Below are positions 1 to 64,000 of a DNA stretch of 64,000 bases, piece by piece. Source of the stretch: Trypanosoma brucei (taxonomy: Eukaryota). The notes below the pieces were generated by a model. The model was given only the letters and a program-made list of their open reading frames with translations, had not been told where the DNA came from and made no database searches. The stretch is taken from assembly GCA_000002445.1 (NCBI GenBank), contig CH464491.1, positions 256,001-320,000 on the forward strand. Reading direction: 5' to 3'. The translations under genes were made by a program, and so were the position numbers. Within the stretch, counting starts at the first letter, position 1. Each line of letters starts with the position of its first letter.

Positions 1-2
1 AC

Positions 3-1706
3 ATGCGCTTGCCCACCGAACGCGGTGCGAGTCATGTTCTACTTTGCTTGATTTTGTTGGTTTCCTCGGCTGCGTCGGCAACTTACGAGTTTTTGAAGTT
101 TCTGGAGACATGTAGTTTGCAAATGGAAACCGAGAGGATGGTGCGCGTTATTGTTGATACGGGGTATACCAGTCCCTTTCACCGTTTGGCGCACATTTGG
201 AGGCGTATGCGAGTCCAATCGGATGGGCACGAGGAGCTTCCTGATCACGGGCTCCCCTTTATCGGTAACATGGCGTGGGGTGACTTTCTTGACGAAGTTT
301 GCGCCCGGATTCAGAGGGATCGCTCCTTTGGTGTGATTGAGCACAAAGAGTTTGATAGCCTTCGCGCCGTCCAAGCTCTTATGGTTTATGAGAACTACTT
401 CATTACGTTCCACCAACACGGTATCTTGGAGCGGGGAGCACTGAAATACGCAGATGAAAATGTTATCAGGATGCTTATCCGCAGCCTGTTTGATGAATTC
501 AGCACATTAGTTCGAGGCAAGGACCACGTGACACTCTTACGTTGGAAGGTCGTAAAGTACCTGGTGGTGTATGCTCTTTTTTATCCATTTGTTGTAGCCC
601 ACTTCCTTCTTCGCGTTTTGGTCAAGAATGCTGCCATGGTGCGCACTGATTGGGGAGGTTATATGACGAAGGACTGGAACAAACGTGCCCTCTGGACGTT
701 TAGTCTGTACAACGAAGTACCGCATGTGTTGTCTGCGAGGATTGCGAGTGGACGGCAAATTGTGATGGAAATGATCTGCAGACTTAAACCCCATTCCAGT
801 GGTAAGCGCTTCGTGTGCCGCGTAGCCTCTGGGATCATCCTTGTCTTACTAAGTTTGTCACTGGTAAATACGTCGTTGTTGGTTTCGGGAAATTTGTGTG
901 GCATTCCACTTCTTTGGTGGCTCACAGGTTCTATCGCAGCATTTTCTGTGTGCAACGAAACCCCACCAGTAGAGCGGGAGTACAATTACTTGCCTGACCT
1001 TGAAAGACTTGTCAAGCAGTTGCACTACAGTCAAGAGGAGTGGAATCACTCTGGGGAGTCATTCTACAGTGCCGTCACTTGGGACTTTTTAGAAAGTCGG
1101 TTTTCTGTTATTATCAGTGACATTGCTCGGACGTTGTTTATGCCGTGCATTCTTCTCGGCCTTTTGTTTGACGGTAGTTTGCCTGCCCTTATGGAGTGTG
1201 TGCAGTCAGAGTCTGTGCGCGTGGATGGGTTAGGTTCTGTTGCACGAGAAGCGGCATTTGACTTTCAGCTCCTTGGTGATGGTAATGACTACCCTCTGGC
1301 TTACCATCTTAGTGAGAAACTTCTCAAATCGATCGCTAGCTTCTCCGCTATCTACCCCAAGTGGATGTTGAAGCACATGCCTGACGCGGTGCCACCAGCT
1401 GATCAATCTGGAGGTAGTGCAACTTCAGGCGCACTAGACATTTTAGTGACGAAGCTGCGCAATAGAGTCGATGCAGAAACAGAAATGCAAGTGCTGGGTG
1501 ACCCGTCGGTGAGCGCGTTGGGCGTGGTAAACTCAGAAGCTGAGATTACTCGCAGTTCAGCGCTACTTGGTAAAGGCACTGCGCACGAACGGGAGCAACT
1601 GTTCGTCTCGCATATGATGCAATCAATCTATGCTTCGAAGAGCTTCGGTATCGATTCTCGCACTCTTAGGACTGCTAAAGAAGGGAGAGAGGGATGCGGG
1701 ACATAA
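3..1706 (+). CDS. Hypothetical multi-pass membrane protein with an N-terminal signal-peptide-like segment (567 aa)
   Basis: Long ORF in the same orientation as all neighbouring genes. N-terminus MRLPTERGASHVLLCLILLVSSAASA has the n/h/c layout of a signal peptide. Several hydrophobic helix-length segments follow (VVYALFYPFVVAHFLLRVLV, GIILVLLSLSLVNTSLLV, FMPCILLGLLF). I recognise no conserved catalytic motif. The ATG sits at window position 3, so an upstream extension cannot be excluded. Confidence 0.5.
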   Translation: MRLPTERGASHVLLCLILLVSSAASATYEFLKFLETCSLQMETERMVRVIVDTGYTSPFHRLAHIWRRMRVQSDGHEELPDHGLPFIGNMAWGDFLDEVCARIQRDRSFGVIEHKEFDSLRAVQALMVYENYFITFHQHGILERGALKYADENVIRMLIRSLFDEFSTLVRGKDHVTLLRWKVVKYLVVYALFYPFVVAHFLLRVLVKNAAMVRTDWGGYMTKDWNKRALWTFSLYNEVPHVLSARIASGRQIVMEMICRLKPHSSGKRFVCRVASGIILVLLSLSLVNTSLLVSGNLCGIPLLWWLTGSIAAFSVCNETPPVEREYNYLPDLERLVKQLHYSQEEWNHSGESFYSAVTWDFLESRFSVIISDIARTLFMPCILLGLLFDGSLPALMECVQSESVRVDGLGSVAREAAFDFQLLGDGNDYPLAYHLSEKLLKSIASFSAIYPKWMLKHMPDAVPPADQSGGSATSGALDILVTKLRNRVDAETEMQVLGDPSVSALGVVNSEAEITRSSALLGKGTAHEREQLFVSHMMQSIYASKSFGIDSRTLRTAKEGREGCGT

Positions 1707-1873
1707 CAACTTGAATTGTTATAATGTCTTCCGCGCTTGTTGAAAAGCGGTTACTGTGGAATGCACTAGGATGTTATCCTAAGTAATTGTCGGAATTGGA
1801 ATTACACGTTTGGCATCGTTCTTCTTATTTGCCGTGCGCACTACTGTGGGTGTTTAGTTCAGGCGATGATTCG

Positions 1874-1980
1874 TTATACTTCTCCTCTCTGCCCTTATTT
1901 TCTATTGCTTACCGTGGGTGTATCTCTATGCCGCTCTAGACTTCTTGTCATTCTTTCCTTTATTCCACCTTATTGCTGTT
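1874..1980 (+). promoter_or_regulatory. Polypyrimidine-rich tract downstream of ORF 3-1706 and upstream of ORF 2008. Probable polyadenylation / trans-splicing signal.
   Basis: Includes cttctcctctctgcccttattttctattgcttacc ... cttcttgtcattctttcctttattccaccttattgctgtt. Confidence 0.45.
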
Positions 1981-2007
1981 GTTAAGGTGCGAGGGTTCCC
2001 GTAACCT

Positions 2008-2433
2008 ATGGATTTATTAGGAAGCCAAATCGCTGCCGCACTTGAGGAAGGTAGCAGGAAGAGAAAAAGAGACGTGGAGGAGGGCTGTTCAGCGCTCGTT
2101 AGCCACGTTAATAGTACGTTGGACGTCATTACGACGGATGTCCGGAACACACTCACGGAGCAGCATTGTGAAATGGAGGAACGGGTCAATAGATTGATGA
2201 AAATGGCAGGTGATTTTGCGACAGCAGTGGACACATGGCAAAAGAAGGCATCTGATTCCGTCTGTGCGGTGGAGAGCCAGCAACAACTGCTGTGGGAATT
2301 ACTACAAGACGTGGAGAAACGCGCCCAAGAGAGGAAGAAGGAGATGTTAAAGCGGCAGGAGCAAAGAATGGAAGAGTTACGCACAATGTTGCTGGAGAGA
2401 ATACAAAAAGCAGAGGCGAGTATGCAGCTGTAG
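2008..2433 (+). CDS. Possible small coiled-coil protein, K/R/E-rich (141 aa), hypothetical
   Basis: ORF on the cluster strand, preceded by a pyrimidine-rich tract (about 1874-1980) that could supply a trans-splice acceptor. The sequence is heptad-like and charged (EKRAQERKKEMLKRQEQRMEELRTMLLERIQKAE) with a basic patch (SRKRKRD). Small size and no recognisable domain keep the call tentative. Confidence 0.35.
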   Translation: MDLLGSQIAAALEEGSRKRKRDVEEGCSALVSHVNSTLDVITTDVRNTLTEQHCEMEERVNRLMKMAGDFATAVDTWQKKASDSVCAVESQQQLLWELLQDVEKRAQERKKEMLKRQEQRMEELRTMLLERIQKAEASMQL

Positions 2434-2821
2434 GTGGTGGGACCCCTGGAGACCCCTCTTCCTTCCCAGCCCCATGCTCGTGACGGCCGTTCAGCTTCCA
2501 GCACAAAACCACAGTTTTTCCGAGTCGGTGACCTTAATTGTTTCTTTCTGCCACACGATTATTGTCTTCGCATATAGAGTTATCAGTTAGTTGTTTCTAT
2601 TTTTTTGCAGGCTTCCTTCTATGTAACTGTATGGTAGGCGTATTATTCCTCTTTTTTTCCCTAAACACAAGAAAATGGAGAACTGGGACGAGTCAAGTCA
2701 CTCATTTGTCCTGAGTTTGTTAGCGTGTTTCTTCCATGATTTTTGCTTCTTTTTTTCTTTCGGTTTTTTTTGTTAAAGGGTTGATTATCGGAAGGCCAAC
2801 GTTTTTTCCACTGTTTAGCGT

Positions 2822-3937
2822 ATGCGCCGCTTTGTTTCCCAACAAGACGGAAAAGCTACGGCGCTATGGACTAATTTGCCGCATGCAAGGGTTTCTTCCG
2901 CTTTCTTTTCATCGCTGACACACGAGTCTCGTGTCGTGCAATCCGTTACTTGCGTTAGGCGTGTGTTGGCACCTCCGACTCCCTCCATATATCCTGCATT
3001 TCGTAATACATTTAAGAGCACCAAACGATGGCAGGGAAGCACAACTTCAGCAGGTGGGGATTATTACAAACTGCTTGGCGTCAAGCCGGATGCGTCGCAA
3101 GATGAAATAAAAGCGGCCTATAAGAAATTGGCACTAGAGTTCCACCCAGACCGAAATCACGACCCTGGTGCAGAGGAGATGTTCAAGAACATTTCCGAAG
3201 CGTACAACATTATTGGGAATAAAACAAGGCGGAAGGAGTACGACATGCAACGTAGGGCAGAAACGTCTAATGCTGGTAGCGCGAGGAGCTCATACCATCC
3301 AGGAGGGGCCGCGTATCATAGCCCGCCGGGCTATCAACACATCTCAAAAGAGGAGGCAGACAAGATCTTCCGCGATTTGTTTGGTGGAATGCGCGTAGAC
3401 CAGATATTCCGCGACTTTGAAGAAATGCAACGTGGGACTAGGAGCGGTGGTCGTTCCGGGTTCCCGCAAGAGTTCGGTGCCGCGGATTGTTCGTTTCGAC
3501 CATCATTCAGGAGTGAGTCAACGCGAGTGTACACCGATGGGCTCGGTAACCGTATGGAGGAACGCACCTTTACGGATTCTCACGGTAACACATACACCGT
3601 TCATACAACAACTAGCGAGCAGCCGAACGCCAGCATGAACCAGCGGGCGGAGGATTATTACAGCGGACATGCAAGTAACAGTGGCGGTGGGCGATTTCGT
3701 ATGGGAAACTCTTCCTTCAGGGTGACCCCACGAGATGCGGCAAATGATTTTGGAGCAAATTATTTCGGGATTAGAACTCACGGAAGGCATCCCGCCGTGG
3801 CGATGATGATACTTGTGGCGTGGTCCATAGTGCTCGGCACACTTCTCTTCGCGACGCTTGCGTTTTTTGTCTCGCACCCATTCTTTACTTTCGCGGTTCT
3901 GTTTTTAATACTTTTGAAGCGGATGCGCCTTTTTTGA
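2822..3937 (+). CDS. DnaJ/Hsp40 J-domain protein with C-terminal transmembrane anchor
   Basis: Canonical J-domain: DYYKLLGVKPDASQDEIKAAYKKLALEFHPDRNHDPGAEEMFKNISEAYNIIGNKTRRKEYD, with the HPD tripeptide. N-terminal extension of about 78 aa rich in R/S/T. C-terminal hydrophobic stretch AVAMMILVAWSIVLGTLLFATLAFFVSHPFFTFAVLFLILL. A polypyrimidine tract lies directly upstream (2726-2815). Confidence 0.8.
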   Translation: MRRFVSQQDGKATALWTNLPHARVSSAFFSSLTHESRVVQSVTCVRRVLAPPTPSIYPAFRNTFKSTKRWQGSTTSAGGDYYKLLGVKPDASQDEIKAAYKKLALEFHPDRNHDPGAEEMFKNISEAYNIIGNKTRRKEYDMQRRAETSNAGSARSSYHPGGAAYHSPPGYQHISKEEADKIFRDLFGGMRVDQIFRDFEEMQRGTRSGGRSGFPQEFGAADCSFRPSFRSESTRVYTDGLGNRMEERTFTDSHGNTYTVHTTTSEQPNASMNQRAEDYYSGHASNSGGGRFRMGNSSFRVTPRDAANDFGANYFGIRTHGRHPAVAMMILVAWSIVLGTLLFATLAFFVSHPFFTFAVLFLILLKRMRLF

Positions 3938-4687
3938 GAACTGTGTTTGTGGGACTTGCTCCTTTTATATTCCTATGCACGACACCACTTGTGGATATGG
4001 GGTGCCTTTATCTATTTGTTGTTGTTGTTGTTCGAACGTGCTGGTTTCTGTCTGTTGTGTGTGTTGGATCAAGTTTCTTCCCCCGAAGGTCTTCCAGCAC
4101 GGAAGGTGTTTTTTGTTCCTCCGTACTTGGCTGGGTACCTCTTTGCGAAGTATCACCACCTATCGTGTTCGTCACTCTTCACTGACTATACGGGCGTTTC
4201 CTGTTTGGTTGTTAGTGCTTTCCTCTCCTTCGCTTTGTCTTTCATTCGTCTATTTTGTATGTATGTGTGTCTGTCTCCTTCAAGGTCAGGAAGGTGTTTC
4301 TTTTCTGTGTCCTTACAGTTTCTTTTTACTTTTCCAACTTTTCCAATTTTGACACCCAAACCTAAACGTTCGGCCTTTCATATGTTCGTGCACTCTACGT
4401 TTGCCCATGTATGTGTCATATCAAGCTGTTGCGCTCGTGAGTGAACAAGTCAAACCTAAGAAAAAATAAAGCCGAAAACACCTACTCGAAGGACGCAGGG
4501 TCAGCATCATCGACTCGTGGCAAAATAATCTACCATATTTACAGACGCAGGGGATCGTATTGTACAAACATAATACGGAGAAAAGTATATAAAAAGAAGC
4601 CACCCACATATAAATAAATATACATTTCGTGTTGGCATACGTGCATTGCCCATCATCATCACTATTATTATTATTATTGTGTGAACA

Positions 4688-5689
4688 ATGAGTGCTGCCG
4701 GCGTTAAGAGCGGGAACGGATGCATCGCAGACACTCCTATTGTCGTGGTTGGCGCTTGCTTTGTGGACTACGTCGCCTACGTTGATCACCTTCCACAGGT
4801 TGGGGAATCGCTCAGGTGTCGCAGTTTCAGCAAAGGTTTTGGTGGTAAAGGCTCTAACCAGGCCGTCTGCGCTGGACGTCTGGGAGCATCCGTTTCAATG
4901 GTGGGCGCTGTGGGAACTGATGGCGATGGTGCGGATTACATCGCGAACTTCCAAAGGAATGGCGTCCAGGTGTCGAATGTTTACCGAATGGAAAACACCT
5001 CAACGGGGCTCGCGATGATCTTTGTTGATTCCACTACGTCCCACAATGAAATAGTGTTTTCGCCCAACGCCACCGGTGCCCTTACAGTGGATTATCTCCG
5101 TAAGCAGTCCGATAACTACAACAATTTTTTCGGCCCCAAGTGTCGCTACATCATTTTACAGAACGAAATTCCAGTTGAAACAACGCTTGACGTGCTTAAG
5201 GAGGCCCATACACGCGGTATTTACACTGTCTTCAACGCTGCCCCCGCTCCTTCGGCGGACGAGGTGGCTGTTGTTAAGCCTTTTCTTTCATATGTGTCAC
5301 TGTTTTGCGTGAATGAGGTGGAGGCATCGATGATCACTGGTATTGACGTGAAAGACACCCAGTCCGCCATCCTTGCTACGGAGGAAATGCAGAAGTTGGG
5401 TGCACACAGTGTTGTAACGACTCTCGGAGGAAACGGCTACGTTATTGGCGAGAAGGGCAAACCACCACGACACTTGCCCAGTATCACTGTGAAGGCTGTG
5501 GATTCCACTGGTGCTGGCGACTGCTTCGTTGGTGCCATGGTGTTTTATCTGTCGATGGGCAAATCCCTCGAGGAGTCCTGCAAGAGGGCGAATATGATTG
5601 CGGCAATCAGTGTTCAGCGGCCAGGCACCCAATCGTCCTATCCCACACTTGACGAGCTGCCTGCTGAGGTGAAGGAATGCAAAATATAG
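4688..5689 (+). CDS. Ribokinase / pfkB-family carbohydrate kinase
   Basis: N-terminal GG motif region (VVVGACFVDYV...GGKGSNQAVCAGRLG). C-terminal pfkB signature DSTGAGDCFVGAMVFYL (DTxGAGD anion-hole / catalytic Asp motif). Length 333 aa is typical for ribokinases. Confidence 0.85.
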   Translation: MSAAGVKSGNGCIADTPIVVVGACFVDYVAYVDHLPQVGESLRCRSFSKGFGGKGSNQAVCAGRLGASVSMVGAVGTDGDGADYIANFQRNGVQVSNVYRMENTSTGLAMIFVDSTTSHNEIVFSPNATGALTVDYLRKQSDNYNNFFGPKCRYIILQNEIPVETTLDVLKEAHTRGIYTVFNAAPAPSADEVAVVKPFLSYVSLFCVNEVEASMITGIDVKDTQSAILATEEMQKLGAHSVVTTLGGNGYVIGEKGKPPRHLPSITVKAVDSTGAGDCFVGAMVFYLSMGKSLEESCKRANMIAAISVQRPGTQSSYPTLDELPAEVKECKI

Positions 5690-5840
5690 GACGCACGTGT
5701 GGATTGAGACGTTGTTGTGTGGCGGGAATCAGATTCGTTCCCAAGGAAATAAGTATGGAGGTAGAAGAACAGCCACCCCCGCTTGTACTAATTAAGTAAG
5801 AATGATATCGAGGTAAAGTCCACCTTGGGAATGAGTTTAT

Positions 5841-5881
5841 GTATGTGTGCATGTGTGCATGTGTGTGTGTGTGGGGGGGGG
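5841..5881. repeat. Imperfect (TG)n microsatellite ending in a G9 homopolymer
   Basis: gtatgtgtgcatgtgtgcatgtgtgtgtgtgtggggggggg, read directly from the sequence. Confidence 0.9.
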
Positions 5882-7353
5882 ATGTGGAAGGATGCCACCA
5901 GTGACGCAAAATTAAAAAAAAATACGCACATGTAAATATGGATGTATTCGTGTGCATGTATACGCGTACATAACTGCGTTTCCAAGTGAGTGGAAAAATG
6001 AAAGAGGAAACACAACAGGAAGTATGTGTATAGTATTTTATTTTTGTACATGTACCGATCCCCTCGTAAGGGCAGAGTTTGTGCGTATCGAAGGGGTGTG
6101 GTGAGGAGGTGGTGGACGATCGCAAAGTGAGGACGAAGGGTGAAGCGTATGGGTGCTCTACTGTTTTCCCTTTCTTTTTTCTTGTTTTGGACAACTGAAA
6201 GGATTTTCTATGTCGTTGTTATTGCTACACTGTAAGACATGGGAGGTTCTTTGTACTTACTGAAAACGGTAATTTAATTTTAGCGAATTCATTTTTTCTT
6301 TGTTCTTTTTTTTTACCTTTTGGATAATATCGTTGGCATCAATATCATCATCATCATTATTAATATTATTAGTTTTGCTGGTTACCGCCTTGATATGTCA
6401 CCTTAAAGGTAAATACCATTAAATGTGGTGTGCCCACACGGAAGGCACTGAGCCCTTCACGGGATGAATGCCAATTGGGAGTAGTTACTCAGATATGTTT
6501 GATGCTTAACCGTATTGCACGCGAAATGGCGAGAGGAATGGTTTCATTCGGTACAGTTGCCCCGAAAACTGTCTGGTGTGTGGGCGCGTCACGTCTCGCA
6601 ATTTCCCCCCTCGTTCCCACTTTTTTTCCATTTCAATGATTGTTTTGTGTGTTTTTTTTTTTTACAACCCATTTACTGCCGGCCATATGAAGCTGTGGGT
6701 TTAATATGATTCCGAGGCAGTTGGAGTGGGAGTTGGGGAAGTGGGACACATTTTCTCTATACTTCGGCTTTCAGCCGTCTGCGTTCGCCAGACTTTCTTG
6801 TGTTTTGAGTGTGCTGAATCTGAATCCGAAAGTGTTATTTTGTCGATTTGTACTATCGATTAGCGATACCAATGCTAGCCGTATTATTATTATTATTACT
6901 TTTTCCATCCTTTCTTTGTTCTCCTTTTTTTGTTTGTAAAATTTCTCCTCTTGTTGTTGCTGGCGCTCTTGCGTTATCCCATTAAAAGTGTGAAGATTGT
7001 GCTTACGTCCTATCGTCCATTTGTTTCGCATCAGCAGTAAGGACGAAGGAAGGAAAAAAATAAGTAAAGCAGAAGATATATTTACAAGTAACTCTGGAGG
7101 AACAAGAGAAAGCGTGAGAGAGAACGACAACGCCGCTTGCACGCGGAGGAAAAAAAGGGCGAAAAGTTATTCATATTTGAGAAGAAGCTAGAAAGCAAAG
7201 GAAGACACAATACACGTTTTCTTTTAACCCCTTTTCACCTCTACCACCTTCTCTCACCAGCTCAGCCAACACGCGCCTCCGACTCTACTCTACTTTATCC
7301 TGGTCTGCCCTGTGGACAGGTAGCGTAACGACTGATTCTTGTGATATAACGTC

Positions 7354-9297
7354 TTGCACATTATGAGCGGATATGGCGAATCTATGCATTCACTAAGAGA
7401 ACCCGTTTCACCCTGCCCACGCCGCAGGTCTCTGGCGTCCACCCCTTTGGAAAGGCAGCGCTCGTACTCGCGCGGGGGCATGGTGGGTTCGCCGGTCCCT
7501 GATGATATGTCTTTTACGCTGTCGCCGCTACCGTATTTCCCCAAACGGACCCGTAGTGTTACATTTGAAGAAAGCGATGAAGTCCCTGTACGTGAGGAGC
7601 GACCATACTACTCATGGGACGACCGACACGGTTTGTCGGACAAGCGAGGATTCGACGATAATGGCGCAGCAGTAGCGGTACGAGACGGTGGGGAGGAATG
7701 CCATTATGCTCGCAGTGGCGCTGCTGGGAGGCGTGAGGAGGGGGATCAACGGTACCGTCCGTTTGTTGTGGCAGGCACAACATTTAAAATCCCACGCTCA
7801 CGTTCTCAAAGTCGCCAACACCGCGAAGCTGAAGAAAAATTGGCGATGTCGACCTTTTCCTATCCTGAAATAAGGAAGGTGGAGGACTTCTGTACTCAAC
7901 TATTAAGGCCCTTAGAGGAAAATGAGCCACCGCAGCGAGAGGGGTATAGAGGTGCCCATACAAATGAAGGAGTTAATGCTGGAAATGATGCGGGCCAACC
8001 ACCAGAGATTACTCCTATCCGGAAAGCAAAAGCGACACTCAAGTCTGGGTTAAAGACCGATTACGTGAGTCGTGCTAATTGTGACTTACAGAGAACAGTC
8101 GCTGATCATTTGCCTCGCAGGAGGGGACGCTCAAATAAAAGAGAAGCTTCCAGGCCGAAGGAAGAAGAATCTGGAGAGGAAGGGTACTCCATGGAGGCAA
8201 GCGTGGCACCGCATGAAGCGAAACAAAAGACCACCAGATGTGTAACTACTGCAACTCCACAGTGTGGTGTCGGTGTAGGGGGCGCTTCGCGAAGGCGCAC
8301 GCGGTGCGAGTCAGTGGAGGAAGGTGTTGTGCATTCCACTACCCAAAAATGCATTCATGTGATAGATATCCACAACGCGGAGGAGGAAATCAAATCCCTT
8401 CCAACGGAAATTACGGCCACTGTGAGTTGCGTTGTGAAGGGGCTGCTGGACGACCTTTCCAACCAGAGTTTCCCTATTATAATTAAACCGTGCAAGAGCG
8501 GGGGACTGAAGCAAGTGGAGGTTCATTTGGTTGATGGAATGGGTGACGAGGAACATGGGGACTGGATGCCGCAAAGGGTTGTGGCAAGTGCTCCGCAAAA
8601 CCGTAAAAGGGCGCCACAGAAACGTGCAGCCGAAAGGTCTGTTCCGTCAGTCAGTTGTAAGAAAGAGTCATCCGCCACACCTCTTGTTGCGCCTGAGGTT
8701 GTCCCTGTAGCAAAAAGAAGTCTTCCGCGTCCTGCTGCGCCTCCACTGATTGATGAGTTGAATGGGGGTGAAGAGCCGGTGCTACTTCGCCGGTCTGGAA
8801 CTATGCAGAAACGGCCTGCTCGCTCCGTTTCCTACATTTCAGTCGATACCGATGACATGGCAGAGGCAAACGAAACTTCCGCCACTGTGCGACGACCACA
8901 ATCGGCTCCCAAAAGCACAACCACCACAACACGAAGGTGTCGCAAAGCATCTGCCACCGCAGTGGAAGCCCCAACGTGTCATCCACCGCTCAGTAACGTT
9001 ACTCACAGCTCCCCGATCCCGCCGGACCCATTTTTGGCTACAGAAGAGGATCTCGAATCCATTGTTGAGGAGCCTGTCACTCTCCGCCGGAACGGGCACC
9101 TCAACAAACCCACCTCTGATTGGAATAGCTTCGCTAATGACGACTCCGACGTATTAGACAATTTTCTTGTGAAGTTCGTTCCAGAAAATGCTGGTTTAAT
9201 GCTTGCAAGAGCTAACATATGCACGAGGAAGGGGCGTAGAAAAACCAGAGGAGCGGCGTTGAGCCTCCCCCCAAGTATTGGGGGGAGAACGCGGTGA
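7354..9297 (+). CDS. Hypothetical protein, S/R/T/P-rich, probably largely disordered (647 aa)
   Basis: Long ORF on the cluster strand with a pyrimidine tract immediately upstream (7206-7262). Low-complexity, charged composition. No recognisable domain by eye. Confidence 0.5.
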   Translation: MHIMSGYGESMHSLREPVSPCPRRRSLASTPLERQRSYSRGGMVGSPVPDDMSFTLSPLPYFPKRTRSVTFEESDEVPVREERPYYSWDDRHGLSDKRGFDDNGAAVAVRDGGEECHYARSGAAGRREEGDQRYRPFVVAGTTFKIPRSRSQSRQHREAEEKLAMSTFSYPEIRKVEDFCTQLLRPLEENEPPQREGYRGAHTNEGVNAGNDAGQPPEITPIRKAKATLKSGLKTDYVSRANCDLQRTVADHLPRRRGRSNKREASRPKEEESGEEGYSMEASVAPHEAKQKTTRCVTTATPQCGVGVGGASRRRTRCESVEEGVVHSTTQKCIHVIDIHNAEEEIKSLPTEITATVSCVVKGLLDDLSNQSFPIIIKPCKSGGLKQVEVHLVDGMGDEEHGDWMPQRVVASAPQNRKRAPQKRAAERSVPSVSCKKESSATPLVAPEVVPVAKRSLPRPAAPPLIDELNGGEEPVLLRRSGTMQKRPARSVSYISVDTDDMAEANETSATVRRPQSAPKSTTTTTRRCRKASATAVEAPTCHPPLSNVTHSSPIPPDPFLATEEDLESIVEEPVTLRRNGHLNKPTSDWNSFANDDSDVLDNFLVKFVPENAGLMLARANICTRKGRRKTRGAALSLPPSIGGRTR

Positions 9298-9505
9298 GTG
9301 TGTAGAAGTGCATCATCATTTTTGTTTATTGATAATTCCCCTCTTTTTAAAATGTTCTGGTGGAGGGGACAACGAGCAAGGGAAGGTCATAGTGTTAAGT
9401 GATAACAATAAGTCTCTGCATTAACATGGAGCTGGGGGGATTTATATGATTACTGAAGTTCACGAGGTAGATTGAAAGGCGCAAAAGGATGTTTGGAATG
9501 AGGTG

Positions 9506-9534
<29 letters not shown>
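9506..9534. repeat. (AC)n microsatellite, about 14 units
   Basis: acacacacacacacacacacacacacaca, read directly from the sequence. Confidence 0.95.
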
Positions 9535-9536
<2 letters not shown>

Positions 9537-11368
9537 CGTATACGTGTATAAAAGAGGAAGTGTTATGCATGGCGCTGTTGAAGAGAAGAGAAGTTGGCGA
9601 TCATTCGAAAGCAAATTGTAGAAGCGCAGGCGGAAGGTGCTGACACAACTGCCATTAGTGGGAGCAGCTTGCTTCATATTCTTATCATTGTTTCCGTTCC
9701 GCCGGTTGTGGATAACACTTCTTGCCATTCTTTCCTTGTTTTTTGTGTGCGTTCACCCCACCGTTCTACTATTATTATTATTATTTCCTTTTTTGCGTGT
9801 TTTATTTTATTGTTTTCTCACTTGATCTTAGAGACCCACACTTTTGCTTCCTTTGGTTTGTGTGTGTGTTTTGAAAAAAAAAAAAGACCACTAGATAACT
9901 TAGTCTGCTTATGCGTGCATTAGTGTACGTGTTTGCAATCCCTTTTGATTTCGGTTTTCTTTTTTTTAATTTTGTTTTGTACCACGACACCTTGCGTATT
10001 CTTCGCGAGGACTTCTTTTTTTTGTTGTTGTTCATCCACCCCCATCAATCTCAGTGAATTTTTCTTCTGTAGCAATAACGGTGATAGAAATTATTATTAA
10101 ACATTTTGTTTCACCGGAGTGAGACTGGAGAATGCGAAGATGGGGAAGAGGAACTTCATGTATGGTACCGGAGGGCGATGTATTCCCCAGTTGTGGGTGC
10201 GTTACAATTTCCCCTTCTCTCTTACATGCGCATTCACTCCCCTGTTTGTTTGTATTTATTTTTGTGTCGTGTCATTAAGTTGAGGAAGAAAAAGGAAGAG
10301 AGAAGGGAGGATGGAGGGGCAAAGCATAAATAGCATTCGAATGGACTTTTGATGAAAGTTTGAGGAATTGTTAGATTAAGAAAAAAAGGGGGGGGGTACA
10401 ACACAGTTGGCGAGACAGGAAAGAGTGTGAGGTGGAGGTGAAAATATAAAGTAAATAAATAAATAATTTACCAAATTGGTCTATGAAGATGTGCTTTGCA
10501 CACTAACTCCTAAGATGGCTGATTGTGTTCGAGGGTGGGTGGGGGGATGGTACCGATGCTGATAAGGAGAGAGAAACGGATGGTAATTATACGAAAACCC
10601 CAGGGAAATGGAGAATATTGCTCCTCATCTGTTGTTAGAGCGTACCGGAGGAAGCTCCGTTAAGCGGTGCTAGTGTGTATTTTTGTAGCTTGTGACGCGT
10701 ATCAGCAGCGACAGTAGTTAATTAAAAAAAGAAAAAAAACAATGGAAAAAAGCGAGTGGAAGAGAAGAAGGGGCAGTTGTTCACTGGCGGTGAGCGAGCG
10801 CGTCTGTGCGCGAAGGCCGGTCTTGATTTCCCCTAATTCTTCTTTTTCTTTTAACAGTCACATGAAACTCCTTCTCTCTTTCTCCCTGCAAAGTGGAAAA
10901 AAAAACAAATAAACGCGACCTTTTAGACAGGCACCGTCGGTTGCCCCCTGCGTGGTGCCTATTAACACAATATGCCATGTCGCGCTCCAAGATTTCACCT
11001 TTAGATGTTCACGAGGCTATATGAGCACTTGTTCAAAATATATATTTCACACTACACAATCCTGCCCATCCTTTTTGTCGTTTTATTTTGTTTCTCCCTC
11101 ATCATTTACTTTCATTTGTGTTTGAACGTCTCCCCTTTTCGACTTGTTCCACCGCCGATAGACTGTCGTGTTGCCCCCACCTGTGCACGTGGTTGGCTTA
11201 CTTCGGTTACTCGATTATGTTATGCTATTTTATCTGCATATCAATTTATTTATTTTTAACCCTACAAAGCTGACGCCTTGTAGTTGCGACTGCGCTTGTT
11301 GGTTGGTGGGGGTAGCGGACCTGCTTAATAGAGGTAGCGATTTTAAAGGGAGGGGTGTGAGGCGTCTC

Positions 11369-12931
11369 ATGTCAGTTGCGCCGCCGGTCTCGGCGTCGTC
11401 AACGCAGTCCTCCTCTTTGTCAGAATCTGTGGCACTGCTCGTCCCTAAACAACTGCGACGGGTTTTATCGCGTGGTGGCGCCGAGGTGGTTGTCGAAAAG
11501 CGTACCGCAGGGAAGAAGCGGATGTTTGTGAACATTCCTGACGAATATGACCGAGAGGAAGGATGCCGTCGACATGCTTCTCATGCTGATGTGCACCGGC
11601 GGGCTCTTGAAGATTTGAGGTGGGCTCGGGAGACACTTTGGAATGACGAACGACTCCAACCCTATTTGTATACCTCAGATCACTTGACATGGCCTCCATT
11701 GACGCAATTGGCAAGTATGGTTAACCTGGCGTGGTCTGCGAGGGAAACAGACGCTGTGCCTGATCATTCTGCCGTCAGTGCGCTGAAAAAAGCGCTTGGT
11801 ATTATTCGACATGAGCTTCTTTACACAGGTTTGCACCCACTAAGGGAGGAGGCTCTTGCAGGGCAGCTGCTGGCGTTCACGTCAGAGGATGGCAATATCT
11901 CCGCATCTGGTAGTACATTACATGCAGTTGGTGGGTCAGAAGCACGATTCGGGGATACCGTGTGGTCCCTAGAACTGCACACTCCTTCTTTCAATATCGA
12001 CGATGTGCTGCGACTCTCTCTTACTGCGCGTATGCAGAAGGCGTGCATGGACGCTCTGCCGATCGGCCTTGCACCTGCTACCGTTGGGAACACATGGTCG
12101 GCAGTTTTGGCTGCGCACCGTCAAGCGGAGGAGAGGAGTTATCCAGGGCTTTTTCACAGCGTTCCACATTGTATTACATTGTTTGATGCTGAGGCTGCAC
12201 ATGTGGCGCGGATGGTTAGCGAAGCCGCTATCCAGGGGCGGCGTGTGCGGTTGCGTGTTGGTGTGTACCTCACAATGGTTCAGCGAAATGAGTTGTATGT
12301 ACTGTCAGGATCTTCTGCTTTAGGTGACGCTACTGACGATGAGTCGGAACTCCGTACCTCATTTGAAAGGGCGACGGGACGAAGCTATAAAGTGTGCCAG
12401 TCGTCGGGACTACTCTTGCGGATTCGTGGGAAAGAGGAGATTGAAGACGCTCTTCGGCTGCGCTTCCTGGGCCCCCTGGCTTCAAAGCATGAGCTTCTTG
12501 AGACTGCAACCCTTACCTCTCGTATTAGCAGTACGCATGTTGTAGTTAAGCATAATCCATTTGTTGTGATCCATGGTCCACGTGTTGCTGAGGGGTTTCC
12601 AGAGAATGCTGCAGCTCGCTCTGAGCTATTGGGTCTGCTTTCTTCGCGTGAAAGCACGGCCTCAAGTGGTCCCGCCCGGTTGGCCGTTGCGGAGGCCACA
12701 CCGTTAACAGTTCATGCGACTTCCGTTACACTCACCGGGGAGGACTTGCGGCAAGGCGTTGACGACGCGGTGTTGAAAACACTGTCTTCTGGACCCATGC
12801 CGAGGAGTGAATTGGCAGTACATTCGAATATGGCTCGTTTTCGTGACGCACCAAATTTCGAGGTGATGCTGAAGGACTCACTCAAGAGGATTGCTGAGTA
12901 CCATGGTAGAAAGTACCGTTTGAAGGAGTGA
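11369..12931 (+). CDS. Hypothetical protein (about 520 aa)
   Basis: The 6-frame ORF opens at 11168, but its first 67 codons run through the upstream polypyrimidine tract (LFYLHINLFIFNPTK...). The ATG at 11369 (MSVAPPVSASS...) is the more plausible start. No recognisable domain. Confidence 0.5.
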   Translation: MSVAPPVSASSTQSSSLSESVALLVPKQLRRVLSRGGAEVVVEKRTAGKKRMFVNIPDEYDREEGCRRHASHADVHRRALEDLRWARETLWNDERLQPYLYTSDHLTWPPLTQLASMVNLAWSARETDAVPDHSAVSALKKALGIIRHELLYTGLHPLREEALAGQLLAFTSEDGNISASGSTLHAVGGSEARFGDTVWSLELHTPSFNIDDVLRLSLTARMQKACMDALPIGLAPATVGNTWSAVLAAHRQAEERSYPGLFHSVPHCITLFDAEAAHVARMVSEAAIQGRRVRLRVGVYLTMVQRNELYVLSGSSALGDATDDESELRTSFERATGRSYKVCQSSGLLLRIRGKEEIEDALRLRFLGPLASKHELLETATLTSRISSTHVVVKHNPFVVIHGPRVAEGFPENAAARSELLGLLSSRESTASSGPARLAVAEATPLTVHATSVTLTGEDLRQGVDDAVLKTLSSGPMPRSELAVHSNMARFRDAPNFEVMLKDSLKRIAEYHGRKYRLKE

Positions 12932-13195
12932 GCTTTTATTGCAGTGGTAATAAAAGCGGGTGCTGAAAACCAAAAAAAGATATCAGTAGGAATTGAGGGC
13001 CTCACTAGGCATTCCCCTAAGCCGCTTGATTGCCAACTATCTTCGTGACATTGCGGTGACGCGACGAAAATAACGGCGTTGTAGGGTTGCCGGTGAGGTG
13101 GCCATCCCCTCCACCCTGTAAATGAAATGAGCCCAGTACGGTCGGCTGCCGTTTCCACTTCACAACACTCTTGTAGGGGAGGGGACAAAGCTGAT

Positions 13196-13330
13196 TATCC
13201 TTTTTCTCCAGTAAGATGCACACCTTTTTCGCCTCGGTCTCTTTTTCCTCTTTCCTTTTACTCGCCCTTGCTGTTATCGTGCCCCTCTGGTTGTGCTTTG
13301 ATATGGTTGTGTTTTTTTTTGCATGTATGC
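13196..13330 (+). promoter_or_regulatory. Polypyrimidine tract upstream of the Brix-domain gene. Probable splice-acceptor region.
   Basis: Includes ttttttctccagtaagatgcacacctttttcgcctcggtctctttttcctctttccttttactcgcccttgctgttatcgtgcccctctggttgtgctttgatatggttgtgttttttttt. Confidence 0.5.
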
Positions 13331-13354
13331 ATATATATATATATATATATATAT
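13331..13354. repeat. (AT)12 microsatellite
   Basis: atatatatatatatatatatatat, read directly from the sequence. Confidence 0.95.
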
Positions 13355-13595
13355 TCGTTGTTCTCTTCTTTTTGTGCCCTACCGCTAAACTCTGAAGTAA
13401 TCCCCCCTTCCGTATTTGTGGCACGTAATACCCCTCGCTGCTGTGGAATTCAAGAAAAAAAAAGAGGGATACGGGATTCGTTTGTTTGCGTGTGCCTCTG
13501 TTTTGGCTTCCCCTTCTTTAACACTTTCCCTTCCAAGCGGCAAGGAAGTGAGGCAGTTGGGGAGGTGTGTGGAGTGAGACGTACTATTGTAGCAA

Positions 13596-14591
13596 ATGGG
13601 AAAAGGTGCGCGCACTAAACGTAGCGCCGGGCCTGTAGTGAAGAGGCAGCGGCATGAGGTTAGGCACCGTGCGACTGAGGTTGACCCGGCGTTAGTGGAA
13701 CGATATCGTAGTACGCGACAACCGGTAAAAAAGAGTCAGTTGTTTGAGGAACTGAGGGAACAAACAAAAGATGCGAAACGGTTCCGACGTGAGGCGCGTG
13801 AGAGGGAGCGGAAGGTTCTCAAGGAGAACGCCCCTGCGAAGCCGATTCCCAAAACAAAGGAGCGTATGCGGCTCCCCGACGTCACGTTTGTGGAGGATAA
13901 AAATGATGCTGAGATTTTGCGTGATGAGGCGGATGATGAATTTGCGTCGTACTTTAAGGAAGGCCGCAAGCCGAAGATTCTCATTACAACCGGTGAGCAC
14001 CCGTGTTTTCGAACCAAATTGTTTGTCAAGGAGGCGCTCTGGTTGTTTCCTAATTCCATCTACCGACCACGTAAGAAATACAACTTGAAGGAGATTACTC
14101 AGTTTTGTATCAACCGTGAATTCACGGATTTGATAGTTGTGACTGATCGTCTGAAAGAACCTTACAATCTAATCATTTCACACTTACCTGAGGGACCCAC
14201 GGCAATGTTTCGGGTATCAAACTTCATGACACACGCGCAGTTGAAAGATCCAGCACCGCGAACGGAGCACTATCCCGAACTTATTTTCAAGAACTTTGAC
14301 ACGCGATTGGGTCGTCGTATCAACCGCCTCTTAGAATGTTTGTTCCCGGCAACGCGTGACTATGAGGGTCGTGCTGTGGCGACCTTTCACAATCAGCGTG
14401 ATTACATATTTATGCGTACCCACCGTTACATCTTTGACAGTTTAGATGCCGTGCGCATTCAGGAAATGGGGCCACGCTTTACTCTTAGGCTTCTGTCGTT
14501 GCAGTCCGGAACATTTGACACACAGTTCGGGGAGTACGAGTGGTTCCGCAAGAAGGAACATGATGACGACAAGCTGGAGTGGTACCTCTAA
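13596..14591 (+). CDS. Brix-domain ribosome biogenesis protein (RPF1/IMP4-like)
   Basis: Lys/Arg-rich N-terminus followed by a Brix-type fold signature: KILITTGEHPCFRTKLFVKEALWLFPNS...IVVTDRLKEPYNLIISHLPEGPTAMFRVSNF...GPRFTLRLLSLQSGTFDTQFGEYEW. The C-terminal sigma70-like motif is typical of the Imp4/Rpf1/Brx1 family. I cannot assign the subfamily confidently without a profile search. Confidence 0.75.
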   Translation: MGKGARTKRSAGPVVKRQRHEVRHRATEVDPALVERYRSTRQPVKKSQLFEELREQTKDAKRFRREARERERKVLKENAPAKPIPKTKERMRLPDVTFVEDKNDAEILRDEADDEFASYFKEGRKPKILITTGEHPCFRTKLFVKEALWLFPNSIYRPRKKYNLKEITQFCINREFTDLIVVTDRLKEPYNLIISHLPEGPTAMFRVSNFMTHAQLKDPAPRTEHYPELIFKNFDTRLGRRINRLLECLFPATRDYEGRAVATFHNQRDYIFMRTHRYIFDSLDAVRIQEMGPRFTLRLLSLQSGTFDTQFGEYEWFRKKEHDDDKLEWYL

Positions 14592-14875
14592 GGACTTGGT
14601 ATGACAGGGCGACATCTTTATTGTGTGTGCGTGGAAGGGTCACTGCCATCACGAGTAAATATATTAATGAGGGTTTGGTGGGTGAGGGGCGTCGCGGTAA
14701 GGGGCTTGCAGCGGTGGAACAGTATCCCTCCCCCCCCCCAAAAAAAGGAAAAATAACTGCATCTCCCTTTGACATTGAGTGTGCACAGCGGGTCTCTGTT
14801 TGTTTGCATGAACCGGAGTTCCTCCTTTCAACGAGCACTTTCGACCGGTTTGATGCTTCTTCAGGCACCCTTCTG

Positions 14876-14876
<1 letters not shown>

Positions 14877-14904
<28 letters not shown>
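14877..14904. repeat. (TA)14 microsatellite
   Basis: tatatatatatatatatatatatatata, read directly from the sequence. Confidence 0.95.
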
Positions 14905-14907
<3 letters not shown>

Positions 14908-15122
14908 TTAGTTGCAGCACACACCAACCCGAAGCCACACATGTTGTACACATCGCTTGAATAACCAGTTACGGTTTACTAAAAGCCCCCTTATGCTATT
15001 CACTTTTGTTGTTTTCTGCTACAACTGTTGTTGCTCACTCCCGATTAACACGGTTTTCTTCCACATGTAGAACGAGAGGAGGCACTGAGGAGGAGGGTTT
15101 CCAGAAAGGAAGGTGATTCACT

Positions 15123-16586
15123 ATGTATTCTTCAGACAGGGTTCGGACCGTCATGGAGCAGCTCGCTTCTATGAATCCATACACGAACGCAAAAAGTTTA
15201 CCCGAAGTCCCGCGTCCCGACGAGTTATCGATTCCACGGAAGCTTTCTTCACGCCTTCAGATTCCGTATGTTCAGAATATACTCAACTCACTTTCGTACA
15301 ATTTTCTTCCTAATACATTTTTTTGTCTTGAGAAACACCGGTCGCTGCAGAGCATTCTTTTTACCTCGAAAGAAATCCTCGCAGAGGCGCTTCCGATCCG
15401 TTGCCTTGAAGCTACATTTGTGGGACTCTATCTCACACAGGATCTGAAGGATGTTGACCGCATTCCCCTTTCGTTTAAATCGCGTGCGAAGGGGCGTGCA
15501 TATCATCATATTGTTCTCGTAATACGCTGCAATTCCATGTACGGGGCGGTGGGACTTAGTCGGAAGTCCACACTTATGGACAAACCCCTAATTTACAATG
15601 GTCTTTACCAACTAATTATGGAGTACAAAAAGCAGTACGAGGCAATAGGACACGAACTGGTGGACTTCAAGTTGGGATTATGTGTCAATCATAAGCGAGA
15701 TTCGCGGAAAGCCCCGTGCTGGCGCTACATAGCGGTTAAACTTGGTAGGTCGACCGCTCCTTCGACTTCCACATCTCCACGCCCACAGGAACAGCAAGAA
15801 GAGGTAAGTACGAATGAGGTCGATGTATCACTTATATCTAATAGTGGGGGTTGTAGCTGTGGGGACGGCATTGAAAAAATGTTGAAATGTTATTCAGATT
15901 TGCTTTGTAGGCTCTCAGAAGAATATGACAACCTTTTGACATCCTATTCACGTGGAGCATCGAACAATAATCAACAGGTGTGCTTGAAAGACCTACACGA
16001 CATGGATAATAGCTCCGCAAAGGTGGAGAATAGGAGAAGGTTGGAGGAGCTACGTCAGGGTCGCTCGCCGTGCGGTTCTGTTGGAACGCGGTGCAAGAAA
16101 CGCAGCGCGTCCCGGTCGGTTTCGAAGAAGCGCGCGGTATCCCAAAATGATGTACCGTCGACAGATAGGTCAAGGGTGGTTAGGCTTTCTTCCGCAGTTG
16201 CTACCAAGAAAACTGCTCGAAGAGAAAAGGCTGCTGCTGCAAACTATCGACAGCCCGCAGCGTCTGACCTTAAACAACCCCGTGAGTTTTCGTCTGCGTC
16301 AGGCGAGAAAGGTGATGGCCAGTTACCGCACGTTTCTAGGGGTACTAATGGCAATATATCCCCAGAGCGAGCGTGCCGGGCGGCAGAGGAAGGGTGCGCT
16401 GCGAACCCTGGGGAAGAGGTTACGGGAGAGCGTCAGAGTGTGCGTAATCCACTCTTATCTCTGGCACTCCCACTGTTGGATTCGAAAGGTGGTGAGTTAG
16501 GCCTGACAACTTGCCAGGCAACTGACCGCTGGATGTTGCCAAATTCAGCAAAGGGTGCCAATATTAACGATGTGGGCCGATCGTAG
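15123..16586 (+). CDS. VASH: Vasohibin-like tubulin tyrosine carboxypeptidase (transglutaminase-like Cys protease)
   Basis: Colinear match to the vasohibin core as I recall it. EALPIRCLEATFVGLYLTQ corresponds to human VASH1 EALPIKCLEAVILGIYLTN and holds the catalytic Cys. FKSRAKGRAYHHIVLVIRCNSMYGAVGLSRKSTLMDKP corresponds to FKTYFSGNYFRHIVLGVNFAGRYGALGMSRREDLMYKP and holds the His and Ser of the Cys-His-Ser triad. A long low-complexity C-terminal tail follows. Confidence 0.8.
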   Translation: MYSSDRVRTVMEQLASMNPYTNAKSLPEVPRPDELSIPRKLSSRLQIPYVQNILNSLSYNFLPNTFFCLEKHRSLQSILFTSKEILAEALPIRCLEATFVGLYLTQDLKDVDRIPLSFKSRAKGRAYHHIVLVIRCNSMYGAVGLSRKSTLMDKPLIYNGLYQLIMEYKKQYEAIGHELVDFKLGLCVNHKRDSRKAPCWRYIAVKLGRSTAPSTSTSPRPQEQQEEVSTNEVDVSLISNSGGCSCGDGIEKMLKCYSDLLCRLSEEYDNLLTSYSRGASNNNQQVCLKDLHDMDNSSAKVENRRRLEELRQGRSPCGSVGTRCKKRSASRSVSKKRAVSQNDVPSTDRSRVVRLSSAVATKKTARREKAAAANYRQPAASDLKQPREFSSASGEKGDGQLPHVSRGTNGNISPERACRAAEEGCAANPGEEVTGERQSVRNPLLSLALPLLDSKGGELGLTTCQATDRWMLPNSAKGANINDVGRS

Positions 16587-16620
16587 TTTTGTGTTTGTGA
16601 TCACTCCCAGCGGCAAAGGG

Positions 16621-16636
16621 TGTGTGTGTGTGTGTG
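16621..16636. repeat. (TG)8 microsatellite
   Basis: tgtgtgtgtgtgtgtg, read directly from the sequence. Confidence 0.9.
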
Positions 16637-17407
16637 CGAGGTGTGCGTGTAGAATGTCCTCTTAATTCTCTTCATTTCATCGTTTACACTTCTTTGCTGC
16701 TTTGTATCTTTAATTATGATAGGCGACGGCAGAGGATTAACGGCCTGATGGGTGTTGTGGCGCCAGTTCTTAGAGGAGGGGTTGTTTACATGGTCGTTTT
16801 TTTTTTTTTTGGACGTTTGGCGGAGAAACTCCCAATCAGAGGAATGTATGGATGGACGCGGCCTGTATTTTATGTGATGCGGTCACCGGATTACCTTCTT
16901 GCATCTTCTTCGTATTTTTCTGAAGGTCTTAGGGGACCGCCGAGTCGTTTGTACCTTTTTATTTTTATATGTTAACTCCGTGTTATGTCAAATCTTTACC
17001 TTTCGAACACTTCGTCATTCTTTTTTTCTTTTTTTCACTGATAACCCAATTATCATTCTGCTTAACGGCGCTCCTCGGCTCCACTCCTCGTTTTGCTTTC
17101 GTCCACCTCTCCTTTCGCTTCCTTTTTAGTTTGTTTGAGTTCACCGTCAGGAGCTTACCGCTGTGGTGGAGGGGCGGAACTGCAGTGGAAGAAACTTGAT
17201 AGCACTGTCCTATTAGTGAATACTAAATTATTGTTTTTACCTCGTATTCGAAAAAAAAAGGTATGAGGAACGTGGGTTACCTTGGAGACATGTGAGGACG
17301 CAATGAAGTGAAACACGATCCCAAGAAATGATGAATAAGGGATGAATAAAAACGCCTGGAGTAAGGGGTTTATCACCTGCTGCTGTTTCACTCTCTTCAA
17401 GCGGTAG

Positions 17408-17640
17408 GGTTTTTTTTCTTTTTACTTTTACCTCTTGTTGTTCCTTCTTCAATGTGCCGTCCAACTGATTCCACACCACGTGCATGGGACTTTGCATTTA
17501 TCATGCATCTCCTTTTAAATTTCCCTCACGTTGTGGTTCTCTTTCCCTTCTTCTTTGTTGTGTTGTGTTGTGCCCATCTTCCTTTGTTACTAAGTTGATC
17601 AGCGTCTTCTTTCTTTTTGTGTTTTTGTGTGTGTGTTTAG
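17408..17640 (+). promoter_or_regulatory. Long polypyrimidine tract upstream of the ABCD transporter ORF. Probable trans-splicing / polyadenylation coupling signal.
   Basis: About 230 bp of roughly 80% C/T (tttttttctttttacttttacctcttgttgttccttcttc ... cttctttctttttgtgtttttgtgtgtgtgtttag) ending at the ATG 17641. In kinetoplastids such tracts followed by AG direct SL trans-splicing and upstream polyadenylation. Confidence 0.55.
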
Positions 17641-19734
17641 TTGTTACCGCAACTGCCTGGTTGTACAAGACACCGGCGAATGACAACGCATTGGGTTCGT
17701 GACTATGGGGCAATAGTGACTAGTGCGGCAACGTTCTTTCTATGTGCTTCGTATCAGAGAGTACTTCTGCGTCATGGCGATGCTTTAATCCCCAGCGAAA
17801 AGAAGGAAAAAGGAGGAGCGACATCGTCGTTCTTTCGTGAGTTCATGCAGGTTGCCAGAATAGCACTACCCACTGTTTGGTGCAAGGAAGCTTTGGGTAC
17901 TTTTGTTTTTGTCTTACTCTTCTTTGTTTTGGCGGTGATTCGGGCACTAACGTCCGAAGCAAACGGCAGGGTGTTGAAGTCGATGACGGAGGGGACGGGT
18001 GGAACCCGTCTGCGCAACTTCACGCACACCTTACTTCTTCGTACGGCGCTTCACTTGTTGTCGTCTGTTTGTAGCAGTTGTGTGGAGCACCTTCGAACAT
18101 GGTTGATAGGTTGCTACCGTGTGAGACTTAGTAAGCACTTTCAAGAGCGGTATTACAGCCAGCTTGTGTTTTACAGAGCCGCTGTGATAGATAAGCGGCT
18201 GGAGGCAGTGGACTCGGTAGTCACGACGTATTGCGCTGAATTTGCCGAACATTTTACGGAACTCCCCTATTACTTCGTGCTTCCGGCACTCGGTTCTGCT
18301 ACATCTATGGTCGCCCTCATACGACGGGTTGGTGCCGGTGCATCTGCGGCTGCGTGTGGTTTAGTTTTGGCGTCTGTCCTTCTGATGAAGAAGTTTTCAC
18401 CGCCTTTTGGGAAAATATACGCGTCTCTGCTGTCAAAGGAGGATGCTTACAGAAGAATGCTTTCAAATAGTTTGAGTAATGTAGAAAACATTGCTTTGCA
18501 CAGGGGTGGTGAACACACTAGGAAGAAGCTTGACACCCAACTCGGCGTGCTGAAGGGTTATCTCGATCATTTTGCGCTCTCCCGTGGACACTTTAACCTC
18601 CTTGAACTGTCTTTTGCAACGACGCTGCGCAATATTGCTAGCATTATTGTCTTTGGTGATGCACTGCGAAAAGAGAACAAATCCACGAGTGATATTTATG
18701 TGGAGTTGCTGTACTTGAGGGATCTCAGTAAAAGTGTGACAGACGTTGTGTCAAACTTCCGTGAGATCTCTCACTTATCAACCTATACGCTAAAACTTGC
18801 GGAGTTTGACAGGACACTGAAGGATATTGAGGGGGACACATGCGATACGTTTCCGTGTGTGGCGAGCATACCAGATGTTGGAACGGTTGTTCCAACAGTC
18901 GTTTCTCCTAGCGTACCCATTGCCGGGGCCTTGAGCTTTCCACTTTTTACCTTTACCAATGTGAAGCTGAAAACCCCAACTGGTCACGTGCTTTTCGAGA
19001 ACTTGAATCTTACCATCCAAAACGATCAGGATTGGGTGATTACAGGAAACAATGGGTCAGGTAAGACGTCACTTCTCCGTCTCATATCTGGTCTCTGGCG
19101 GGCCTGCGAAGGAGACATTACAATGAGCAGCTGTGTGAAGTTGTTGTTCGCCCCGCAGGAAAGTTACGTGGTGCCCCATTGCACGCTCGTGGAGCAGATT
19201 CTTTACCCCAAGATTATAACATCTCTGAATGAGGGGGACATTGCATGTATAAAGGAAGCCATTAGTCTCGCCGGTGCCGAGTCTGTTGTTGAGGTGCTCG
19301 GCGGCTTTGAGAGTCCGGCAGTGGGCTGCGATCTTTCAAACGTTGATGAAACCTACGATTGGTCTTCCCTGAGCGGTGGGCAGAAACAACGTGTTAATAT
19401 GGCCCGTGTGTTCTACCAAGTCTTGCAAGCGGACCGGAGTCGGGAAATCCCGGTGGTGTTGTTGGATGAGGCTACATCTATGATGGATGACACGGAAGAG
19501 AAAGTGATGCTTAACTTACGGAAACTCAATGCGCGCATGATATCTGTCACGCATCGTGAACAAGTTGTTAAGCACCACACGCACGTGTTGAGAGCCCTTC
19601 CTGGTGGTCGTTGGATGACAACCAAAGTAACCCAATATGTTGGCAGTGACGATGTTGTAACGCAAGGAATCTCTTCGGTTGGTGGGTCCTCCAATGCCGA
19701 AGGTGTGGGAGTTGATTTGCACAGGGGTTTCTAA
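17641..19734 (+). CDS. ABC half-transporter, ABCD (peroxisomal/glycosomal) subfamily
   Basis: N-terminal membrane domain with hydrophobic segments. ABCD-type EAA-like loop motif NVENIALHRGGEHTRKK (compare NSEEIAFYGG). Walker A ITGNNGSGKTSLLRLISGLW (compare ALDP GPNGCGKSSLFRILGGLW). ABC signature LSGGQKQRVNMARVFY. Walker B VVLLDEATS. H-loop ISVTHR. Domain order TMD then NBD and length of 697 aa fit a half-transporter. Confidence 0.85.
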   Translation: MLPQLPGCTRHRRMTTHWVRDYGAIVTSAATFFLCASYQRVLLRHGDALIPSEKKEKGGATSSFFREFMQVARIALPTVWCKEALGTFVFVLLFFVLAVIRALTSEANGRVLKSMTEGTGGTRLRNFTHTLLLRTALHLLSSVCSSCVEHLRTWLIGCYRVRLSKHFQERYYSQLVFYRAAVIDKRLEAVDSVVTTYCAEFAEHFTELPYYFVLPALGSATSMVALIRRVGAGASAAACGLVLASVLLMKKFSPPFGKIYASLLSKEDAYRRMLSNSLSNVENIALHRGGEHTRKKLDTQLGVLKGYLDHFALSRGHFNLLELSFATTLRNIASIIVFGDALRKENKSTSDIYVELLYLRDLSKSVTDVVSNFREISHLSTYTLKLAEFDRTLKDIEGDTCDTFPCVASIPDVGTVVPTVVSPSVPIAGALSFPLFTFTNVKLKTPTGHVLFENLNLTIQNDQDWVITGNNGSGKTSLLRLISGLWRACEGDITMSSCVKLLFAPQESYVVPHCTLVEQILYPKIITSLNEGDIACIKEAISLAGAESVVEVLGGFESPAVGCDLSNVDETYDWSSLSGGQKQRVNMARVFYQVLQADRSREIPVVLLDEATSMMDDTEEKVMLNLRKLNARMISVTHREQVVKHHTHVLRALPGGRWMTTKVTQYVGSDDVVTQGISSVGGSSNAEGVGVDLHRGF

Positions 19735-20989
19735 CCAAAGCGTGTGTGAAGAGCATAAAAGTAAGTCACGGCAGGAGCACATCGCATGTTTCGCTTTGTT
19801 GTGGTTTTCTTGTGAGATAAATAATTTCCCCTACCATCGGAATGGGTTACTTATAAAATTTTGTAATACTTAACACTTATATTTGTAAATGCCATGTGCC
19901 TCCCTATTGTGTGTGTGTGTGTGTTTCTAAAAAATTATTTTGGTATTGATGGTAGTAGTCGCACTGGCGTGTTTTTTAAAATGTTGAATAAGATCTGTGC
20001 AAGTGGAGGTGAACAAGGGCTTAGAACTTATGTATATTGAGGATACCTTGCTCTTTTACGCGCCTTTTGTACTTGCCGTCCCCTCTCTCCCGACCCTCGT
20101 CATGTTTTACCGGAGGCCTTGGAACATATGGAGCAAGCGGTGACGTTGCTGACTTGGGTGTTAAAAAAAAAGGAAGTATACAAAAGTGTAACTAAGTTGT
20201 TAGAGGGATGATACTTGAAGGAGTAGCGAAGGCACTGGAGAGGTTAAGGGGAAAAATTTTTTCGTTCGTCACCATATCAGTACTACGTGCTTATGTATTC
20301 CTACATATACAATGCGTTGTAGCCAGGTGATTGGTCGACTTGAGGTCGGAATGGATGCACGGGAAAGATTGGTTGTATGTAAGTCTGCGTGTTAACTTTT
20401 TTAGGGGATCCTGTGGAAGGGATAAACTATTCATAGCGCCCCCCCCCAAAAAAAAAGTGTTATACACCTTTCTGTTTAATATTTTTACATGAAAAAGATT
20501 AGAGGAAGTTTTCCTTAACTTGTAAGTGCTGAATAACCTCCTGCCATTCTATGAGCGAGTCCGACGTTGTACAAATGTACAAGAGCATTTTGTCTATCAT
20601 TTCCTTTCCTTACATTTTATCCTTTTGGTATGGGATAGGTAGGGCGCTGACTGTTCGTAGGAGGGACCGCTTAAAGTGTATGCGTTGGGCTATGCCGTGC
20701 TTGATTTTTCACACCACTACGGTTTTGGCTGTGTTATAGCTTTTTCTAAAGTCAAACCAGACACAACATTTTTTATTTTATGTTTTTTTTTGATCCATTT
20801 GTTTATGCTCAAAGTGAGTTGAATCCACTTTTCCACTTTCCCCCATTTTCACTTGGCAGGCTGTGGAGTCTGGTGGTTCCAAATGGCCTATTTCGTGTGT
20901 GTGGGACTTATACCTCAATTAAAATAGGAGAGGTAAACATGCACACGCACACACACGCATACCTATATATATGCGTGTGTACGTGTGTG

Positions 20990-21135
20990 TTCCCCTTGCT
21001 CCCGGGTGTTTTCACCGGTCACTTACTGTAGGTACGTCGTTCATTCTCCTTCCCCCACCTTCTAGCGGTGGTTGTAATATTCGTTGCCTTCTCTTTCCCT
21101 TTTTTGAACATTGCTTTTTTTTTTTCTCACTGGTG
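20990..21135 (+). promoter_or_regulatory. Polypyrimidine tract upstream of ORF 21178. Probable splice-acceptor region.
   Basis: Includes ccttctctttcccttttttgaacattgctttttttttttctcac, immediately 5' of the ATG. Confidence 0.5.
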
Positions 21136-21177
21136 TGGATGTGAATAACCGCAGCAACACCTATCAGGGGGTGGAGT

Positions 21178-22815
21178 ATGACGAACAGAGAAAACACGTG
21201 GGTTCACGTTGGGGAATCGCCACTTTTTCAGTTTCGCGTCAAGAATATTACCACCATCTCTTTCATACGTCTTCAATGTAGTCCACGTGACGATGTCCTT
21301 ACCCCCTTGAAAGACAGTTGCATTACTCTCTGGGCAAAATATTCCCCTTATGTGAGGACTGCGGATGGTGTGCTCTGTGATCTTCCCCCGTATGTTGTTG
21401 CATCTTTCAGATTCGACGAGACGGGCGAGGCGGTTTCGTCGGCACTTGCGTGGGTGTTACAAGAGGGATCGGCTGTTACGATTTGTGTCGCAACTGACAC
21501 GGGTGTCCCGGAGGTTCTGAGAGACGATGCGGCGGAGAGGTCTGCTGCTGCGCCTTGGGCTGCGTCGTATGGGTTAGGATGTAACATCAGTGTTTCACTT
21601 TTTGGGACGGAAAAACTGAGGGACTACTACCTGTCATCTTGGAGGCCCCTGTTGGTCTACCGGTGGTTCGAGCTGAAGGATTGTGTTCGTGAGGCAACTA
21701 TTCTACCATCGCGGTACAGGGGTCCGCTAACACCAAACAGTACTTTAAAGTTTCGTAAACGCCGTTTTCTACACGGTGGTGTGCGGGAGGCTAAATGCAT
21801 TTCTTCATGTGGTAATTACGTGCTTTGGGCAGATGGAACCATGGGACCCGCTGGCGAGGTGGTTCCGTACTGGAGGCGATTTGCGCCAGCGAGGGTGGAC
21901 AAGCGTGTTCGAGTGCGCGCCTTTCCTCATCGTTTTGCTGACATTGTTGGTGAGGTGCCCTTCGGTTGCATGGTCGAAGCCATTGGCAAGAAGGTTGACC
22001 CCTCGACACGTGAGGAATACGTGTTGCTTGTCTTGGGGGTACTCCCAAACGCGGCGTCATTGGCTGAGGCGTATGAGTTAACATACATTGAAACTGGCAA
22101 GTGGATCTGGGGGTGGTCAAAAATTGCGACGAGGAACGGCATGGTCTTGTTGGTAGAGGTTAGCGACACGTGCGGTGCCACCGCCGAAGGCCAAATGTGG
22201 GTTGAACACTTGCCGGAACCCGCGTTTTACACATCGGCTAGTGACGACCGCCGCGTCCGTATCCGTCGGGGACCGTCGTTACATGACGACGTCGTTGGGC
22301 ATCTGGAGCGCAACGAGGTAAAACTAGCTGTCGCTTTGTGGCACCCCGTCGATGGAGCTATCTGCGGGGCGATCCCTTCGGAGGACGTAAATAACACAAA
22401 TAGTGATCATGGAGCGGGACCACGGGGTGAGAAAGTACCTCAGAGTGTTCTGCACCACTTTGTGGAGTGGGAAAGTGGGGGATTTTCGCTTTTGCGGAAC
22501 AACGACCGTGTCTACCTCGTCGCCGTAGAACTAAGAAAAGAACCGCGCCACTTTCCTGTTTGTCCTCGACCGGAGCCACAGTCTCCGGAAATCATATCCA
22601 TTTCAAGAAAGCGGGCGCGAGCGGAGTCCCCCGTTAGTGAAGCAAGCGAAAAAGCAAAAGCAGATGCACCCAGCTCGCAGTTATGGAGCCCCTCAATGCT
22701 ACCAGAAGCGGTTACTATGGGGCTGAAGTCCGGACGTGTGCGATTGGAGGATCTGCCAACCATTGAATCTGCCGGAGGATCATGTGGGTCATTATCTTCC
22801 TTTGAGGGTGACTAA
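21178..22815 (+). CDS. Hypothetical protein (545 aa) with two internally similar segments
   Basis: Long ORF on the cluster strand with a strong polypyrimidine tract at 20990-21135. Weak internal duplication (RVRVRAFPHRFADIVGEVPFG versus RVRIRRGPSLHDDVVGHLERNEV). No recognisable domain. Confidence 0.5.
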   Translation: MTNRENTWVHVGESPLFQFRVKNITTISFIRLQCSPRDDVLTPLKDSCITLWAKYSPYVRTADGVLCDLPPYVVASFRFDETGEAVSSALAWVLQEGSAVTICVATDTGVPEVLRDDAAERSAAAPWAASYGLGCNISVSLFGTEKLRDYYLSSWRPLLVYRWFELKDCVREATILPSRYRGPLTPNSTLKFRKRRFLHGGVREAKCISSCGNYVLWADGTMGPAGEVVPYWRRFAPARVDKRVRVRAFPHRFADIVGEVPFGCMVEAIGKKVDPSTREEYVLLVLGVLPNAASLAEAYELTYIETGKWIWGWSKIATRNGMVLLVEVSDTCGATAEGQMWVEHLPEPAFYTSASDDRRVRIRRGPSLHDDVVGHLERNEVKLAVALWHPVDGAICGAIPSEDVNNTNSDHGAGPRGEKVPQSVLHHFVEWESGGFSLLRNNDRVYLVAVELRKEPRHFPVCPRPEPQSPEIISISRKRARAESPVSEASEKAKADAPSSQLWSPSMLPEAVTMGLKSGRVRLEDLPTIESAGGSCGSLSSFEGD

Positions 22816-23179
22816 AGAAAAGGGTACACCCATAGGAGGGCTGCTTTAAGTAAATATTCGTAAAAGCACCTCGCTCATGCCCTTTCTTTTGGGAATTTTT
22901 TAATAAACATTTTTTTTTTACAAGTTCTAACTGCATCGTTACGCTGTGACCCAACAATCATCATCGGAAGGCGGATAAGTCGTACACTGCGTAGTGTGCA
23001 AAAACAAAACGAGAAAGAAGTAAAGTCATTCAAAAATAGTTTAAAAAATTTGCATTATCTCATAGCCAGTCTCAATTTCACAAAAAAGAAAGTAAAGAAA
23101 CAATTCAAGGGAATCAAAAAGAGAACGCAAGAAAATATAGAGACGATATTGACACGCAATACACTCGCAACGTCTTTGT

Positions 23180-26100
23180 GTGCGAGTCACCATAAACATG
23201 GCGTGTCAAGAGGTAAATAGTGAAGTTCCTGACAGCGATGTAGTTTTCCATGACACCATTTTTATGAGAAACAACAAACACGTCTCGGAGCAATGGATTC
23301 GTATTGGCGAATTGTACCCCAATGGTGCGAAGGAATCATTGCTCCCGGAGACGTTTGCACGCGAACAGTTCGGACAAGGAAGTCACTATGAGTGCTTCAT
23401 GCTTTCTGCCCTCGCCACTTTAGTAAAATTCCCCGACATCATTCGGAACTGCTTCGTGTCGAGGAATGTGCGGCGTGACGGGAGGTACACTTTTCAGTTC
23501 TTTCGTGACAAGGAATGGGTGAAGGTTGAAATTGATGACTCTGTTATGCTTGAGGATGATGAAGTTTTGTTCATCCGATCACCCACTAGTCATTGGTGGC
23601 CGCTACTGTTTGAGAAGGCTTATGCGAAATTCTACACCAGCTACGACAATTTGGAGGGTTGTACCTTACAGGAGGCGTACCATGACTTAACTGGCAACCC
23701 CGTGCTCAACATCCCCATGGACGCGAGGCTTGCCAAGGCTGCAGGTGTGGATGTGACTGGAGGTCAGTATTGGCTTGACCTCGCACAGAAGCTGCAATCC
23801 GGCCAGTTTGTTGGTTCGCTGCTGACGAGGGAAACGGACCTTGAGTCGATGGGTTTGCAGAGTGAGCAACAATACGGGATACTAGAGATTTTTTCGCTAA
23901 CTGGGACATCATCTGTAAGCGACATTGTGATTCACCTATACAACCCATTCGAGGACGAGGAATTCACGTACAAAGGCCCGCTGAACAGTAAGGACACGGA
24001 GTGGACCCCCAAACTCCGTGAAAAGTATAACGTGGATGATACGCACTCCATATTTCTTCCGCTACACGTTGCCCTGAAGATCGTAAATTCGGTGCAACTT
24101 TGCTACATATCCCCTATTGATGGTGACGCGACGTATTTTGATGATGAGTGGAAGGGTGAAACTGCGGGAGGGAACCCCACGAGTGTAACATGGCGCAAGA
24201 ACCCCCTATACTGCGTCAGGAACGCTGGGATCAACCCCGTGGAACTGGTTGTCGTGATTAAGCAGAAGGATCAACGTCATCTTTGGACATCAGAAGATGA
24301 TGAACTGATGTACAAAAGGTGTGGCATTGTTGTTGTTCAGAGTACCACAGTCACACAAATACCGACATATTTTGTAACAGGGAACAATCACAAAGCAATA
24401 CACAAGAGTTTGTTCCTAAACTCTCGTGAAGTGTCCAGTTTCGTTCGGATACCACCTAATTCCTTGTGCTACCTTGTACCTTCTTGCATGAAGAAGGGAG
24501 CGGAGAGTGCATTTACGCTCGCACTGTACCGGATGAAGCACCAAAATTATACGGAGTTCAATGTTAGTCGACTTGCTCTGCCGAAATTGCTGTGGCACAA
24601 TCCTATCCAAGAGAAACTCCAACTTCAAATGTTCACAAAGGATAGAAGGGATTTTTACGTCGATATACCCACTGACATTCACATTTTGATGCATCAAGAA
24701 AAACCGTTTGTAAGTGAGAAGACCGGTGGTGATGCTATGGTTCAGGATTACGTTGGTGTCTACCTTTATGATGACACGGACCGTAAGATTGGAGGTGTGC
24801 ACGCTGCGACGAATTTCAGGGAAACAAGTGTCTTGCATCGCCTTCCTCGTAGTGGTCGTTATGCTATTTCAATTACGTGTCCCCGGGCAAGTGGTGAAGT
24901 ACCCATTGCTCTCACAATTGTTGGTTCTCCTGATGCTAATGTTCGTATTGTTGAGGCTCCTGATGATGCCTCCATGTTTGATGATGAGGATGATATTGCA
25001 GAGGGTGATGAGGATGCTACTGTTTCTAATCCCATTGACTACATTCCTGTTGCTGGTGGAGGGCAGGTGTTCACTGAGGTACCCGATAGTACGGTCCCAT
25101 TTGAAGATAAACGTTTCATGGTTGATAATAAGATTATGACGAATGAACCGTGGATCCACATTGGTGACCTTTATCCTGAGGGAAAGACGCGCTCACTTTT
25201 GCCGGAGCGTCTGAGTCGTGAGCAGTTTGAGCAGGGTGAACACTTCGAGTGCTGTTGTCTGACCGCTTTTGCAGCGCTGGTGGAGCACCACCCCAACGTA
25301 ATTCGTGACGCGTTTGTGACGAAGGCTGTACGACGTGACGGACGGTACACGTTCCGGTTCCACCGCTACGGTCAGTGGGTGAAGGTGGAGATTGATGATC
25401 GTATTCCCCTTCTTGGTGGGAAAACTTTATTCTGTCGATCATCTGATGGTTATTGGTGGCCACTACTACTAGAGAAGGCGTATGCTAAGTTCTACACACT
25501 ATACCAAAATATTGAGGGATGTACGCTGCGGGAACTGTTTTACGACCTAACAGGGCTTCCTGTGCTTAGCATTCCGATGGAGTTGAAACTCGCGAAGGCT
25601 GTACTGTGTGATGTTGATGATGTGAGTTTTTGGGTTGAGCTCAGTGAGGGTCTGAAGGATTGTGCGTGTGCTGCCGTTGCACGCCCCGGTTTCGATGACA
25701 CCCTTGGTTTGTCCAATGGGCAAGAGTACGCTGTCCTTGATGTGGTATCGTTAACGGATGGTGAGGCCTCTTCCATATCTGATCTTGTTGTAAAACTTCA
25801 TAATCCGTTTCTGGAGACTGAGTACAAAGGCCCTATGAATGCAAGCGATGCTGCGTGGTCGTCTGAGCTGCGTACCCGTCTATGTCCGGAGCGACGGGAT
25901 ACTATCTACATTCCCGTGGAAGTTTTCTGCAATGCATTTCTCACTGTGGAGAAAGTTATGGTGCGTGGTCTTATTGTTCCCGGGTGGCAATTCAACAGTG
26001 AATGGGGTGAGGGCACGAACGGTGGCAATCCAACACTTGTGACGTGGCGTGAGAACCCCATTTACGTTGTGCAGAACACTGCGGATACCCCGTTACAGAT

Positions 26101-29100
26101 TATTGCAATGATTGGGCAACCTGATCAGCGTCGCGTGCTACACCTTCTCCCCGAGCAAGAGGTAAACTACGTTCAATGTGGGTTGTCGCTTGCCAAGAGT
26201 ATTAAGGGTGAATCGATCCCGACATACTTGCTGACACCCAATAGTCATGTTTTGATTCATAAGGGCCGTTTCTTTTCTTACCGTGAAGTAGCTGATGTTA
26301 TTGTTGTTCCGGGGAATAGCCTCACTTTTCTCGTTCCAAGCGCGATGTTTCGTGACAAAACGAAGTTTCTTCTCTCGTACTGGTACTCTAGTGCGAACGA
26401 CAGGAACAGTGTTACAATTGAGCGTCTTAATTTGGGTGTTGCGCGGCATCTTCCAGCCATTGCCCATCTCACTGTCAAAGAGAGGGTGAGGGAGCAAGTG
26501 GATTTTATTGTCGATGTTCCCACTGACGTTCATATCCTTCTTCGTCAAGAAAAACCCTGCCACGGTGACAGTGTTTCAAATGCCTTGACAGATGATTTTC
26601 TTGCCATGTATTTGTATAATTCTGAAGATGATCAACTCAGTGGTGTTGTGACCGCGACCAACTACAGGGAGATGGGAATAGTTCATCACCTCTCCGAAGG
26701 GGGGAGATATGTAATTTACGTTGTTTGCCCTCGTGCTGAGGGTGAGGTTCCTTTGAGAATAGAAATTGTCGCTATGCAGTCGGCCCAGGTTCGCACAGTG
26801 GAAGCATTACCCTTGTGCAAATCAATCTTGCAGGTGGAAAAAGAGCTAAAGCTGAGTACTGGGTCCTTGCCATACTCACCACTCCTTATAAGCGAAGGGG
26901 ATCTCAAAAATTTCTCGGGGCGACTATCGGACAACTCTATGCGGTTGGAGAGTTCCAGTGACCCTGACTTATCTTTCCTTGGAGCCGAGGTGGAAGGAAT
27001 TCCCACCCTGGATCTCACTCTGATGAGCGACTCTTCATTTTCTGAGATGGCACGTGAGCGCATGCAATTAAAGCGGGATCCCATTGCTAATGCGAGTCGT
27101 TTGGCTGAGGTTGAAGATAGTATGGTGGCACGTGCGAATGCTATTGCCAAGGAAATGCATTTGAGAGAGCGGCGATATCTGAACCCTGAGCCTGAGGGTG
27201 TCCCCCTTGAGTTGCTTCCTTTAAACGAGGACGAAGTTGTGAGTGAGAAGGAGGACCGCCTCCGTGCGCTGAATCGTAAGGAGCAGAAGGACGAGAAACT
27301 GTTACGGAGTCTTGAGGACGTGATAGCGGACCGTGTACACGAGATCGCGAGGGAGCTGAAGGTGAGTGAACGTGATCTGTTCCTTGATCCCACTCCAGGA
27401 GGTTTCCCTGTAGCGCAGCTTCCGCTGGACGAAGACGATGTGTTTCATTCACTCGAAGTGGAGCGACTGCAACTGCGACTGCGTCAGGATTCCCTTGCTA
27501 GCAAAGAAAGAATTGCTGAACTGGAAAACATGATGAATTGTAGGACTACGGAGCTCATCGACAAAATGAAAGAAGAGATTAGGAAGTTTCTTGACCCCAC
27601 CCCACTAGGAATACCACTTGAAGAACTAAAACTGGACGAACACGACAATTATGTTGCAAAAGAGATAAGCCTAATTGGAATGATAAGAAAAGGGAAAAAA
27701 GAATCACAGGAAGCAATTTCAATTCGGGAACAGTTACTTCAAATAGAATACGCTGTTGCCAAGGAACACTTAAACAACTTTAGGATACAGTACCTCGGAG
27801 ACGACATTGAGGGTCGCCAACCGAACGAATTAAACTTAGAAGAAGAAGAAACTTATATGCAGATGGAGAGAAAATTGATTGAATACTACAACAGTAATCA
27901 ACGTAACAGCGAAGAAGCGCAGAAAATAAGAGTAAATCTACTTCACAAAGCTACAAAAGCATCAAAGCATTTAAATCGATCCGAGAGAAAAAACTACATT
28001 AAGAGAGACAGACTCGAGATTTCAATATCAAACATTCCGCTTGATGACAACGAACAGTTCACAACATTAGAAGCGGAACGAATAAGAAAAAAAAGAAATA
28101 AAAAAAATTCAGAGGTTGAACAAATAGAAATGGAACTCAACAATATAGCACAACAGCTAGCTAAACTGAAAGCATCCGATAGCCGCAGCTTCCTTGATCC
28201 TATGCCAGAAGGAGTGCCGTTGAGTGAGCTTGAATTGGACAAGGATGAGAAGTTCAGCACCATGGAAGAGGAGCGTCGTAAGCTTATTGCTGAGGATCGT
28301 GAAGATAATGCAACACGCATTGCTGAATTAGAAGCAGCAATGAACGAGTATTCACATGAGCTTGCTAAACTGAAAGCATCCGATAGCCGCAGCTTCCTTG
28401 ATCCTATGCCAGAAGGAGTGCCGTTGAGTGAGCTTGAATTGGATAAGGATGAGAAGTTCAGCACCATGGAAGAGGAGCGTCGTAAGCTTATTGCTGAGGA
28501 TCGTGAAGGTAATGCTGCGCGCATTGCTGAATTAGAAGCAGCAATGAACGAGCATTCACATGAGCTTGCTAAACTGAAAGCATCCGATAGCCGCAGCTTC
28601 CTTGATCCTATGCCAGAAGGAGTGCCGTTGAGTGAGCTTGAATTGGATAAGGATGAGAAGTTCAGCACCATGGAAGAGGAGCGTCGTAAGCTTATTGCTG
28701 AGGATCGTGAAGATAATGCAACACGCATTGCTGAATTAGAAGCAGCAATGAACGAGTATTCACATGAGCTTGCTAAACTGAAAGCATCCGATAGCCGCAG
28801 CTTCCTTGATCCTATGCCAGAAGGAGTGCCGTTGAGTGAGCTTGAATTGGATAAGGATGAGAAGTTCAGCACCATGGAAGAGGAGCGTCGTAAGCTTATT
28901 GCTGAGGATCGTGAAGGTAATGCTGCACGCATTGCTGAACTAGAAGCTGCAATGAACGAGCATTCACATGAGCTTGCTAAACTGAAAGCATCCGATAGCC
29001 GCAGCTTCCTTGATCCTATGCCAGAAGGAGTGCCGTTGAGTGAGCTAGGATTGGATAAGGATGAGAAGTTCAGCACCATGGAAGAGGAGCGTCGTAAGCT

Positions 29101-32100
29101 TATTGCTGAGGATCGTGAAGGTAATGCAACACGCATTGCTGAATTAGAAGCAGCAATGAACGAGCATTCACATAAGCTTGCTAAACTGAAAGCATCCGAT
29201 AGCCGCAGCTTCCTTGATCCTATGCCAGAAGGAGTGCCGTTGAGTGAGCTTGAATTGGATAAGGATGAGAAGTTCAGCACCATGGAAGAGGAGCGTCGTA
29301 AGCTTATTGCTGAGGATCGTGAAGGTAATGCTGCACGCATTGCTGAACTAGAAGCTGCAATGAACGAGCATTCACATGAGCTTGCTAAACTGAAAGCATC
29401 CGATAGCCGCAGCTTCCTTGATCCTATGCCAGAAGGAGTGCCACTAAGTGAGCTTGAATTGGATAAGGATGAGAAGTTCAGCACCATGGAAGAGGAGCGT
29501 CGTAAGCTTATTGCTGAGGATCGTGAAGGTAATGCTGCACGCATTGCTGAATTAGAAGCAGCAATGAACGAGCATTCACATGAGCTTGCTAAACTGAAAG
29601 CATCCGATAGCCGCAGCTTCCTTGATCCTATGCCAGAAGGAGTGCCGTTGAGTGAGCTTGAATTGGACAAGGATGAGAAGTTCAGCACCATGGAAGAGGA
29701 GCGTCGTAAGCTTATTGCTGAGGATCGTGAAGGTAATGCTGCACGCATTGCTGAATTAGAAGCAGCAATGAACGAGCATTCACATGAGCTTGCTAAACTG
29801 AAAGCATCCGATAGCCGCAGCTTCCTTGATCCTATGCCAGAAGGAGTGCCGTTGAGTGAGCTTGAATTGGATAAGGATGAGAAGTTCAGCACCATGGAAG
29901 AGGAGCGTCGTAAGCTTATTGCTGAGGATCGTGAAGGTAATGCTGCACGCGTTGCTGAACTAGAAGCTGCAATGAACGAGCATTCACATGAGCTTGCTAA
30001 ACTGAAAGCATCCGATAGCCGCAGCTTCCTTGATCCTATGCCAGAAGGAGTGCCGTTGAGTGAGCTAGGATTGGATAAGGATGAGAAGTTCAGCACCATG
30101 GAAGAGGAGCGTCGTAAGCTTATTGCTGAGGATCGTGAAGGTAATGCTGCACGCATTGCTGAACTAGAAGCAGCAATGAACGAGCATTCACATGAGCTTG
30201 CTAAACTGAAAGCATCCGATAGCCGCAGCTTCCTTGATCCTATGCCAGAAGGAGTGCCGTTGAGTGAGCTTGAATTGGATAAGGATGAGAAGTTCAGCAC
30301 CATGGAAGAGGAGCGTCGTAAGCTCATTGCTGAGGATCGTGAAGGTAATGCTGCACGCATTGCTAGACTTGAGGAGAGGATGAACGAACTTTCCCGTGAA
30401 CTCGCAAGAATGAAGTTGAAGGATCGCAGCTTCCTTGATCCTATGCCAGAAGGAGTGCCACTAAGTGAGCTTGAATTGGATAAGGATGAGAAGTTCAGCA
30501 CCATGGAAGAGGAGCGTCGTAAGCTCATTGCTGAGGATCGTGAAGGTAATGCAACACGCATTGCTGAATTAGAAGCAGCTATGAACGAGCATTCACATGA
30601 GCTTGCTAAACTGAAAGCATCCGATAGCCGCAGCTTCCTTGATCCTATGCCAGAAGGAGTGCCGTTGAGTGAGCTTGAATTGGATAAGGATGAGAAGTTC
30701 AGCACCATGGAAGAGGAGCGTCGTAAGCTCATTGCTGAGGATCGTGAAGGTAATGCAACACGCATTGCTGAATTAGAAGCAGCAATGAGCGAGCATTCAC
30801 ATGAGCTTGCTAAACTGAAAGCATCCGATAGCCGCAGCTTCCTTGATCCTATGCCAGAAGGAGTGCCACTAAGTGAGCTTGAATTGGATAAGGATGAGAA
30901 GTTCAGCACCATGGAAGAGGAGCGTCGTAAGCTTATTGCTGAGGATCGTGAAGGTAATGCTGCACGCATTGCTGAACTAGAAGCAGCTATGAACGAGCAT
31001 TCACATGAGCTTGCTAAACTGAAAGCATCCGATAGCCGCAGCTTCCTTGATCCTATGCCAGAAGGAGTGCCGCTAAGTGAGCTTGAATTGGATAAGGATG
31101 AGAAGTTCAGCACCATGGAAGAGGAGCGTCGTAAGCTTATTGCCGAGGATCGTGAAGGTAATGCTGCACGCATTGCTGAACTAGAAGCAGCGATGAACGA
31201 GCATTCACATGAGCTTGCTAAACTGAAAGCATCCGATAGCCGCAGCTTCCTTGATCCTATGCCAGAAGGAGTGCCGTTGAGTGAGCTTGAATTGGACAAG
31301 GATGAGAAGTTCAGCACCATGGAAGAGGAGCGTCGTAAGCTTATTGCTGAGGATCGTGAAGGTAATGCTGCACGCATTGCTGAACTAGAAGCAGCAATGA
31401 ACGAGCATTCACATGAGCTTGCTAAACTGAAAGCATCCGATAGCCGCAGCTTCCTTGATCCTATGCCAGAAGGAGTGCCGTTGAGTGAGCTTGAATTGGA
31501 TAAGGATGAGAAGTTCAGCACCATGGAAGAGGAGCGTCGTAAGCTTATTGCTGAGGATCGTGAAGGTAATGCTGCACGCATTGCTGAACTAGAAGCAGCA
31601 ATGAACGAGCATTCACATGAGCTTGCTAAACTGAAAGCATCCGATAGCCGCAGCTTCCTTGATCCTATGCCAGAAGGAGTGCCGTTGAGTGAGCTAGGAT
31701 TGGATAAGGATGAGAAGTTCAGCACCATGGAAGAGGAGCGTCGTAAGCTTATTGCTGAGGATCGTGAAGGTAATGCAGCACGCATTGCTGAACTAGAAGC
31801 AGCAATGAACGAGCATTCACATGAGCTTGCTAAACTGAAAGCATCCGATAGCCGCAGCTTCCTTGATCCTATGCCAGAAGGAGTGCCGTTGAGTGAGCTT
31901 GAATTGGATAAGGATGAGAAGTTCAGCACCATGGAAGAGGAGCGTCGTAAGCTTATTGCTGAGGATCGTGAAGGTAATGCTGCACGCATTGCTGAATTAG
32001 AAGCAGCAATGAACGAGCATTCACATGAGCTTGCTAAACTGAAAGCATCCGATAGCCGCAGCTTCCTTGATCCTATGCCAGAAGGAGTGCCGTTGAGTGA

Positions 32101-35100
32101 GCTTGAATTGGATAAGGATGAGAAGTTCAGCACCATGGAAGAGGAGCGTCGTAAGCTTATTGCTGAGGATCGTGAAGGTAATGCTGCACGCATTGCTGAA
32201 TTAGAAGCAGCAATGAACGAGCATTCACATGAGCTTGCTAAACTGAAAGCATCCGATAGCCGCAGCTTCCTTGATCCTATGCCAGAAGGAGTGCCGTTGA
32301 GTGAGCTTGAATTGGATAAGGATGAGAAGTTCAGCACCATGGAAGAGGAGCGTCGTAAGCTTATTGCTGAGGATCGTGAAGGTAATGCTGCACGCATTGC
32401 TGAATTAGAAGCAGCAATGAACGAGCATTCACATGAGCTTGCTAAACTGAAAGCATCCGATAGCCGCAGCTTCCTTGATCCTATGCCAGAAGGAGTGCCG
32501 TTGAGTGAGCTTGAATTGGATAAGGATGAGAAGTTCAGCACCATGGAAGAGGAGCGTCGTAAGCTTATTGCTGAGGATCGTGAAGGTAATGCTGCACGCG
32601 TTGCTGAACTAGAAGCTGCAATGAACGAGCATTCACATGAGCTTGCTAAACTGAAAGCATCCGATAGCCGCAGCTTCCTTGATCCTATGCCAGAAGGAGT
32701 GCCGTTGAGTGAGCTAGGATTGGATAAGGATGAGAAGTTCAGCACCATGGAAGAGGAGCGTCGTAAGCTTATTGCTGAGGATCGTGAAGGTAATGCTGCA
32801 CGCATTGCTGAACTAGAAGCAGCAATGAACGAGTATTCACATGAGCTTGCTAAACTGAAAGCATCCGATAGCCGCAGCTTCCTTGATCCTATGCCAGAAG
32901 GAGTGCCGTTGAGTGAGCTAGGATTGGATAAGGATGAGAAGTTCAGCACCATGGAAGAGGAGCGTCGTAAGCTTATTGCTGAGGATCGTGAAGGTAATGC
33001 TGCACGCATTGCTGAATTAGAAGCAGCAATGAACGAGCATTCACATGAGCTTGCTAAACTGAAAGCATCCGATAGCCGCAGCTTCCTTGATCCTATGCCA
33101 GAAGGAGTGCCGTTGAGTGAGCTTGAATTGGATAAGGATGAGAAGTTCAGCACCATGGAAGAGGAGCGTCGTAAGCTTATTGCTGAGGATCGTGAAGGTA
33201 ATGCTGCACGCATTGCTGAATTAGAAGTTGCAATGAACGAGCATTCACATGAGCTTGCTAAACTGAAAGCATCCGATAGCCGCAGCTTCCTTGATCCTAT
33301 GCCAGAAGGAGTGCCGTTGAGTGAGCTTGAATTGGATAAGGATGAGAAGTTCAGCACCATGGAAGAGGAGCGTCGTAAGCTTATTGCTGAGGATCGTGAA
33401 GGTAATGCTGCACGCATTGCTGAACTAGAAGCAGCAATGAACGAGCATTCACATGAGCTTGCTAAACTGAAAGCATCCGATAGCCGCAGCTTCCTTGATC
33501 CTATGCCAGAAGGAGTGCCGTTGAGTGAGCTTGAATTGGATAAGGATGAGAAGTTCAGCACCATGGAAGAGGAGCGTCGTAAGCTTATTGCTGAGGATCG
33601 TGAAGGTAATGCTGCACGCATTGCTGAACTAGAAGCTGCAATGAACGAGCATTCACATGAGCTTGCTAAACTGAAAGCATCCGATAGCCGCAGCTTCCTT
33701 GATCCTATGCCAGAAGGAGTGCCGTTGAGTGAGCTAGGATTGGATAAGGATGAGAAGTTCAGCACCATGGAAGAGGAGCGTCGTAAGCTTATTGCTGAGG
33801 ATCGTGAAGGTAATGCTGCACGCATTGCTGAATTAGAAGCAGCGATGAACGAGTATTCACATGAGCTTGCTAAACTGAAAGCATCCGATAGCCGCAGCTT
33901 CCTTGATCCTATGCCAGAAGGAGTGCCACTAAATGAGCTTGAATTGGACAAGGATGAGAAGTTCAGCACCATGGAAGAGGAGCGTCGTAAGCTTATTGCT
34001 GAGGATCGTGAAGGTAATGCTGCACGCATTGCTGAACTAGAAGCAGCAATGAACGAGTATTCACATGAGCTTGCTAAACTGAAAGCATCCGATAGCCGCA
34101 GCTTCCTTGATCCTATGCCAGAAGGAGTGCCACTAAATGAGCTTGAATTGGACAAGGATGAGAAGTTCAGCACCATGGAAGAGGAGCGTCGTAAGCTTAT
34201 TGCCGAGGATCGTGAAGGTAATGCTGCACGCATTGCTGAACTAGAAGCTGCAATGAACGAGCATTCACATGAGCTTGCTAAACTGAAAGCATCCGATAGC
34301 CGCAGCTTCCTTGATCCTATGCCAGAAGGAGTGCCGTTGAGTGAGCTTGAATTGGACAAGGATGAGAAGTTCAGCACCATGGAAGAGGAGCGTCGTAAGC
34401 TTATTGCTGAGGATCGTGAAGGTAATGCTGCACGCATTGCTGAATTAGAAGCAGCAATGAACGAGCATTCACATGAGCTTGCTAAACTGAAAGCATCCGA
34501 TAGCCGCAGCTTCCTTGATCCTATGCCAGAAGGAGTGCCGCTAAGTGAGCTTGAATTGGATAAGGATGAGAAGTTCAGCACCATGGAAGAGGAGCGTCGT
34601 AAGCTTATTGCTGAGGATCGTGAAGGTAATGCTGCACGCATTGCTGAACTAGAAGCAGCAATGAACGAGCATTCACATGAGCTTGCTAAACTGAAAGCAT
34701 CCGATAGCCGCAGCTTCCTTGATCCTATGCCAGAAGGAGTGCCGTTGAGTGAGCTAGGATTGGATAAGGATGAGAAGTTCAGCACCATGGAAGAGGAGCG
34801 TCGTAAGCTTATTGCTGAGGATCGTGAAGGTAATGCTGCACGCATTGCTGAATTAGAAGCAGCAATGAACGAGCATTCACATGAGCTTGCTAAACTGAAA
34901 GCATCCGATAGCCGCAGCTTCCTTGATCCTATGCCAGAAGGAGTGCCGTTGAGTGAGCTAGGATTGGATAAGGATGAGAAGTTCAGCACCATGGAAGAGG
35001 AGCGTCGTAAGCTTATTGCTGAGGATCGTGAAGGTAATGCTGCACGCATTGCTGAATTAGAAGCAGCAATGAACGAGCATTCACATGAGCTTGCTAAACT

Positions 35101-38100
35101 GAAAGCATCCGATAGCCGCAGCTTCCTTGATCCTATGCCAGAAGGAGTGCCGTTGAGTGAGCTTGAATTGGATAAGGATGAGAAGTTCAGCACCATGGAA
35201 GAGGAGCGTCGTAAGCTTATTGCTGAGGATCGTGAAGGTAATGCTGCACGCATTGCTGAATTAGAAGCAGCAATGAACGAGCATTCACATGAGCTTGCTA
35301 AACTGAAAGCATCCGATAGCCGCAGCTTCCTTGATCCTATGCCAGAAGGAGTGCCGTTGAGTGAGCTTGAATTGGATAAGGATGAGAAGTTCAGCACCAT
35401 GGAAGAGGAGCGTCGTAAGCTTATTGCTGAGGATCGTGAAGGTAATGCTGCACGCATTGCTGAACTAGAAGCAGCAATGAACGAGTATTCACATGAGCTT
35501 GCTAAACTGAAAGCATCCGATAGCCGCAGCTTCCTTGATCCTATGCCAGAAGGAGTGCCGTTGAGTGAGCTTGAATTGGATAAGGATGAGAAGTTCAGCA
35601 CCATGGAAGAGGAGCGTCGTAAGCTTATTGCTGAGGATCGTGAAGGTAATGCTGCACGCATTGCTGAATTAGAAGCAGCAATGAACGAGCATTCACATGA
35701 GCTTGCTAAACTGAAAGCATCCGATAGCCGCAGCTTCCTTGATCCTATGCCAGAAGGAGTGCCGTTGAGTGAGCTTGAATTGGACAAGGATGAGAAGTTC
35801 AGCACCATGGAAGAGGAGCGTCGTAAGCTTATTGCTGAGGATCGTGAAGGTAATGCTGCACGCATTGCTGAATTAGAAGCAGCAATGAACGAGCATTCAC
35901 ATGAGCTTGCTAAACTGAAAGCATCCGATAGCCGCAGCTTCCTTGATCCTATGCCAGAAGGAGTGCCGTTGAGTGAGCTTGAATTGGATAAGGATGAGAA
36001 GTTCAGCACCATGGAAGAGGAGCGTCGTAAGCTTATTGCTGAGGATCGTGAAGGTAATGCTGCACGCATTGCTGAACTAGAAGCAGCAATGAACGAGTAT
36101 TCACATGAGCTTGCTAAACTGAAAGCATCCGATAGCCGCAGCTTCCTTGATCCTATGCCAGAAGGAGTGCCGTTGAGTGAGCTTGAATTGGATAAGGATG
36201 AGAAGTTCAGCACCATGGAAGAGGAGCGTCGTAAGCTTATTGCTGAGGATCGTGAAGGTAATGCTGCACGCATTGCTGAATTAGAAGCAGCAATGAACGA
36301 GCATTCACATGAGCTTGCTAAACTGAAAGCATCCGATAGCCGCAGCTTCCTTGATCCTATGCCAGAAGGAGTGCCGTTGAGTGAGCTTGAATTGGATAAG
36401 GATGAGAAGTTCAGCACCATGGAAGAGGAGCGTCGTAAGCTTATTGCTGAGGATCGTGAAGGTAATGCTGCACGCATTGCTGAACTAGAAGCTGCAATGA
36501 ACGAGCATTCACATGAGCTTGCTAAACTGAAAGCATCCGATAGCCGCAGCTTCCTTGATCCTATGCCAGAAGGAGTGCCGTTGAGTGAGCTTGAATTGGA
36601 CAAGGATGAGAAGTTCAGCACCATGGAAGAGGAGCGTCGTAAGCTTATTGCTGAGGATCGTGAAGGTAATGCTGCACGCATTGCTGAACTAGAAGCTGCA
36701 ATGAACGAGCATTCACATGAGCTTGCTAAACTGAAAGCATCCGATAGCCGCAGCTTCCTTGATCCTATGCCAGAAGGAGTGCCGTTGAGTGAGCTAGGAT
36801 TGGATAAGGATGAGAAGTTCAGCACCATGGAAGAGGAGCGTCGTAAGCTTATTGCTGAGGATCGTGAAGGTAATGCTGCACGCATTGCTGAATTAGAAGC
36901 AGCGATGAACGAGTATTCACATGAGCTTGCTAAACTGAAAGCATCCGATAGCCGCAGCTTCCTTGATCCTATGCCAGAAGGAGTGCCGTTGAGTGAGCTT
37001 GAATTGGACAAGGATGAGAAGTTCAGCACCATGGAAGAGGAGCGTCGTAAGCTTATTGCCGAGGATCGTGAAGGTAATGCTGCACGCATTGCTGAACTAG
37101 AAGCTGCAATGAACGAGCATTCACATGAGCTTGCTAAACTGAAAGCATCCGATAGCCGCAGCTTCCTTGATCCTATGCCAGAAGGAGTGCCGTTGAGTGA
37201 GCTTGGATTGGATAAGGATGAGAAGTTCAGCACCATGGAAGAGGAGCGTCGTAAGCTTATTGCTGAGGATCGTGAAGGTAATGCTGCACGCATTGCTGAA
37301 CTAGAAGCAGCGATGAACGAGCATTCACATGAGCTTGCTAAACTGAAAGCATCCGATAGCCGCAGCTTCCTTGATCCTATGCCAGAAGGAGTGCCACTAA
37401 GTGAGCTAGGATTGGATAAGGATGAGAAGTTCAGCACCATGGAAGAGGAGCGTCGTAAGCTTATTGCTGAGGATCGTGAAGGTAATGCTGCACGCATTGC
37501 TGAACTAGAAGCAGCGATGAACGAGCATTCACATGAGCTTGCTAAACTGAAAGCGTCATATAGCCGCAGCTTCCTTGATCCTATGCCAGAAGGAGTGCCG
37601 TTGAGTGAGCTTGAATTGGATAAGGATGAGAAGTTCAGCACCATGGAAGAGGAGCGTCGTAAGCTTATTGCTGAGGATCGTGAAGGTAATGCAACACGCA
37701 TTGCTGAATTAGAAGCAGCAATGAACGAGCATTCACATGAGCTTGCTAAACTGAAAGCATCCGATAGCCGCAGCTTCCTTGATCCTATGCCAGAAGGAGT
37801 GCCGTTGAGTGAGCTTGAATTGGATAAGGATGAGAAGTTCAGCACCATGGAAGAGGAGCGTCGTAAGCTTATTGCTGAGGATCGTGAAGGTAATGCTGCA
37901 CGCATTGCTGAACTAGAAGCAGCGATGAACGAGCATTCACATGAGCTTGCTAAACTGAAAGCATCCGATAGCCGCAGCTTCCTTGATCCTATGCCAGAAG
38001 GAGTGCCGTTGAGTGAGCTTGAATTGGATAAGGATGAGAAGTTCAGCACCATGGAAGAGGAGCGTCGTAAGCTTATTGCTGAGGATCGTGAAGGTAATGC

Positions 38101-41100
38101 TGCACGCATTGCTGAACTAGAAGCAGCAATGAACGAGCATTCACATGAGCTTGCTAAACTGAAAGCATCCGATAGCCGCAGCTTCCTTGATCCTATGCCA
38201 GAAGGAGTGCCGTTGAGTGAGCTAGGATTGGATAAGGATGAGAAGTTCAGCACCATGGAAGAGGAGCGTCGTAAGCTTATTGCTGAGGATCGTGAAGGTA
38301 ATGCAACACGCATTGCTGAACTAGAAGCAGCAATGAACGAGCATTCACATGAGCTTGCTAAACTGAAAGCGTCATATAGCCGCAGCTTCCTTGATCCTAT
38401 GCCAGAAGGAGTGCCGTTGAGTGAGCTTGAATTGGACAAGGATGAGAAGTTCAGCACCATGGAAGAGGAGCGTCGTAAGCTTATTGCTGAGGATCGTGAA
38501 GGTAATGCAACACGTATCGCTGAATTAGAAGTTGCAATGAACGAGCATTCACATGAGCTTGCTAAACTGAAAGCATCCGATAGCCGCAGCTTCCTTGATC
38601 CTATGCCAGAAGGAGTGCCACTAAGTGAGCTTGAATTGGATAAGGATGAGAAGTTCAGCACCATGGAAGAGGAGCGTCGTAAGCTTATTGCCGATGATCG
38701 TGAAGGTAATGCTGCACGCATTGCTAGACTTGAGGAGAGGATGAACGAACTTTCCCGTGAACTCGCAAGAATGAAGTTGAAGGATCGCAGCTTCCTCGAT
38801 CCTATGCCAGAAGGAGTGCCGTTGAGTGAGCTTGAATTGGATAAGGATGAGAAGTTCAGCACCATGGAAGAGGAGCGTCGTAAGCTTATTGCTGAGGATC
38901 GTGAAGGTAATGCAACACGCATTGCTGAATTAGAAGCAGCAATGAACGAGCATTCACATGAGCTTGCTAAACTGAAAGCATCCGATAGCCGCAGCTTCCT
39001 TGATCCTATGCCAGAAGGAGTGCCACTAAGTGAGCTTGAATTGGATAAGGATGAGAAGTTCAGCACCATGGAAGAGGAGCGTCGTAAGCTTATTGCCGAT
39101 GATCGTGAAGGTAATGCTGCACGCATTGCTAGACTCGAGGAGAGGATGAACGAACTTTCCCGTGAACTCGCAAGAATGAAGTTGAAGGATCGCAGCTTCC
39201 TCGATCCTATGCCAGAAGGAGTGCCACTAAGTGAGCTTGAATTGGATAAGGATGAGAAGTTCAGCACCATGGAAGAGGAGCGTCGTAAGCTTATTGCTGA
39301 GGATCGTGAAGGTAATGCAACACGCATTGCTGAATTAGAAGTTGCAATGAACGAGCATTCACATGAGCTTGCTAAACTGAAAGCATCCGATAGCCGCAGC
39401 TTCCTTGATCCTATGCCAGAAGGAGTGCCGTTGAGTGAGCTTGAATTGGATAAGGATGAGAAGTTCAGCACCATGGAAGAGGAGCGTCGTAAGCTTATTG
39501 CTGAGGATCGTGAAGGTAATGCAACACGCATTGCTGAATTAGAAGTTGCAATGAACGAGCATTCACATGAGCTTGCTAAACTGAAAGCATCCGATAGCCG
39601 CAGCTTCCTTGATCCTATGCCAGAAGGAGTGCCGTTGAGTGAGCTTGAATTGGACAAGGATGAGAAGTTCAGCACCATGGAAGAGGAGCGTCGTAAGCTT
39701 ATTGCTGAGGATCGTGAAGGTAATGCAACACGCATTGCTGAATTAGAAGCAGCAATGAACGAGCATTCACATGAGCTTGCTAAACTGAAAGCATCCGATA
39801 GCCGCAGCTTCCTTGATCCTATGCCAGAAGGAGTGCCGTTGAGTGAGCTTGAATTGGATAAGGATGAGAAGTTCAGCACCATGGAAGAGGAGCGTCGTAA
39901 GCTTATTGCTGAGGATCGTGAAGGTAATGCAACACGCATTGCTGAATTAGAAGCAGCAATGAACGAGCATTCACATGAGCTTGCTAAACTGAAAGCATCC
40001 GATAGCCGCAGCTTCCTTGATCCTATGCCAGAAGGAGTGCCGTTGAGTGAGCTAGGATTGGATAAGGATGAGAAGTTCAGCACCATGGAAGAGGAGCGTC
40101 GTAAGCTTATTGCTGAGGATCGTGAAGGTAATGCAACACGCATTGCTGAACTAGAAGCAGCAATGAACGAGCATTCACATGAGCTTGCTAAACTGAAAGC
40201 ATCCGATAGCCGCAGCTTCCTTGATCCTATGCCAGAAGGAGTGCCGTTGAGTGAGCTTGAATTGGATAAGGATGAGAAGTTCAGCACCATGGAAGAGGAG
40301 CGTCGTAAGCTTATTGCTGAGGATCGTGAAGGTAATGCTGCACGCATTGCTGAACTAGAAGCTGCAATGAACGAGCATTCACATGAGCTTGCTAAACTGA
40401 AAGCATCCGATAGCCGCAGCTTCCTTGATCCTATGCCAGAAGGAGTGCCGTTGAGTGAGCTTGAATTGGATAAGGATGAGAAGTTCAGCACCATGGAAGA
40501 GGAGCGTCGTAAGCTTATTGCTGAGGATCGTGAAGGTAATGCTGCACGCATTGCTGAATTAGAAGCAGCAATGAAGGAGAATTNNNNNNNNNNNNNNNNN
40601 NNNNNNNNNNNNNNNNNNNNNNNNNNNNNNNNNNNNNNNNNNNNNNNNNNNNNNNNNNNNNNNNNNNNNNNNNNNNNNNNNNNTAAGCTTATTGCTGAGG
40701 ATCGTGAAGGTAATGCTGCACGCATTGCTGAATTAGAAGCAGCAATGAACGAGCATTCACATGAGCTTGCTAAACTGAAAGCATCCGATAGCCGCAGCTT
40801 CCTTGATCCTATGCCAGAAGGAGTGCCACTAAGTGAGCTTGAATTGGACAAGGATGAGAAGTTCAGCACCATGGAAGAGGAGCGTCGTAAGCTTATTGCT
40901 GAGGATCGTGAAGGTAATGCAACACGCATTGCTGAATTAGAAGCAGCAATGAACGAGCATTCACATGAGCTTGCTAAACTGAAAGCATCCGATAGCCGCA
41001 GCTTCCTTGATCCTATGCCAGAAGGAGTGCCGTTGAGTGAGCTTGAATTGGATAAGGATGAGAAGTTCAGCACCATGGAAGAGGAGCGTCGTAAGCTTAT

Positions 41101-44100
41101 TGCTGAGGATCGTGAAGGTAATGCTGCACGCATTGCTGAATTAGAAGTTGCAATGAACGAGCATTCACATGAGCTTGCTAAACTGAAAGCATCCGATAGC
41201 CGCAGCTTCCTTGATCCTATGCCAGAAGGAGTGCCGTTGAGTGAGCTTGAATTGGATAAGGATGAGAAGTTCAGCACCATGGAAGAGGAGCGCCGTAAGC
41301 TTATTGCTGAGGATCGTGAAGGTAATGCAACACGCATTGCTGAATTAGAAGTTGCAATGAACGAGCATTCACATGAGCTTGCTAAACTGAAAGCATCCGA
41401 TAGCCGCAGCTTCCTTGATCCTATGCCAGAAGGAGTGCCACTAAGTGAGCTAGGATTGGACAAGGATGAGAAGTTCAGCACCATGGAAGAGGAGCGCCGT
41501 AAGCTCATTGCTGAGGATCGTGAAGGTAATGCAACACGCATCGCTGAATTAGAAGTTGCAATGAACGAGTATTCACATGAGCTTGCTAAACTGAAAGCAT
41601 CCGATAGCCGCAGCTTCCTTGATCCTATGCCAGAAGGAGTGCCACTAAGTGAGCTTGAATTGGACAAGGATGAGAAGTTCAGCACCATGGAAGAGGAGCG
41701 TCGTAAGCTCATTGCTGAGGATCGTGAAGGTAATGCAACACGCATTTGTCGCTTGGAAAGGAAAATGGGGAGGCGTGTTGATAAGCTGGCTAAACTGAAA
41801 GCGTCATATAGCCGCAGCTTCCTTGATCCTATGCCAGAAGGAGTGCCACTAAATGAGCTTGAATTGGATAAGGATGAGAAGTTCAGCACCATGGAAGAGG
41901 AGCGTCGTAAGCTCATTGCTGAGGATCGTGAAGGTAATGCAACACGCATTGCTGAATTAGAAGTTGCAATGAACGAGCATTCACATGAGCTTGCTAAACT
42001 GAAAGCATCCGATAGCCGCAGCTTCCTTGATCCTATGCCAGAAGGAGTGCCACTAAGTGAGCTTGAATTGGATAAGGATGAGAAGTTCAGCACCATGGAA
42101 GAGGAGCGTCGTAAGCTTATTGCTGAGGATCGTGAAGGTAATGCAACACGCATTGCTGAATTAGAAGAGTGTATGAGTGCTCGAGTTCGGAATTTGGCTA
42201 TTTGTAAGTCTACTTTAGGTGGAGTGATTGTTGATGAGAGAATTGGTCTTGTTCCTTTGTATTTGTTACCGTTGGGGGAGGATTCGGTTTTGAGTTCGTT
42301 GACTTCTAAATTGGAATCTATGCGATGTGGTGGGTGTTTACCCGATAGTGTTGCTGTGCGTGATATCCAAGAACAAATTATATGTCGAGTAGAGAAATTG
42401 GCAGAAGTGTATTTAGAACATGAACTTGATTTTCTGGAAACTGTTGACGGAATTTCTGTTTCTCAGATCGCACTTTCTGATGACAAGGTGTTTTGTGAAA
42501 TGCAGCGGTCGTTGCGCCAGTTGAGAAAAAGTCCGGTAAGAAATGCAGAAGCCATACGGGATATTGAGTATGCGATGAATAATATCGTTCGTGAACTGTC
42601 GTCAAAACTATTACTGGAGGATTGTAGTTACCTGAATCAGTGTCCTCACGGCGTACCTCTTGCTGACTTACCGCTGGATAATCGGTTATTTCGCGAGATT
42701 GAATTGAAGAGAAGAAGATTAAAAGAGGATGACCCGTTAAAAAATGCGACGAGGATTAGAGAGTTGGAGATGAAATTGAATGATCATGCCGAGCGTTTGG
42801 CCGCGCTTATGTTAAGTGAGGAACGTGCTTTTCTTGAGCCATGCTCGCACGGTCTTCCCCTTAGTCGCCTTCAGTTGGGAGAGGATTCTTCCTTTCTTGC
42901 AATGGAAAGGGAAAGAAGGAAGTTATTGCGTGAAGGGGGTAAAGACAAAAACCGTATCAGGTATCTCGAAGAATGCATGAGGGAACATGTCAGCAATGTC
43001 GCCCTCTCTCTAATTTCCTGGCAGGATGTTCAATTTCATGAAGCTAACCATTCTGTAGCGGAGATGTGGCCGCGAATCGGTGAGTTGTACCCTGAAGGAA
43101 TCCGAAACTCTGTGTTTCCGGAAATAACACAGCCGGGCGATACTTCATCTGCGCCTGGTGAACTTGGCTATTTAGCACCTTTCATTGCCGCTCTCAGTCA
43201 ACACCCGCCTCTAATTCATCGGCTTCTGGAAACGAAAACACATCCCGTTAATGGTCCATATTCTTTCATCTTTTTTGATCCGAACAGCAACCCTGTTCGT
43301 GTTGACATTGATGACCGTGTGCCAGTGGATGCGAAGTGTGAGCCCAAGTTTACACGCGTGCCACACCGGTCTTGGTACCCGCTGCTGCTGGAGAAGGCAT
43401 ATGCGAAGTTTGTTGGTGGGTACGCAAAGCTCGACCAGTGCACACCACACGAAACCCTCCATGACCTAACGGGCCGTCCAGTGACACATATCCCTTTTGA
43501 TGAGAAGCGAGCAGATGGAATCAAAATTGGGGACTTCCGATCTGTGAAATTCTGGAAGGGGATTAAAAGGGATCTTGCGGCTGGAGATGTTATTATGGCA
43601 ATGACGAACGGTAGTGTTCCCGACGGCCTTCACTCTCAATGTAGTTACGCTCTCCTTAGTGTAATCGAAACTGTGCATGAATCGAATGATGTCTCTGACA
43701 TCGTGATCAAATTACACAACTGCTACTACGATAGCCCGACATACGACGGCCCACTGTGTAACGATGATGATAACTGGACCGATGGTTTGAAGAGACTTTG
43801 CCATTATAATCCTGAGGAGGATGCACTTTACATACCTGTTCCTGTGTTTCTGCGTAACTTCTCGAGCATGCAGCGCTGTCACATAAACTGTGGCGACCGT
43901 CTGACTGCGCCTGGTGAGTGGACTGGGGTAAGCTGTGGAGGAAACCCGAAGTTCACAACTTTCCGGAACAACCCCATCTATCTTGTGGAAAACAAAACCT
44001 CCCGTCCCGTTACCATTCTTGCTGAGCTGCGGCATCAAGCCCCTGTGTTTTTTGATGCCGATGGGGTAAATCACTATCATCAGTCTGGGCTGGCGCTCTT

Positions 44101-44914
44101 ACAGCAGCATCATGTTTCTGAAATTATTACGTGGCTCCTTACTAGTACGACGCACCGCTTTTTGCAAAAAGGTATTTTAATGGATACACGCGAGATTTGC
44201 TCAAGGATGGAAATACCTCCGAATACCACGTGCTATCTCGTCCCATATACGTTGAAGCGAGGTAGCTACGGCAAGTTCAATGTGTCGCTGTATCCTGCAT
44301 CTTCTGACATTACTTTGGTCCCTTTGGCTGCTTTGTGTAATTCGCACGTGGTAATTAACGTTGATGTTTTGCTGAAACCGGGGAGCCGGGAGGGGAGAAG
44401 AGTCGACTTTTCGGTGCACGAAGCTTGTGATGTACACTTGCTGCTGCATCAGAATAAAATTACTGACCCTGCTAGTGTCAAAAGGGGTAACCTCCTTGCG
44501 GAGGACGAGGTTTCTATGTCTGTTAATGACGAGCGGATGTCAGTCCTGGCGACCACTCGTGACACCTCCAATGCGCGTGAGCAGTCCTTGGCTTTGGAGC
44601 TTCCAACCGCTGGTCGGTATTCCGTTTTTATTGAGTGCCGAAGCCGACTCAGAACTGGTGAATGTCCTTGTACTTTGTCTATATATTCGCCGAGCCGCGC
44701 CAAAACCAGGTTGGCTCCCCTTCCGCCTAGTGGGACGCAATCGGTACTTCCAGCAATTGCACCTCGTCAGCCTCCCCGGCAGCCCGCACTTTATGGGAGA
44801 AGGTTGGATCAGCCTCCTCTCAGTGCAGGCACGGTGAGGGCCGCCGCTGCTACGCTTCCTGTAGGCTTAGTTCCAGCACCTCCAAAGTCCGGCACGACAC
44901 CGCAGCGTAGATGA
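23180..44914 (+). CDS. ClpGM6: Giant calpain-like cytoskeletal repeat protein (ClpGM6 / GM6-antigen type), 7244 codons as assembled. N-terminal tandem calpain-like domains, central array of 68-aa repeats, C-terminal calpain-like domain and Pro-rich tail
   Basis: Two N-terminal calpain domain-II-like regions (QGSHYECFMLSALATL and QGEHFECCCLTAFAAL, compare calpain QGxLGDCWLLAA) plus domain-III-like regions. About 69 near-identical 68-aa units (EGVPLSELELDKDEKFSTMEEERRKLIAEDREGNAARIAELEAAMNEHSHELAKLKASDSRSFLDPMP). C-terminal calpain-like domain (WPRIGELYPEGIRNS...PLLLEKAYAKF). A 68-aa repeat combined with calpain-like ends matches my recollection of the T. brucei flagellum-attachment-zone GM6 antigen/ClpGM6. 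The ORF is read across a 100-N gap, so its true length is unknown. Confidence 0.85.
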   Translation: MRVTINMACQEVNSEVPDSDVVFHDTIFMRNNKHVSEQWIRIGELYPNGAKESLLPETFAREQFGQGSHYECFMLSALATLVKFPDIIRNCFVSRNVRRDGRYTFQFFRDKEWVKVEIDDSVMLEDDEVLFIRSPTSHWWPLLFEKAYAKFYTSYDNLEGCTLQEAYHDLTGNPVLNIPMDARLAKAAGVDVTGGQYWLDLAQKLQSGQFVGSLLTRETDLESMGLQSEQQYGILEIFSLTGTSSVSDIVIHLYNPFEDEEFTYKGPLNSKDTEWTPKLREKYNVDDTHSIFLPLHVALKIVNSVQLCYISPIDGDATYFDDEWKGETAGGNPTSVTWRKNPLYCVRNAGINPVELVVVIKQKDQRHLWTSEDDELMYKRCGIVVVQSTTVTQIPTYFVTGNNHKAIHKSLFLNSREVSSFVRIPPNSLCYLVPSCMKKGAESAFTLALYRMKHQNYTEFNVSRLALPKLLWHNPIQEKLQLQMFTKDRRDFYVDIPTDIHILMHQEKPFVSEKTGGDAMVQDYVGVYLYDDTDRKIGGVHAATNFRETSVLHRLPRSGRYAISITCPRASGEVPIALTIVGSPDANVRIVEAPDDASMFDDEDDIAEGDEDATVSNPIDYIPVAGGGQVFTEVPDSTVPFEDKRFMVDNKIMTNEPWIHIGDLYPEGKTRSLLPERLSREQFEQGEHFECCCLTAFAALVEHHPNVIRDAFVTKAVRRDGRYTFRFHRYGQWVKVEIDDRIPLLGGKTLFCRSSDGYWWPLLLEKAYAKFYTLYQNIEGCTLRELFYDLTGLPVLSIPMELKLAKAVLCDVDDVSFWVELSEGLKDCACAAVARPGFDDTLGLSNGQEYAVLDVVSLTDGEASSISDLVVKLHNPFLETEYKGPMNASDAAWSSELRTRLCPERRDTIYIPVEVFCNAFLTVEKVMVRGLIVPGWQFNSEWGEGTNGGNPTLVTWRENPIYVVQNTADTPLQIIAMIGQPDQRRVLHLLPEQEVNYVQCGLSLAKSIKGESIPTYLLTPNSHVLIHKGRFFSYREVADVIVVPGNSLTFLVPSAMFRDKTKFLLSYWYSSANDRNSVTIERLNLGVARHLPAIAHLTVKERVREQVDFIVDVPTDVHILLRQEKPCHGDSVSNALTDDFLAMYLYNSEDDQLSGVVTATNYREMGIVHHLSEGGRYVIYVVCPRAEGEVPLRIEIVAMQSAQVRTVEALPLCKSILQVEKELKLSTGSLPYSPLLISEGDLKNFSGRLSDNSMRLESSSDPDLSFLGAEVEGIPTLDLTLMSDSSFSEMARERMQLKRDPIANASRLAEVEDSMVARANAIAKEMHLRERRYLNPEPEGVPLELLPLNEDEVVSEKEDRLRALNRKEQKDEKLLRSLEDVIADRVHEIARELKVSERDLFLDPTPGGFPVAQLPLDEDDVFHSLEVERLQLRLRQDSLASKERIAELENMMNCRTTELIDKMKEEIRKFLDPTPLGIPLEELKLDEHDNYVAKEISLIGMIRKGKKESQEAISIREQLLQIEYAVAKEHLNNFRIQYLGDDIEGRQPNELNLEEEETYMQMERKLIEYYNSNQRNSEEAQKIRVNLLHKATKASKHLNRSERKNYIKRDRLEISISNIPLDDNEQFTTLEAERIRKKRNKKNSEVEQIEMELNNIAQQLAKLKASDSRSFLDPMPEGVPLSELELDKDEKFSTMEEERRKLIAEDREDNATRIAELEAAMNEYSHELAKLKASDSRSFLDPMPEGVPLSELELDKDEKFSTMEEERRKLIAEDREGNAARIAELEAAMNEHSHELAKLKASDSRSFLDPMPEGVPLSELELDKDEKFSTMEEERRKLIAEDREDNATRIAELEAAMNEYSHELAKLKASDSRSFLDPMPEGVPLSELELDKDEKFSTMEEERRKLIAEDREGNAARIAELEAAMNEHSHELAKLKASDSRSFLDPMPEGVPLSELGLDKDEKFSTMEEERRKLIAEDREGNATRIAELEAAMNEHSHKLAKLKASDSRSFLDPMPEGVPLSELELDKDEKFSTMEEERRKLIAEDREGNAARIAELEAAMNEHSHELAKLKASDSRSFLDPMPEGVPLSELELDKDEKFSTMEEERRKLIAEDREGNAARIAELEAAMNEHSHELAKLKASDSRSFLDPMPEGVPLSELELDKDEKFSTMEEERRKLIAEDREGNAARIAELEAAMNEHSHELAKLKASDSRSFLDPMPEGVPLSELELDKDEKFSTMEEERRKLIAEDREGNAARVAELEAAMNEHSHELAKLKASDSRSFLDPMPEGVPLSELGLDKDEKFSTMEEERRKLIAEDREGNAARIAELEAAMNEHSHELAKLKASDSRSFLDPMPEGVPLSELELDKDEKFSTMEEERRKLIAEDREGNAARIARLEERMNELSRELARMKLKDRSFLDPMPEGVPLSELELDKDEKFSTMEEERRKLIAEDREGNATRIAELEAAMNEHSHELAKLKASDSRSFLDPMPEGVPLSELELDKDEKFSTMEEERRKLIAEDREGNATRIAELEAAMSEHSHELAKLKASDSRSFLDPMPEGVPLSELELDKDEKFSTMEEERRKLIAEDREGNAARIAELEAAMNEHSHELAKLKASDSRSFLDPMPEGVPLSELELDKDEKFSTMEEERRKLIAEDREGNAARIAELEAAMNEHSHELAKLKASDSRSFLDPMPEGVPLSELELDKDEKFSTMEEERRKLIAEDREGNAARIAELEAAMNEHSHELAKLKASDSRSFLDPMPEGVPLSELELDKDEKFSTMEEERRKLIAEDREGNAARIAELEAAMNEHSHELAKLKASDSRSFLDPMPEGVPLSELGLDKDEKFSTMEEERRKLIAEDREGNAARIAELEAAMNEHSHELAKLKASDSRSFLDPMPEGVPLSELELDKDEKFSTMEEERRKLIAEDREGNAARIAELEAAMNEHSHELAKLKASDSRSFLDPMPEGVPLSELELDKDEKFSTMEEERRKLIAEDREGNAARIAELEAAMNEHSHELAKLKASDSRSFLDPMPEGVPLSELELDKDEKFSTMEEERRKLIAEDREGNAARIAELEAAMNEHSHELAKLKASDSRSFLDPMPEGVPLSELELDKDEKFSTMEEERRKLIAEDREGNAARVAELEAAMNEHSHELAKLKASDSRSFLDPMPEGVPLSELGLDKDEKFSTMEEERRKLIAEDREGNAARIAELEAAMNEYSHELAKLKASDSRSFLDPMPEGVPLSELGLDKDEKFSTMEEERRKLIAEDREGNAARIAELEAAMNEHSHELAKLKASDSRSFLDPMPEGVPLSELELDKDEKFSTMEEERRKLIAEDREGNAARIAELEVAMNEHSHELAKLKASDSRSFLDPMPEGVPLSELELDKDEKFSTMEEERRKLIAEDREGNAARIAELEAAMNEHSHELAKLKASDSRSFLDPMPEGVPLSELELDKDEKFSTMEEERRKLIAEDREGNAARIAELEAAMNEHSHELAKLKASDSRSFLDPMPEGVPLSELGLDKDEKFSTMEEERRKLIAEDREGNAARIAELEAAMNEYSHELAKLKASDSRSFLDPMPEGVPLNELELDKDEKFSTMEEERRKLIAEDREGNAARIAELEAAMNEYSHELAKLKASDSRSFLDPMPEGVPLNELELDKDEKFSTMEEERRKLIAEDREGNAARIAELEAAMNEHSHELAKLKASDSRSFLDPMPEGVPLSELELDKDEKFSTMEEERRKLIAEDREGNAARIAELEAAMNEHSHELAKLKASDSRSFLDPMPEGVPLSELELDKDEKFSTMEEERRKLIAEDREGNAARIAELEAAMNEHSHELAKLKASDSRSFLDPMPEGVPLSELGLDKDEKFSTMEEERRKLIAEDREGNAARIAELEAAMNEHSHELAKLKASDSRSFLDPMPEGVPLSELGLDKDEKFSTMEEERRKLIAEDREGNAARIAELEAAMNEHSHELAKLKASDSRSFLDPMPEGVPLSELELDKDEKFSTMEEERRKLIAEDREGNAARIAELEAAMNEHSHELAKLKASDSRSFLDPMPEGVPLSELELDKDEKFSTMEEERRKLIAEDREGNAARIAELEAAMNEYSHELAKLKASDSRSFLDPMPEGVPLSELELDKDEKFSTMEEERRKLIAEDREGNAARIAELEAAMNEHSHELAKLKASDSRSFLDPMPEGVPLSELELDKDEKFSTMEEERRKLIAEDREGNAARIAELEAAMNEHSHELAKLKASDSRSFLDPMPEGVPLSELELDKDEKFSTMEEERRKLIAEDREGNAARIAELEAAMNEYSHELAKLKASDSRSFLDPMPEGVPLSELELDKDEKFSTMEEERRKLIAEDREGNAARIAELEAAMNEHSHELAKLKASDSRSFLDPMPEGVPLSELELDKDEKFSTMEEERRKLIAEDREGNAARIAELEAAMNEHSHELAKLKASDSRSFLDPMPEGVPLSELELDKDEKFSTMEEERRKLIAEDREGNAARIAELEAAMNEHSHELAKLKASDSRSFLDPMPEGVPLSELGLDKDEKFSTMEEERRKLIAEDREGNAARIAELEAAMNEYSHELAKLKASDSRSFLDPMPEGVPLSELELDKDEKFSTMEEERRKLIAEDREGNAARIAELEAAMNEHSHELAKLKASDSRSFLDPMPEGVPLSELGLDKDEKFSTMEEERRKLIAEDREGNAARIAELEAAMNEHSHELAKLKASDSRSFLDPMPEGVPLSELGLDKDEKFSTMEEERRKLIAEDREGNAARIAELEAAMNEHSHELAKLKASYSRSFLDPMPEGVPLSELELDKDEKFSTMEEERRKLIAEDREGNATRIAELEAAMNEHSHELAKLKASDSRSFLDPMPEGVPLSELELDKDEKFSTMEEERRKLIAEDREGNAARIAELEAAMNEHSHELAKLKASDSRSFLDPMPEGVPLSELELDKDEKFSTMEEERRKLIAEDREGNAARIAELEAAMNEHSHELAKLKASDSRSFLDPMPEGVPLSELGLDKDEKFSTMEEERRKLIAEDREGNATRIAELEAAMNEHSHELAKLKASYSRSFLDPMPEGVPLSELELDKDEKFSTMEEERRKLIAEDREGNATRIAELEVAMNEHSHELAKLKASDSRSFLDPMPEGVPLSELELDKDEKFSTMEEERRKLIADDREGNAARIARLEERMNELSRELARMKLKDRSFLDPMPEGVPLSELELDKDEKFSTMEEERRKLIAEDREGNATRIAELEAAMNEHSHELAKLKASDSRSFLDPMPEGVPLSELELDKDEKFSTMEEERRKLIADDREGNAARIARLEERMNELSRELARMKLKDRSFLDPMPEGVPLSELELDKDEKFSTMEEERRKLIAEDREGNATRIAELEVAMNEHSHELAKLKASDSRSFLDPMPEGVPLSELELDKDEKFSTMEEERRKLIAEDREGNATRIAELEVAMNEHSHELAKLKASDSRSFLDPMPEGVPLSELELDKDEKFSTMEEERRKLIAEDREGNATRIAELEAAMNEHSHELAKLKASDSRSFLDPMPEGVPLSELELDKDEKFSTMEEERRKLIAEDREGNATRIAELEAAMNEHSHELAKLKASDSRSFLDPMPEGVPLSELGLDKDEKFSTMEEERRKLIAEDREGNATRIAELEAAMNEHSHELAKLKASDSRSFLDPMPEGVPLSELELDKDEKFSTMEEERRKLIAEDREGNAARIAELEAAMNEHSHELAKLKASDSRSFLDPMPEGVPLSELELDKDEKFSTMEEERRKLIAEDREGNAARIAELEAAMKENXXXXXXXXXXXXXXXXXXXXXXXXXXXXXXXXXXKLIAEDREGNAARIAELEAAMNEHSHELAKLKASDSRSFLDPMPEGVPLSELELDKDEKFSTMEEERRKLIAEDREGNATRIAELEAAMNEHSHELAKLKASDSRSFLDPMPEGVPLSELELDKDEKFSTMEEERRKLIAEDREGNAARIAELEVAMNEHSHELAKLKASDSRSFLDPMPEGVPLSELELDKDEKFSTMEEERRKLIAEDREGNATRIAELEVAMNEHSHELAKLKASDSRSFLDPMPEGVPLSELGLDKDEKFSTMEEERRKLIAEDREGNATRIAELEVAMNEYSHELAKLKASDSRSFLDPMPEGVPLSELELDKDEKFSTMEEERRKLIAEDREGNATRICRLERKMGRRVDKLAKLKASYSRSFLDPMPEGVPLNELELDKDEKFSTMEEERRKLIAEDREGNATRIAELEVAMNEHSHELAKLKASDSRSFLDPMPEGVPLSELELDKDEKFSTMEEERRKLIAEDREGNATRIAELEECMSARVRNLAICKSTLGGVIVDERIGLVPLYLLPLGEDSVLSSLTSKLESMRCGGCLPDSVAVRDIQEQIICRVEKLAEVYLEHELDFLETVDGISVSQIALSDDKVFCEMQRSLRQLRKSPVRNAEAIRDIEYAMNNIVRELSSKLLLEDCSYLNQCPHGVPLADLPLDNRLFREIELKRRRLKEDDPLKNATRIRELEMKLNDHAERLAALMLSEERAFLEPCSHGLPLSRLQLGEDSSFLAMERERRKLLREGGKDKNRIRYLEECMREHVSNVALSLISWQDVQFHEANHSVAEMWPRIGELYPEGIRNSVFPEITQPGDTSSAPGELGYLAPFIAALSQHPPLIHRLLETKTHPVNGPYSFIFFDPNSNPVRVDIDDRVPVDAKCEPKFTRVPHRSWYPLLLEKAYAKFVGGYAKLDQCTPHETLHDLTGRPVTHIPFDEKRADGIKIGDFRSVKFWKGIKRDLAAGDVIMAMTNGSVPDGLHSQCSYALLSVIETVHESNDVSDIVIKLHNCYYDSPTYDGPLCNDDDNWTDGLKRLCHYNPEEDALYIPVPVFLRNFSSMQRCHINCGDRLTAPGEWTGVSCGGNPKFTTFRNNPIYLVENKTSRPVTILAELRHQAPVFFDADGVNHYHQSGLALLQQHHVSEIITWLLTSTTHRFLQKGILMDTREICSRMEIPPNTTCYLVPYTLKRGSYGKFNVSLYPASSDITLVPLAALCNSHVVINVDVLLKPGSREGRRVDFSVHEACDVHLLLHQNKITDPASVKRGNLLAEDEVSMSVNDERMSVLATTRDTSNAREQSLALELPTAGRYSVFIECRSRLRTGECPCTLSIYSPSRAKTRLAPLPPSGTQSVLPAIAPRQPPRQPALYGRRLDQPPLSAGTVRAAAATLPVGLVPAPPKSGTTPQRR
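23249..26185 (+). repeat. Segmental duplication block A1, nearly 100% identical to 47511-50441. Mosaic, with two divergent islands at about 24285-24335 and 24540-24740.
   Basis: Direct comparison of the two regions. Duplicated antisense ORFs in the 6-frame track sit at constant offsets of 24262, 24259 and 24256 (for example 23687-23872 = 47949-48134; 24869-25159 = 49125-49415; 25839-26042 = 50095-50298). The offset shifts by 3 bp at each divergent island, consistent with in-frame codon indels. Confidence 0.9.
26959..27498 (+). repeat. Segmental duplication block A2, about 540 bp with only a few SNPs against 51482-52021
   Basis: Offset 24523. Shared antisense ORF segments (26716-27393 versus 51326-51916). 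Mismatches seen include gcagaaggacg versus gcgaaaagacg and gaaggtgagtg versus gaagctgagtg. Confidence 0.9.
28141..42165 (+). repeat. Coding tandem array of 204-bp (68-aa) units, about 69 copies, about 98-100% identical at nucleotide level. A few 201-bp variant units.
   Basis: The string gctaaactgaaagcatccgatagccgcagcttccttgatcc recurs at exactly 204-bp spacing (for example 28160 and 28364). Variants are limited to a few codons (EDNATR/EGNAAR, NEYSH/NEHSH, ELELD/ELGLD, S/N). A 201-bp variant unit (...IARLEERMNELSRELARMKLKDRSFLDP...) occurs at about 30362, 38723 and 39128. Confidence 0.95.
40584..40683. other. Assembly gap (100 N) inside the 204-bp repeat array
   Basis: A run of exactly 100 n characters. 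The bases just before it (aatgaaggagaatt) depart from the repeat consensus (aatgaacgagcatt), as expected for a low-quality contig end. Confidence 0.98.
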
Positions 44915-45399
44915 AGAAATGATGTTATTGTGGAGGAAATGAAAATGATGGCCCGTAAATTTCCACCGAAGGGTGACACATTATTTATTTATTAACGTGA
45001 TTTTGATACTGTATATACCCTATGGAGGGGTTATTGGGTGTCGAAAGTGACGGTAAAAGTCAGAAGGGTGGAACGCCTTCGTAGGTCATGAGCGGTTTTT
45101 GCGTTTGCAGTGTCGTTCTTTATTGCATTATTCTTACACGTGTGTATGCTTTTCGTGTGGGCAACAATTTCGGTATTGTTAATGGTGGACAATTGGTGCT
45201 GGTGGGCGTTAGGTAGGGCAGCTCAGGGCGTATATTATTAAATAAGTGTCTCACAAACAACGGACCATATACCGTGTGGAAGCGGGGGCGGGAAGTGAAC
45301 AAAAATTAGGGAGGAGGAAGTGGAGTAAAGGTGCAGGTGGTCAGAGAGTTTTGTGAAGTATGCCACGTGTCTTAAGTCTCTGGGATGCACTTTTATGGT

Positions 45400-46030
45400 G
45401 CTTTAGGGATTGACGCCTTTTTTTTTGGCGACTGTCTTGCGCCGTACTCCGTTTACTTGTTCACAAAGTGTGGTCTAACTCTTCGCCATTGTTTCTTATC
45501 TTATTTATGCGTAGATGAGTTAACTGTTCCGTTAGTTTTTTCTGACCTCTCGTGTTTGCTACAGTTTTGACGAGTGGTTGATTGTTTTTTTTTAATTTTA
45601 TCTTTCCATTTTTTTCCCTTTTGGAAACTGTTTTCGTGTTCCTTGTTTTCTGTTCATGTGATGCCATGTTTTTTTTTCTATTCGTCGCATAGGGGGTGTG
45701 CTGACGCATGGTATAAAAATATGCTCATCTGCGTGGTGTTACGTTTTCCCCTTTTTCACACGTCGCGTTGTTATTATCGTTTTGTGGTTTGTACCCTTTG
45801 TCGTGGGAGCATATTAAAGAATTGAAGAGGTTATGAAACAGCTTAAAAACATAATAACAAAGAGCGGTTCAAGTGCGGGTTGCATCAAAGAGGAAGGGGC
45901 AAGGGGAAGATCCCTTAACAAAAATACAAAGGAGGGAATACACACGAAATGACACATTATTTCCATGTAAGCGATGTTTCGATAAATTTTATTCTACAGA
46001 CTAATTTTTTCTTCTTTTTTTATTTCTCTC
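45400..46030 (+). promoter_or_regulatory. Pyrimidine-rich block in the 2.5-kb spacer between the two giant paralogs. Candidate processing signals for gene 2.
   Basis: Several T/C-rich runs (for example gacgcctttttttttggcgactgtcttgcg, ttttttttaattttatctttccatttttttcccttttgg, ttttttcttctttttttatttctctctctttgag). A purine/A-rich leader follows up to the ATG at 47463. Confidence 0.4.
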
Positions 46031-47462
46031 TCTTTGAGGGCTGTGCCTGTTTGCGTCACATCTCGTGGTGCATGGGGGAGCAGGCATTTGTTATTACTTG
46101 AAAGAGTGAAAGGAGGAGGGAAGAAAAATTTGGTCTGAAGATCAGTTGGGATGGATAGTGGTTATGTGTGAGGAAAGAAAAAGAATGAGTATTATCTTCC
46201 CTTGATTACCTTGTCCAAACACTTTAGTTTGTTAAAGCTGCTGTTTCGCATGTAAAAAAAAAGAAGTAAATGAAAGAATATTGAAGCGGTGTGTGTGTGT
46301 ATATGGCTGCCCTAAAATGGAGGAAGTGCTGGCGGGCCGAAGGTTTATGTATCGCTCTGTAGATAGTTGTGTGACGCTGAGTAGCGTTCCAAAAAAAATG
46401 ATATGATGGAGGAGGCAGCATGGGATTACTCCTGTGGAATGTTACGTTACACAAGGAGCGGTTAGAGGGGGATATACGCACACACATATGCATGCTTTCG
46501 TTCGGTAGCAGCTGCAGTAGGAAAAGTGAATAGAAGAGATAATGTCAAATAGATAAACAGCGAAATAAACGCTGGGAAAATTTTTTGTTGGGGAGTGGTA
46601 TAGAAGGTGGAGCGTGGAGTAATAAGTGGGGAGAAGAAGAAGGGGAGGGAGAGAAAAAGAAGGCGACCCCGCGCCTAGACTGTGAAGTAGCGAAGAAGAA
46701 AAAGAAAACTACGTTGGGCTTCTGACAGCTGACGCACATGGATAAAAGTGAAACATTCGTTGTTACAAAGACCTTATAACGTTGGCCAAAAGGGGGGAAG
46801 GAGCACTTAGAACTAGTAGGTCCCATACATTTCACATTTGTGCTGATCTCGGATCAGTACAGCAATGGGCCGCTCTTTTAACCATTTGGTTTTTTTTACT
46901 TTTCGCAACAGTGACGATCAATTCGAAAGAGCAACAAGTAAAACTGTTTTCCAACGTCCACTGGAGGTGATGTTTGTTGAGAGAAAGTACATTGAGATAA
47001 AGAGGTTTCCTAGTGCTATACTGTTCTCTTTTTCTTTCCTTTACCTGTGTAATTGCAACTTCCCTTGTAACAGACAAACGACGAAGAAATTGACAAAGAA
47101 AAACGACTTTGAACGCACAAAAAAAGTGTTTCATCATCAAAAACAAAACTCGAGGTAGAAACAGCATTTAAACCACAACAAAAAAACACAAATAGGGACA
47201 CAGAAGGCAATAAACCGCGATATTATAACGACATTGTAACGTAAAGTCTTTCATCCGAGGAAAAGCGAGGGTAAATCGTTCCTCATCAGGAGGCTCATTG
47301 TTGCAACAAGATTTGCGAAGAACTATCAGTCTACATATATTTATCAAAAAAGCAGTAAAAAAAACAAAATATAAAAAGAACAGAAACACTAGCGCCGTTA
47401 TCTACAGGAAAAGAGTGTTTTTTTTTCTTGCATAGTTACCGAAGAACAATACTGACAGAATT

Positions 47463-50400
47463 ATGAATTACCAAGCAATTACCGAAATTCCAGATAGCAA
47501 TACGATATTCCATGACACCATTTTTATGAGAAACAACAAACACGTCTCGGAGCAATGGATTCGTATTGGCGAATTGTACCCCAATGGTGCGAAGGAATCA
47601 TTGCTCCCGGAGACGTTTGCACGCGAACAGTTCGGACAAGGAAGTCACTATGAGTGCTTCATGCTTTCTGCCCTCGCCACTTTAGTAAAATTCCCCGACA
47701 TCATTCGGAACTGCTTCGTGTCGAGGAATGTGCGGCGTGACGGGAGGTACACTTTTCAGTTCTTTCGTGACAAGGAATGGGTGAAGGTTGAAATTGATGA
47801 CTCTGTTATGCTTGAGGATGATGAAGTTTTGTTCATCCGATCACCCACTAGTCATTGGTGGCCGCTACTGTTTGAGAAGGCTTATGCGAAATTCTACACC
47901 AGCTACGACAATTTGGAGGGTTGTACCTTACAGGAGGCGTACCATGACTTAACTGGCAACCCCGTGCTCAACATCCCCATGGACGCGAGGCTTGCCAAGG
48001 CTGCAGGTGTGGATGTGACTGGAGGTCAGTATTGGCTTGACCTCGCACAGAAGCTGCAATCCGGCCAGTTTGTTGGTTCGCTGCTGACGAGGGAAACGGA
48101 CCTTGAGTCGATGGGCTTGCAGAGTGAGCAACAATACGGGATACTAGAGATTTTTTCGCTAACTGGGACATCATCTGTAAGCGACATTGTGATTCACCTA
48201 TACAACCCATTCGAGGACGAGGAATTCACGTACAAAGGCCCGCTGAACAGTAAGGACACGGAGTGGACCCCCAAACTCCGTGAAAAGTATAACGTGGATG
48301 ATACGCACTCCATATTTCTTCCGCTACACGTTGCCCTGAAGATCGTAAATTCGGTGCAACTTTGCTACATATCCCCTATTGATGGTGACGCGACGTATTT
48401 TGATGATGAGTGGAAGGGTGAAACTGCGGGAGGGAACCCCACGAGTGTAACATGGCGCAAGAACCCCCTATACTGCGTCAGGAACGCTGGGATCAACCCC
48501 GTGGAACTGGTTGTCGTGATTAAGCAGAAGGATCAACGACGTTACATGTCTTCTGAGGAGCGAACCATGTACCTTCAATGTGGCATTGTTGTTGTTCAGA
48601 GTACCACAGTCACACAAATACCGACATATTTTGTAACAGGGAACAATCACAAAGCAATACACAAGAGTTTGTTCCTAAACTCTCGTGAAGTGTCCAGTTT
48701 CGTTCGGATACCACCTAATTCCTTGTGCTACCTTGTACCTTCTTGCATGAAGAAGGGAGCGGAGAGTGCATTTACGCTCGCACTGTACCGAGTGAAACTT
48801 CAAGACTACAGCAATATTCTGATTAAGAAACTTGAGGTCCCCTCTATGGATTGGGGACATTGTGCCATTGGAAAGGTTACGTTGGAAACAAAAGTGAAGG
48901 AACGGGTTGATTTTTTTGTTGACTGCCCTACTGACATTCACATTTTGATGCATCAAGAAAAACCGTTTGTGAACAAAGTTGGTGGTGATATTACAACTCG
49001 GGATTACGTTGGTGTCTACCTTTATGATGACACGGACCGTAAGATTGGAGGTGTGCACGCTGCGACGAATTTCAGGGAAACAAGTGTCTTGCATCGCCTT
49101 CCTCGTAGTGGTCGTTATGCTATTTCAATTACGTGTCCCCGGGCAAGTGGTGAAGTACCCATTGCTCTCACAATTGTTGGTTCTCCTGATGCTAATGTTC
49201 GTATTGTTGAGGCTCCTGATGATGCCTCCATGTTTGATGATGAGGATGATATTGCAGAGGGTGATGAGGATGCTACTGTTTCTAATCCCATTGACTACAT
49301 TCCTGTTGCTGGTGGAGGGCAGGTGTTCACTGAGGTACCCGATAGTACGGTCCCATTTGAAGATAAACGTTTCATGGTTGATAATAAGATTATGACGAAT
49401 GAACCGTGGATCCACATTGGTGACCTTTATCCTGAGGGAAAGACGCGCTCACTTTTGCCGGAGCGTCTGAGTCGTGAGCAGTTTGAGCAGGGTGAACACT
49501 TCGAGTGCTGTTGTCTGACCGCTTTTGCAGCGCTGGTGGAGCACCACCCCAACGTAATTCGTGACGCGTTTGTGACGAAGGCTGTACGACGTGACGGACG
49601 GTACACGTTCCGGTTCCACCGCTACGGTCAGTGGGTGAAGGTGGAGATTGATGATCGTATTCCCCTTCTTGGTGGGAAAACTTTATTCTGTCGATCATCT
49701 GATGGTTATTGGTGGCCACTACTACTAGAGAAGGCGTATGCTAAGTTCTACACACTATACCAAAATATTGAGGGATGTACGCTGCGGGAACTGTTTTACG
49801 ACCTAACAGGGCTTCCTGTGCTTAGCATTCCGATGGAGTTGAAACTCGCGAAGGCTGTACTGTGTGATGTTGATGATGTGAGTTTTTGGGTTGAGCTCAG
49901 TGAGGGTCTGAAGGATTGTGCGTGTGCTGCCGTTGCACGCCCCGGTTTCGATGACACCCTTGGTTTGTCCAATGGGCAAGAGTACGCTGTCCTTGATGTG
50001 GTATCGTTAACGGATGGTGAGGCCTCTTCCATATCTGATCTTGTTGTAAAACTTCATAATCCGTTTCTGGAGACTGAGTACAAAGGCCCTATGAATGCAA
50101 GCGATGCTGCGTGGTCGTCTGAGCTGCGTACCCGTCTATGTCCGGAGCGACGGGATACTATCTACATTCCCGTGGAAGTTTTCTGCAATGCATTTCTCAC
50201 TGTGGAGAAAGTTATGGTGCGTGGTCTTATTGTTCCCGGGTGGCAATTCAACAGTGAATGGGGTGAGGGCACGAACGGTGGCAATCCAACACTTGTGACG
50301 TGGCGTGAGAACCCCATTTACGTTGTGCAGAACACTGCGGATACCCCGTTACAGATTATTGCAATGATTGGGCAACCTGATCAGCGTCGCGTGCTACACC

Positions 50401-53400
50401 TTCTCCCCGAGCAAGAGGTAAACTATGTTCAATGTGGGTTGGTTCTTTCTCAGTGTACATGTAGCAATCCTGTACCAACATATTTGGTGACGAGTAACAA
50501 CCATCGTGTTGTGCACAAGGGTCTGTTCGTGAACTTTCGTGAGTCGGCGAATATTGTTACCATTCCAGCTAACTCTATGTCGTACCTAATTCCAAGCGCG
50601 ATGTTTCGTGACAAAACGAAGTTTCTTCTCTCATACTGGTTTCAAAAATTGCCTGACATGAAATTTATCAAAATCAGTCGTATCAATGTGAGTGTTGCGC
50701 GGTCACTACCTGCAATTGAGCACCTTGAGCTGCATAACCATGAAAAGAAACGCGTGGATTTTCTGGTTGATGTTCCCACTGATATTCACATTCTGCTTCG
50801 TCAGGAGAAACCTTGTGTGACGGTCCGTACGCACGATGCTATGGCTGATGACTTCCTAGGGATATATCTGTACAACGAGGATGAAAAGCGTATTGATGGT
50901 GTGACCGCTGCGACGAACTACAGGGAAATGGGGCTTGTTCACCGGCTTGCCACTGCGGGGAGATACGCTCTGTCGATCACGTGTCCTCGGGGAACCGGTG
51001 TTGTGCCGTGCCGTGTGGAGATCGTTGGCGTGGAAGATGCGAAGGTGCGTATCACCGACCCACCTGAGGATGCTGGTAATCTGTGTGAGGTTGACCTTCG
51101 CTTTCTGGGTTCTGAAGCTGAGGGTGTGCCTCTTGAAGACCTTCCGCTCGATAGTGACGCCGATTTGCAAGCTATATTGGAAGAACTGAGACGCCTGCAC
51201 GGAGACATTGATGCGAATGCTGAGCCAATTGCAAAACATGAGAGGATGATGAGTGACCGAGTTCATAAGATGGCGAGGCAGCTTCTTGCTAAGGATCGTT
51301 CGAAGTACTTACCAGGATACGATCTTCAAACGGTTAATTCCATACTTGACGCGGAGCCACATTTTGTCGTTTTAGAGCGCGATCGGTACCACCTAAAGGG
51401 TGATCCCAGGAATGCCACGAAGGTTCGGAATGTAGAGAGAAGCCTTCTTACTCTCGCTAATGAAATTCTGGAAAAACACGATGACCCTGACTTATCTTTC
51501 CTTGGAGCCGAGGTGGAAGGAATTCCCACCCTGGATCTCACTCTGATGAGCGACTCTTCATTTTCTGAGATGGCACGTGAGCGCATGCAATTAAAGCGGG
51601 ATCCCATTGCTAATGCGAGTCGTTTGGCTGAGGTTGAAGATAGTATGGTGGCACGTGCGAATGCTATTGCCAAGGAGATGCATTTGAGAGAGCGGCGATA
51701 TCTGAACCCTGAGCCTGAGGGTGTCCCCCTTGAGTTGCTTCCTTTAAACGAGGACGAAGTTGTGAGTGAGAAGGAGGACCGCCTCCGTGCGCTGAATCGT
51801 AAGGAGCGAAAAGACGAGAAACTGTTACGGAGTCTTGAGGACGTGATAGCGGACCGTGTACACGAGATCGCGAGGGAGCTGAAGCTGAGTGAACGTGATC
51901 TGTTCCTTGATCCCACTCCAGGAGGTTTCCCTGTAGCGCAGCTTCCGCTGGACGAAGACGATGTGTTTCATTCACTCGAAGTGGAGCGACTGCAACTGCG
52001 ACTGCGTCAGGATTCCCTTGCGAATAAGACATCAGAGATCAAAGAACTTGAAAGTTGGTTGAACCGTCGAGCGTGTGAACTTGCGCGTGTGAAGGTAGAG
52101 GAGGGTCGAGCGTTTCTAGACCCTGAACCTCTGGGGTTCCCACTTACCGACCTTAACCTTGACGGAGATAGTGAGTTTGTCAAGCTGGAATCGGAACTTC
52201 GTAAGTTGCGTTGGGAGCCGCGTGTGAACAGCACTGCTATGAGGACTGTGGAGGAGGATATTGCTCGCGTTGTATACCGCATAGCACTGAGGAAAACGTG
52301 TCTCGATCGTGACTATCTTGACGCGGAATATGAGGGTCGACCTGTGCAGGGGTTGCCTCTGAATGATAGTAAGGAGGTGCTTGCGATGGAGACGAGGCGC
52401 CGGGTGTTAATTAACGCGAAGGCTGACCGTGACGAAATCGGTGTTGCAGAGAATATGATACGTGATGCTGTGCGTGAGATCGCTCGCGCTCTGAATGTGG
52501 GCGAGCGCTTGGACTACTTGGAGCCATGCCCAAGAGGTGTCCCTGTAGAAGACCTCCCCCTTGACATGGATACGGAATTCCACGAGCTTGAGGTGCATCG
52601 GCAACGTCTCAAGTGTGATGCGAAGAAACAGGACACAGTAATAATGGATGTGGAGCGTGCACTGAATGATCGTGCGGAAGCCCTTGCGAGGGAGCACTTG
52701 TCGAGTGACCGTGGTTACTTGGACCCAGCATCTGTTGGTGTGCCGCTTCGTTTGCTACCACTTGATAGCGATAGTGTGTTCCAGGAGCTTGAAATTAAAC
52801 GTGCGCTACTGAAGAAGAACCCTCAGAGGAACGGACGTGCCATCTCGGCTTTGGAGGGTGGCCTGAACGAGCGTGCACACGTTCTTGCTACGGAAATGAA
52901 GCACGCGGAGCGATCGAAATTTATGGACCCTAACCCTGGTGGTATTGCCATTGAGGATGTTCCTATTGATAACGACGAGGTTTTTTGTGATCTTGAAATT
53001 CGTCGGTTTGGTTTGTGCGAGGACCCGCATGCTAATATAGCAGCGATACGAAATCTTGAAGATGCGATGAATGAGAGGGTGATCGAACTGGCTGATAAGA
53101 TGCGTTGTGAGATCCGCATGTTTCTGGACCCGATGCCATTGGGGGTGTCCTTAGATGAGCTGCCCCTTGACAATAACGAGAGCTTTGTTGCGAAAGAAGC
53201 TGAACTGCACAAGCTTCGGAAGGACCTGCGGGCAAATGGTGCCGATGTTGCTTTGCTGAAGTCTGACTTGAACGAGTTAGCCAAGCAGATGGCGGCGGAG
53301 ATGATTTCTAAAGATCGTGCTTTTCTCTTCCCTGAGCCTGAGGGTCGTCTACTGGAGGAATTGCCTCTAGATAGCGATAAGGAGTTTCGTTCTCTTGAAA

Positions 53401-56400
53401 AGCAACTACGGCTTCTTTGTAAGGAGTCTCCTCCTGAGGCACAGAAAATTGCTGCCATTGAGGAGTTGCTGGATGGTCGTGCGCATCAGCTTGCTAAAAT
53501 GAAGAACTGTGCGGAGCGGAAGGATTACCTGATTTCTCACCCTTGTGGTGTACCTTTGGATGATGTGCCACTGGACAATGACGATGAATTTTCGATGCTT
53601 GAAGTGAAACGAGCTGCGCTAATGCGTGACGTGGTGGGTAACAAGGACTCAATTGCCAGTGTGGAGAAGGCCCTGAATGGGCGAGCGGAAAAGCTTGCGT
53701 TGTTAAAGTTGCGTAGTGAGAGGTCGTTTCTCGATCCTGAGCCTCATGGCATCCCATTGCATTGTGTACCTCTTGATGATGATGATAACTTTCATTTGCT
53801 AGAGGTGGAGCGCTTGACATTGAAGGGTCTGAACATTCGCGAGAATGATCGTAAGTTGGTGGGTGTGGAAAATGCCATGAGGGACTACGTGAATGATTTA
53901 GCCCTTGAGGTGAAGCGAAAAATGAGAGAGGATGTTCTTGACACCTCACCTGATGGTCTTCCGTTGTCGGTGCTTCCTCTTGACAATGACTTACCGTTTA
54001 TTGAGTTGGAGAATGGATACATTAAAGCTGTTTTTGATGCTAAGGATACTTTGAAAATCCAGGACCTTGCAGGGGCGATGCGAAGACGTTCTGAGGACAT
54101 AGCACGTAAGCTGCGAAGTGATGTGAGGTTATCTCTCGAGCAACACCCACTCGGCTTTACTCTAGACGAGCTTCCCGTTGACGATAGTGAATTATTCTTG
54201 GGAAAAGAAAGGGAACTTCTAGAGTTGAAGCAAGATGGAAGATACAATTCCCCAACTGCTATTGAAATCATGGAGGAGCTTAACAGTATCATTTTGGACA
54301 TTGCCAAAGAACAAGCAATTAGAGAGCGCGAATTCCTTGACCAAGAACCGGAAGGTCGACATATCACTGAGTTGAATCTCGATAGCGATACGACATTCCT
54401 CGGGTTAGAAAGGCAGAGGAGATTACTCAAGAAGGATCCGTTTGCTGATCGCAGTAGGATTGTAGACTTGGAACAAATGCTTAACGATCGTTCGCACGAA
54501 CTGGCGAAAAAGCTCAACTCCCTAGATCGACCTAAATTCCTTCCCGTCGCCATACGTGGTGTGTTACTGTCTGAACTTCCCCTTGACAGCGATGCTGAAT
54601 TTACCCGACTTGAAGTTGAGCGCAGCTCTCTCTATCGCGATCCCGTACGAAACGCATCAACAATAAACCATGTGGAGGAAGCCTTGAATATCCGAGTAGC
54701 GGCTATGGCCGACGAAGTTGTCCGCCAGGATCGAATGTTCTTGGGCGAGGATGTTGAAGGTGTTTGTGTGCGTCACTTACCTCTTGATGATGACGCAGAG
54801 TTTCGTGCCCTAGAAACCAAGAGGGCGACATATAAAAGTTGTGGTTCTCGCATGGGCACGAAGGCTATCAAAGACCTTGAGGATCAGCTGGGAGATCGTG
54901 CAGCTGAGCTCGCCCGCACTGCAAAGAAGGAACTTCGCAACCTTCTCGGTACAGAACCCCTTGGTGTCCCACTCAGTGATCTACCAATTGATGTGGATGG
55001 TCGGTTTCGTGCGCTTGAAGACAATTATCGTGATCTTTCTCGTAACTCTGCGAACGGAGGGAAGCTTTGTGAGATTATTCTACAGTTGAACGAACGTGCG
55101 CTTGAACTGGCGGCGGAGTTGCACACCAAAGAGCGAGTTGTGCTAAGTCAATGTCCTGGAGGTATTCCACTGTCTGCACTTGCGCTGAATGAAGATGAAA
55201 TGTTCAAAGCTCTCGAAACGGAAGCTCGGAAGCTTAGGCATAGTACTGCTGGTCGAGGTCGCAACGCCGCTCGTATTTCTGAACTTGAGAGCGCGATGAA
55301 TGAGCGGGCGATGGAACTGGCGAACCAGTTGCGTAGGACATACTGCGACGCCGCTCCTGAGGGGATTCCACTGGAGCTACTTGGCTTGGGAGGGGTGGAG
55401 GAGTTTACGAAACTTGAAGATGCCTTGCGTGATGCGACGAAGGACCCCGTGAAGAATCGTGAGATAATAAGTGACATTGAGTTTGAACTGAACAGCCGTG
55501 CACACGTTGCTGCGATGGGACTTCTGGAAGGCGACCGCGATTACCTTGAATGTGAAACCATGGAAGTACCACTTTCTGATTTGCCTCTGAATACGGACAG
55601 TGTTTTTCGTGCGCTTGAGGTGGAGCGAGCGGTGCTGAAGTTGAGAGAACCTCACCGTGGCGCTCGTAGAGTCCGGGAGTTGGAGTTGAAACTCGTCGAG
55701 CGTGCTCACAGGCTTGCGGAAGAACTGAAAGAGGAGGATCTGAGTGGTCTTGATGGTGAGCCTGAGGGTGTATCATTACGTGCACTGAAACCACACAACG
55801 ACTCTTTGTTCAGTGAGTTTGTTGGAGCGATGCGAAAACTGAAAAGGGGACCGAAGAGAAACACTGTTGCTATTGAGGAATTGCGGGAGCGTATGAACGA
55901 GCGTGCGCACGAGTTGGCACAGGAAAAATTGAAGGATGACCGGGAGTTTCTGGATCAGTGTCCGGAGGGTGTTCCGCTTAGTGACCTTCCCTTGGGTACA
56001 GATCCTCTTTTCCACAAGCTGGAGACGGAACGCGCGAGGTTGAAGGAGCGTGACGCTGCTCGGAACATAACCCACATCCACGAACTTGAGAGTCGTCTGA
56101 AGGAGCGCGCAGTTGAGCTGGCAAATGAACAGAAAGGTCGTGATTTGAGCGAACTGGAGCAGTCGCCGTGCGGCGTGCCTATATATATCCTGCAGTTACA
56201 CGATGATCCCGTGTTGCAGAAGATGCTGAACAAAATGCGTGGATTGAGGAACCGCGGCGTCACTGGTCCCGAGTTTGTCGCACTCATTGATGAAATAAAC
56301 AACTGTGCGAGGGACGCTGCCGAGGAGCTACTGCTGCGGGACCGTGAGTACCTTGAACCTGAACCTCTCGGTGTACCACTGAGCCTTCTATCACTCACAA

Positions 56401-59400
56401 CGGACACTGTGTTTCATGGTCTGGAAGTGCAGCGTGCGGTGCTCAAGGCGCAAAATGCACGTCGGAACGCAGCGAAGATTTCTGATTTTGAGATGCGTTT
56501 AAATGAACGTGCTGTGCAACTGGCAGAAGTGCAACGGCAGCGGGAGCTGGAGGGGCTTGATCCCGAACCTGAGGGTATTCCTATATCTGTGCTTAATCCT
56601 CACGGAGATGTGGAATTTATTAAGCTTGTAACTGAGTTGCGTCAATTGTGTAGTGAGGGCAATAATGAGGGCATGTGTGATGTGCTGAAGACCACGATGA
56701 ACGACGTTGTGCATGCTCTGGCGAAGCGATTGAAGGAGGGAGATCGTGGCTACCTCGACCCTGAGCCCGAGGGTGTTCCGCTGTGTGTGCTGCCGTTGGA
56801 CACTGATGTGTTGTTTTTTAGGCTAGAGTGTGAACGTGTGACTCTGAAGGCACGTAATGCGCACTTAAACGCGAGGAGAATATGTGAGTTGGAGGACGCA
56901 CTCAATAACCGTGCAGTGGAACTTGCTCGCGAGCAACTGCGGCAGGACGTTAATGGTGTGGACGAGGCGCCGTGCGGTATTCCTCTGCAGCTGCTACGAC
57001 TTCACGAGGACAGTACCTTTCTTGTGATGGTGGATGATATTCGCACCCTAAGGAAGAATCCGGATGCTAACAGCGAGGCGATTGACGCCGTTGTCATGTC
57101 CATGAATGATCGCGCCTATGACGTTGCGATAGCTCAATTTGACCGTGGTTTCCTTGATCCTGAACCCGAGGGCGTTCCATTATGTATTTTGCCACTGGAT
57201 GACGATGAGTTGTTCCATGGTATGGAGGTGGAGCGGATTAAACTGAAGCTTACTGATGCGCGTCGCAATGCGCAGACGATTGGCACACTGGAGGAAGAAA
57301 TGAATGGCCGCGCACACGAACTCGCATTGCAGCAGTTGCGTGAGGAGCTTTCCGGTATTGATGCGGCACCTGAAGGCATTCCCTTGTCATTGTTGAGGGT
57401 GATGGAAGACCCTGCCTTTGCACTGATGGTGCTGGAGTTGCGTGACCTCAAGAAGGGCACCCAGGGTAATGCGGAACGGATTCGGGAGGTGGAGGACGCT
57501 ATGAACAACCGCGCTTACGAACTCGCGGATGGGCTGCTGGAGGGTGATCGCAGCTATCTAGACCCTATTCCCCTCGGCGTACCCGTCTCGGAACTTCCCT
57601 TGTGTTCCGACGAACCGTTTGCCACTATGGAGGTTGAACGAGCGAGGTTGAAGGCCGAAGACGCACGACGGAATGCAGCAGGGATTGGAGAACTTGAGTT
57701 GAAACTTAACAACCGCGCGAAGGAACTTGCGTCTGAACAACTATTACGTGATTTGGAAGGATTCCACGACGAGTATGAAGGGATTGACCTTGCGCACCTG
57801 AGGCCACACGACGACAAAGAATTTGTCTCCCTTGTACCGGAATTACGGAGGTTGAAAAGAGATGGTGACAAGGAAGCTGTTGAGCAACATATGCGCAGCA
57901 TGGATAGGCGCTTACGTGAGCTTGCGAAAGAGCTTGTTGGTGGTGATCTTTGGTTTCTTGACAAGGAACCGGAGGGTGTTCCCTTGACGTACTTACCTTT
58001 GGATGGGGACGAGATTCTCGACAAATTGCGCCATGAACGAGCTCAACTAAAGATACAAGATCCGCGGGGGAATGCTGACAGAATTGCGGAACTTGAGAGG
58101 AAAATGAATGAACGTATTCATGATCTAGCGAGGTGTATAGGAGATGAGGATTTTGATGGTGTTGAGGGAGAGCCTTGTGGCATTCCGTTGAGTTTACTCT
58201 CTCCTAGAGATGATGAGGTTGTTGCAAAACTTATCAATGACATTCGTAAAGTGAAATATTCTACAGGGGAGAAAAGCTCGAATGGTGCGCTGAATAACTT
58301 GCAGGTTGAACTTAGCAAACGTGTACACCAACTAGCAGAGGATGTTTTAATAAGAGACAGGGTGAAGTACCTAAACCAGTGCCCAGAAAGTGTTGATATA
58401 TCTTTTCTTCCCCTTAGTACTGACGAACAGTTTCGTGCCTTGGAGTTGGAGCGGGTCATTATTAATATCCAATCGAACGGTGACGACAAACGTTTGGACG
58501 GCTTAGAAGATATGCTTAACAAGAGAGCGCATGAGCTTGCAAAGGAACAGCTGCAGGAGGACCTAAGAGGACTGGAACAGGCTCCCCATGGTGTTCCACT
58601 TGACGTTCTTAAACCCCACAGCGACTTACGATTCATTAAAGAGGCGGAACAGCTACGGAACTTAAAAAGAGACCCGCTTCGTAATAAGAGGGAGATAGAT
58701 GACCTTGTGGAGCAAATGAATAATACTGTTGGTGAACTTGCCCTGAACTTACTACGTAGCGATCGTGACTACTTGCATTTGGCTCCTGAGGGAGTACCGA
58801 TTGAAGAGCTTCCACTGGAGGTCGATGCAAAGTTTTGTGCTTTGGAGGCGGAGCGTGCAATGTTAAAAGGCGAGAACAACCCGAAGAATGCGAGTATGAT
58901 ATTATCTTTGGAAGAGAAATTAAATGAGCGTGCTCGCCAGCTGGCTCAAGAGCAACTACTGGAAGACCTGAAGGAATTGAGTTCTTTTCAGCATTGTGTT
59001 CCTCTCTCACTTTTATCGCCTCATACTGACGTTCAGTTTGCTGCTGATGTTGCTGAATTTCGACGACTGAAAAAAGAAGGGGAGCAAAACACCCCTGCCA
59101 TTCAGGGCGTTGTCGGGAGACTTAACGCACGTGCGAATGAGCTCGCGGAAGAGTATTTGCGTACCGATCGCGCATCGTATCTTAACCCTGAACAACTTGG
59201 TGTGCCACTTGACTTGCTATCTTTGGACACAGACTCTGAGTTCGTGTCACTGGAAGCTGAGAGGCTAAAATTGTTGTCCTATCCGGCGGTTAACAATGAG
59301 CAAATAACTCGTTTGGAAGCTGAGTTGAATGCATGTGCCAAAAAATTGCTTGTTAAAAGATTGTATAAAGAAAGGAATTATCTGGATAGGGATCCACTTG

Positions 59401-62400
59401 GCGTGTCTCTGAATGCTTTACCTCTTGATACGGATTCGCAGTTTCATTTCATGGAGCTGAAGCGGTTGGCTTTGAAGGCAGGAGATCCCTGTTGTAATGA
59501 AGTCGCAATCAATACTTTGGAGGAGAGATTGAGTGACCGTGCATACGAGTTAGCAAGGGGGCAAATTGCGGAAGACTTGAGTGATCTGATAAGTGCTCCC
59601 AGGGGTATCCCGGTGAGTCTCCTTCATCCCCATAATGATCCAGAGTTTCATGAGATGGTTGTTAGTGTTCGACTGTTAAAGAGGGATTCTCAACCTGATC
59701 TATCGAAACTTATGAGGCTGGTCGATGACCTGAACAGGAGGGTAAAGGAGCTTGCAGACTGTGCTGTAGGTACATGCCGGAGAAAACTCAACCCACTCCC
59801 GGATGGTATACCCCTGCAGTCGCTTCCCCTAGATGAAGATCCATTATTCAGTCAGATGGAGCGTGATCTCGTTTCATTGTTCCTTGAAGATGAGAAAAAG
59901 AATGCCACTCGGATAACTAAGCTGGAGGACCGCCTCAATGAACGTGCGGCGAACATTGCTGTCTCTGTAAAGGCGAAGGATTTGGAGCAGTTGGAACAGA
60001 CGCCTTGCGGCATACCTATTGAGCTTTTAAGGCCCCATGAGGATTCAACTTTCGCCTCACTGGCAAATCAATATCGCATTTCCAAGCACCTGGGGGGGAG
60101 TGATTCACACGGCGTGAATGTTGGAACCCTGAACAAAAGGGCTACGGAAATAGCCATAGAGCTTCTGAGGGGCGATCAGAGTTACATTGATCGTCAACCT
60201 TGTGGGGTTCCTTTTTCCGCTTTGGAATTGGAGAAGGATCCCCAATTCCGCGACTTGCAAGTTCAGCGGATGAGGATGGTACTTTCAAATCCGAAACGCA
60301 ATCTCAACAGAATAACTGAACTTGAGGTACAACTTAACTCGTACGTTCAGAGGTGTGCGCAGGCGTTCTTGGCTGCTGATCGTGGATTTGTTGACAAAGA
60401 ACCTGGGGGTGTACCGCTCGCGGAGCTAGACCTTGACAATGATCCTCTCTTTCATCGAATGGAGGTAGAACGAGCAAAGTTGAAAATAAGAGAGCCAGTC
60501 ATCAACGCCTATCGGATACGTAATCTGGAGGAAAAATTGAACGATCGCGCTCATGAGTTGGCAGAGGAATTGTTGGCCACTGACCTTGAGGGAATTGCGC
60601 CCGAACCCGAGGGAGTTTTGTTGGCTTCCTTGCACCCGCACGACGATGCCGAATGTGCCTCCCTCATCGCCGCAAAACGGCGGTTGCTAAAGGAACCGTC
60701 CCAAAACATGGAAAAGATTAGGGACGTTCAGGAAAAGTTGAACAACCGCGTGTTTCAGTTGGCAAGGGAGGTAATTTCCAAGCTCCGTAAACAGTTGGTT
60801 CAAGAGCCGGAGGGGATTCCGCTGGAATTCTTACCGCTTGACGCAGATAATACATTTCGCAGCATGGAGAGAGATCTCCTTGCCTTGCAAGCTACTCCTC
60901 GACGTAATGATATTAAAGTGGAGACCTTGAGGGGGAGTCTGAACGAACGCGCGTGCGAGTTAGCAAGGGGTCAAATACAATGTGGCCGTGGATTCCTTAA
61001 CCCACAACCGGAGGGTGTTGATCTCGAGCACCTTCCCCTTGATGAAAATGTGGTGTTTCGAAGCAAGGAGGTAGAAAGGACCAAACTCAAAAGGTGCCCT
61101 CACGAAAATGCAGCCGCTATTACGCAGCTAGAAAGTGATCTGAATGCCCTCGTACACAGCATCGCAAAAGACATAAAATTATCAGACCGTGCATTTCTGA
61201 ACCTAACGTCACACGGTATCCCGAGGGAATTGCTACCACTTGATGAGGATCGGAGCTTCACGACGATGGAACGTCGGCGAAGGAGACTGAAACGTGACGG
61301 CAACCGTAGGGCCACTGCAATGATGAATCTGGAGGAAATGATGCAGGATCGTGTAGATGACTTGGCTTTTCGCATTTTGCGAGGGGATCGGGGTAACTAT
61401 GTCACTCTTCCTGATGGGATTGACGCAGCAGACATTCCTATAGATACTGATGAACGTTTCGGAACCTTGGAGTTGAGGCGCGCAGTCGTAATGTTACAGG
61501 GTTCGGATGATTGCAAGGAACAAGTGGGGAAGTTGGAGCACCAGATGAGCGAGCGACTACAAGAATTAGTCAGGAAGCGGGTAAAAGAAGACAGAGATTT
61601 CCTTGATCCGGAACCTGAGGGCATTCCATTGAAGGATATTCCACTTGACTCCGATGCCGAGTTTAGGCATCTTGAGGCGCGAAGAAGAAAAATCCGTCGC
61701 GAATCGCGTCGTCGAGTAACTAATGTCGCCGATCTGGAGGAGGCTATGAATGATCGCGCACATGTACTTGCAAGGTGTATCGTCGCTGAAGATGTCGGGC
61801 ACCTTCGGCCTGATTACCGAAGGATTCCAACCAACGAGCTGCATCTTCATAACGATGACACGTTTAGGTCACTCGCTAGCAAACGTCGGGAGCTGCTACA
61901 GGTGGGCGCAGTCACCGTTGATATTGCTGCCATCGAAGACGATATGGACATCCGGGCGCTGCAGGTTGCTGATGATGTAGTAGCGGAGGAACGGGCCTTT
62001 TTAGACCCACAACCCGGGGGCATGTTTATTGTTGACTTGCAGCTCGATGAAGATGAAACATTCTTTGCACTTGAGCGTGAGCGGCGGAGGATGAGAAAGG
62101 ATTTCCGTTTCGCTAAGCGGAACAAGGAGGCCATTAACGACCTTGAAGTCAGTCTTAATGAACGTGCTTGTGAATTGGCAAGGGAGGCGTTTTCAAAACA
62201 ACGCGATTTCATGGATCAGGAGCCCGAAGGTATTCCTCTAAAGGAGCTGCCTCTTGATAATGACTTGATTTTTAAAGATGCTGAAATTTCTCGATACGTG
62301 TTGTTGAAGGATCCAAAACATGCAGCGAATGAATTAATTGCCTTCGAAAACGTCATGAATTGTCGGGCGCATGAGCTAGCGAAGGAGATCATTGCAAAAG

Positions 62401-64000
62401 ATCGTGACTTCCTTGACCTTGAACCTGATGGCGTCCCTCGAGAAGAGTTGCCGCTTGATACAGATGAGAGGTTTCAGGTATTGGCACAAGAACATTTTCG
62501 ATTAAAAAGGCTGAATGGAAATCTGAAGTCCACTGAGGTAAGAGTTTTAGAGGAAAAAATGAATGAACGTCTGCACGAACTTGCCAAAGAATTCCTTCAA
62601 GAAAATCGTTCATTTCTTGATTCAGAACCAGAAGGCGTTCCGATAGCCGATGTTCCCTTTAGATGTGACCCTACTTTCGTCGAAATTGAACGAGAGTTAC
62701 TAAAGTTGAGCAGGAATCCGGTGGTGCCCGATAGCGCGAAGCAAATCGTTCGTGATCTTCTAAACAAGAGGTTGCATGAGATCGCTGCGGCTTTTTTGAA
62801 GAAAGAACGAATATTCCTCGACCCTGAACCCTTTGGTCTTCCATTGGCGTGTTTACCACTTAATTATGACCACATCTTGAATTTACTTGAACGAAAGCGG
62901 CGTGCTCTCAAAAAGAACGGGAGGGGAGAGATCAAAACAATTCGCTCCCTGGAGGAAGAGATCCAAGATCGTGTTAACGTTATTGCAGTGGAGTACTTGG
63001 AGATGGAACGGAGTTTTCTTGACCCCCGACCCCGGGGAGTGCCTTTGACCTTACTTCCTCTCAATGGTGATTGGCGTTTTCGTAGCATGGAGGTTGAGCT
63101 ACGGGCACTACGGAAGAACCAAACGAAAAACCGAAAGGATATTGAAAAAATAGAGGGAGACCTTAATCTTAGGGCGACGGAACTGGCAGGAGCCTTTCTA
63201 CAAAAACATCGTGTTTTTATCGATCCTGAGCCCCTTGGTGTGCCCATTGAAGAATTACCTCTTGACTCCGATTCCATCTTTCACAATATGGAGAGTATGT
63301 ATCTTCAAATGGGACGAGATATCCCGAGAGCAGCAGAACTTCGAAGAATGGAAGAGGAAATGAATGACCGAGTACGTGAACTCGCTACCGAGCATCTTCA
63401 GGGAGAACGCGCTTTTTTGAACCAAAAACCTCAAGGTATACCACTGTGTGACCTATCGCTTAACAACGATAGGCCGTTTCGTGACATGGAAAAGCGACTC
63501 CGTGCCCTTCGCAAGCACCCTCGTAGCAACACCGAAGGTATCAAAACTATTCAAGACGAAATGAACCAACGAGTAAATGCATTGGCTCGTCGCAAAATAT
63601 CTGATGATCGAAGCTATCTTCCGCTTGAGCTTCATGGCGTTCCCGTATATGACATTCCACTTGATGATGATAGGGAGTTCAGGGACCTTGAGATCAAACG
63701 GCACAGAGACAAAAACCTATCACCCGAGGACGCTGTGTTAGTTCAACGGGTTGAAGAAGAACTGGTCAGCCGCGCTCTGGATATCGCAAAAGATTTTGTG
63801 TCGAGAGAGCGCTCTTTTCTAGACTCTAACCCACAAGGAGTTCCAATAATCCGTCTTCCGTTGAGTACCGATGAGCAGTTCCGAGAATTAGAGACGAGGC
63901 GCCGCCACCTCAAAAAAGATCCGAGGAATGCGGGCATAGTCGCACTGCTAGAGCAGCAGCTCAGAGCGCGAGCACACGAGCTAGCAGAGGGACTATTAGG
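47463..64000 (+). CDS. Second giant calpain-like repeat protein, tandem paralog of the ClpGM6-type gene. N-terminal calpain-like domains followed by at least about 60 highly diverged 67-68-aa repeats. 3' end beyond the window.
   Basis: ATG at 47463 (MNYQAITEIPDSNTIFHDTIFMRNNKHVSEQWIRIGELYPNG...). Frame checked by hand at several points (for example 55920 QEKLKDDREFLDQCPEGVPL; 60420 AELDLDNDPLFHRMEVERAK; final codons ...LRARAHELAEGLL). The 6-frame track shows no long + ORF here only because no stop codon occurs before position 64000. The minus strand across the interval shows only short antisense ORFs. N-terminal 3 kb is nearly identical to gene 1. Confidence 0.8.
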   Translation, partial: MNYQAITEIPDSNTIFHDTIFMRNNKHVSEQWIRIGELYPNGAKESLLPETFAREQFGQGSHYECFMLSALATLVKFPDIIRNCFVSRNVRRDGRYTFQFFRDKEWVKVEIDDSVMLEDDEVLFIRSPTSHWWPLLFEKAYAKFYTSYDNLEGCTLQEAYHDLTGNPVLNIPMDARLAKAAGVDVTGGQYWLDLAQKLQSGQFVGSLLTRETDLESMGLQSEQQYGILEIFSLTGTSSVSDIVIHLYNPFEDEEFTYKGPLNSKDTEWTPKLREKYNVDDTHSIFLPLHVALKIVNSVQLCYISPIDGDATYFDDEWKGETAGGNPTSVTWRKNPLYCVRNAGINPVELVVVIKQKDQRRYMSSEERTMYLQCGIVVVQSTTVTQIPTYFVTGNNHKAIHKSLFLNSREVSSFVRIPPNSLCYLVPSCMKKGAESAFTLALYRVKLQDYSNILIKKLEVPSMDWGHCAIGKVTLETKVKERVDFFVDCPTDIHILMHQEKPFVNKVGGDITTRDYVGVYLYDDTDRKIGGVHAATNFRETSVLHRLPRSGRYAISITCPRASGEVPIALTIVGSPDANVRIVEAPDDASMFDDEDDIAEGDEDATVSNPIDYIPVAGGGQVFTEVPDSTVPFEDKRFMVDNKIMTNEPWIHIGDLYPEGKTRSLLPERLSREQFEQGEHFECCCLTAFAALVEHHPNVIRDAFVTKAVRRDGRYTFRFHRYGQWVKVEIDDRIPLLGGKTLFCRSSDGYWWPLLLEKAYAKFYTLYQNIEGCTLRELFYDLTGLPVLSIPMELKLAKAVLCDVDDVSFWVELSEGLKDCACAAVARPGFDDTLGLSNGQEYAVLDVVSLTDGEASSISDLVVKLHNPFLETEYKGPMNASDAAWSSELRTRLCPERRDTIYIPVEVFCNAFLTVEKVMVRGLIVPGWQFNSEWGEGTNGGNPTLVTWRENPIYVVQNTADTPLQIIAMIGQPDQRRVLHLLPEQEVNYVQCGLVLSQCTCSNPVPTYLVTSNNHRVVHKGLFVNFRESANIVTIPANSMSYLIPSAMFRDKTKFLLSYWFQKLPDMKFIKISRINVSVARSLPAIEHLELHNHEKKRVDFLVDVPTDIHILLRQEKPCVTVRTHDAMADDFLGIYLYNEDEKRIDGVTAATNYREMGLVHRLATAGRYALSITCPRGTGVVPCRVEIVGVEDAKVRITDPPEDAGNLCEVDLRFLGSEAEGVPLEDLPLDSDADLQAILEELRRLHGDIDANAEPIAKHERMMSDRVHKMARQLLAKDRSKYLPGYDLQTVNSILDAEPHFVVLERDRYHLKGDPRNATKVRNVERSLLTLANEILEKHDDPDLSFLGAEVEGIPTLDLTLMSDSSFSEMARERMQLKRDPIANASRLAEVEDSMVARANAIAKEMHLRERRYLNPEPEGVPLELLPLNEDEVVSEKEDRLRALNRKERKDEKLLRSLEDVIADRVHEIARELKLSERDLFLDPTPGGFPVAQLPLDEDDVFHSLEVERLQLRLRQDSLANKTSEIKELESWLNRRACELARVKVEEGRAFLDPEPLGFPLTDLNLDGDSEFVKLESELRKLRWEPRVNSTAMRTVEEDIARVVYRIALRKTCLDRDYLDAEYEGRPVQGLPLNDSKEVLAMETRRRVLINAKADRDEIGVAENMIRDAVREIARALNVGERLDYLEPCPRGVPVEDLPLDMDTEFHELEVHRQRLKCDAKKQDTVIMDVERALNDRAEALAREHLSSDRGYLDPASVGVPLRLLPLDSDSVFQELEIKRALLKKNPQRNGRAISALEGGLNERAHVLATEMKHAERSKFMDPNPGGIAIEDVPIDNDEVFCDLEIRRFGLCEDPHANIAAIRNLEDAMNERVIELADKMRCEIRMFLDPMPLGVSLDELPLDNNESFVAKEAELHKLRKDLRANGADVALLKSDLNELAKQMAAEMISKDRAFLFPEPEGRLLEELPLDSDKEFRSLEKQLRLLCKESPPEAQKIAAIEELLDGRAHQLAKMKNCAERKDYLISHPCGVPLDDVPLDNDDEFSMLEVKRAALMRDVVGNKDSIASVEKALNGRAEKLALLKLRSERSFLDPEPHGIPLHCVPLDDDDNFHLLEVERLTLKGLNIRENDRKLVGVENAMRDYVNDLALEVKRKMREDVLDTSPDGLPLSVLPLDNDLPFIELENGYIKAVFDAKDTLKIQDLAGAMRRRSEDIARKLRSDVRLSLEQHPLGFTLDELPVDDSELFLGKERELLELKQDGRYNSPTAIEIMEELNSIILDIAKEQAIREREFLDQEPEGRHITELNLDSDTTFLGLERQRRLLKKDPFADRSRIVDLEQMLNDRSHELAKKLNSLDRPKFLPVAIRGVLLSELPLDSDAEFTRLEVERSSLYRDPVRNASTINHVEEALNIRVAAMADEVVRQDRMFLGEDVEGVCVRHLPLDDDAEFRALETKRATYKSCGSRMGTKAIKDLEDQLGDRAAELARTAKKELRNLLGTEPLGVPLSDLPIDVDGRFRALEDNYRDLSRNSANGGKLCEIILQLNERALELAAELHTKERVVLSQCPGGIPLSALALNEDEMFKALETEARKLRHSTAGRGRNAARISELESAMNERAMELANQLRRTYCDAAPEGIPLELLGLGGVEEFTKLEDALRDATKDPVKNREIISDIEFELNSRAHVAAMGLLEGDRDYLECETMEVPLSDLPLNTDSVFRALEVERAVLKLREPHRGARRVRELELKLVERAHRLAEELKEEDLSGLDGEPEGVSLRALKPHNDSLFSEFVGAMRKLKRGPKRNTVAIEELRERMNERAHELAQEKLKDDREFLDQCPEGVPLSDLPLGTDPLFHKLETERARLKERDAARNITHIHELESRLKERAVELANEQKGRDLSELEQSPCGVPIYILQLHDDPVLQKMLNKMRGLRNRGVTGPEFVALIDEINNCARDAAEELLLRDREYLEPEPLGVPLSLLSLTTDTVFHGLEVQRAVLKAQNARRNAAKISDFEMRLNERAVQLAEVQRQRELEGLDPEPEGIPISVLNPHGDVEFIKLVTELRQLCSEGNNEGMCDVLKTTMNDVVHALAKRLKEGDRGYLDPEPEGVPLCVLPLDTDVLFFRLECERVTLKARNAHLNARRICELEDALNNRAVELAREQLRQDVNGVDEAPCGIPLQLLRLHEDSTFLVMVDDIRTLRKNPDANSEAIDAVVMSMNDRAYDVAIAQFDRGFLDPEPEGVPLCILPLDDDELFHGMEVERIKLKLTDARRNAQTIGTLEEEMNGRAHELALQQLREELSGIDAAPEGIPLSLLRVMEDPAFALMVLELRDLKKGTQGNAERIREVEDAMNNRAYELADGLLEGDRSYLDPIPLGVPVSELPLCSDEPFATMEVERARLKAEDARRNAAGIGELELKLNNRAKELASEQLLRDLEGFHDEYEGIDLAHLRPHDDKEFVSLVPELRRLKRDGDKEAVEQHMRSMDRRLRELAKELVGGDLWFLDKEPEGVPLTYLPLDGDEILDKLRHERAQLKIQDPRGNADRIAELERKMNERIHDLARCIGDEDFDGVEGEPCGIPLSLLSPRDDEVVAKLINDIRKVKYSTGEKSSNGALNNLQVELSKRVHQLAEDVLIRDRVKYLNQCPESVDISFLPLSTDEQFRALELERVIINIQSNGDDKRLDGLEDMLNKRAHELAKEQLQEDLRGLEQAPHGVPLDVLKPHSDLRFIKEAEQLRNLKRDPLRNKREIDDLVEQMNNTVGELALNLLRSDRDYLHLAPEGVPIEELPLEVDAKFCALEAERAMLKGENNPKNASMILSLEEKLNERARQLAQEQLLEDLKELSSFQHCVPLSLLSPHTDVQFAADVAEFRRLKKEGEQNTPAIQGVVGRLNARANELAEEYLRTDRASYLNPEQLGVPLDLLSLDTDSEFVSLEAERLKLLSYPAVNNEQITRLEAELNACAKKLLVKRLYKERNYLDRDPLGVSLNALPLDTDSQFHFMELKRLALKAGDPCCNEVAINTLEERLSDRAYELARGQIAEDLSDLISAPRGIPVSLLHPHNDPEFHEMVVSVRLLKRDSQPDLSKLMRLVDDLNRRVKELADCAVGTCRRKLNPLPDGIPLQSLPLDEDPLFSQMERDLVSLFLEDEKKNATRITKLEDRLNERAANIAVSVKAKDLEQLEQTPCGIPIELLRPHEDSTFASLANQYRISKHLGGSDSHGVNVGTLNKRATEIAIELLRGDQSYIDRQPCGVPFSALELEKDPQFRDLQVQRMRMVLSNPKRNLNRITELEVQLNSYVQRCAQAFLAADRGFVDKEPGGVPLAELDLDNDPLFHRMEVERAKLKIREPVINAYRIRNLEEKLNDRAHELAEELLATDLEGIAPEPEGVLLASLHPHDDAECASLIAAKRRLLKEPSQNMEKIRDVQEKLNNRVFQLAREVISKLRKQLVQEPEGIPLEFLPLDADNTFRSMERDLLALQATPRRNDIKVETLRGSLNERACELARGQIQCGRGFLNPQPEGVDLEHLPLDENVVFRSKEVERTKLKRCPHENAAAITQLESDLNALVHSIAKDIKLSDRAFLNLTSHGIPRELLPLDEDRSFTTMERRRRRLKRDGNRRATAMMNLEEMMQDRVDDLAFRILRGDRGNYVTLPDGIDAADIPIDTDERFGTLELRRAVVMLQGSDDCKEQVGKLEHQMSERLQELVRKRVKEDRDFLDPEPEGIPLKDIPLDSDAEFRHLEARRRKIRRESRRRVTNVADLEEAMNDRAHVLARCIVAEDVGHLRPDYRRIPTNELHLHNDDTFRSLASKRRELLQVGAVTVDIAAIEDDMDIRALQVADDVVAEERAFLDPQPGGMFIVDLQLDEDETFFALERERRRMRKDFRFAKRNKEAINDLEVSLNERACELAREAFSKQRDFMDQEPEGIPLKELPLDNDLIFKDAEISRYVLLKDPKHAANELIAFENVMNCRAHELAKEIIAKDRDFLDLEPDGVPREELPLDTDERFQVLAQEHFRLKRLNGNLKSTEVRVLEEKMNERLHELAKEFLQENRSFLDSEPEGVPIADVPFRCDPTFVEIERELLKLSRNPVVPDSAKQIVRDLLNKRLHEIAAAFLKKERIFLDPEPFGLPLACLPLNYDHILNLLERKRRALKKNGRGEIKTIRSLEEEIQDRVNVIAVEYLEMERSFLDPRPRGVPLTLLPLNGDWRFRSMEVELRALRKNQTKNRKDIEKIEGDLNLRATELAGAFLQKHRVFIDPEPLGVPIEELPLDSDSIFHNMESMYLQMGRDIPRAAELRRMEEEMNDRVRELATEHLQGERAFLNQKPQGIPLCDLSLNNDRPFRDMEKRLRALRKHPRSNTEGIKTIQDEMNQRVNALARRKISDDRSYLPLELHGVPVYDIPLDDDREFRDLEIKRHRDKNLSPEDAVLVQRVEEELVSRALDIAKDFVSRERSFLDSNPQGVPIIRLPLSTDEQFRELETRRRHLKKDPRNAGIVALLEQQLRARAHELAEGLL
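47511..50441 (+). repeat. Segmental duplication block B1 (copy of 23249-26185)
   Basis: See block A1. Identity starts about 16 codons into both CDSs, at HDTIFMRNNKHV. The 5' leaders and first codons differ. Confidence 0.9.
51100..64000 (+). repeat. Degenerate coding repeat array in gene 2, period about 200-205 bp. Consensus about [D/E]R.[FY]LD.[EQ]P.G[VI]PL..LPLD.D..F..LE.ER..LK.......I..LE..[ML]NERAHELA.E.L
   Basis: FLDPEPEGVPL-like motifs recur about every 200 bp (for example 52117, 52310, 52510, 52720, 52920, 53120). Each unit differs at most positions but keeps the same skeleton as the 68-aa unit of gene 1. Confidence 0.8.
51482..52021 (+). repeat. Segmental duplication block B2 (copy of 26959-27498)
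   Basis: See block A2. The sequences diverge immediately after gattcccttgc. Confidence 0.9.

What the first reader, a model, noticed from the sequence alone, without database searches (positions are those of the whole stretch)
23180..64000. Tandem pair of giant calpain-like repeat genes: one repeat family, homogenised in gene 1 and fully diverged in gene 2
Gene 1 carries about 69 copies of a 204-bp unit that are nearly identical even at synonymous sites. Gene 2, directly downstream, has the same domain order and the same 67-68-aa periodicity. Its repeats share the skeleton FLDPxPxGVPL..LPLD.D..F..LE.ER..LK ... I..LE..MNERAHELA, but every unit is different. The invariant skeleton positions in gene 2 mark the residues under functional constraint. 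The near-perfect identity in gene 1 points to recent expansion or concerted evolution by unequal crossing-over. Two contrasting evolutionary regimes side by side in one locus is unusual and informative for how these cytoskeletal (FAZ-type) repeat proteins evolve and function.
Basis: partly seen in the sequence, partly recalled or inferred. Interest (0 to 1): 0.75.

Follow-up and report, generated by a model that had tools for sequence, protein, structure and literature searches.

The report
ClpGM6 and its diverged-repeat paralogue
This is the known Trypanosoma brucei flagellum-attachment gene ClpGM6, with about 68 near-identical 68-residue repeats, followed by an uncharacterised sister gene with 64 all-different repeats of the same family; the contrast is real, but an equivalent one was already described in T. 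cruzi.

Summary
Gene 1 (23198-44914) is ClpGM6. It has three calpain-like domains and 79 DUF7623 units, 68 of them GM6 units averaging 97% nucleotide identity. A 100-N assembly gap at 40584-40683 lies inside the array, so the copy number is only a minimum. Gene 2 (47463 to beyond 64000) has the same N-terminus and 64 contiguous units of 65-70 aa. These average 31% amino-acid identity, and no exact DNA repeat exceeds 16 nt.

New here:
- Gene 2 units match fragments from T. congolense, T. conorhini, T. melophagium and T. theileri one-to-one and in order, so the array is ancient and fixed in register.
- Units 23-48 alternate between two subtypes.
- The two genes share three conversion tracts (dS 0.02-0.03) separated by patches saturated at synonymous sites.
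- A T. equiperdum assembly shows gene 2's C-terminal calpain domain and the start of a third paralogue.
- AlphaFold models each unit as an extended segment plus a helical hairpin (pLDDT 96), with no specific PDB match.

ClpGM6 is published, the repeat is in Pfam, and the conserved-versus-degenerate contrast with an unequal crossing-over explanation was described for T. cruzi H49/calpain in 2011. Verdict: real and mostly known, with modest interest.

The parts
23198..44914 (+). Gene 1 = ClpGM6 (GM6 antigen gene). The reading frame runs through an assembly gap.
   Evidence: ORF. The unit contains the exact antibody peptides KASDSRSFLDPMPE and ERRKLIAEDREGN of Hayes 2014 (one search compared).
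23258..24529 (+). Gene 1, first calpain-like domain (CysPc plus domain III). The residues at the triad positions are C-E-N, so the catalytic His is missing.
   Evidence: Pfam Peptidase_C2 at aa 21-302 and Calpain_III at aa 315-444. Alignment to m-calpain 1KFU.
25100..26800 (+). Gene 1, second calpain-like domain (approximate limits). His is replaced by Gln and Asn is kept.
   Evidence: Second Peptidase_C2 stretch. Alignment to calpain-5 6P3Q.
26975..28189 (+). Gene 1, six diverged DUF7623 units upstream of the homogeneous core. The first two and a half are near-identical to gene 2 units 3-5.
28190..42226 (+). Gene 1, GM6 core array: 68 units of 204 bp (68 aa) at about 97% nucleotide identity.
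   Evidence: TRF. Unit statistics. Longest exact direct repeat 611 nt.
40584..40683 (.). 100-N assembly gap inside the GM6 array. The downstream contig starts at a HindIII site.
   Evidence: It matches the published description of a gene split into Tb11.57.0008 and Tb11.47.0036 and Tb927.11.1090/1100.
42227..43030 (+). Gene 1, four diverged units downstream of the core.
43031..44911 (+). Gene 1, C-terminal calpain-like domain. The catalytic Cys is deleted, His is replaced by Cys, and Asn is kept.
   Evidence: Pfam. Alignment to calpain-9 1ZIV.
47463..64000 (+). Gene 2, the diverged-repeat paralogue of ClpGM6. It is cut by the window end. By inference it is Tb11.47.0035.
   Evidence: Open frame of 5512 codons. 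pN/pS 0.23 against T. equiperdum. Collinear over 17.7 kb with an independent long contig (a 3.65-Mb chromosome record).
47463..51101 (+). Gene 2, N-terminal region with two calpain-like domains.
   Evidence: Pfam Peptidase_C2 x2 and Calpain_III.
51102..63998 (+). Gene 2, 64 contiguous DUF7623 units, all different.
55542..60791 (+). Gene 2 units 23-48. Subtype A (F/YLDPEPEGVPL..LPLD.D) alternates with subtype B (GL...P.GIPL..L.PH.D), giving a super-repeat of about 135 aa.
   Evidence: Sequence listing. Identity at even lags 0.36-0.37 versus 0.30-0.31 at odd lags.
23246..24531 (+). Conversion tract 1, 98.2% identical to gene 2 at 47508-48790 (dS 0.032).
24668..26185 (+). Conversion tract 2, 98.9% identical to gene 2 at 48926-50441 (dS 0.019).
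26959..27498 (+). Conversion tract 3, 99.1% identical to gene 2 at 51482-52021 (dS 0.024). It ends inside a repeat unit.
24532..24667 (+). Island of 136 bp between tracts 1 and 2, saturated at synonymous sites (31% aa identity, pS 0.88).

Best explanation
The window carries the ClpGM6 locus of a Trypanosoma brucei-group genome. By inference it is the TREU927 reference, chromosome 11.

Both genes encode giant modular proteins. Each has two calpain-like domains at the N-terminus and one at the C-terminus. In gene 1 all three lack a complete catalytic triad, so they are pseudo-proteases. Gene 2's N-terminal domains are 98-99% identical to gene 1's; its C-terminal domain lies outside the window and its triad positions were not examined. 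Between these ends lies a long chain of DUF7623 units. Each unit is predicted to be a Pro/Gly-rich extended segment followed by an antiparallel hairpin of a 17-residue and a 26-residue helix. By inference the chain forms a long structural linker.

The two arrays evolve differently because of their DNA. In gene 1 one unit type was amplified. Units share exact matches of up to 611 nt, so unequal sister-chromatid exchange and gene conversion keep spreading variants across the array. Purifying selection acts on the peptide at the same time (pN/pS 0.14). In gene 2 no two units share more than 16 nt exactly, and nucleotide identity is at most 60%. Out-of-register recombination therefore has no substrate. 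The array is fixed in register, and each unit has evolved on its own under constraint since before the Trypanosoma species compared here diverged.

Between the genes, conversion acts only where identity is still high: the N-terminal domains and the first shared units. This gives a mosaic of tracts with dS of about 0.02-0.03 and patches saturated at synonymous sites.

Shown here: identity of gene 1, unit counts, identities, conversion tracts, cross-species collinearity, purifying selection. Inferred: the recombination-threshold mechanism, the rod or linker role of the repeats, and a cytoskeletal role for gene 2.
For: - Identity of gene 1: published antibody peptides match exactly, and the gap matches the published split gene (searches compared).
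- Domains: Pfam Peptidase_C2, Calpain_III and DUF7623. Residues at the triad positions are C-E-N, C-Q-N and deleted-C-N.
- Gene 1 array: 97% nucleotide identity, pS 0.096, pN 0.014, variants interspersed along the array and more numerous near its 3' end, diverged units at both edges.
- Variant turnover: sites 30 and 32 carry the minor variant in 20% of units in the window and in 100% of the 46 assembled T. b. gambiense units. Identity is 97.0-97.4% within arrays and 95.8% between them.
- Between species, GM6 units are only 51-55% identical although homogeneous within each species (PMC3808341).
- Gene 2 array: 64 units, 31% mean aa identity, longest exact repeat 16 nt against 611 nt in gene 1.
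- Unit-for-unit collinearity with orthologue fragments: best diagonal 0.49-0.57 identity against about 0.33 for other offsets. z is 21 and 17 for T. congolense, 8-11 for T. conorhini, 7.3 for T. melophagium, 9.7 for T. theileri and 4.5 for Strigomonas.
- Gene 2 is under purifying selection: pN/pS 0.23 overall and 0.28 in the repeats against T. equiperdum.
- Mosaic conversion: tracts dS 0.019-0.032, patches pS 0.74-0.94.
- Age of the paralogy: in patch 2, gene 2 is 70% identical to a T. cruzi fragment but only 52% identical to gene 1.
- Structure: pLDDT 96 and pTM 0.80 for three units.
- Function of ClpGM6: PMC4121973 and PMC4827413.
Against: - No experiment here or in the searched literature locates gene 2's product or tests its function.
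- In T. cruzi a degenerate-repeat H49/calpain (orthology to gene 2 not tested here) gave a broader signal than the FAZ, so a shared location is unproven.
- The gambiense array is only partly assembled (46 units next to a gap). The frequency shift could reflect a local sub-block rather than array-wide turnover.
- The recombination-threshold argument is inference from identity values and is not measured.
- The model coordinates could not be inspected, so the geometry of the chain is unknown.
- Gene 1's patch 2 is about equally distant from all Trypanosoma sequences (52-53%). Faster evolution of gene 1, rather than an older duplication, cannot be excluded.
Confidence: 0.85

Rival explanations
1. 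Gene 1's homogeneity reflects a single recent burst of amplification, with no continuing homogenisation. The array is simply young.
For: High identity (97%) and exact repeats up to 611 nt. The T. cruzi authors also argued for lineage-specific expansion.
Against: Synonymous divergence among units (pS 0.096) is about six times the divergence between T. brucei-group genomes at gene 2 (pS 0.015) and 3-5 times that of the inter-gene conversion tracts. The units are therefore not very young. Variants are interspersed rather than in nested blocks. Variant frequencies differ between the window and T. b. gambiense. GM6-type arrays that are homogeneous within species but only 51-55% identical between species exist in T. 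congolense and T. vivax.
Confidence: 0.15
2. Gene 2 is a decaying relic or pseudogene of a formerly homogeneous array, and its diversity comes from relaxed constraint.
For: Every unit is different and nucleotide identity is low. No functional study was found.
Against: The frame is uninterrupted for 5512 codons. pN/pS is 0.23-0.28. Each unit is conserved with its positional orthologue across Trypanosoma at about 50-57% identity, against 31% between paralogous units. Two peptides assigned to Tb11.47.0035, which I infer to be gene 2, were found in patient plasma proteomics. Tb927.11.1110, a calpain gene whose identity with gene 2 is my guess, is reported as stage-regulated.
Confidence: 0.03
3. 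The picture is an assembly artefact: a collapsed or consensus GM6 array, and a chimeric gene 2.
For: A 100-N gap lies in the array. A short-read T. equiperdum OVI contig is a gene 1/gene 2 chimera with N gaps. The T. b. gambiense fragment P0011 switches sequence in register inside unit 41.
Against: The array holds 48 distinct DNA variants, so it is not a consensus. Southern blots indicate at least 55 repeats. Gene 2 is collinear over 17.7 kb at 99.3% with an independent long T. equiperdum contig (3.65 Mb), with 3 gap characters in 16.5 kb of coding sequence. The order of units 9-64 is reproduced in four other species. The published RNAi fragments described as unique map onto the divergent stretches next to my conversion tracts (one search compared).
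Confidence: 0.03

Closest known systems
T. brucei ClpGM6 / GM6 antigen (Tb927.11.1090 + Tb927.11.1100; Muller 1992, Hayes 2014, PMC4121973)
   Same: Gene 1 is this gene. The published peptide sequences match exactly. It has 68-aa near-perfect repeats, calpain-like domains at both ends, no complete catalytic triad, and an assembly gap that splits the gene model.
   Different: Nothing differs for gene 1. The publication does not discuss the downstream paralogue or the conversion tracts, although its 'unique' RNAi fragments avoid them.
T. cruzi H49/calpain cluster (Galetovic 2011, PMC3214072)
   Same: Clustered calpain-like genes in the same orientation. One type has conserved 204-bp/68-aa repeats flanked by degenerate ones. 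Another has only degenerate repeats between two N-terminal CysPc domains and a C-terminal CysPc plus domain III. N-termini are more than 98% identical between paralogues. Assembly gaps lie in the repeats. The authors propose unequal crossing-over or gene conversion and call the degenerate copy a remnant of ancestral repeats.
   Different: It is a different species with a different amplified unit (less than 60% identity reported). Cross-species collinearity of the degenerate units, the A/B alternation and the dS contrast of the tracts were not reported there.
Pfam PF24610 DUF7623
   Same: All units of both genes match it. Gene 2 gives 63 stretches and 3235 bits.
   Different: The family has no assigned function or structure. 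It is noted as trypanosomatid-specific and associated with calpain domains (PMC13309793).
Classical calpains (for example human CAPN2, PDB 1KFU)
   Same: CysPc and domain III folds are detected by sequence (E between 1e-16 and 1e-18 for the N-terminal domains).
   Different: The His of the Cys-His-Asn triad is missing in all three gene 1 domains, and the Cys is deleted in the C-terminal one. No EF-hand domain was detected. The domains are most likely non-catalytic.
Concerted evolution of tandem coding repeats in general (rDNA-like homogenisation, other trypanosomatid repeat antigens)
   Same: Identity is high within an array and low between species. Diverged units lie at the array edges.
   Different: Here a frozen sister array of the same repeat family lies next to it as an internal control.

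Membership tests
ClpGM6 (GM6 antigen gene of T. brucei) | Near-identical 68-aa repeats that carry the published GM6 peptide sequences | tested here: met
   KASDSRSFLDPMPE and ERRKLIAEDREGN are present exactly in the consensus unit.
ClpGM6 (GM6 antigen gene of T. brucei) | Calpain-like domains at the N- and C-termini flanking the repeat core | tested here: met
   Pfam Peptidase_C2 x2 plus Calpain_III at the N-terminus and Peptidase_C2 at the C-terminus.
ClpGM6 (GM6 antigen gene of T. brucei) | [quoted passage not shown] | not testable with these tools
   Taken from the literature only (PMC4121973, PMC4827413).
DUF7623 repeat proteins (Pfam PF24610) | Match to the Pfam model above its gathering score | tested here: met
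   Gene 1 flanks score 227 and 226 bits. The gene 2 repeat region scores 3235 bits in 63 stretches. The cut-off is 27 bits.
Active calpain proteases (MEROPS C2) | Complete Cys-His-Asn catalytic triad | tested here: not met
   Gene 1 domain 1 has C-E-N. Domain 2 has Q at the His position and keeps Asn; the Cys is read from the QGEHFECCC motif in the sequence. The C-terminal domain has the Cys deleted, C at the His position, and Asn kept. Gene 2's N-terminal domains are 98-99% identical to gene 1's.
H49/calpain-type cluster (conserved-repeat plus degenerate-repeat paralogues) | Two or more same-strand neighbouring genes with 2 N-terminal CysPc domains, 65-68-aa repeats and a C-terminal CysPc/domain III; one array conserved and one degenerate | tested here: met
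   Gene 2's C-terminus was seen only in T. equiperdum L001.
H49/calpain-type cluster (conserved-repeat plus degenerate-repeat paralogues) | Orthology of the degenerate-repeat gene between T. brucei and T. cruzi | tested here: met
   T. cruzi fragment P0015 is 70% identical to gene 2 and 52% to gene 1 in patch 2, and shares gene 2's units 1-2, which gene 1 lacks.
H49/calpain-type cluster (conserved-repeat plus degenerate-repeat paralogues) | Orthology of the homogenised arrays (GM6 versus H49: was the same ancestral unit amplified?) | not tested
The T. conorhini fragment P0014 has gene-1-like architecture, but its domain sequence is ambiguous.

The most novel reading that the evidence does not exclude
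Gene 2 is not a degenerate remnant. It is a protein of about 6100 aa whose 64 units are non-interchangeable. Each unit has kept its own identity and position across the Trypanosoma species compared here, and possibly in Strigomonas. The central part is built from A/B unit pairs. This would imply position-specific roles along the molecule, such as distinct docking sites or a graded mechanical element in the flagellar or FAZ cytoskeleton. ClpGM6 would then be a derived homopolymer version whose length can be tuned by unequal exchange.
Probability: 0.3. Interest if true: 0.5.

Novelty: already known. Interest (0 to 1): 0.3.

Why it matters
ClpGM6 levels set FAZ length and can switch T. brucei between trypomastigote and epimastigote-like shapes, so its gene structure has practical consequences.

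- The 98-99% identical tracts shared with gene 2, and a third copy with a gene-1-like 5' end, mean that N-terminal tagging, RNAi fragments, short-read mapping and peptide assignment can hit the wrong paralogue.
- GM6 is also a diagnostic antigen. Turnover and copy-number change in the array could affect antigen dose and epitope variants.
- The locus is a clean natural comparison of homogenised and frozen arrays of one repeat family. The frozen array gives 64 independent samples of which residues the fold needs.
- None of this changes current understanding. It refines an already described situation.

Tried and rejected
- A homology search with the whole gene 2 repeat region (4313 aa) timed out. 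A 942-aa piece worked.
- A search with the second half of the T. b. gambiense fragment P0011, meant to recover gene 3 from T. brucei or T. equiperdum, returned only proteins already in hand. Gene 3 is therefore known only from its first 2 kb (L001) and, by inference, from P0011.
- The AlphaFold-database fold library was not available.
- I looked for positional homologues of gene 1's own diverged flank units in gene 2 or P0011. Outside the conversion tract there were none, with identities of 0.25-0.51 and no order.
- I tried to assign T. conorhini P0014 as the gene 1 orthologue. Its architecture agrees (it lacks gene 2 units 1-2), but the domain sequence is closer to gene 2 (58% versus 53%), so this stays open.
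- Literature searches for gene 2 identifiers (Tb11.47.0035, Tb927.11.1110, Tb927.11.1120) found only list entries and no functional study.
- The 4719-aa antisense ORF at 27994-42153 is a by-product of a repeat unit with no stop codon in one antisense frame.
Full report
**What is in the window**

All long ORFs lie on the + strand. Upstream are ordinary genes: ATG9, DnaJ, a PfkB kinase, Brix, vasohibin and an ABC half-transporter. Two giant reading frames follow. Gene 1 is open from 23153 to 44911, with its first ATG at 23198. Gene 2 is open from 47436 to the window end, with its ATG at 47463.

**Gene 1**

Pfam finds two Peptidase_C2 stretches and a Calpain_III domain at the N-terminus, a Peptidase_C2 domain at the C-terminus, and DUF7623 (PF24610) repeats between them. 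TRF reports a 204-bp period over 28155-42167.

There are 68 units that start FLDPMPEG. They comprise 48 distinct DNA versions and 23 distinct protein versions. Mean pairwise nucleotide identity is 96.9%, pS is 0.096 and pN is 0.014. A profile trained on gene 2 finds 79 units in gene 1: six diverged units before the core and five increasingly diverged ones after it. Variants are interspersed along the array and more numerous near its 3' end.

A run of 100 N at 40584-40683 lies inside the array, and the contig after it begins at a HindIII site. The copy number is therefore a lower bound, and the single ORF across the gap is a construct of the assembly.

**Identity of gene 1**

The repeat contains exactly the two peptides used to raise the anti-ClpGM6 antibody. 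The published description is a gene split into Tb11.57.0008, which ends inside a repeat, and Tb11.47.0036, which begins inside a repeat. It reports at least 55 near-identical repeats by Southern blot and calpain-like ends. This fits the window. The TrypTag paper states the same for Tb927.11.1090 and Tb927.11.1100.

[quoted passage not shown] Its depletion shortens the FAZ and produces epimastigote-like cells. Alignments to solved calpains show that none of the three CysPc-like domains keeps the catalytic His, and the C-terminal domain also lacks the Cys.

**Gene 2**

The first ~1000 residues are almost the same as in gene 1. An HMM seeded with the GM6 consensus and iterated converges on 64 back-to-back units over aa 1214-5512, spaced 65-70 aa apart, each with E between 5e-10 and 1e-30. 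Pfam counts 63 stretches.

Mean pairwise amino-acid identity is 31% and the maximum is 57%, against 7.6% for shuffled units. Codon-aligned nucleotide identity averages 43% and reaches 60% at most. The longest exact direct repeat in 12.9 kb is 16 nt, compared with 611 nt in the GM6 array.

Units 23-48 alternate between an A form (F/YLDPEPEGVPL..LPLD.D) and a B form (GL...P.GIPL..L.PH.D). Identity at even lags is 0.36-0.37 and at odd lags 0.30-0.31.

**Gene 2 is real, complete and functional**

A long T. equiperdum contig (L001, from a 3.65-Mb chromosome record) is collinear with window 46300-64000 at 99.3%. In that assembly unit 64 is the last repeat. It is followed directly by a C-terminal Peptidase_C2 plus Calpain_III domain and a stop codon, about 1.9 kb beyond the window. 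The full protein is therefore about 6130 aa, and the 'same domain order' claim holds. Substitutions between the two genomes give pS 0.0154, pN 0.0035 and a ratio of 0.23, or 0.28 within the repeats.

**Gene 2 units are individually ancient**

Fragments from other species were cut into units and compared with the 64 gene 2 units. Best matches run in order. T. congolense P0007 matches units 46 to 64 and then a calpain domain, and P0005 matches 38 to 57. T. conorhini P0003 matches 9 to 30. T. melophagium P0006 matches 30 to 38. T. theileri P0009 matches 56 to 64.

In a diagonal test the correct offset gives 0.49-0.57 mean identity, against about 0.33 for all other offsets. The z-scores range from 7 to 21. 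Strigomonas gives a weaker signal, with z = 4.5. The array has therefore kept its register and unit identities since these Trypanosoma lineages diverged.

**Relationship between the genes**

BLASTN finds three tracts of 98.2-99.1% identity: 23246-24531, 24668-26185 and 26959-27498, matching 47508-48790, 48926-50441 and 51482-52021. Their dS is 0.019-0.032. The stretches between them, and the first 16 codons, are saturated at synonymous sites, with pS 0.74-0.94. This is the pattern of an old duplication overlaid by recent gene conversion.

In the second divergent patch, gene 2 is 70% identical to a T. cruzi fragment (P0015) but only 52% identical to gene 1. P0015 also shares gene 2's units 1-2, which gene 1 lacks. 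The RNAi fragments that Hayes et al. described as unique map to window 26266-26959 and 27499-28157. These are the divergent stretches that precede and follow tract 3 (one search compared).

**Evidence for concerted evolution in gene 1**

- The array edges are diverged.
- Variants are interspersed along the array.
- Within-array identity is 97.0-97.4%, against 95.8% between the window and the 46 assembled T. b. gambiense units. Two sites go from 20% to 100%.
- Published GM6 units of T. vivax and T. congolense are homogeneous within species but only 51-55% identical to each other and to T. brucei.
- pS among units is 0.096, well above the divergence between T. brucei-group genomes (0.015). This argues against a very recent single burst.

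**Structure**

AlphaFold was run on units 31-33, using 65 three-unit windows as the alignment. It gave pLDDT 96 and pTM 0.80. Each unit is an extended segment (residues 1-19) followed by a 17-residue helix, a short loop and a 26-residue helix.

The conserved positions map as follows. D19 and N40 lie immediately before the two helices. Residues 22, 25, 29 and 32, and residues 44, 47, 51, 54/55 and 58, have a/d-type spacing within the helices. The GVPL..LPLD segment lies in the extended part. This mapping is my reading. No specific structural relative was found in the PDB.

**What is already known**

The T. cruzi H49/calpain paper describes clustered genes in the same orientation. One type has conserved 204-bp repeats flanked by degenerate repeats, and another has only degenerate repeats. 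It reports N-termini more than 98% identical, N gaps in the repeats, homogenisation by unequal crossing-over or gene conversion, and the degenerate copy as a possible ancestral remnant. DUF7623 is described as trypanosomatid-specific, calpain-associated and of unknown function. I found no functional study of gene 2.

**Verdict**

The observation and its main interpretation are correct. The locus is the known ClpGM6 gene plus an annotated paralogue, and the contrast between evolutionary regimes has a published precedent. The additions made here are incremental:
- one-to-one conservation of gene 2 units across species;
- the A/B super-repeat;
- quantified conversion tracts;
- a third paralogue;
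- a confident hairpin model of the repeat unit.

Noticed in passing
L001:22058-24161 (T. equiperdum CM010682.1), downstream of gene 2: A third calpain/DUF7623 gene starts here. Its first codons (MACQEVNSEV...) and about 30 bp upstream resemble gene 1 (97.8%). From 22136 onward it is 99.7% identical to gene 2, including gene 2's version of the 136-bp island. The 'pair' is therefore a cluster of at least three mosaic paralogues. The T. equiperdum copy has frameshifts, which may be assembly errors or decay.
   Followed up: partly
L002:10001-14586 (T. b. gambiense DAL972 FN554974.1), protein P0011: This annotated fragment equals gene 2 units 38-41. It then switches, in register inside unit 41, to 12 different units and a C-terminal calpain domain that is a mosaic of the gene 1 and gene 2 C-termini. 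It lies between two 100-N gaps, after 9.9 kb of GM6 repeats and before the RSP3 and Vps18 genes. It is probably the 3' part of gene 3, or an assembly or recombination chimera.
   Followed up: partly
L003 (T. equiperdum OVI CZPT02000675.1) 12021-21638: This short-read contig joins the 5' end of gene 1 to gene 2 sequence (window 51482-55905) through short N gaps. It is an assembly chimera caused by the 98-99% identical tracts.
   Followed up: yes
window 40565-40690: The sequence just before the gap departs from the repeat consensus (AATGAAGGAGAATT versus AATGAACGAGCATT). The contig after the gap starts at the HindIII site of the unit. This suggests clone or contig ends rather than biology. The ORF stays in frame across 100 N only by accident of where the contigs were cut.
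   Followed up: yes
window 27994-42153 (- strand): A 4719-aa antisense ORF spans the GM6 array. It exists because the 204-bp unit has no stop codon in one antisense frame, and it is not evidence of a gene.
   Followed up: yes
window 24532-24667 versus 48791-48925: A 136-bp island just after the first Calpain_III domain has 31% aa identity and pS 0.88. It sits between two 98-99% identical tracts. It may be kept different by selection, as paralogue-specific function, or it may just mark a boundary between separate conversion events. Gene 3 carries the gene 2 version.
   Followed up: partly
window 1-22815: There are nine upstream ORFs, all on the + strand: ATG9, DnaJ, a PfkB kinase, two without Pfam hits, Brix, vasohibin, an ABC half-transporter, and a 545-aa protein without Pfam hits. 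This is a single polycistronic unit, as expected in a trypanosomatid. GC skew is positive throughout.
   Followed up: partly
window 23198-23245 versus 47463-47507: The first 16 codons and the 5' flanks of genes 1 and 2 are unrelated, and conversion starts about 48 nt into the ORF. Gene 3 has the gene-1-type start, so N-terminal tagging constructs designed for ClpGM6 could also target gene 3.
   Followed up: no

What the first reader, a model, noticed from the sequence alone, without database searches (positions are those of the whole stretch)
23249..27498. Mosaic near-100% identity between the N-terminal regions of the two paralogs, consistent with gene conversion tracts with sharp edges
Identity begins about 16 codons inside both CDSs; the 5' leaders and first codons are unrelated. 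It then runs for about 2.9 kb with essentially no mismatches, synonymous sites included. Two short islands break it, at about 24285-24335 and 24540-24740, where the genes encode different peptide segments and the offset shifts by exactly 3 bp each time. Identity stops abruptly at 26185, and a second 540-bp identical block follows at 26959-27498. This pattern is what recent, repeated gene conversion between tandem paralogs produces. The divergent islands may be selectively maintained, paralog-specific surface or interaction segments. A collapsed or mis-joined assembly is an alternative explanation that must be excluded.
Basis: seen in the sequence. Interest (0 to 1): 0.6.

Follow-up and report, generated by a model that had tools for sequence, protein, structure and literature searches.

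The report
Gene-conversion mosaic in trypanosome calpain paralogs
Two neighbouring giant cytoskeletal genes of the sleeping-sickness parasite Trypanosoma brucei (ClpGM6 and the next calpain-like gene) keep several kilobases of coding sequence almost letter-for-letter identical by repeatedly copying sequence from each other; the process is well known in trypanosome gene arrays, so this is a clean, well-documented but ordinary example.

Summary
The window is T. b. brucei TREU927 chromosome 11. Gene 1 (23198-44914) is ClpGM6; gene 2 (47463 to beyond the window) is XP_828204.1. Four tracts (23246-24277, 24320-24532, 24746-26185, 26960-27499) differ from their gene 2 copies at only 10 of 3,225 sites (dS 0.003-0.03). 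The first 16 codons, two islands, a 774-nt stretch and everything downstream are 41-57% identical, with saturated dS. Edges are sharp to 1-3 nt. In the unconverted region, gene 2 groups with T. congolense and T. cruzi type B genes (99% bootstrap). In the tracts, paralogs group by species (100%). The duplication therefore predates the T. brucei/T. cruzi split, and homogenisation is recent and independent in each lineage. Three strain-specific substitutions occur in both paralogs across three assemblies. T. cruzi has the same kind of mosaic, with islands overlapping both T. brucei islands. Two further tracts lie in gene 1's C-terminal calpain domain (43019-43460, 43643-44037). Assembly duplication is excluded at assembly level, although the GM6 repeat array does contain a real gap. 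Whether the islands are held by selection or are passive barriers to recombination is unresolved. This is a new member of a known kind, of modest interest.

The parts
23198..44914 (+). Gene 1 = ClpGM6 (gene models Tb927.11.1090 + Tb927.11.1100, formerly Tb11.57.0008 + Tb11.47.0036). Layout: two N-terminal calpain-like units, 68-aa GM6 repeats, a C-terminal calpain-like unit.
   Evidence: Pfam finds Peptidase_C2 twice, Calpain_III, DUF7623 repeats and a C-terminal Peptidase_C2. The published anti-GM6 peptides occur 62 and 64 times (PMC4121973). The split gene models are described in PMC9981465.
47463..63998 (+). Gene 2, a calpain-like paralog with degenerate DUF7623 repeats. It runs off the window end. 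It is XP_828204.1 of TREU927, probably Tb927.11.1110 / Tb11.47.0035.
Evidence: All 5,512 window residues are identical to P0031 = XP_828204.1. Pfam domains.
23198..23245 (+). First 16 codons of gene 1. Homologous to gene 2's first 15 codons (47463-47507) but anciently diverged; this is the 5' limit of homogenisation.
   Evidence: 56% nt identity with saturated synonymous differences. The upstream leaders share no similarity.
23246..24277 (+). Conversion tract 1, gene 1 copy. Covers CysPc-1 and the start of domain III.
   Evidence: 2 differences in 1032 nt, dS 0.009, dN 0. Sharp edges.
47508..48539 (+). Conversion tract 1, gene 2 copy.
   Evidence: Offset 24262.
24278..24319 (+). Island 1, gene 1 version (gene 2 version: 48540-48578, 3 nt shorter). 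A loop in the Calpain_III domain.
   Evidence: 44% nt identity. It is the least conserved segment among orthologues, 21-57%. It overlaps T. cruzi island I.
24320..24532 (+). Conversion tract 1b, gene 1 copy (gene 2 copy: 48579-48791).
   Evidence: 1 difference in 213 nt, located at the edge.
24533..24745 (+). Island 2, gene 1 version (gene 2 version: 48792-49001, 3 nt shorter). Begins immediately after the Calpain_III match.
   Evidence: 57% nt identity, dS 1.9, dN 0.51. It overlaps T. cruzi island II.
24746..26185 (+). Conversion tract 2, gene 1 copy. Covers the end of unit 1, CysPc-2 and the start of domain III-2.
   Evidence: 1 difference in 1440 nt, dS 0.003. Contains a 1,425-nt perfect run.
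49002..50441 (+). Conversion tract 2, gene 2 copy.
   Evidence: Offset 24256.
26186..26959 (+). Unconverted region of gene 1: the rest of unit 2 plus a short linker. Gene 2's counterpart is 50442-51482, with two extra repeat-like units.
   Evidence: 56% nt identity, dS saturated. In this region gene 2 clusters with T. congolense and T. cruzi type B at 99% bootstrap. It coincides with the 'unique' RNAi fragment of Hayes et al., nt 3069-3762.
26960..27499 (+). Conversion tract 3, gene 1 copy. Covers the first ~2.6 DUF7623 repeats.
   Evidence: 6 differences in 540 nt, dS 0.03. Significantly more diverged than tracts 1-2 (Fisher p = 0.002).
51483..52022 (+). Conversion tract 3, gene 2 copy.
   Evidence: Offset 24523.
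43019..43460 (+). C-terminal conversion tract, gene 1 copy (CysPc-3). Its partner lies in gene 2 beyond the window.
   Evidence: 442-nt perfect match to DAL972 gene 2; within DAL972 there is 1 difference. Flanks are saturated. The TREU927 gene 2 protein is identical here.
43643..44037 (+). Second C-terminal conversion tract, gene 1 copy. Separated from the first by a patchy island (43461-43642).
   Evidence: 395-nt perfect run against DAL972 gene 2.
40584..40683 (.). 100-N scaffold gap inside the GM6 repeat array. It is not part of the mosaic but bears on assembly quality.
   Evidence: The reading frame across the gap is preserved only because 100 mod 3 equals the repeat-phase deficit.

Best explanation
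ClpGM6 (type A) and the adjacent calpain-like gene (type B) are ancient tandem paralogs. They are transcribed in the same direction and lie 2.5 kb apart. Homologous-recombination repair repeatedly uses one copy as template for the other, which is non-reciprocal interlocus gene conversion. This has homogenised at least six discrete coding tracts: four in the N-terminal region and two in the C-terminal calpain domain. These tracts are mainly the slowly evolving calpain-like (CysPc) modules and the first repeats. Tracts stop abruptly where the copies are already too different, at about 50% identity with 3-nt indels. Each gene therefore keeps its own 5' end, two islands, one whole sub-domain, its linker and its own repeat array.

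Shown here: the mosaic itself, the age of the duplication, the recency and multiplicity of homogenisation, co-variation across strains, and a parallel mosaic in T. cruzi.

Inferred, not shown: the molecular pathway (RAD51-type recombination with mismatch-dependent rejection of diverged heteroduplex, from general knowledge of T. brucei recombination), and the reason the islands persist.
For: - Within tracts dS is 0.003-0.03; in islands and flanks dS is saturated.
- The longest perfect run is 1,425 nt, against at most 93 by permutation. Edges are sharp to 1-3 nt.
- In the unconverted region, (Tb_g2, Tcon_B, Tcr_B) has 99% bootstrap. Site patterns are 13 orthology: 3 species: 1 cross. In the tracts, (Tb_g1,Tb_g2) and (Tcr_A,Tcr_B) each have 100% bootstrap and patterns are 0:243:0.
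- Gene 1's positional orthologue follows the same upstream genes in T. cruzi, T. theileri and L. mexicana.
- Three strain-specific substitutions, one in each of three tracts separated by unconverted islands, occur in both paralogs. One haplotype is swapped between paralogs in TREU927 and DAL972. Together these imply at least three separate events on the timescale of T. brucei subspecies divergence.
- Tract 3 is significantly older than tract 2 (p = 0.002).
- T. cruzi tracts have dS 0.016-0.04 and its islands dS 1.1-1.8. Different T. cruzi copies carry different combinations of segments.
- Additional tracts lie in the C-terminal domain.
- Partial gene conversion is documented in 21 of 47 T. brucei tandem arrays (PMC1855330), and subspecies-specific mosaics are described in PMC2854126.
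Against: - No read-level data were available. The co-varying sites come from consensus assemblies, where reads from identical tracts can be misassigned between paralogs. All three sites do lie within 250 nt of a paralog-specific edge.
- There is no GC3 excess in the tracts, so no footprint of GC-biased conversion.
- Neither the direction of transfer nor the donor could be inferred.
- The Leishmania paralogs are diverged throughout and group together. The duplication cannot be dated before the Trypanosoma/Leishmania split by sequence; only a shared linker insertion supports that (84 bits against 61 or less).
- Island site patterns between T. brucei and T. cruzi are only 4:3:0.
Confidence: 0.9

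Rival explanations
1. Assembly artefact: only one copy of the N-terminal block exists, and the assembler duplicated or mis-joined it.
For: The window has a real 100-N gap inside gene 1's repeat array. One draft assembly, L001 (GCA_001457755.2), is demonstrably scrambled between gene 1 and gene 2 across these tracts. Mis-joins therefore do occur at this locus.
Against: - Each copy is contiguous with its own unique leader, in-frame diverged islands and its own downstream sequence.
- The two copies differ at 10 sites.
- The same two-gene mosaic appears in the independently shotgun-sequenced DAL972 and in the gap-free IVM-t1 chromosome record. There gene 1 has its own leader and island 1, and gene 2 has its own.
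- Both gene types exist in T. congolense, T. cruzi and Leishmania.
- Hayes et al. used Southern blots, 5' endogenous tagging and RNAi fragments that map exactly onto the non-identical stretches.
Confidence: 0.02
2. A single recent segmental replacement, such as one unequal crossover or one long conversion, rather than repeated conversion. The islands were then re-introduced or diverged afterwards.
For: Tracts 1, 1b and 2 have similarly low divergence, so they could in principle date from a single episode.
Against: - The islands have saturated dS and so cannot have diverged since a recent event.
- One heteroduplex cannot plausibly pass through about 50%-identical segments containing indels and leave them unchanged.
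- Tract 3 is significantly older.
- Strain-specific substitutions are shared by both paralogs in three separate tracts.
- The same pattern evolved in T. cruzi, with shuffled segment combinations.
Confidence: 0.05
3. A sub-hypothesis about the islands: they persist because selection removes convertants. On this view they encode paralog-specific determinants, for example localisation to the flagellum attachment zone versus another cytoskeletal site.
For: - Both islands overlap islands in the T. cruzi pair.
- Both island versions evolve under purifying selection (dN/dS about 0.27 for island 2).
- In island 2 each T. cruzi type is closer to its T. brucei counterpart (65% and 57%, against 49% for the cross comparisons).
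- In T. cruzi the two paralog types localise differently (PMC3214072).
Against: - Island 1 is the fastest-evolving segment in all orthologue comparisons (21-57%). Island 2 is moderately fast within Trypanosoma. Fast-evolving segments would become passive barriers to recombination without any selection for difference.
- T. cruzi has two further islands that are fully homogenised in T. brucei. T. congolense type B has a type-A-like island 1. Islands can therefore be erased.
- Orthology site patterns in the islands are not decisive (4:3:0).
Confidence: 0.3
4. No recombination: extreme purifying selection, including on synonymous sites, keeps the tracts identical.
For: The tracts cover the most conserved calpain-like modules.
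Against: The same tracts are only 45-90% identical in protein between T. brucei and T. cruzi and 75-82% between T. brucei and T. congolense. Constraint is therefore ordinary. Identity at synonymous sites within a species, co-variation between strains and trees that group paralogs by species cannot be produced by selection alone.
Confidence: 0.01

Closest known systems
Partial gene conversion and concerted evolution in T. brucei tandem gene arrays (Jackson 2007, PMC1855330; Jackson et al. 2010, PMC2854126)
   Same: Same organism and same genomic setting: head-to-tail paralogs inside a polycistronic unit. Coding tracts are homogenised, chimaeric copies occur, paralogs cluster by species, and subspecies-specific mosaics are seen.
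   Different: The published survey does not mention calpain genes at all. According to it was built on arrays of more than three copies. Here there are only two genes, each over 16 kb. Homogenisation covers about 4 kb in six tracts, while the repeat arrays and a whole sub-domain stay distinct. Two island positions are shared with T. cruzi.
T. cruzi H49/calpain family (Galetovic et al. 2011, PMC3214072)
   Same: Orthologous system: a calpain-like protein with conserved 68-aa repeats, and a paralog with degenerate repeats. The authors noted 98% identity over the first 1,165 aa between two members. They invoked unequal crossover or gene conversion for the repeats.
   Different: They did not describe a tract-and-island mosaic or date the duplication. 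The analysis here shows islands overlapping those of T. brucei, plus two T. cruzi-specific islands.
ClpGM6 of T. brucei (Hayes et al. 2014, PMC4121973)
   Same: Gene 1 is this gene. It has the GM6 repeats, calpain-like ends and the assembly gap. The published 'unique' RNAi fragments fall exactly on the non-identical stretches.
   Different: The paper treats ClpGM6 alone. [quoted passage not shown]
Classical interlocus conversion between tandem paralogs, such as the T. brucei phosphoglycerate kinase B/C genes and the human gamma-globin pair (recalled from general knowledge, not checked here)
   Same: Ancient duplicates with recently homogenised coding tracts that have sharp boundaries and divergent flanks.
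   Different: Different gene families. Here there are several tracts per gene pair and a parallel mosaic in a distant congener.

Membership tests
Interlocus (ectopic) gene conversion / concerted evolution | In the tract, paralogs within a species are more alike than orthologues between species. | tested here: met
   (Tb_g1,Tb_g2) and (Tcr_A,Tcr_B) each have 100% bootstrap. Site patterns are 0 orthology: 243 species: 0 cross.
Interlocus (ectopic) gene conversion / concerted evolution | The duplication is older than the apparent age of the tracts. | tested here: met
   In the unconverted region 997-1190, (Tb_g2,Tcon_B,Tcr_B) has 99% bootstrap. Tb_g2 is 70% identical to Tcr_B but only 52% identical to Tb_g1.
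Interlocus (ectopic) gene conversion / concerted evolution | Synonymous sites are homogenised inside tracts, and the mosaic is non-random with discrete breakpoints. | tested here: met
   dS is 0.003-0.03 in tracts and saturated outside. The permutation test is and the edges are shown.
Interlocus (ectopic) gene conversion / concerted evolution | Paralogs co-vary, or share polymorphisms, among strains. | tested here: met
   Sites 23491, 24343 and 24814 co-vary. The haplotype at 27285-27289 is swapped between paralogs. Caveat: these are consensus assemblies, not reads.
Interlocus (ectopic) gene conversion / concerted evolution | Non-reciprocal transfer is observed directly, with donor unchanged and acceptor converted. 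| not testable with these tools
   This needs experimental lineages or pedigrees.
ClpGM6 (gene 1) | Near-perfect 68-aa GM6 repeats that carry the published antibody epitopes. | tested here: met
   There are 69 copies of a 204-nt unit. The two peptides occur 62 and 64 times in gene 1 and never in gene 2.
ClpGM6 (gene 1) | Calpain-like domains at both ends; a single gene on chromosome 11 split by an assembly gap. | tested here: met
   Pfam domains; the gap; the literature.
Calpain family (Peptidase_C2), both genes | A Peptidase_C2 domain scoring above Pfam's gathering threshold. | tested here: met
   238 bits against a cut-off of 23.8, with two stretches in each N-terminus.
Calpain family (Peptidase_C2), both genes | An intact Cys-His-Asn catalytic triad, meaning an active protease. 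| not tested
   Hayes et al. state that the triad is lacking. I did not align the sequences to a solved calpain.
Assembly duplication artefact | The copies exist in only one assembly and are not each contiguous with unique flanks. | tested here: not met
   The mosaic is reproduced in DAL972 and in IVM-t1, each copy with its paralog-specific flanks.

The most novel reading that the evidence does not exclude
The two islands, and the unconverted sub-domain at 26186-26959, have been shielded from homogenisation since before the T. brucei/T. cruzi split because they are the specificity determinants of the two giant proteins. On this reading the conversion mosaic is a natural map. The homogenised calpain-like modules are interchangeable, and about 350 unconverted residues, together with the repeats, decide whether a protein behaves as ClpGM6 (flagellar side of the attachment zone, controlling the trypomastigote/epimastigote cell shape) or as its paralog.
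Probability: 0.25. Interest if true: 0.5.

Novelty: new member of a known kind. Interest (0 to 1): 0.33.

Why it matters
Practical consequences:
- About 1,075 N-terminal residues, and roughly 280 C-terminal ones, are identical or nearly so between ClpGM6 and its neighbour.
- RNAi fragments, tagging homology arms, antibodies, short-read mapping and proteomic peptides from these tracts cannot tell the two genes apart.
- Draft assemblies mis-join the genes here; L001 is an example.

Conceptual value: this is a clean case of ancient duplicates undergoing parallel concerted evolution in two distant trypanosome lineages with partly shared tract boundaries. It offers a natural experiment on what stops conversion tracts, selection or sequence divergence. 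It also suggests which segments might give ClpGM6, a regulator of trypanosome cell shape, its specific behaviour.

Tried and rejected
- GC-biased conversion: GC3 in tracts is 0.45-0.59, against 0.36-0.54 elsewhere. There is no consistent excess.
- Pfam scan of the domain holding island 2 and of the unconverted sub-domain at a lenient threshold: nothing meaningful.
- Third homologue search, using gene 2's specific region: it returned only T. cruzi type A and a Strigomonas fragment. Type B sequences came from cluster members instead.
- L004 (T. cruzi draft) has N gaps exactly over the unconverted region.
- Look-up of the upstream ABC-transporter protein found nothing. The full gene 1 N-terminus of IVM-t1 could therefore not be fetched; only its first 1.3 kb was obtained.
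- Island orthology between T. brucei and T. cruzi: site patterns of 4:3:0 and bootstraps of 28-66% are not decisive.
- Quartets using T. congolense as the type B representative only date the duplication before the T. brucei/T. congolense split. I initially over-read them.
- Dating the duplication before the Leishmania split by sequence failed. The Leishmania A and B genes group together. Only the linker insertion supports deep orthology.
- Bacterial, phage and plasmid tools were not used, because the window is kinetoplastid.

Full report
**What the window is.** The window has 47.6% G+C, and all large ORFs upstream of the finding lie on the + strand. Two giant ORFs dominate it. Gene 1 starts at ATG 23198 and stops at 44914. 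Gene 2 starts at ATG 47463 and runs off the window end.

Both genes encode two N-terminal Peptidase_C2 (calpain) units with Calpain_III, followed by DUF7623 repeats. Gene 1 ends in a third calpain unit. Gene 1 carries about 69 near-perfect 204-nt repeats. These repeats contain the two peptides used to raise the published anti-GM6 antibody, 62 and 64 times; gene 2 has none (PMC4121973). Gene 1 is therefore ClpGM6.

The 100-N run at 40584-40683 is the known join between gene models Tb927.11.1090 and Tb927.11.1100 (PMC9981465). Gene 2 is identical at all 5,512 visible residues to XP_828204.1 of T. b. brucei TREU927. This fixes the origin of the window. Gene 2 is probably Tb927.11.1110 / Tb11.47.0035, an inference from gene order.

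**Checking the observation.** A codon-level alignment gives four tracts:

| Tract (gene 1 coordinates) | Differences | dS |
|---|---|---|
| 23246-24277 | 2 of 1032 nt | 0.009 |
| 24320-24532 | 1 of 213 nt | 0.02 |
| 24746-26185 | 1 of 1440 nt | 0.003 |
| 26960-27499 | 6 of 540 nt | 0.03 |

Between and around the tracts the genes are far apart:

| Segment (gene 1 coordinates) | nt identity |
|---|---|
| First 16 codons | 56% |
| Island 1, 24278-24319 | 44% |
| Island 2, 24533-24745 | 57% |
| 26186-26959 | 56% |
| Downstream of 27499 | 41% |

Synonymous differences are saturated in all of these segments. Edges are sharp to 1-3 nt. The longest perfect run is 1,425 nt, whereas 2,000 permutations of the same differences never exceeded 93.

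My first BLAST identities of 98-99% were an artefact of alignments running into the islands. The leaders upstream of the two start codons share nothing. The first 16 codons are recognisably homologous, so 'unrelated' is too strong for them.

**Age of the duplication.** Homologues fall into two types. Type A has a short linker and homogenised repeats. It includes gene 1 and proteins from T. theileri, T. melophagium, T. cruzi (P0003/P0004), L. mexicana and L. tarentolae. Type B has two extra repeat-like units in the linker and degenerate repeats. It includes gene 2, T. congolense P0006, T. cruzi P0025/P0018/P0009/P0022 and L. donovani P0008.

Type A follows the same upstream genes (Brix, Vasohibin-like, ABC transporter, a roughly 550-aa protein) in T. 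cruzi and T. theileri. In L. mexicana the locus shows only the ABC transporter and a 595-aa gene upstream.

In the unconverted region (residues 997-1190 of gene 1), gene 2 groups with T. congolense and T. cruzi type B at 99% bootstrap. It is 70% identical to T. cruzi type B but only 52% identical to gene 1. Site patterns favour orthology 13:3:1. In the tracts, paralogs group by species at 100% bootstrap, with site patterns of 0:243:0. The A/B duplication therefore predates the T. brucei/T. cruzi split, and the tracts were homogenised separately in each lineage.

Deeper dating is uncertain. The Leishmania A and B genes are diverged throughout (36-68% identity) and group together. Only the type B linker supports orthology with Leishmania. 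Its best match is the positional equivalent in gene 2, at 84 bits against 61 or less for any other repeat.

**Recency and repetition.** I compared three T. brucei-group assemblies: TREU927 (this window), T. b. gambiense DAL972 (L002) and T. equiperdum IVM-t1 (L003 and L010, both gap-free). At 23491, 24343 and 24814 both paralogs carry T in TREU927 and G, C and C respectively in DAL972. IVM-t1 carries the DAL972 base in every copy available: both paralogs at 23491 and 24343, and gene 2 only at 24814. At 27285/27286/27289 the haplotypes AGG and GAA sit in opposite paralogs in TREU927 and DAL972.

The three co-varying sites lie in three different tracts separated by unconverted islands. At least three events are therefore needed, on a timescale comparable to subspecies divergence: paralog differences within tracts are about 0.3%, and TREU927 differs from DAL972 by 0.4-0.7% here. 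Tract 3 is significantly more diverged than the others (Fisher p = 0.002), so the tracts are not all the same age.

One caveat applies. These are consensus assemblies, and reads from identical tracts can be misassigned between copies. All three sites do lie within 250 nt of a paralog-specific edge.

**A parallel mosaic in T. cruzi.** T. cruzi type A (L005, gap-free) and a type B copy (L004) show tracts with dS 0.016-0.04 and islands with dS 1.1-1.8. The islands fall at residues 341-400 and 441-520 in gene 1 numbering, overlapping both T. brucei islands. Two more islands, at about 811-845 and 881-940, fall where T. brucei is fully homogenised.

Other T. cruzi copies combine segments differently. 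P0025, for example, has type-A-like first codons, type B islands and a type B sub-domain. The type B N-terminus is found in several independent assemblies, including CL Brener and T. c. marinkellei, so it is not a one-off chimera. Galetovic et al. had already noted 98% identity over 1,165 N-terminal residues between two family members.

**The mosaic extends beyond the flagged region.** Gene 1's C-terminal calpain domain contains perfect runs at 43019-43460 and 43643-44037. These match gene 2's C-terminal domain in DAL972, and the TREU927 gene 2 protein is identical there too. The sequence on either side of the two runs is saturated (dS about 3 downstream), and a patchy island (dS about 0.34) lies between them.

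**The assembly alternative.** Each copy is contiguous with its own leader, islands and downstream sequence. DAL972 came from an independent whole-genome shotgun whose contigs were only ordered against the reference, and it reproduces the mosaic. IVM-t1 has both genes on one gap-free record, with start codons 26,056 nt apart.

The two 'unique' RNAi fragments of Hayes et al. (nt 3069-3762 and 4302-4960) map to 26266-26959 and 27499-28157. These are exactly the non-identical stretches. Their Southern blots and 5' tagging also treat ClpGM6 as a single gene.

The hazard is nevertheless real. The draft contig L001 is scrambled between gene 1 and gene 2 across these tracts. The copy number of the GM6 array in the window is also unknown because of the gap.

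**Mechanism.** The best explanation is repeated interlocus gene conversion between tandem paralogs. Tracts end where the pre-existing divergence and indels prevent heteroduplex extension. The homogenised tracts are mainly the conserved calpain-like modules. The unconverted parts are the 5' end, a loop in domain III, the start of the following domain, most of the second domain-III-like region, the linker and the repeats.

The involvement of RAD51-type recombination and mismatch-dependent rejection is inferred from general knowledge of T. brucei, not shown here. There is no GC3 excess in the tracts.

Why the islands persist is open. Three things favour selection:
- They overlap the T. cruzi islands.
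- dN/dS is below 1.
- The two paralog types localise differently in T. cruzi.

Three things count against it:
- Island 1 is the fastest-evolving segment among orthologues.
- T. cruzi-specific islands have been erased in T. brucei.
- T. congolense type B has a type-A-like island 1.

**Novelty and verdict.** Partial gene conversion in T. brucei tandem arrays is well documented, but that survey does not mention this calpain pair. The near-identity is only implicit in the ClpGM6 and H49 papers. This is a new, well-resolved member of a known kind.

It has practical relevance for reagent design, read mapping and assembly at the ClpGM6 locus. Its conceptual interest is modest: ancient duplicates with parallel concerted evolution and partly shared tract boundaries. 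I score interest at 0.33.

Noticed in passing
window 40584-40683: A 100-N scaffold gap lies inside the GM6 repeat array. The 7,238-aa ORF stays open across it only because the gap length mod 3 happens to equal the repeat-phase deficit. The ORF length and repeat count are therefore scaffold constructs. In the gap-free IVM-t1 record the two start codons are about 1.8 kb further apart.
   Followed up: yes
window 43019-44037 (partner beyond the window; L020:26540-27775): The C-terminal calpain domains of the two genes are also homogenised. There are two perfect tracts, of 442 and 395 nt, with a patchy island between them.
   Followed up: yes
L001 (GCA_001457755.2, CZPT02000675.1), about 11900-18400: This draft contig with 10-N gaps alternates between gene 1-specific and gene 2-specific sequence across the identical tracts. 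It is a clear mis-join of the two paralogs.
   Followed up: partly
window 27994-42153, minus strand: A 4,719-aa antisense 'ORF' spans the GM6 array. It most likely arises because the 204-nt unit has no stop codon in that antisense frame, and is not a gene.
   Followed up: no
window 30224-30523: One unit of the otherwise 96-100% identical GM6 array is only 67-68% identical to the reference unit. It is followed by a 201-nt rather than 204-nt spacing.
   Followed up: no
window 23198-26800 (residues 1-600 versus 620-1200 of gene 1): The N-terminal region is itself an internal tandem duplication of a calpain-like unit (CysPc, domain III and a further domain). The two units are about 45% identical. 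The C-terminal unit is a third copy, at about 30%.
   Followed up: partly
L018 (L. mexicana chr 27) and L006 (L. donovani chr 27): In Leishmania the A and B paralogs are diverged throughout (36-68%). They appear not to be immediate neighbours: there is no type B start within 5.9 kb downstream of type A, and no type A end within 10 kb upstream of type B. Greater distance might explain the lack of homogenisation.
   Followed up: partly
P0006 (T. congolense type B), residues aligned to gene 1 residues 361-374: T. congolense type B carries a type-A-like island 1, with the extra Trp-containing residue and a DEL.Y motif. This suggests that island 1 was overwritten by conversion in that lineage.
   Followed up: no
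P0025, P0018, P0022, P0009 (T. cruzi): T. cruzi has at least three N-terminal variants that combine type A and type B segments differently, including two versions of island I and two kinds of first codons (MAVAV.. and MSHHTIEEI..). This points to ongoing segment shuffling, or to more than two paralogs or haplotypes.
   Followed up: partly
window 13596-22815: The upstream gene order (Brix, Vasohibin-like, ABC transporter, a 545-aa protein) is conserved in T. cruzi. In T. theileri a 546-aa gene with no Pfam hit occupies the Vasohibin-like position. In L. mexicana the locus shows only the ABC transporter and a 595-aa gene directly ahead of the type A gene.
   Followed up: yes

What the first reader, a model, noticed from the sequence alone, without database searches (positions are those of the whole stretch)
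40584..40683. Assembly gap inside the perfect-repeat array: copy number and true size of gene 1 are unresolved
A 100-N placeholder lies inside 14 kb of 204-bp units that are more than 98% identical. The bases just before the gap deviate from the consensus (aatgaaggagaatt versus aatgaacgagcatt). 100 is not a multiple of 3, so the preserved reading frame across the gap comes from how the contigs were joined, not from biology. The real array is probably longer than shown. It may be collapsed, and any phenotype or antigen-size inference depends on it.
Basis: seen in the sequence. Interest (0 to 1): 0.55.

Follow-up and report, generated by a model that had tools for sequence, protein, structure and literature searches.

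The report
Known assembly gap in ClpGM6 repeats
The 100 Ns are a placeholder at a point where the Trypanosoma brucei reference genome could not be assembled through the 204-bp repeats of the giant flagellum-attachment protein ClpGM6; this problem is already described in the literature, so the finding is correct but ordinary.

Summary
Exactly 100 N (40584-40683), the only N run in the window, interrupts a 14.0-kb array of 204-bp units (28155-42167).

The window is T. brucei brucei TREU927 chromosome 11. The gene is ClpGM6, a calpain-like flagellum attachment zone protein with 68-aa GM6 repeats. GenBank annotates it as two partial CDSs split at this gap (Tb927.11.1090 and Tb927.11.1100). Hayes 2014 and the TrypTag paper describe this as a known faulty, probably collapsed gene model.

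- The array is not perfect. Left of the gap, units are 98.5% identical to the consensus and 97.6% pairwise. The right side is 92%. There are 44 distinct units among 64.
- The frame survives by coincidence. Any in-register gap is -74, +130 or +334 bp and so on, all equal to 1 mod 3, like 100.
- A zero-length gap is out of register. The smallest consistent solution is a 74-bp overlap of the two contig ends.

The true copy number cannot be obtained here. The assembly shows 68 units. A T. b. equiperdum long-read assembly shows about 78. Gel data (about 1500 kDa against 817 kDa assembled) hint at more.

Verdict: already known, low interest.

The parts
40584..40683 (.). 100-N placeholder for a gap of unknown length between two contigs
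   Evidence: It is the only N run in the window. The flanks are out of the 204-bp register by 30 bp. T. b. gambiense DAL972 has its own 100-N run in the same gene, at L002 17634-17733.
28155..40583 (+). Left block of GM6 repeats: 61.0 units of 204 bp. It ends mid-unit and forms the 3' end of the 5' partial gene model (Tb11.57.0008 / Tb927.11.1090).
   Evidence: TRF; anchor spacing; unit statistics. The N-terminal fragment 23198-40582 is 5795 aa and 658 kDa, which equals the 'predicted 660 kDa' quoted for ClpGM6. PMC3808341 counts 60 repeats.
40684..42167 (+). Right block of GM6 repeats: 7.3 units, which become more divergent toward the 3' edge. It forms the start of the 3' partial gene model (Tb11.47.0036 / Tb927.11.1100).
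   Evidence: TRF; unit table. The translation of 40685-44911 is 100% identical to EAN79091.1/XP_828203.1.
40568..40583 (+). Deviant contig end, with two substitutions (40576 C>G, 40580 C>A) found in no other unit. It gives ...AAMKEN instead of ...AAMNEH.
   Evidence: The cause (a low-quality read end or a clone junction) is inferred, not shown.
40510..40583 (+). The last 74 bp of the left contig. It equals the first 74 bp of the right contig (40684-40757) except at the two deviant bases, so the two contigs may overlap.
   Evidence: 2 mismatches in 74; the shared 66-mer is the commonest variant (15 of 64 units), so the match is not significant (p about 0.2).
23198..44914 (+). ClpGM6 reading frame as assembled. 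It has two N-terminal calpain-like domains plus Calpain_III, degenerate DUF7623 repeats, the GM6 array, more degenerate repeats, and a C-terminal calpain-like domain. The two fragments total 7204 aa and 817 kDa.
   Evidence: ORF; Pfam Peptidase_C2, Calpain_III and DUF7623; masses. The published antibody peptides KASDSRSFLDPMPE and ERRKLIAEDREGN occur exactly in the unit.
43157..43882 (+). C-terminal calpain-like (Peptidase_C2) domain
   Evidence: protein 3, residues 336-577, E = 9e-21.
23258..24529 (+). First N-terminal calpain-like domain plus Calpain_III. The catalytic Cys and Asn positions are kept, and the His position is Glu.
   Evidence: alignment to human m-calpain 1KFU.

Best explanation
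The N run is a sequencing and assembly artefact, not a biological feature. The window is part of chromosome 11 of the Sanger-era T. brucei brucei TREU927 reference. The assembler could not carry one contig through the roughly 14-kb array of near-identical 204-bp units that encodes the 68-aa GM6 repeats of ClpGM6. Two contigs were therefore ordered and oriented by other evidence and joined with the conventional 100-N 'unknown length' spacer. One contig ends mid-unit with a poor or atypical last 8 bases, and the other starts mid-unit.

The 100 carries no size information. To keep the 204-bp register and the reading frame, the real junction must be a 74-bp overlap or a gap of 130 + 204k bp. The gene is a single giant gene with this layout: two calpain-like domains, then degenerate repeats, then at least 68 GM6 units, then degenerate repeats, then a calpain-like domain. 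Databases show it as two partial models.

What is shown: the gap, the register arithmetic, the identity of the gene and strain, and the split annotation. What is inferred: why assembly stopped there, and how many units are missing. My best guess is a few to about ten units, on the basis of about 78 units in a related strain.
For: Gap and register:
- Exactly 100 N, the only such run.
- Anchor spacing across the gap is 378 rather than a multiple of 204.

Strain:
- Five flanking proteins are exact matches to TREU927 proteins EAN79082-89 on a 5,261,801-bp record.
- The ribokinase is exact only in TREU927.

Annotation:
- The post-gap fragment is 100% identical to the GenBank partial CDS EAN79091.1.
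- The pre-gap fragment has the mass (658 kDa) that the literature quotes for Tb927.11.1090.

Literature:
- Hayes et al. 2014: there are two fragments, one without a stop codon that ends in a repeat and one that starts in a repeat. The repeat region is 'likely collapsed'. A Southern blot is consistent with one gene and at least 55 repeats.
- TrypTag: 'known problematic gene model'.

Other assemblies:
- DAL972 collapses the array to 3.2 + 5.7 units around its own 100-N gap.
- The T. equiperdum OVI short-read contig loses the array altogether.
- T. b. equiperdum GCA_003543875.1 runs from the N-terminus through about 78 units to the C-terminus without any N.
- T. cruzi H49/calpain orthologues show the same N-region problem.
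Against: Nothing argues against an artefact.

Limits on the size inference:
- Unit variants are not collinear between TREU927 and the equiperdum assembly, so the missing units cannot be placed or counted by comparison.
- That assembly, if it is strain IVM-t1 (my recollection, not shown by a tool), rests on very few PacBio reads (7,508 reads, mean 8.5 kb). It also has indel errors, with unit spacing of 200-205 bp.
- The 74-bp overlap solution, in which nothing is missing, is not excluded.
Confidence: 0.95

Rival explanations
1. Nothing is missing. The two contig ends are the same repeat unit and overlap by 74 bp. The true array then has 68 units and is 174 bp shorter than displayed.
For: The last 74 bp before the gap equal the first 74 bp after it, except for the two terminal bases that look like end-of-contig errors. 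This solution keeps both the register and the frame.
Against: The shared 66-mer is the commonest variant of that segment (15 of 64 units), so the match is expected by chance about one time in five. The literature regards the region as collapsed. A relative has about 78 units. The protein migrates far above the assembled mass.
Confidence: 0.1
2. The gap hides most of the array. ClpGM6 is about 1.5 MDa, which means roughly 90 more units (about 18 kb) than assembled.
For: On gradient SDS-PAGE, ClpGM6 migrates at about 1500 kDa, well above its predicted size (PMC5358337). The assembled fragments sum to 817 kDa and one unit is 7.69 kDa, so about 89 further units would be needed.
Against: The gel was run on a Lister 427-derived line, not TREU927. 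Size calibration above 1 MDa is rough. The unit is very acidic (18 D+E against 10 K+R), and acidic proteins are known to run slowly on SDS-PAGE (general knowledge). The equiperdum assembly spans the gene with about 78 units and no gap. The Southern blot gave only a lower bound of 55 repeats.
Confidence: 0.15
3. The join is wrong. [quoted passage not shown]
For: The locus holds a second giant calpain-like repeat gene whose N-terminus is 98-99% identical to that of ClpGM6, so mis-scaffolding is conceivable. A preserved frame is a 1-in-3 event.
Against: DAL972 and the equiperdum assembly have the same order: N-terminus, GM6 units, C-terminus, gene 2. In the equiperdum assembly there is no N in between. 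The units on both sides of the gap are the same GM6 type, whereas the repeats of gene 2 are degenerate. The Southern blots of Hayes et al. fit a single gene.
Confidence: 0.02

Closest known systems
ClpGM6 of Trypanosoma brucei (Tb927.11.1090 + Tb927.11.1100; formerly Tb11.57.0008 + Tb11.47.0036), Hayes et al. 2014, PMC4121973
   Same: It is this gene in this strain's reference sequence. It has the same 68-aa repeat, with the published peptides matching exactly, the same calpain-like ends, and the same split into two partial models at a repeat-internal gap.
   Different: Nothing differs. The present work adds only the register arithmetic (-74 / +130 + 204k), the unit-variant census, and a comparison with other assemblies.
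T. cruzi H49/calpain (FRA, JL7) genes, Galetovic et al. 2011, PMC3214072
   Same: These are orthologous FAZ calpain-like proteins with 204-bp/68-aa tandem repeats. In the CL Brener assembly the gene ends sit in repeats flanked by N regions, and the authors attribute this to collapsed repeats.
   Different: The species and repeat sequence differ, and there are several gene copies. P0022 and similar proteins are 57-60% identical in the C-terminal region.
T. b. gambiense DAL972 orthologue (CBH17003.1 and its upstream partner) and T. b. equiperdum GCA_003543875.1 orthologue
   Same: They lie at the same locus in the same gene order. DAL972 also has a 100-N gap inside the array.
   Different: DAL972 keeps only about 9 units. 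The equiperdum assembly has about 78 units without a gap, but with indel errors that break the ORF into many pieces. The interior units are homogenised to a different dominant variant, about 6 nt per unit away from the TREU927 consensus.
FAZ10 and other giant repetitive cytoskeletal proteins of trypanosomatids (PMC5358337)
   Same: They are giant repeat proteins of the flagellum attachment zone whose annotated size is well below their gel size. The authors suspect that their repeats are under-assembled.
   Different: The repeat family is unrelated and they have no calpain-like domains.

Membership tests
ClpGM6 (T. brucei calpain-like GM6-repeat protein) | Tandem, near-identical 68-aa GM6 repeats that contain the published epitope peptides KASDSRSFLDPMPE and ERRKLIAEDREGN | tested here: met
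   The unit is FLDPMPEGVPLSELELDKDEKFSTMEEERRKLIAEDREGNAARIAELEAAMNEHSHELAKLKASDSRS. The peptides are quoted in PMC4121973.
ClpGM6 (T. brucei calpain-like GM6-repeat protein) | [quoted passage not shown] | tested here: met
   Pfam Peptidase_C2 matches twice at the N-terminus (E = 5e-71), with Calpain_III, and once at the C-terminus (E = 9e-21).
ClpGM6 (T. brucei calpain-like GM6-repeat protein) | Catalytic triad incomplete (non-enzymatic calpain-like protein) | tested here: met
   In the alignment of domain 1 to m-calpain 1KFU, the Cys and Asn positions are kept and the His position is Glu (ILEIF against GHAYS). For domains 2 and 3 I judged by eye only that His is absent at that position.
ClpGM6 (T. 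brucei calpain-like GM6-repeat protein) | Located on chromosome 11 of T. brucei, in the annotated neighbourhood, and annotated as two partial CDSs | tested here: met
   Five upstream proteins match EAN79082-89 of TREU927 exactly. The C-terminal fragment is 100% identical to EAN79091.1 'partial'.
ClpGM6 (T. brucei calpain-like GM6-repeat protein) | [quoted passage not shown] | not testable with these tools
   Known from the literature only.
Unknown-length assembly gap (conventional 100-N spacer) | A run of exactly 100 N between two contigs | tested here: met
   The DAL972 assembly uses the same convention in the same gene.
Unknown-length assembly gap (conventional 100-N spacer) | The length of the N run does not match the flanking sequence register, so it is not a measured size | tested here: met
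   Anchor spacing is 378 across the gap and 204 (or 201) everywhere else. The register requires -74 or 130 + 204k.
Unknown-length assembly gap (conventional 100-N spacer) | The record's gap feature or AGP file declares unknown length and the type of linkage evidence | not testable with these tools
   The TREU927 chromosome record could not be retrieved. An exact look-up of the fragment returned no contig.
Pfam DUF7623 repeat | Match to PF24610 above the gathering threshold | tested here: met
   Three units score 201 bits against a cut-off of 27.

The most novel reading that the evidence does not exclude
The gap conceals a much larger array, possibly one that differs between the two alleles. 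ClpGM6 in TREU927 would then have about 150 or more units (about 1.5 MDa), as its gel mobility suggests. Repeat number would be a variable, heritable determinant of this FAZ protein's length, and that variability would itself be the reason assembly failed.
Probability: 0.15. Interest if true: 0.3.

Novelty: already known. Interest (0 to 1): 0.08.

Why it matters
The matter is practical rather than conceptual. Anyone who uses the TREU927 models Tb927.11.1090 and Tb927.11.1100 needs to know that they are two halves of one gene and that the repeat number is unknown. This affects tagging, RNAi design, proteomic mass or abundance estimates, GM6-based serodiagnostic antigen design, and counts of repeats between species. 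The published figures of 660 kDa and 60 repeats describe only the left contig. No new biology follows from the gap itself.

Tried and rejected
1. Placing the missing units by aligning unit-variant signatures of TREU927 against the equiperdum array. No shift gave a collinear match (mean of 5.7-6.5 differences at 28 informative sites for every shift). The interior units are homogenised separately in each lineage, and only the last 3-4 edge units are orthologous.

2. Testing whether the contigs overlap. A 74-bp overlap fits, but it is not statistically distinctive. Longer overlaps of 278-1502 bp have 10-164 mismatches and are rejected.

3. Exact look-up of the post-gap fragment to fetch the TREU927 record itself. 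No contig is on record. Identity was established through the cluster member P0039 instead.

4. Bridging the whole equiperdum array. 1,340 bp between L003 and L007 remain unread. The 1630-bp anchor spacing (7.99 units) was used instead.

5. Checking whether the contig ends are clone ends. The left end reads GAATT, one base short of an EcoRI site. The right contig starts one base before a HindIII site that occurs in almost every unit (64 sites in the array). This is suggestive but cannot be tested here. No EcoRI site exists elsewhere in the array.

6. Foldseek search of the 3-unit model against the PDB. No match had an E-value below 1.

7. Literature search for a long-read closure of this gap in TREU927. 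Nothing was found.

Full report
**Observation.** The window contains a single N run of exactly 100 bases at 40584-40683. It lies inside a tandem array of period 204 bp that spans 28155-42167. TRF reports 61.0 copies with 96% matches to the left and 7.3 copies with 93% matches to the right.

- Anchoring on a conserved 23-mer gives 68 unit starts, spaced 204 bp apart.
- The exceptions are three 201-bp units (30230, 38591, 38996) and the interval across the gap, which is 378 bp.
- The last 16 bases before the gap, GCAATGAAGGAGAATT, differ from the consensus at 40576 and 40580. They occur nowhere else in the window, even with one mismatch allowed.

**How perfect the array is.** It is less perfect than the title of the finding says.

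- The 57 full units on the left average 98.5% identity to the consensus and 97.6% to each other.
- The 7 units on the right average 92%, because the 3'-edge units decay.
- 44 of 64 units are distinct at DNA level and 20 at protein level.
- The longest exactly duplicated stretch in the left block is 611 bp.
- The variation is a mosaic of about 25 recurrent substitutions, plus a 67-aa subtype (...RIARLEERMNELSRELARMKLKDRS) that occurs three times.

This amount of variation explains how Sanger reads could assemble 12.4 kb of the array at all.

**What it is.** One ORF runs on the + strand from ATG 23198 to the stop at 44914, through the Ns.

- Pfam finds two calpain-like Peptidase_C2 domains and a Calpain_III domain at the N-terminus, DUF7623 repeats in the middle, and a Peptidase_C2 domain at the C-terminus.
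- The 68-aa unit contains, exactly, the two peptides used to raise the anti-ClpGM6 antibody in T. brucei.
- Five upstream proteins are exact matches to T. brucei brucei TREU927 chromosome 11 proteins EAN79082-89. The ribokinase is exact only in that strain.
- The translation that starts at the first full codon after the gap (40685-44911, 1409 aa) is 100% identical to EAN79091.1/XP_828203.1, 'calpain, putative, partial [TREU927]'.
- The fragment before the gap (5795 aa) weighs 658 kDa, which is the 'predicted 660 kDa' quoted for ClpGM6/Tb927.11.1090.

The window is therefore the TREU927 reference, and the gap is the break between the gene models Tb927.11.1090 and Tb927.11.1100.

**Already described.**

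- Hayes et al. 2014 (PMC4121973) state that Tb11.57.0008 has no stop codon and ends inside a repeat, and that Tb11.47.0036 begins inside a repeat. They say the repeat region is likely collapsed. Their Southern blots fit a single gene with at least 55 repeats.
- The TrypTag paper (PMC9981465) cites the pair as a known problematic gene model.
- Pillay et al. 2013 count 60 repeats, which is the left contig only.
- The T. cruzi orthologues (H49/calpain) show the same N regions at repeat-bearing gene ends.

**Register and frame.** The spacing across the gap is 378 = 408 - 30. The left contig ends at unit phase 194 and the right contig starts at phase 121.

- A junction that keeps the 204-bp register must be a 74-bp overlap or a gap of 130, 334, ... 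bp.
- All of these equal 1 mod 3, as does 100. The frame therefore survives the placeholder by a 1-in-3 coincidence, not through any property of the join.
- The 74-bp overlap has only two mismatches, which are exactly the two odd terminal bases. The shared segment is the commonest variant (15 of 64 units), so this is weak evidence.

The window alone is compatible with 68 units or any larger number.

**Evidence from other assemblies.**

- T. b. gambiense DAL972 (L002) has the same gene order, but only 3.2 + 5.7 units around its own 100-N run.
- The T. equiperdum OVI short-read contig (L001) alternates between 99.9% matches to the N-terminus of gene 1 and to the downstream paralogue, and it has lost the array. 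This is a chimeric collapse.
- T. b. equiperdum GCA_003543875.1 runs without any N from the N-terminus (L003) to the C-terminus (L007).
  - I count 23 anchors in L003 and 48 in L007. A 1630-bp unread bridge accounts for about 7 more, giving about 78 units.
  - I believe this is strain IVM-t1, sequenced with PacBio plus MiSeq (PMC6395869).
  - Its unit spacing of 200-205 bp and its fragmented ORFs show uncorrected indel errors.
  - If the strain identification is right, the PacBio data are sparse: 7,508 reads with a mean of 8.5 kb. The figure of 78 is therefore indicative only.
- Interior units in that strain are homogenised to a different dominant variant, and only the last few edge units are orthologous. 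Cross-strain alignment therefore cannot locate the missing TREU927 units.

**Protein size.** The assembled fragments sum to 817 kDa and one unit adds 7.69 kDa. Moreira et al. 2017 report that ClpGM6 migrates at about 1500 kDa. Taken literally, that would need about 89 more units (about 18 kb). However, the strain differs, calibration in that size range is rough, and the unit is strongly acidic (18 D+E against 10 K+R), which is known to slow migration. I keep this as a minority reading.

**What the repeat encodes.** An AlphaFold2 model of three units was built with an alignment of 26 divergent repeat triplets taken from the window. It is confident (pLDDT 95.5, pTM 0.80). Each unit is a short proline-rich, turn-rich linker (FLDPMPEGVPLSELELDKDEKF) followed by two helices of about 17 and 26 residues. 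No solved structure matches it. The first calpain-like domain keeps the Cys and Asn positions but has Glu in place of the catalytic His, in line with the published view that the protein is not an enzyme. That repeat number sets the physical length of a structural FAZ component is an inference.

**Verdict.** The feature is an already documented assembly artefact in a well-studied gene, so interest is low. The practical message is that the published figures of 660 kDa and 60 repeats describe only one contig. The true number of units in TREU927 still needs spanning reads or an EcoRV/NruI Southern blot (15.2 kb as assembled).

Noticed in passing
window 47463-64000 (+), running off the window end: A second giant calpain-like gene starts at ATG 47463 and is open to the end of the window (at least 5512 aa). 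It carries about 60 degenerate 67-68-aa DUF7623 repeats. The ORF listing does not list it because it runs off the end. Three N-terminal segments are 98-99% identical to ClpGM6: 47508-48790 with 23246-24531, 48926-50441 with 24668-26185, and 51482-52021 with 26959-27498. This points to a recent duplication or gene conversion between neighbouring genes. In the equiperdum assembly this gene appears to be followed by a further copy.
   Followed up: partly
window 27994-42153 (-) and the many minus-strand ORFs at 46-63 kb: A 4719-aa antisense ORF runs through the whole GM6 array and the Ns, and shorter antisense ORFs cover gene 2. They exist because the repeat unit lacks stop codons in an antisense frame. 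Every gene from 3 to 44914 is on the + strand, so these ORFs are not genes.
   Followed up: partly
window 40579-40583 and 40684-40690: The left contig ends in GAATT, which is one base short of an EcoRI site, and the next consensus base is C. The right contig starts one base before the HindIII site (AAGCTT) that occurs in almost every unit (64 sites in the array). The contig ends may therefore be clone-insert ends rather than read-quality drop-offs. No EcoRI site exists elsewhere in the array.
   Followed up: no
window 30230-30430, 38591-38791, 38996-39196: Three 201-bp units form a distinct 67-aa subtype with a diverged C-terminal third (RIARLEERMNELSRELARMKLKDRS). They are useful single-copy-like landmarks for read-depth or long-read checks.
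   Followed up: partly
L003 16973-21638 and L007 1-9900 (T. b. equiperdum), compared with window 28155-42167: The arrays of the two strains are each internally homogenised to different dominant unit variants, about 6 nt apart per unit. The 3'-most 3-4 divergent units are shared. This is the usual picture of concerted evolution with conserved array edges.
   Followed up: partly
L001 12000-21638 (T. equiperdum OVI contig CZPT02000675.1): This short-read contig has four 10-N gaps. It switches between 99.9-100% matches to the ClpGM6 N-terminus and to gene 2, and it lacks the GM6 array entirely. It is a chimeric collapse of the two paralogues.
   Followed up: partly
window 31859-32470 (three consecutive consensus-identical units): The AlphaFold2 model of three GM6 units is very confident (pLDDT 95.5). 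Each unit is a proline-rich linker plus a two-helix hairpin. Foldseek finds no similar solved structure, with the best E-value at 1.2.
   Followed up: partly
window 9506-9534 and 14877-14904: Two intergenic dinucleotide microsatellites: (AC)14.5 and (TA)14.
   Followed up: no
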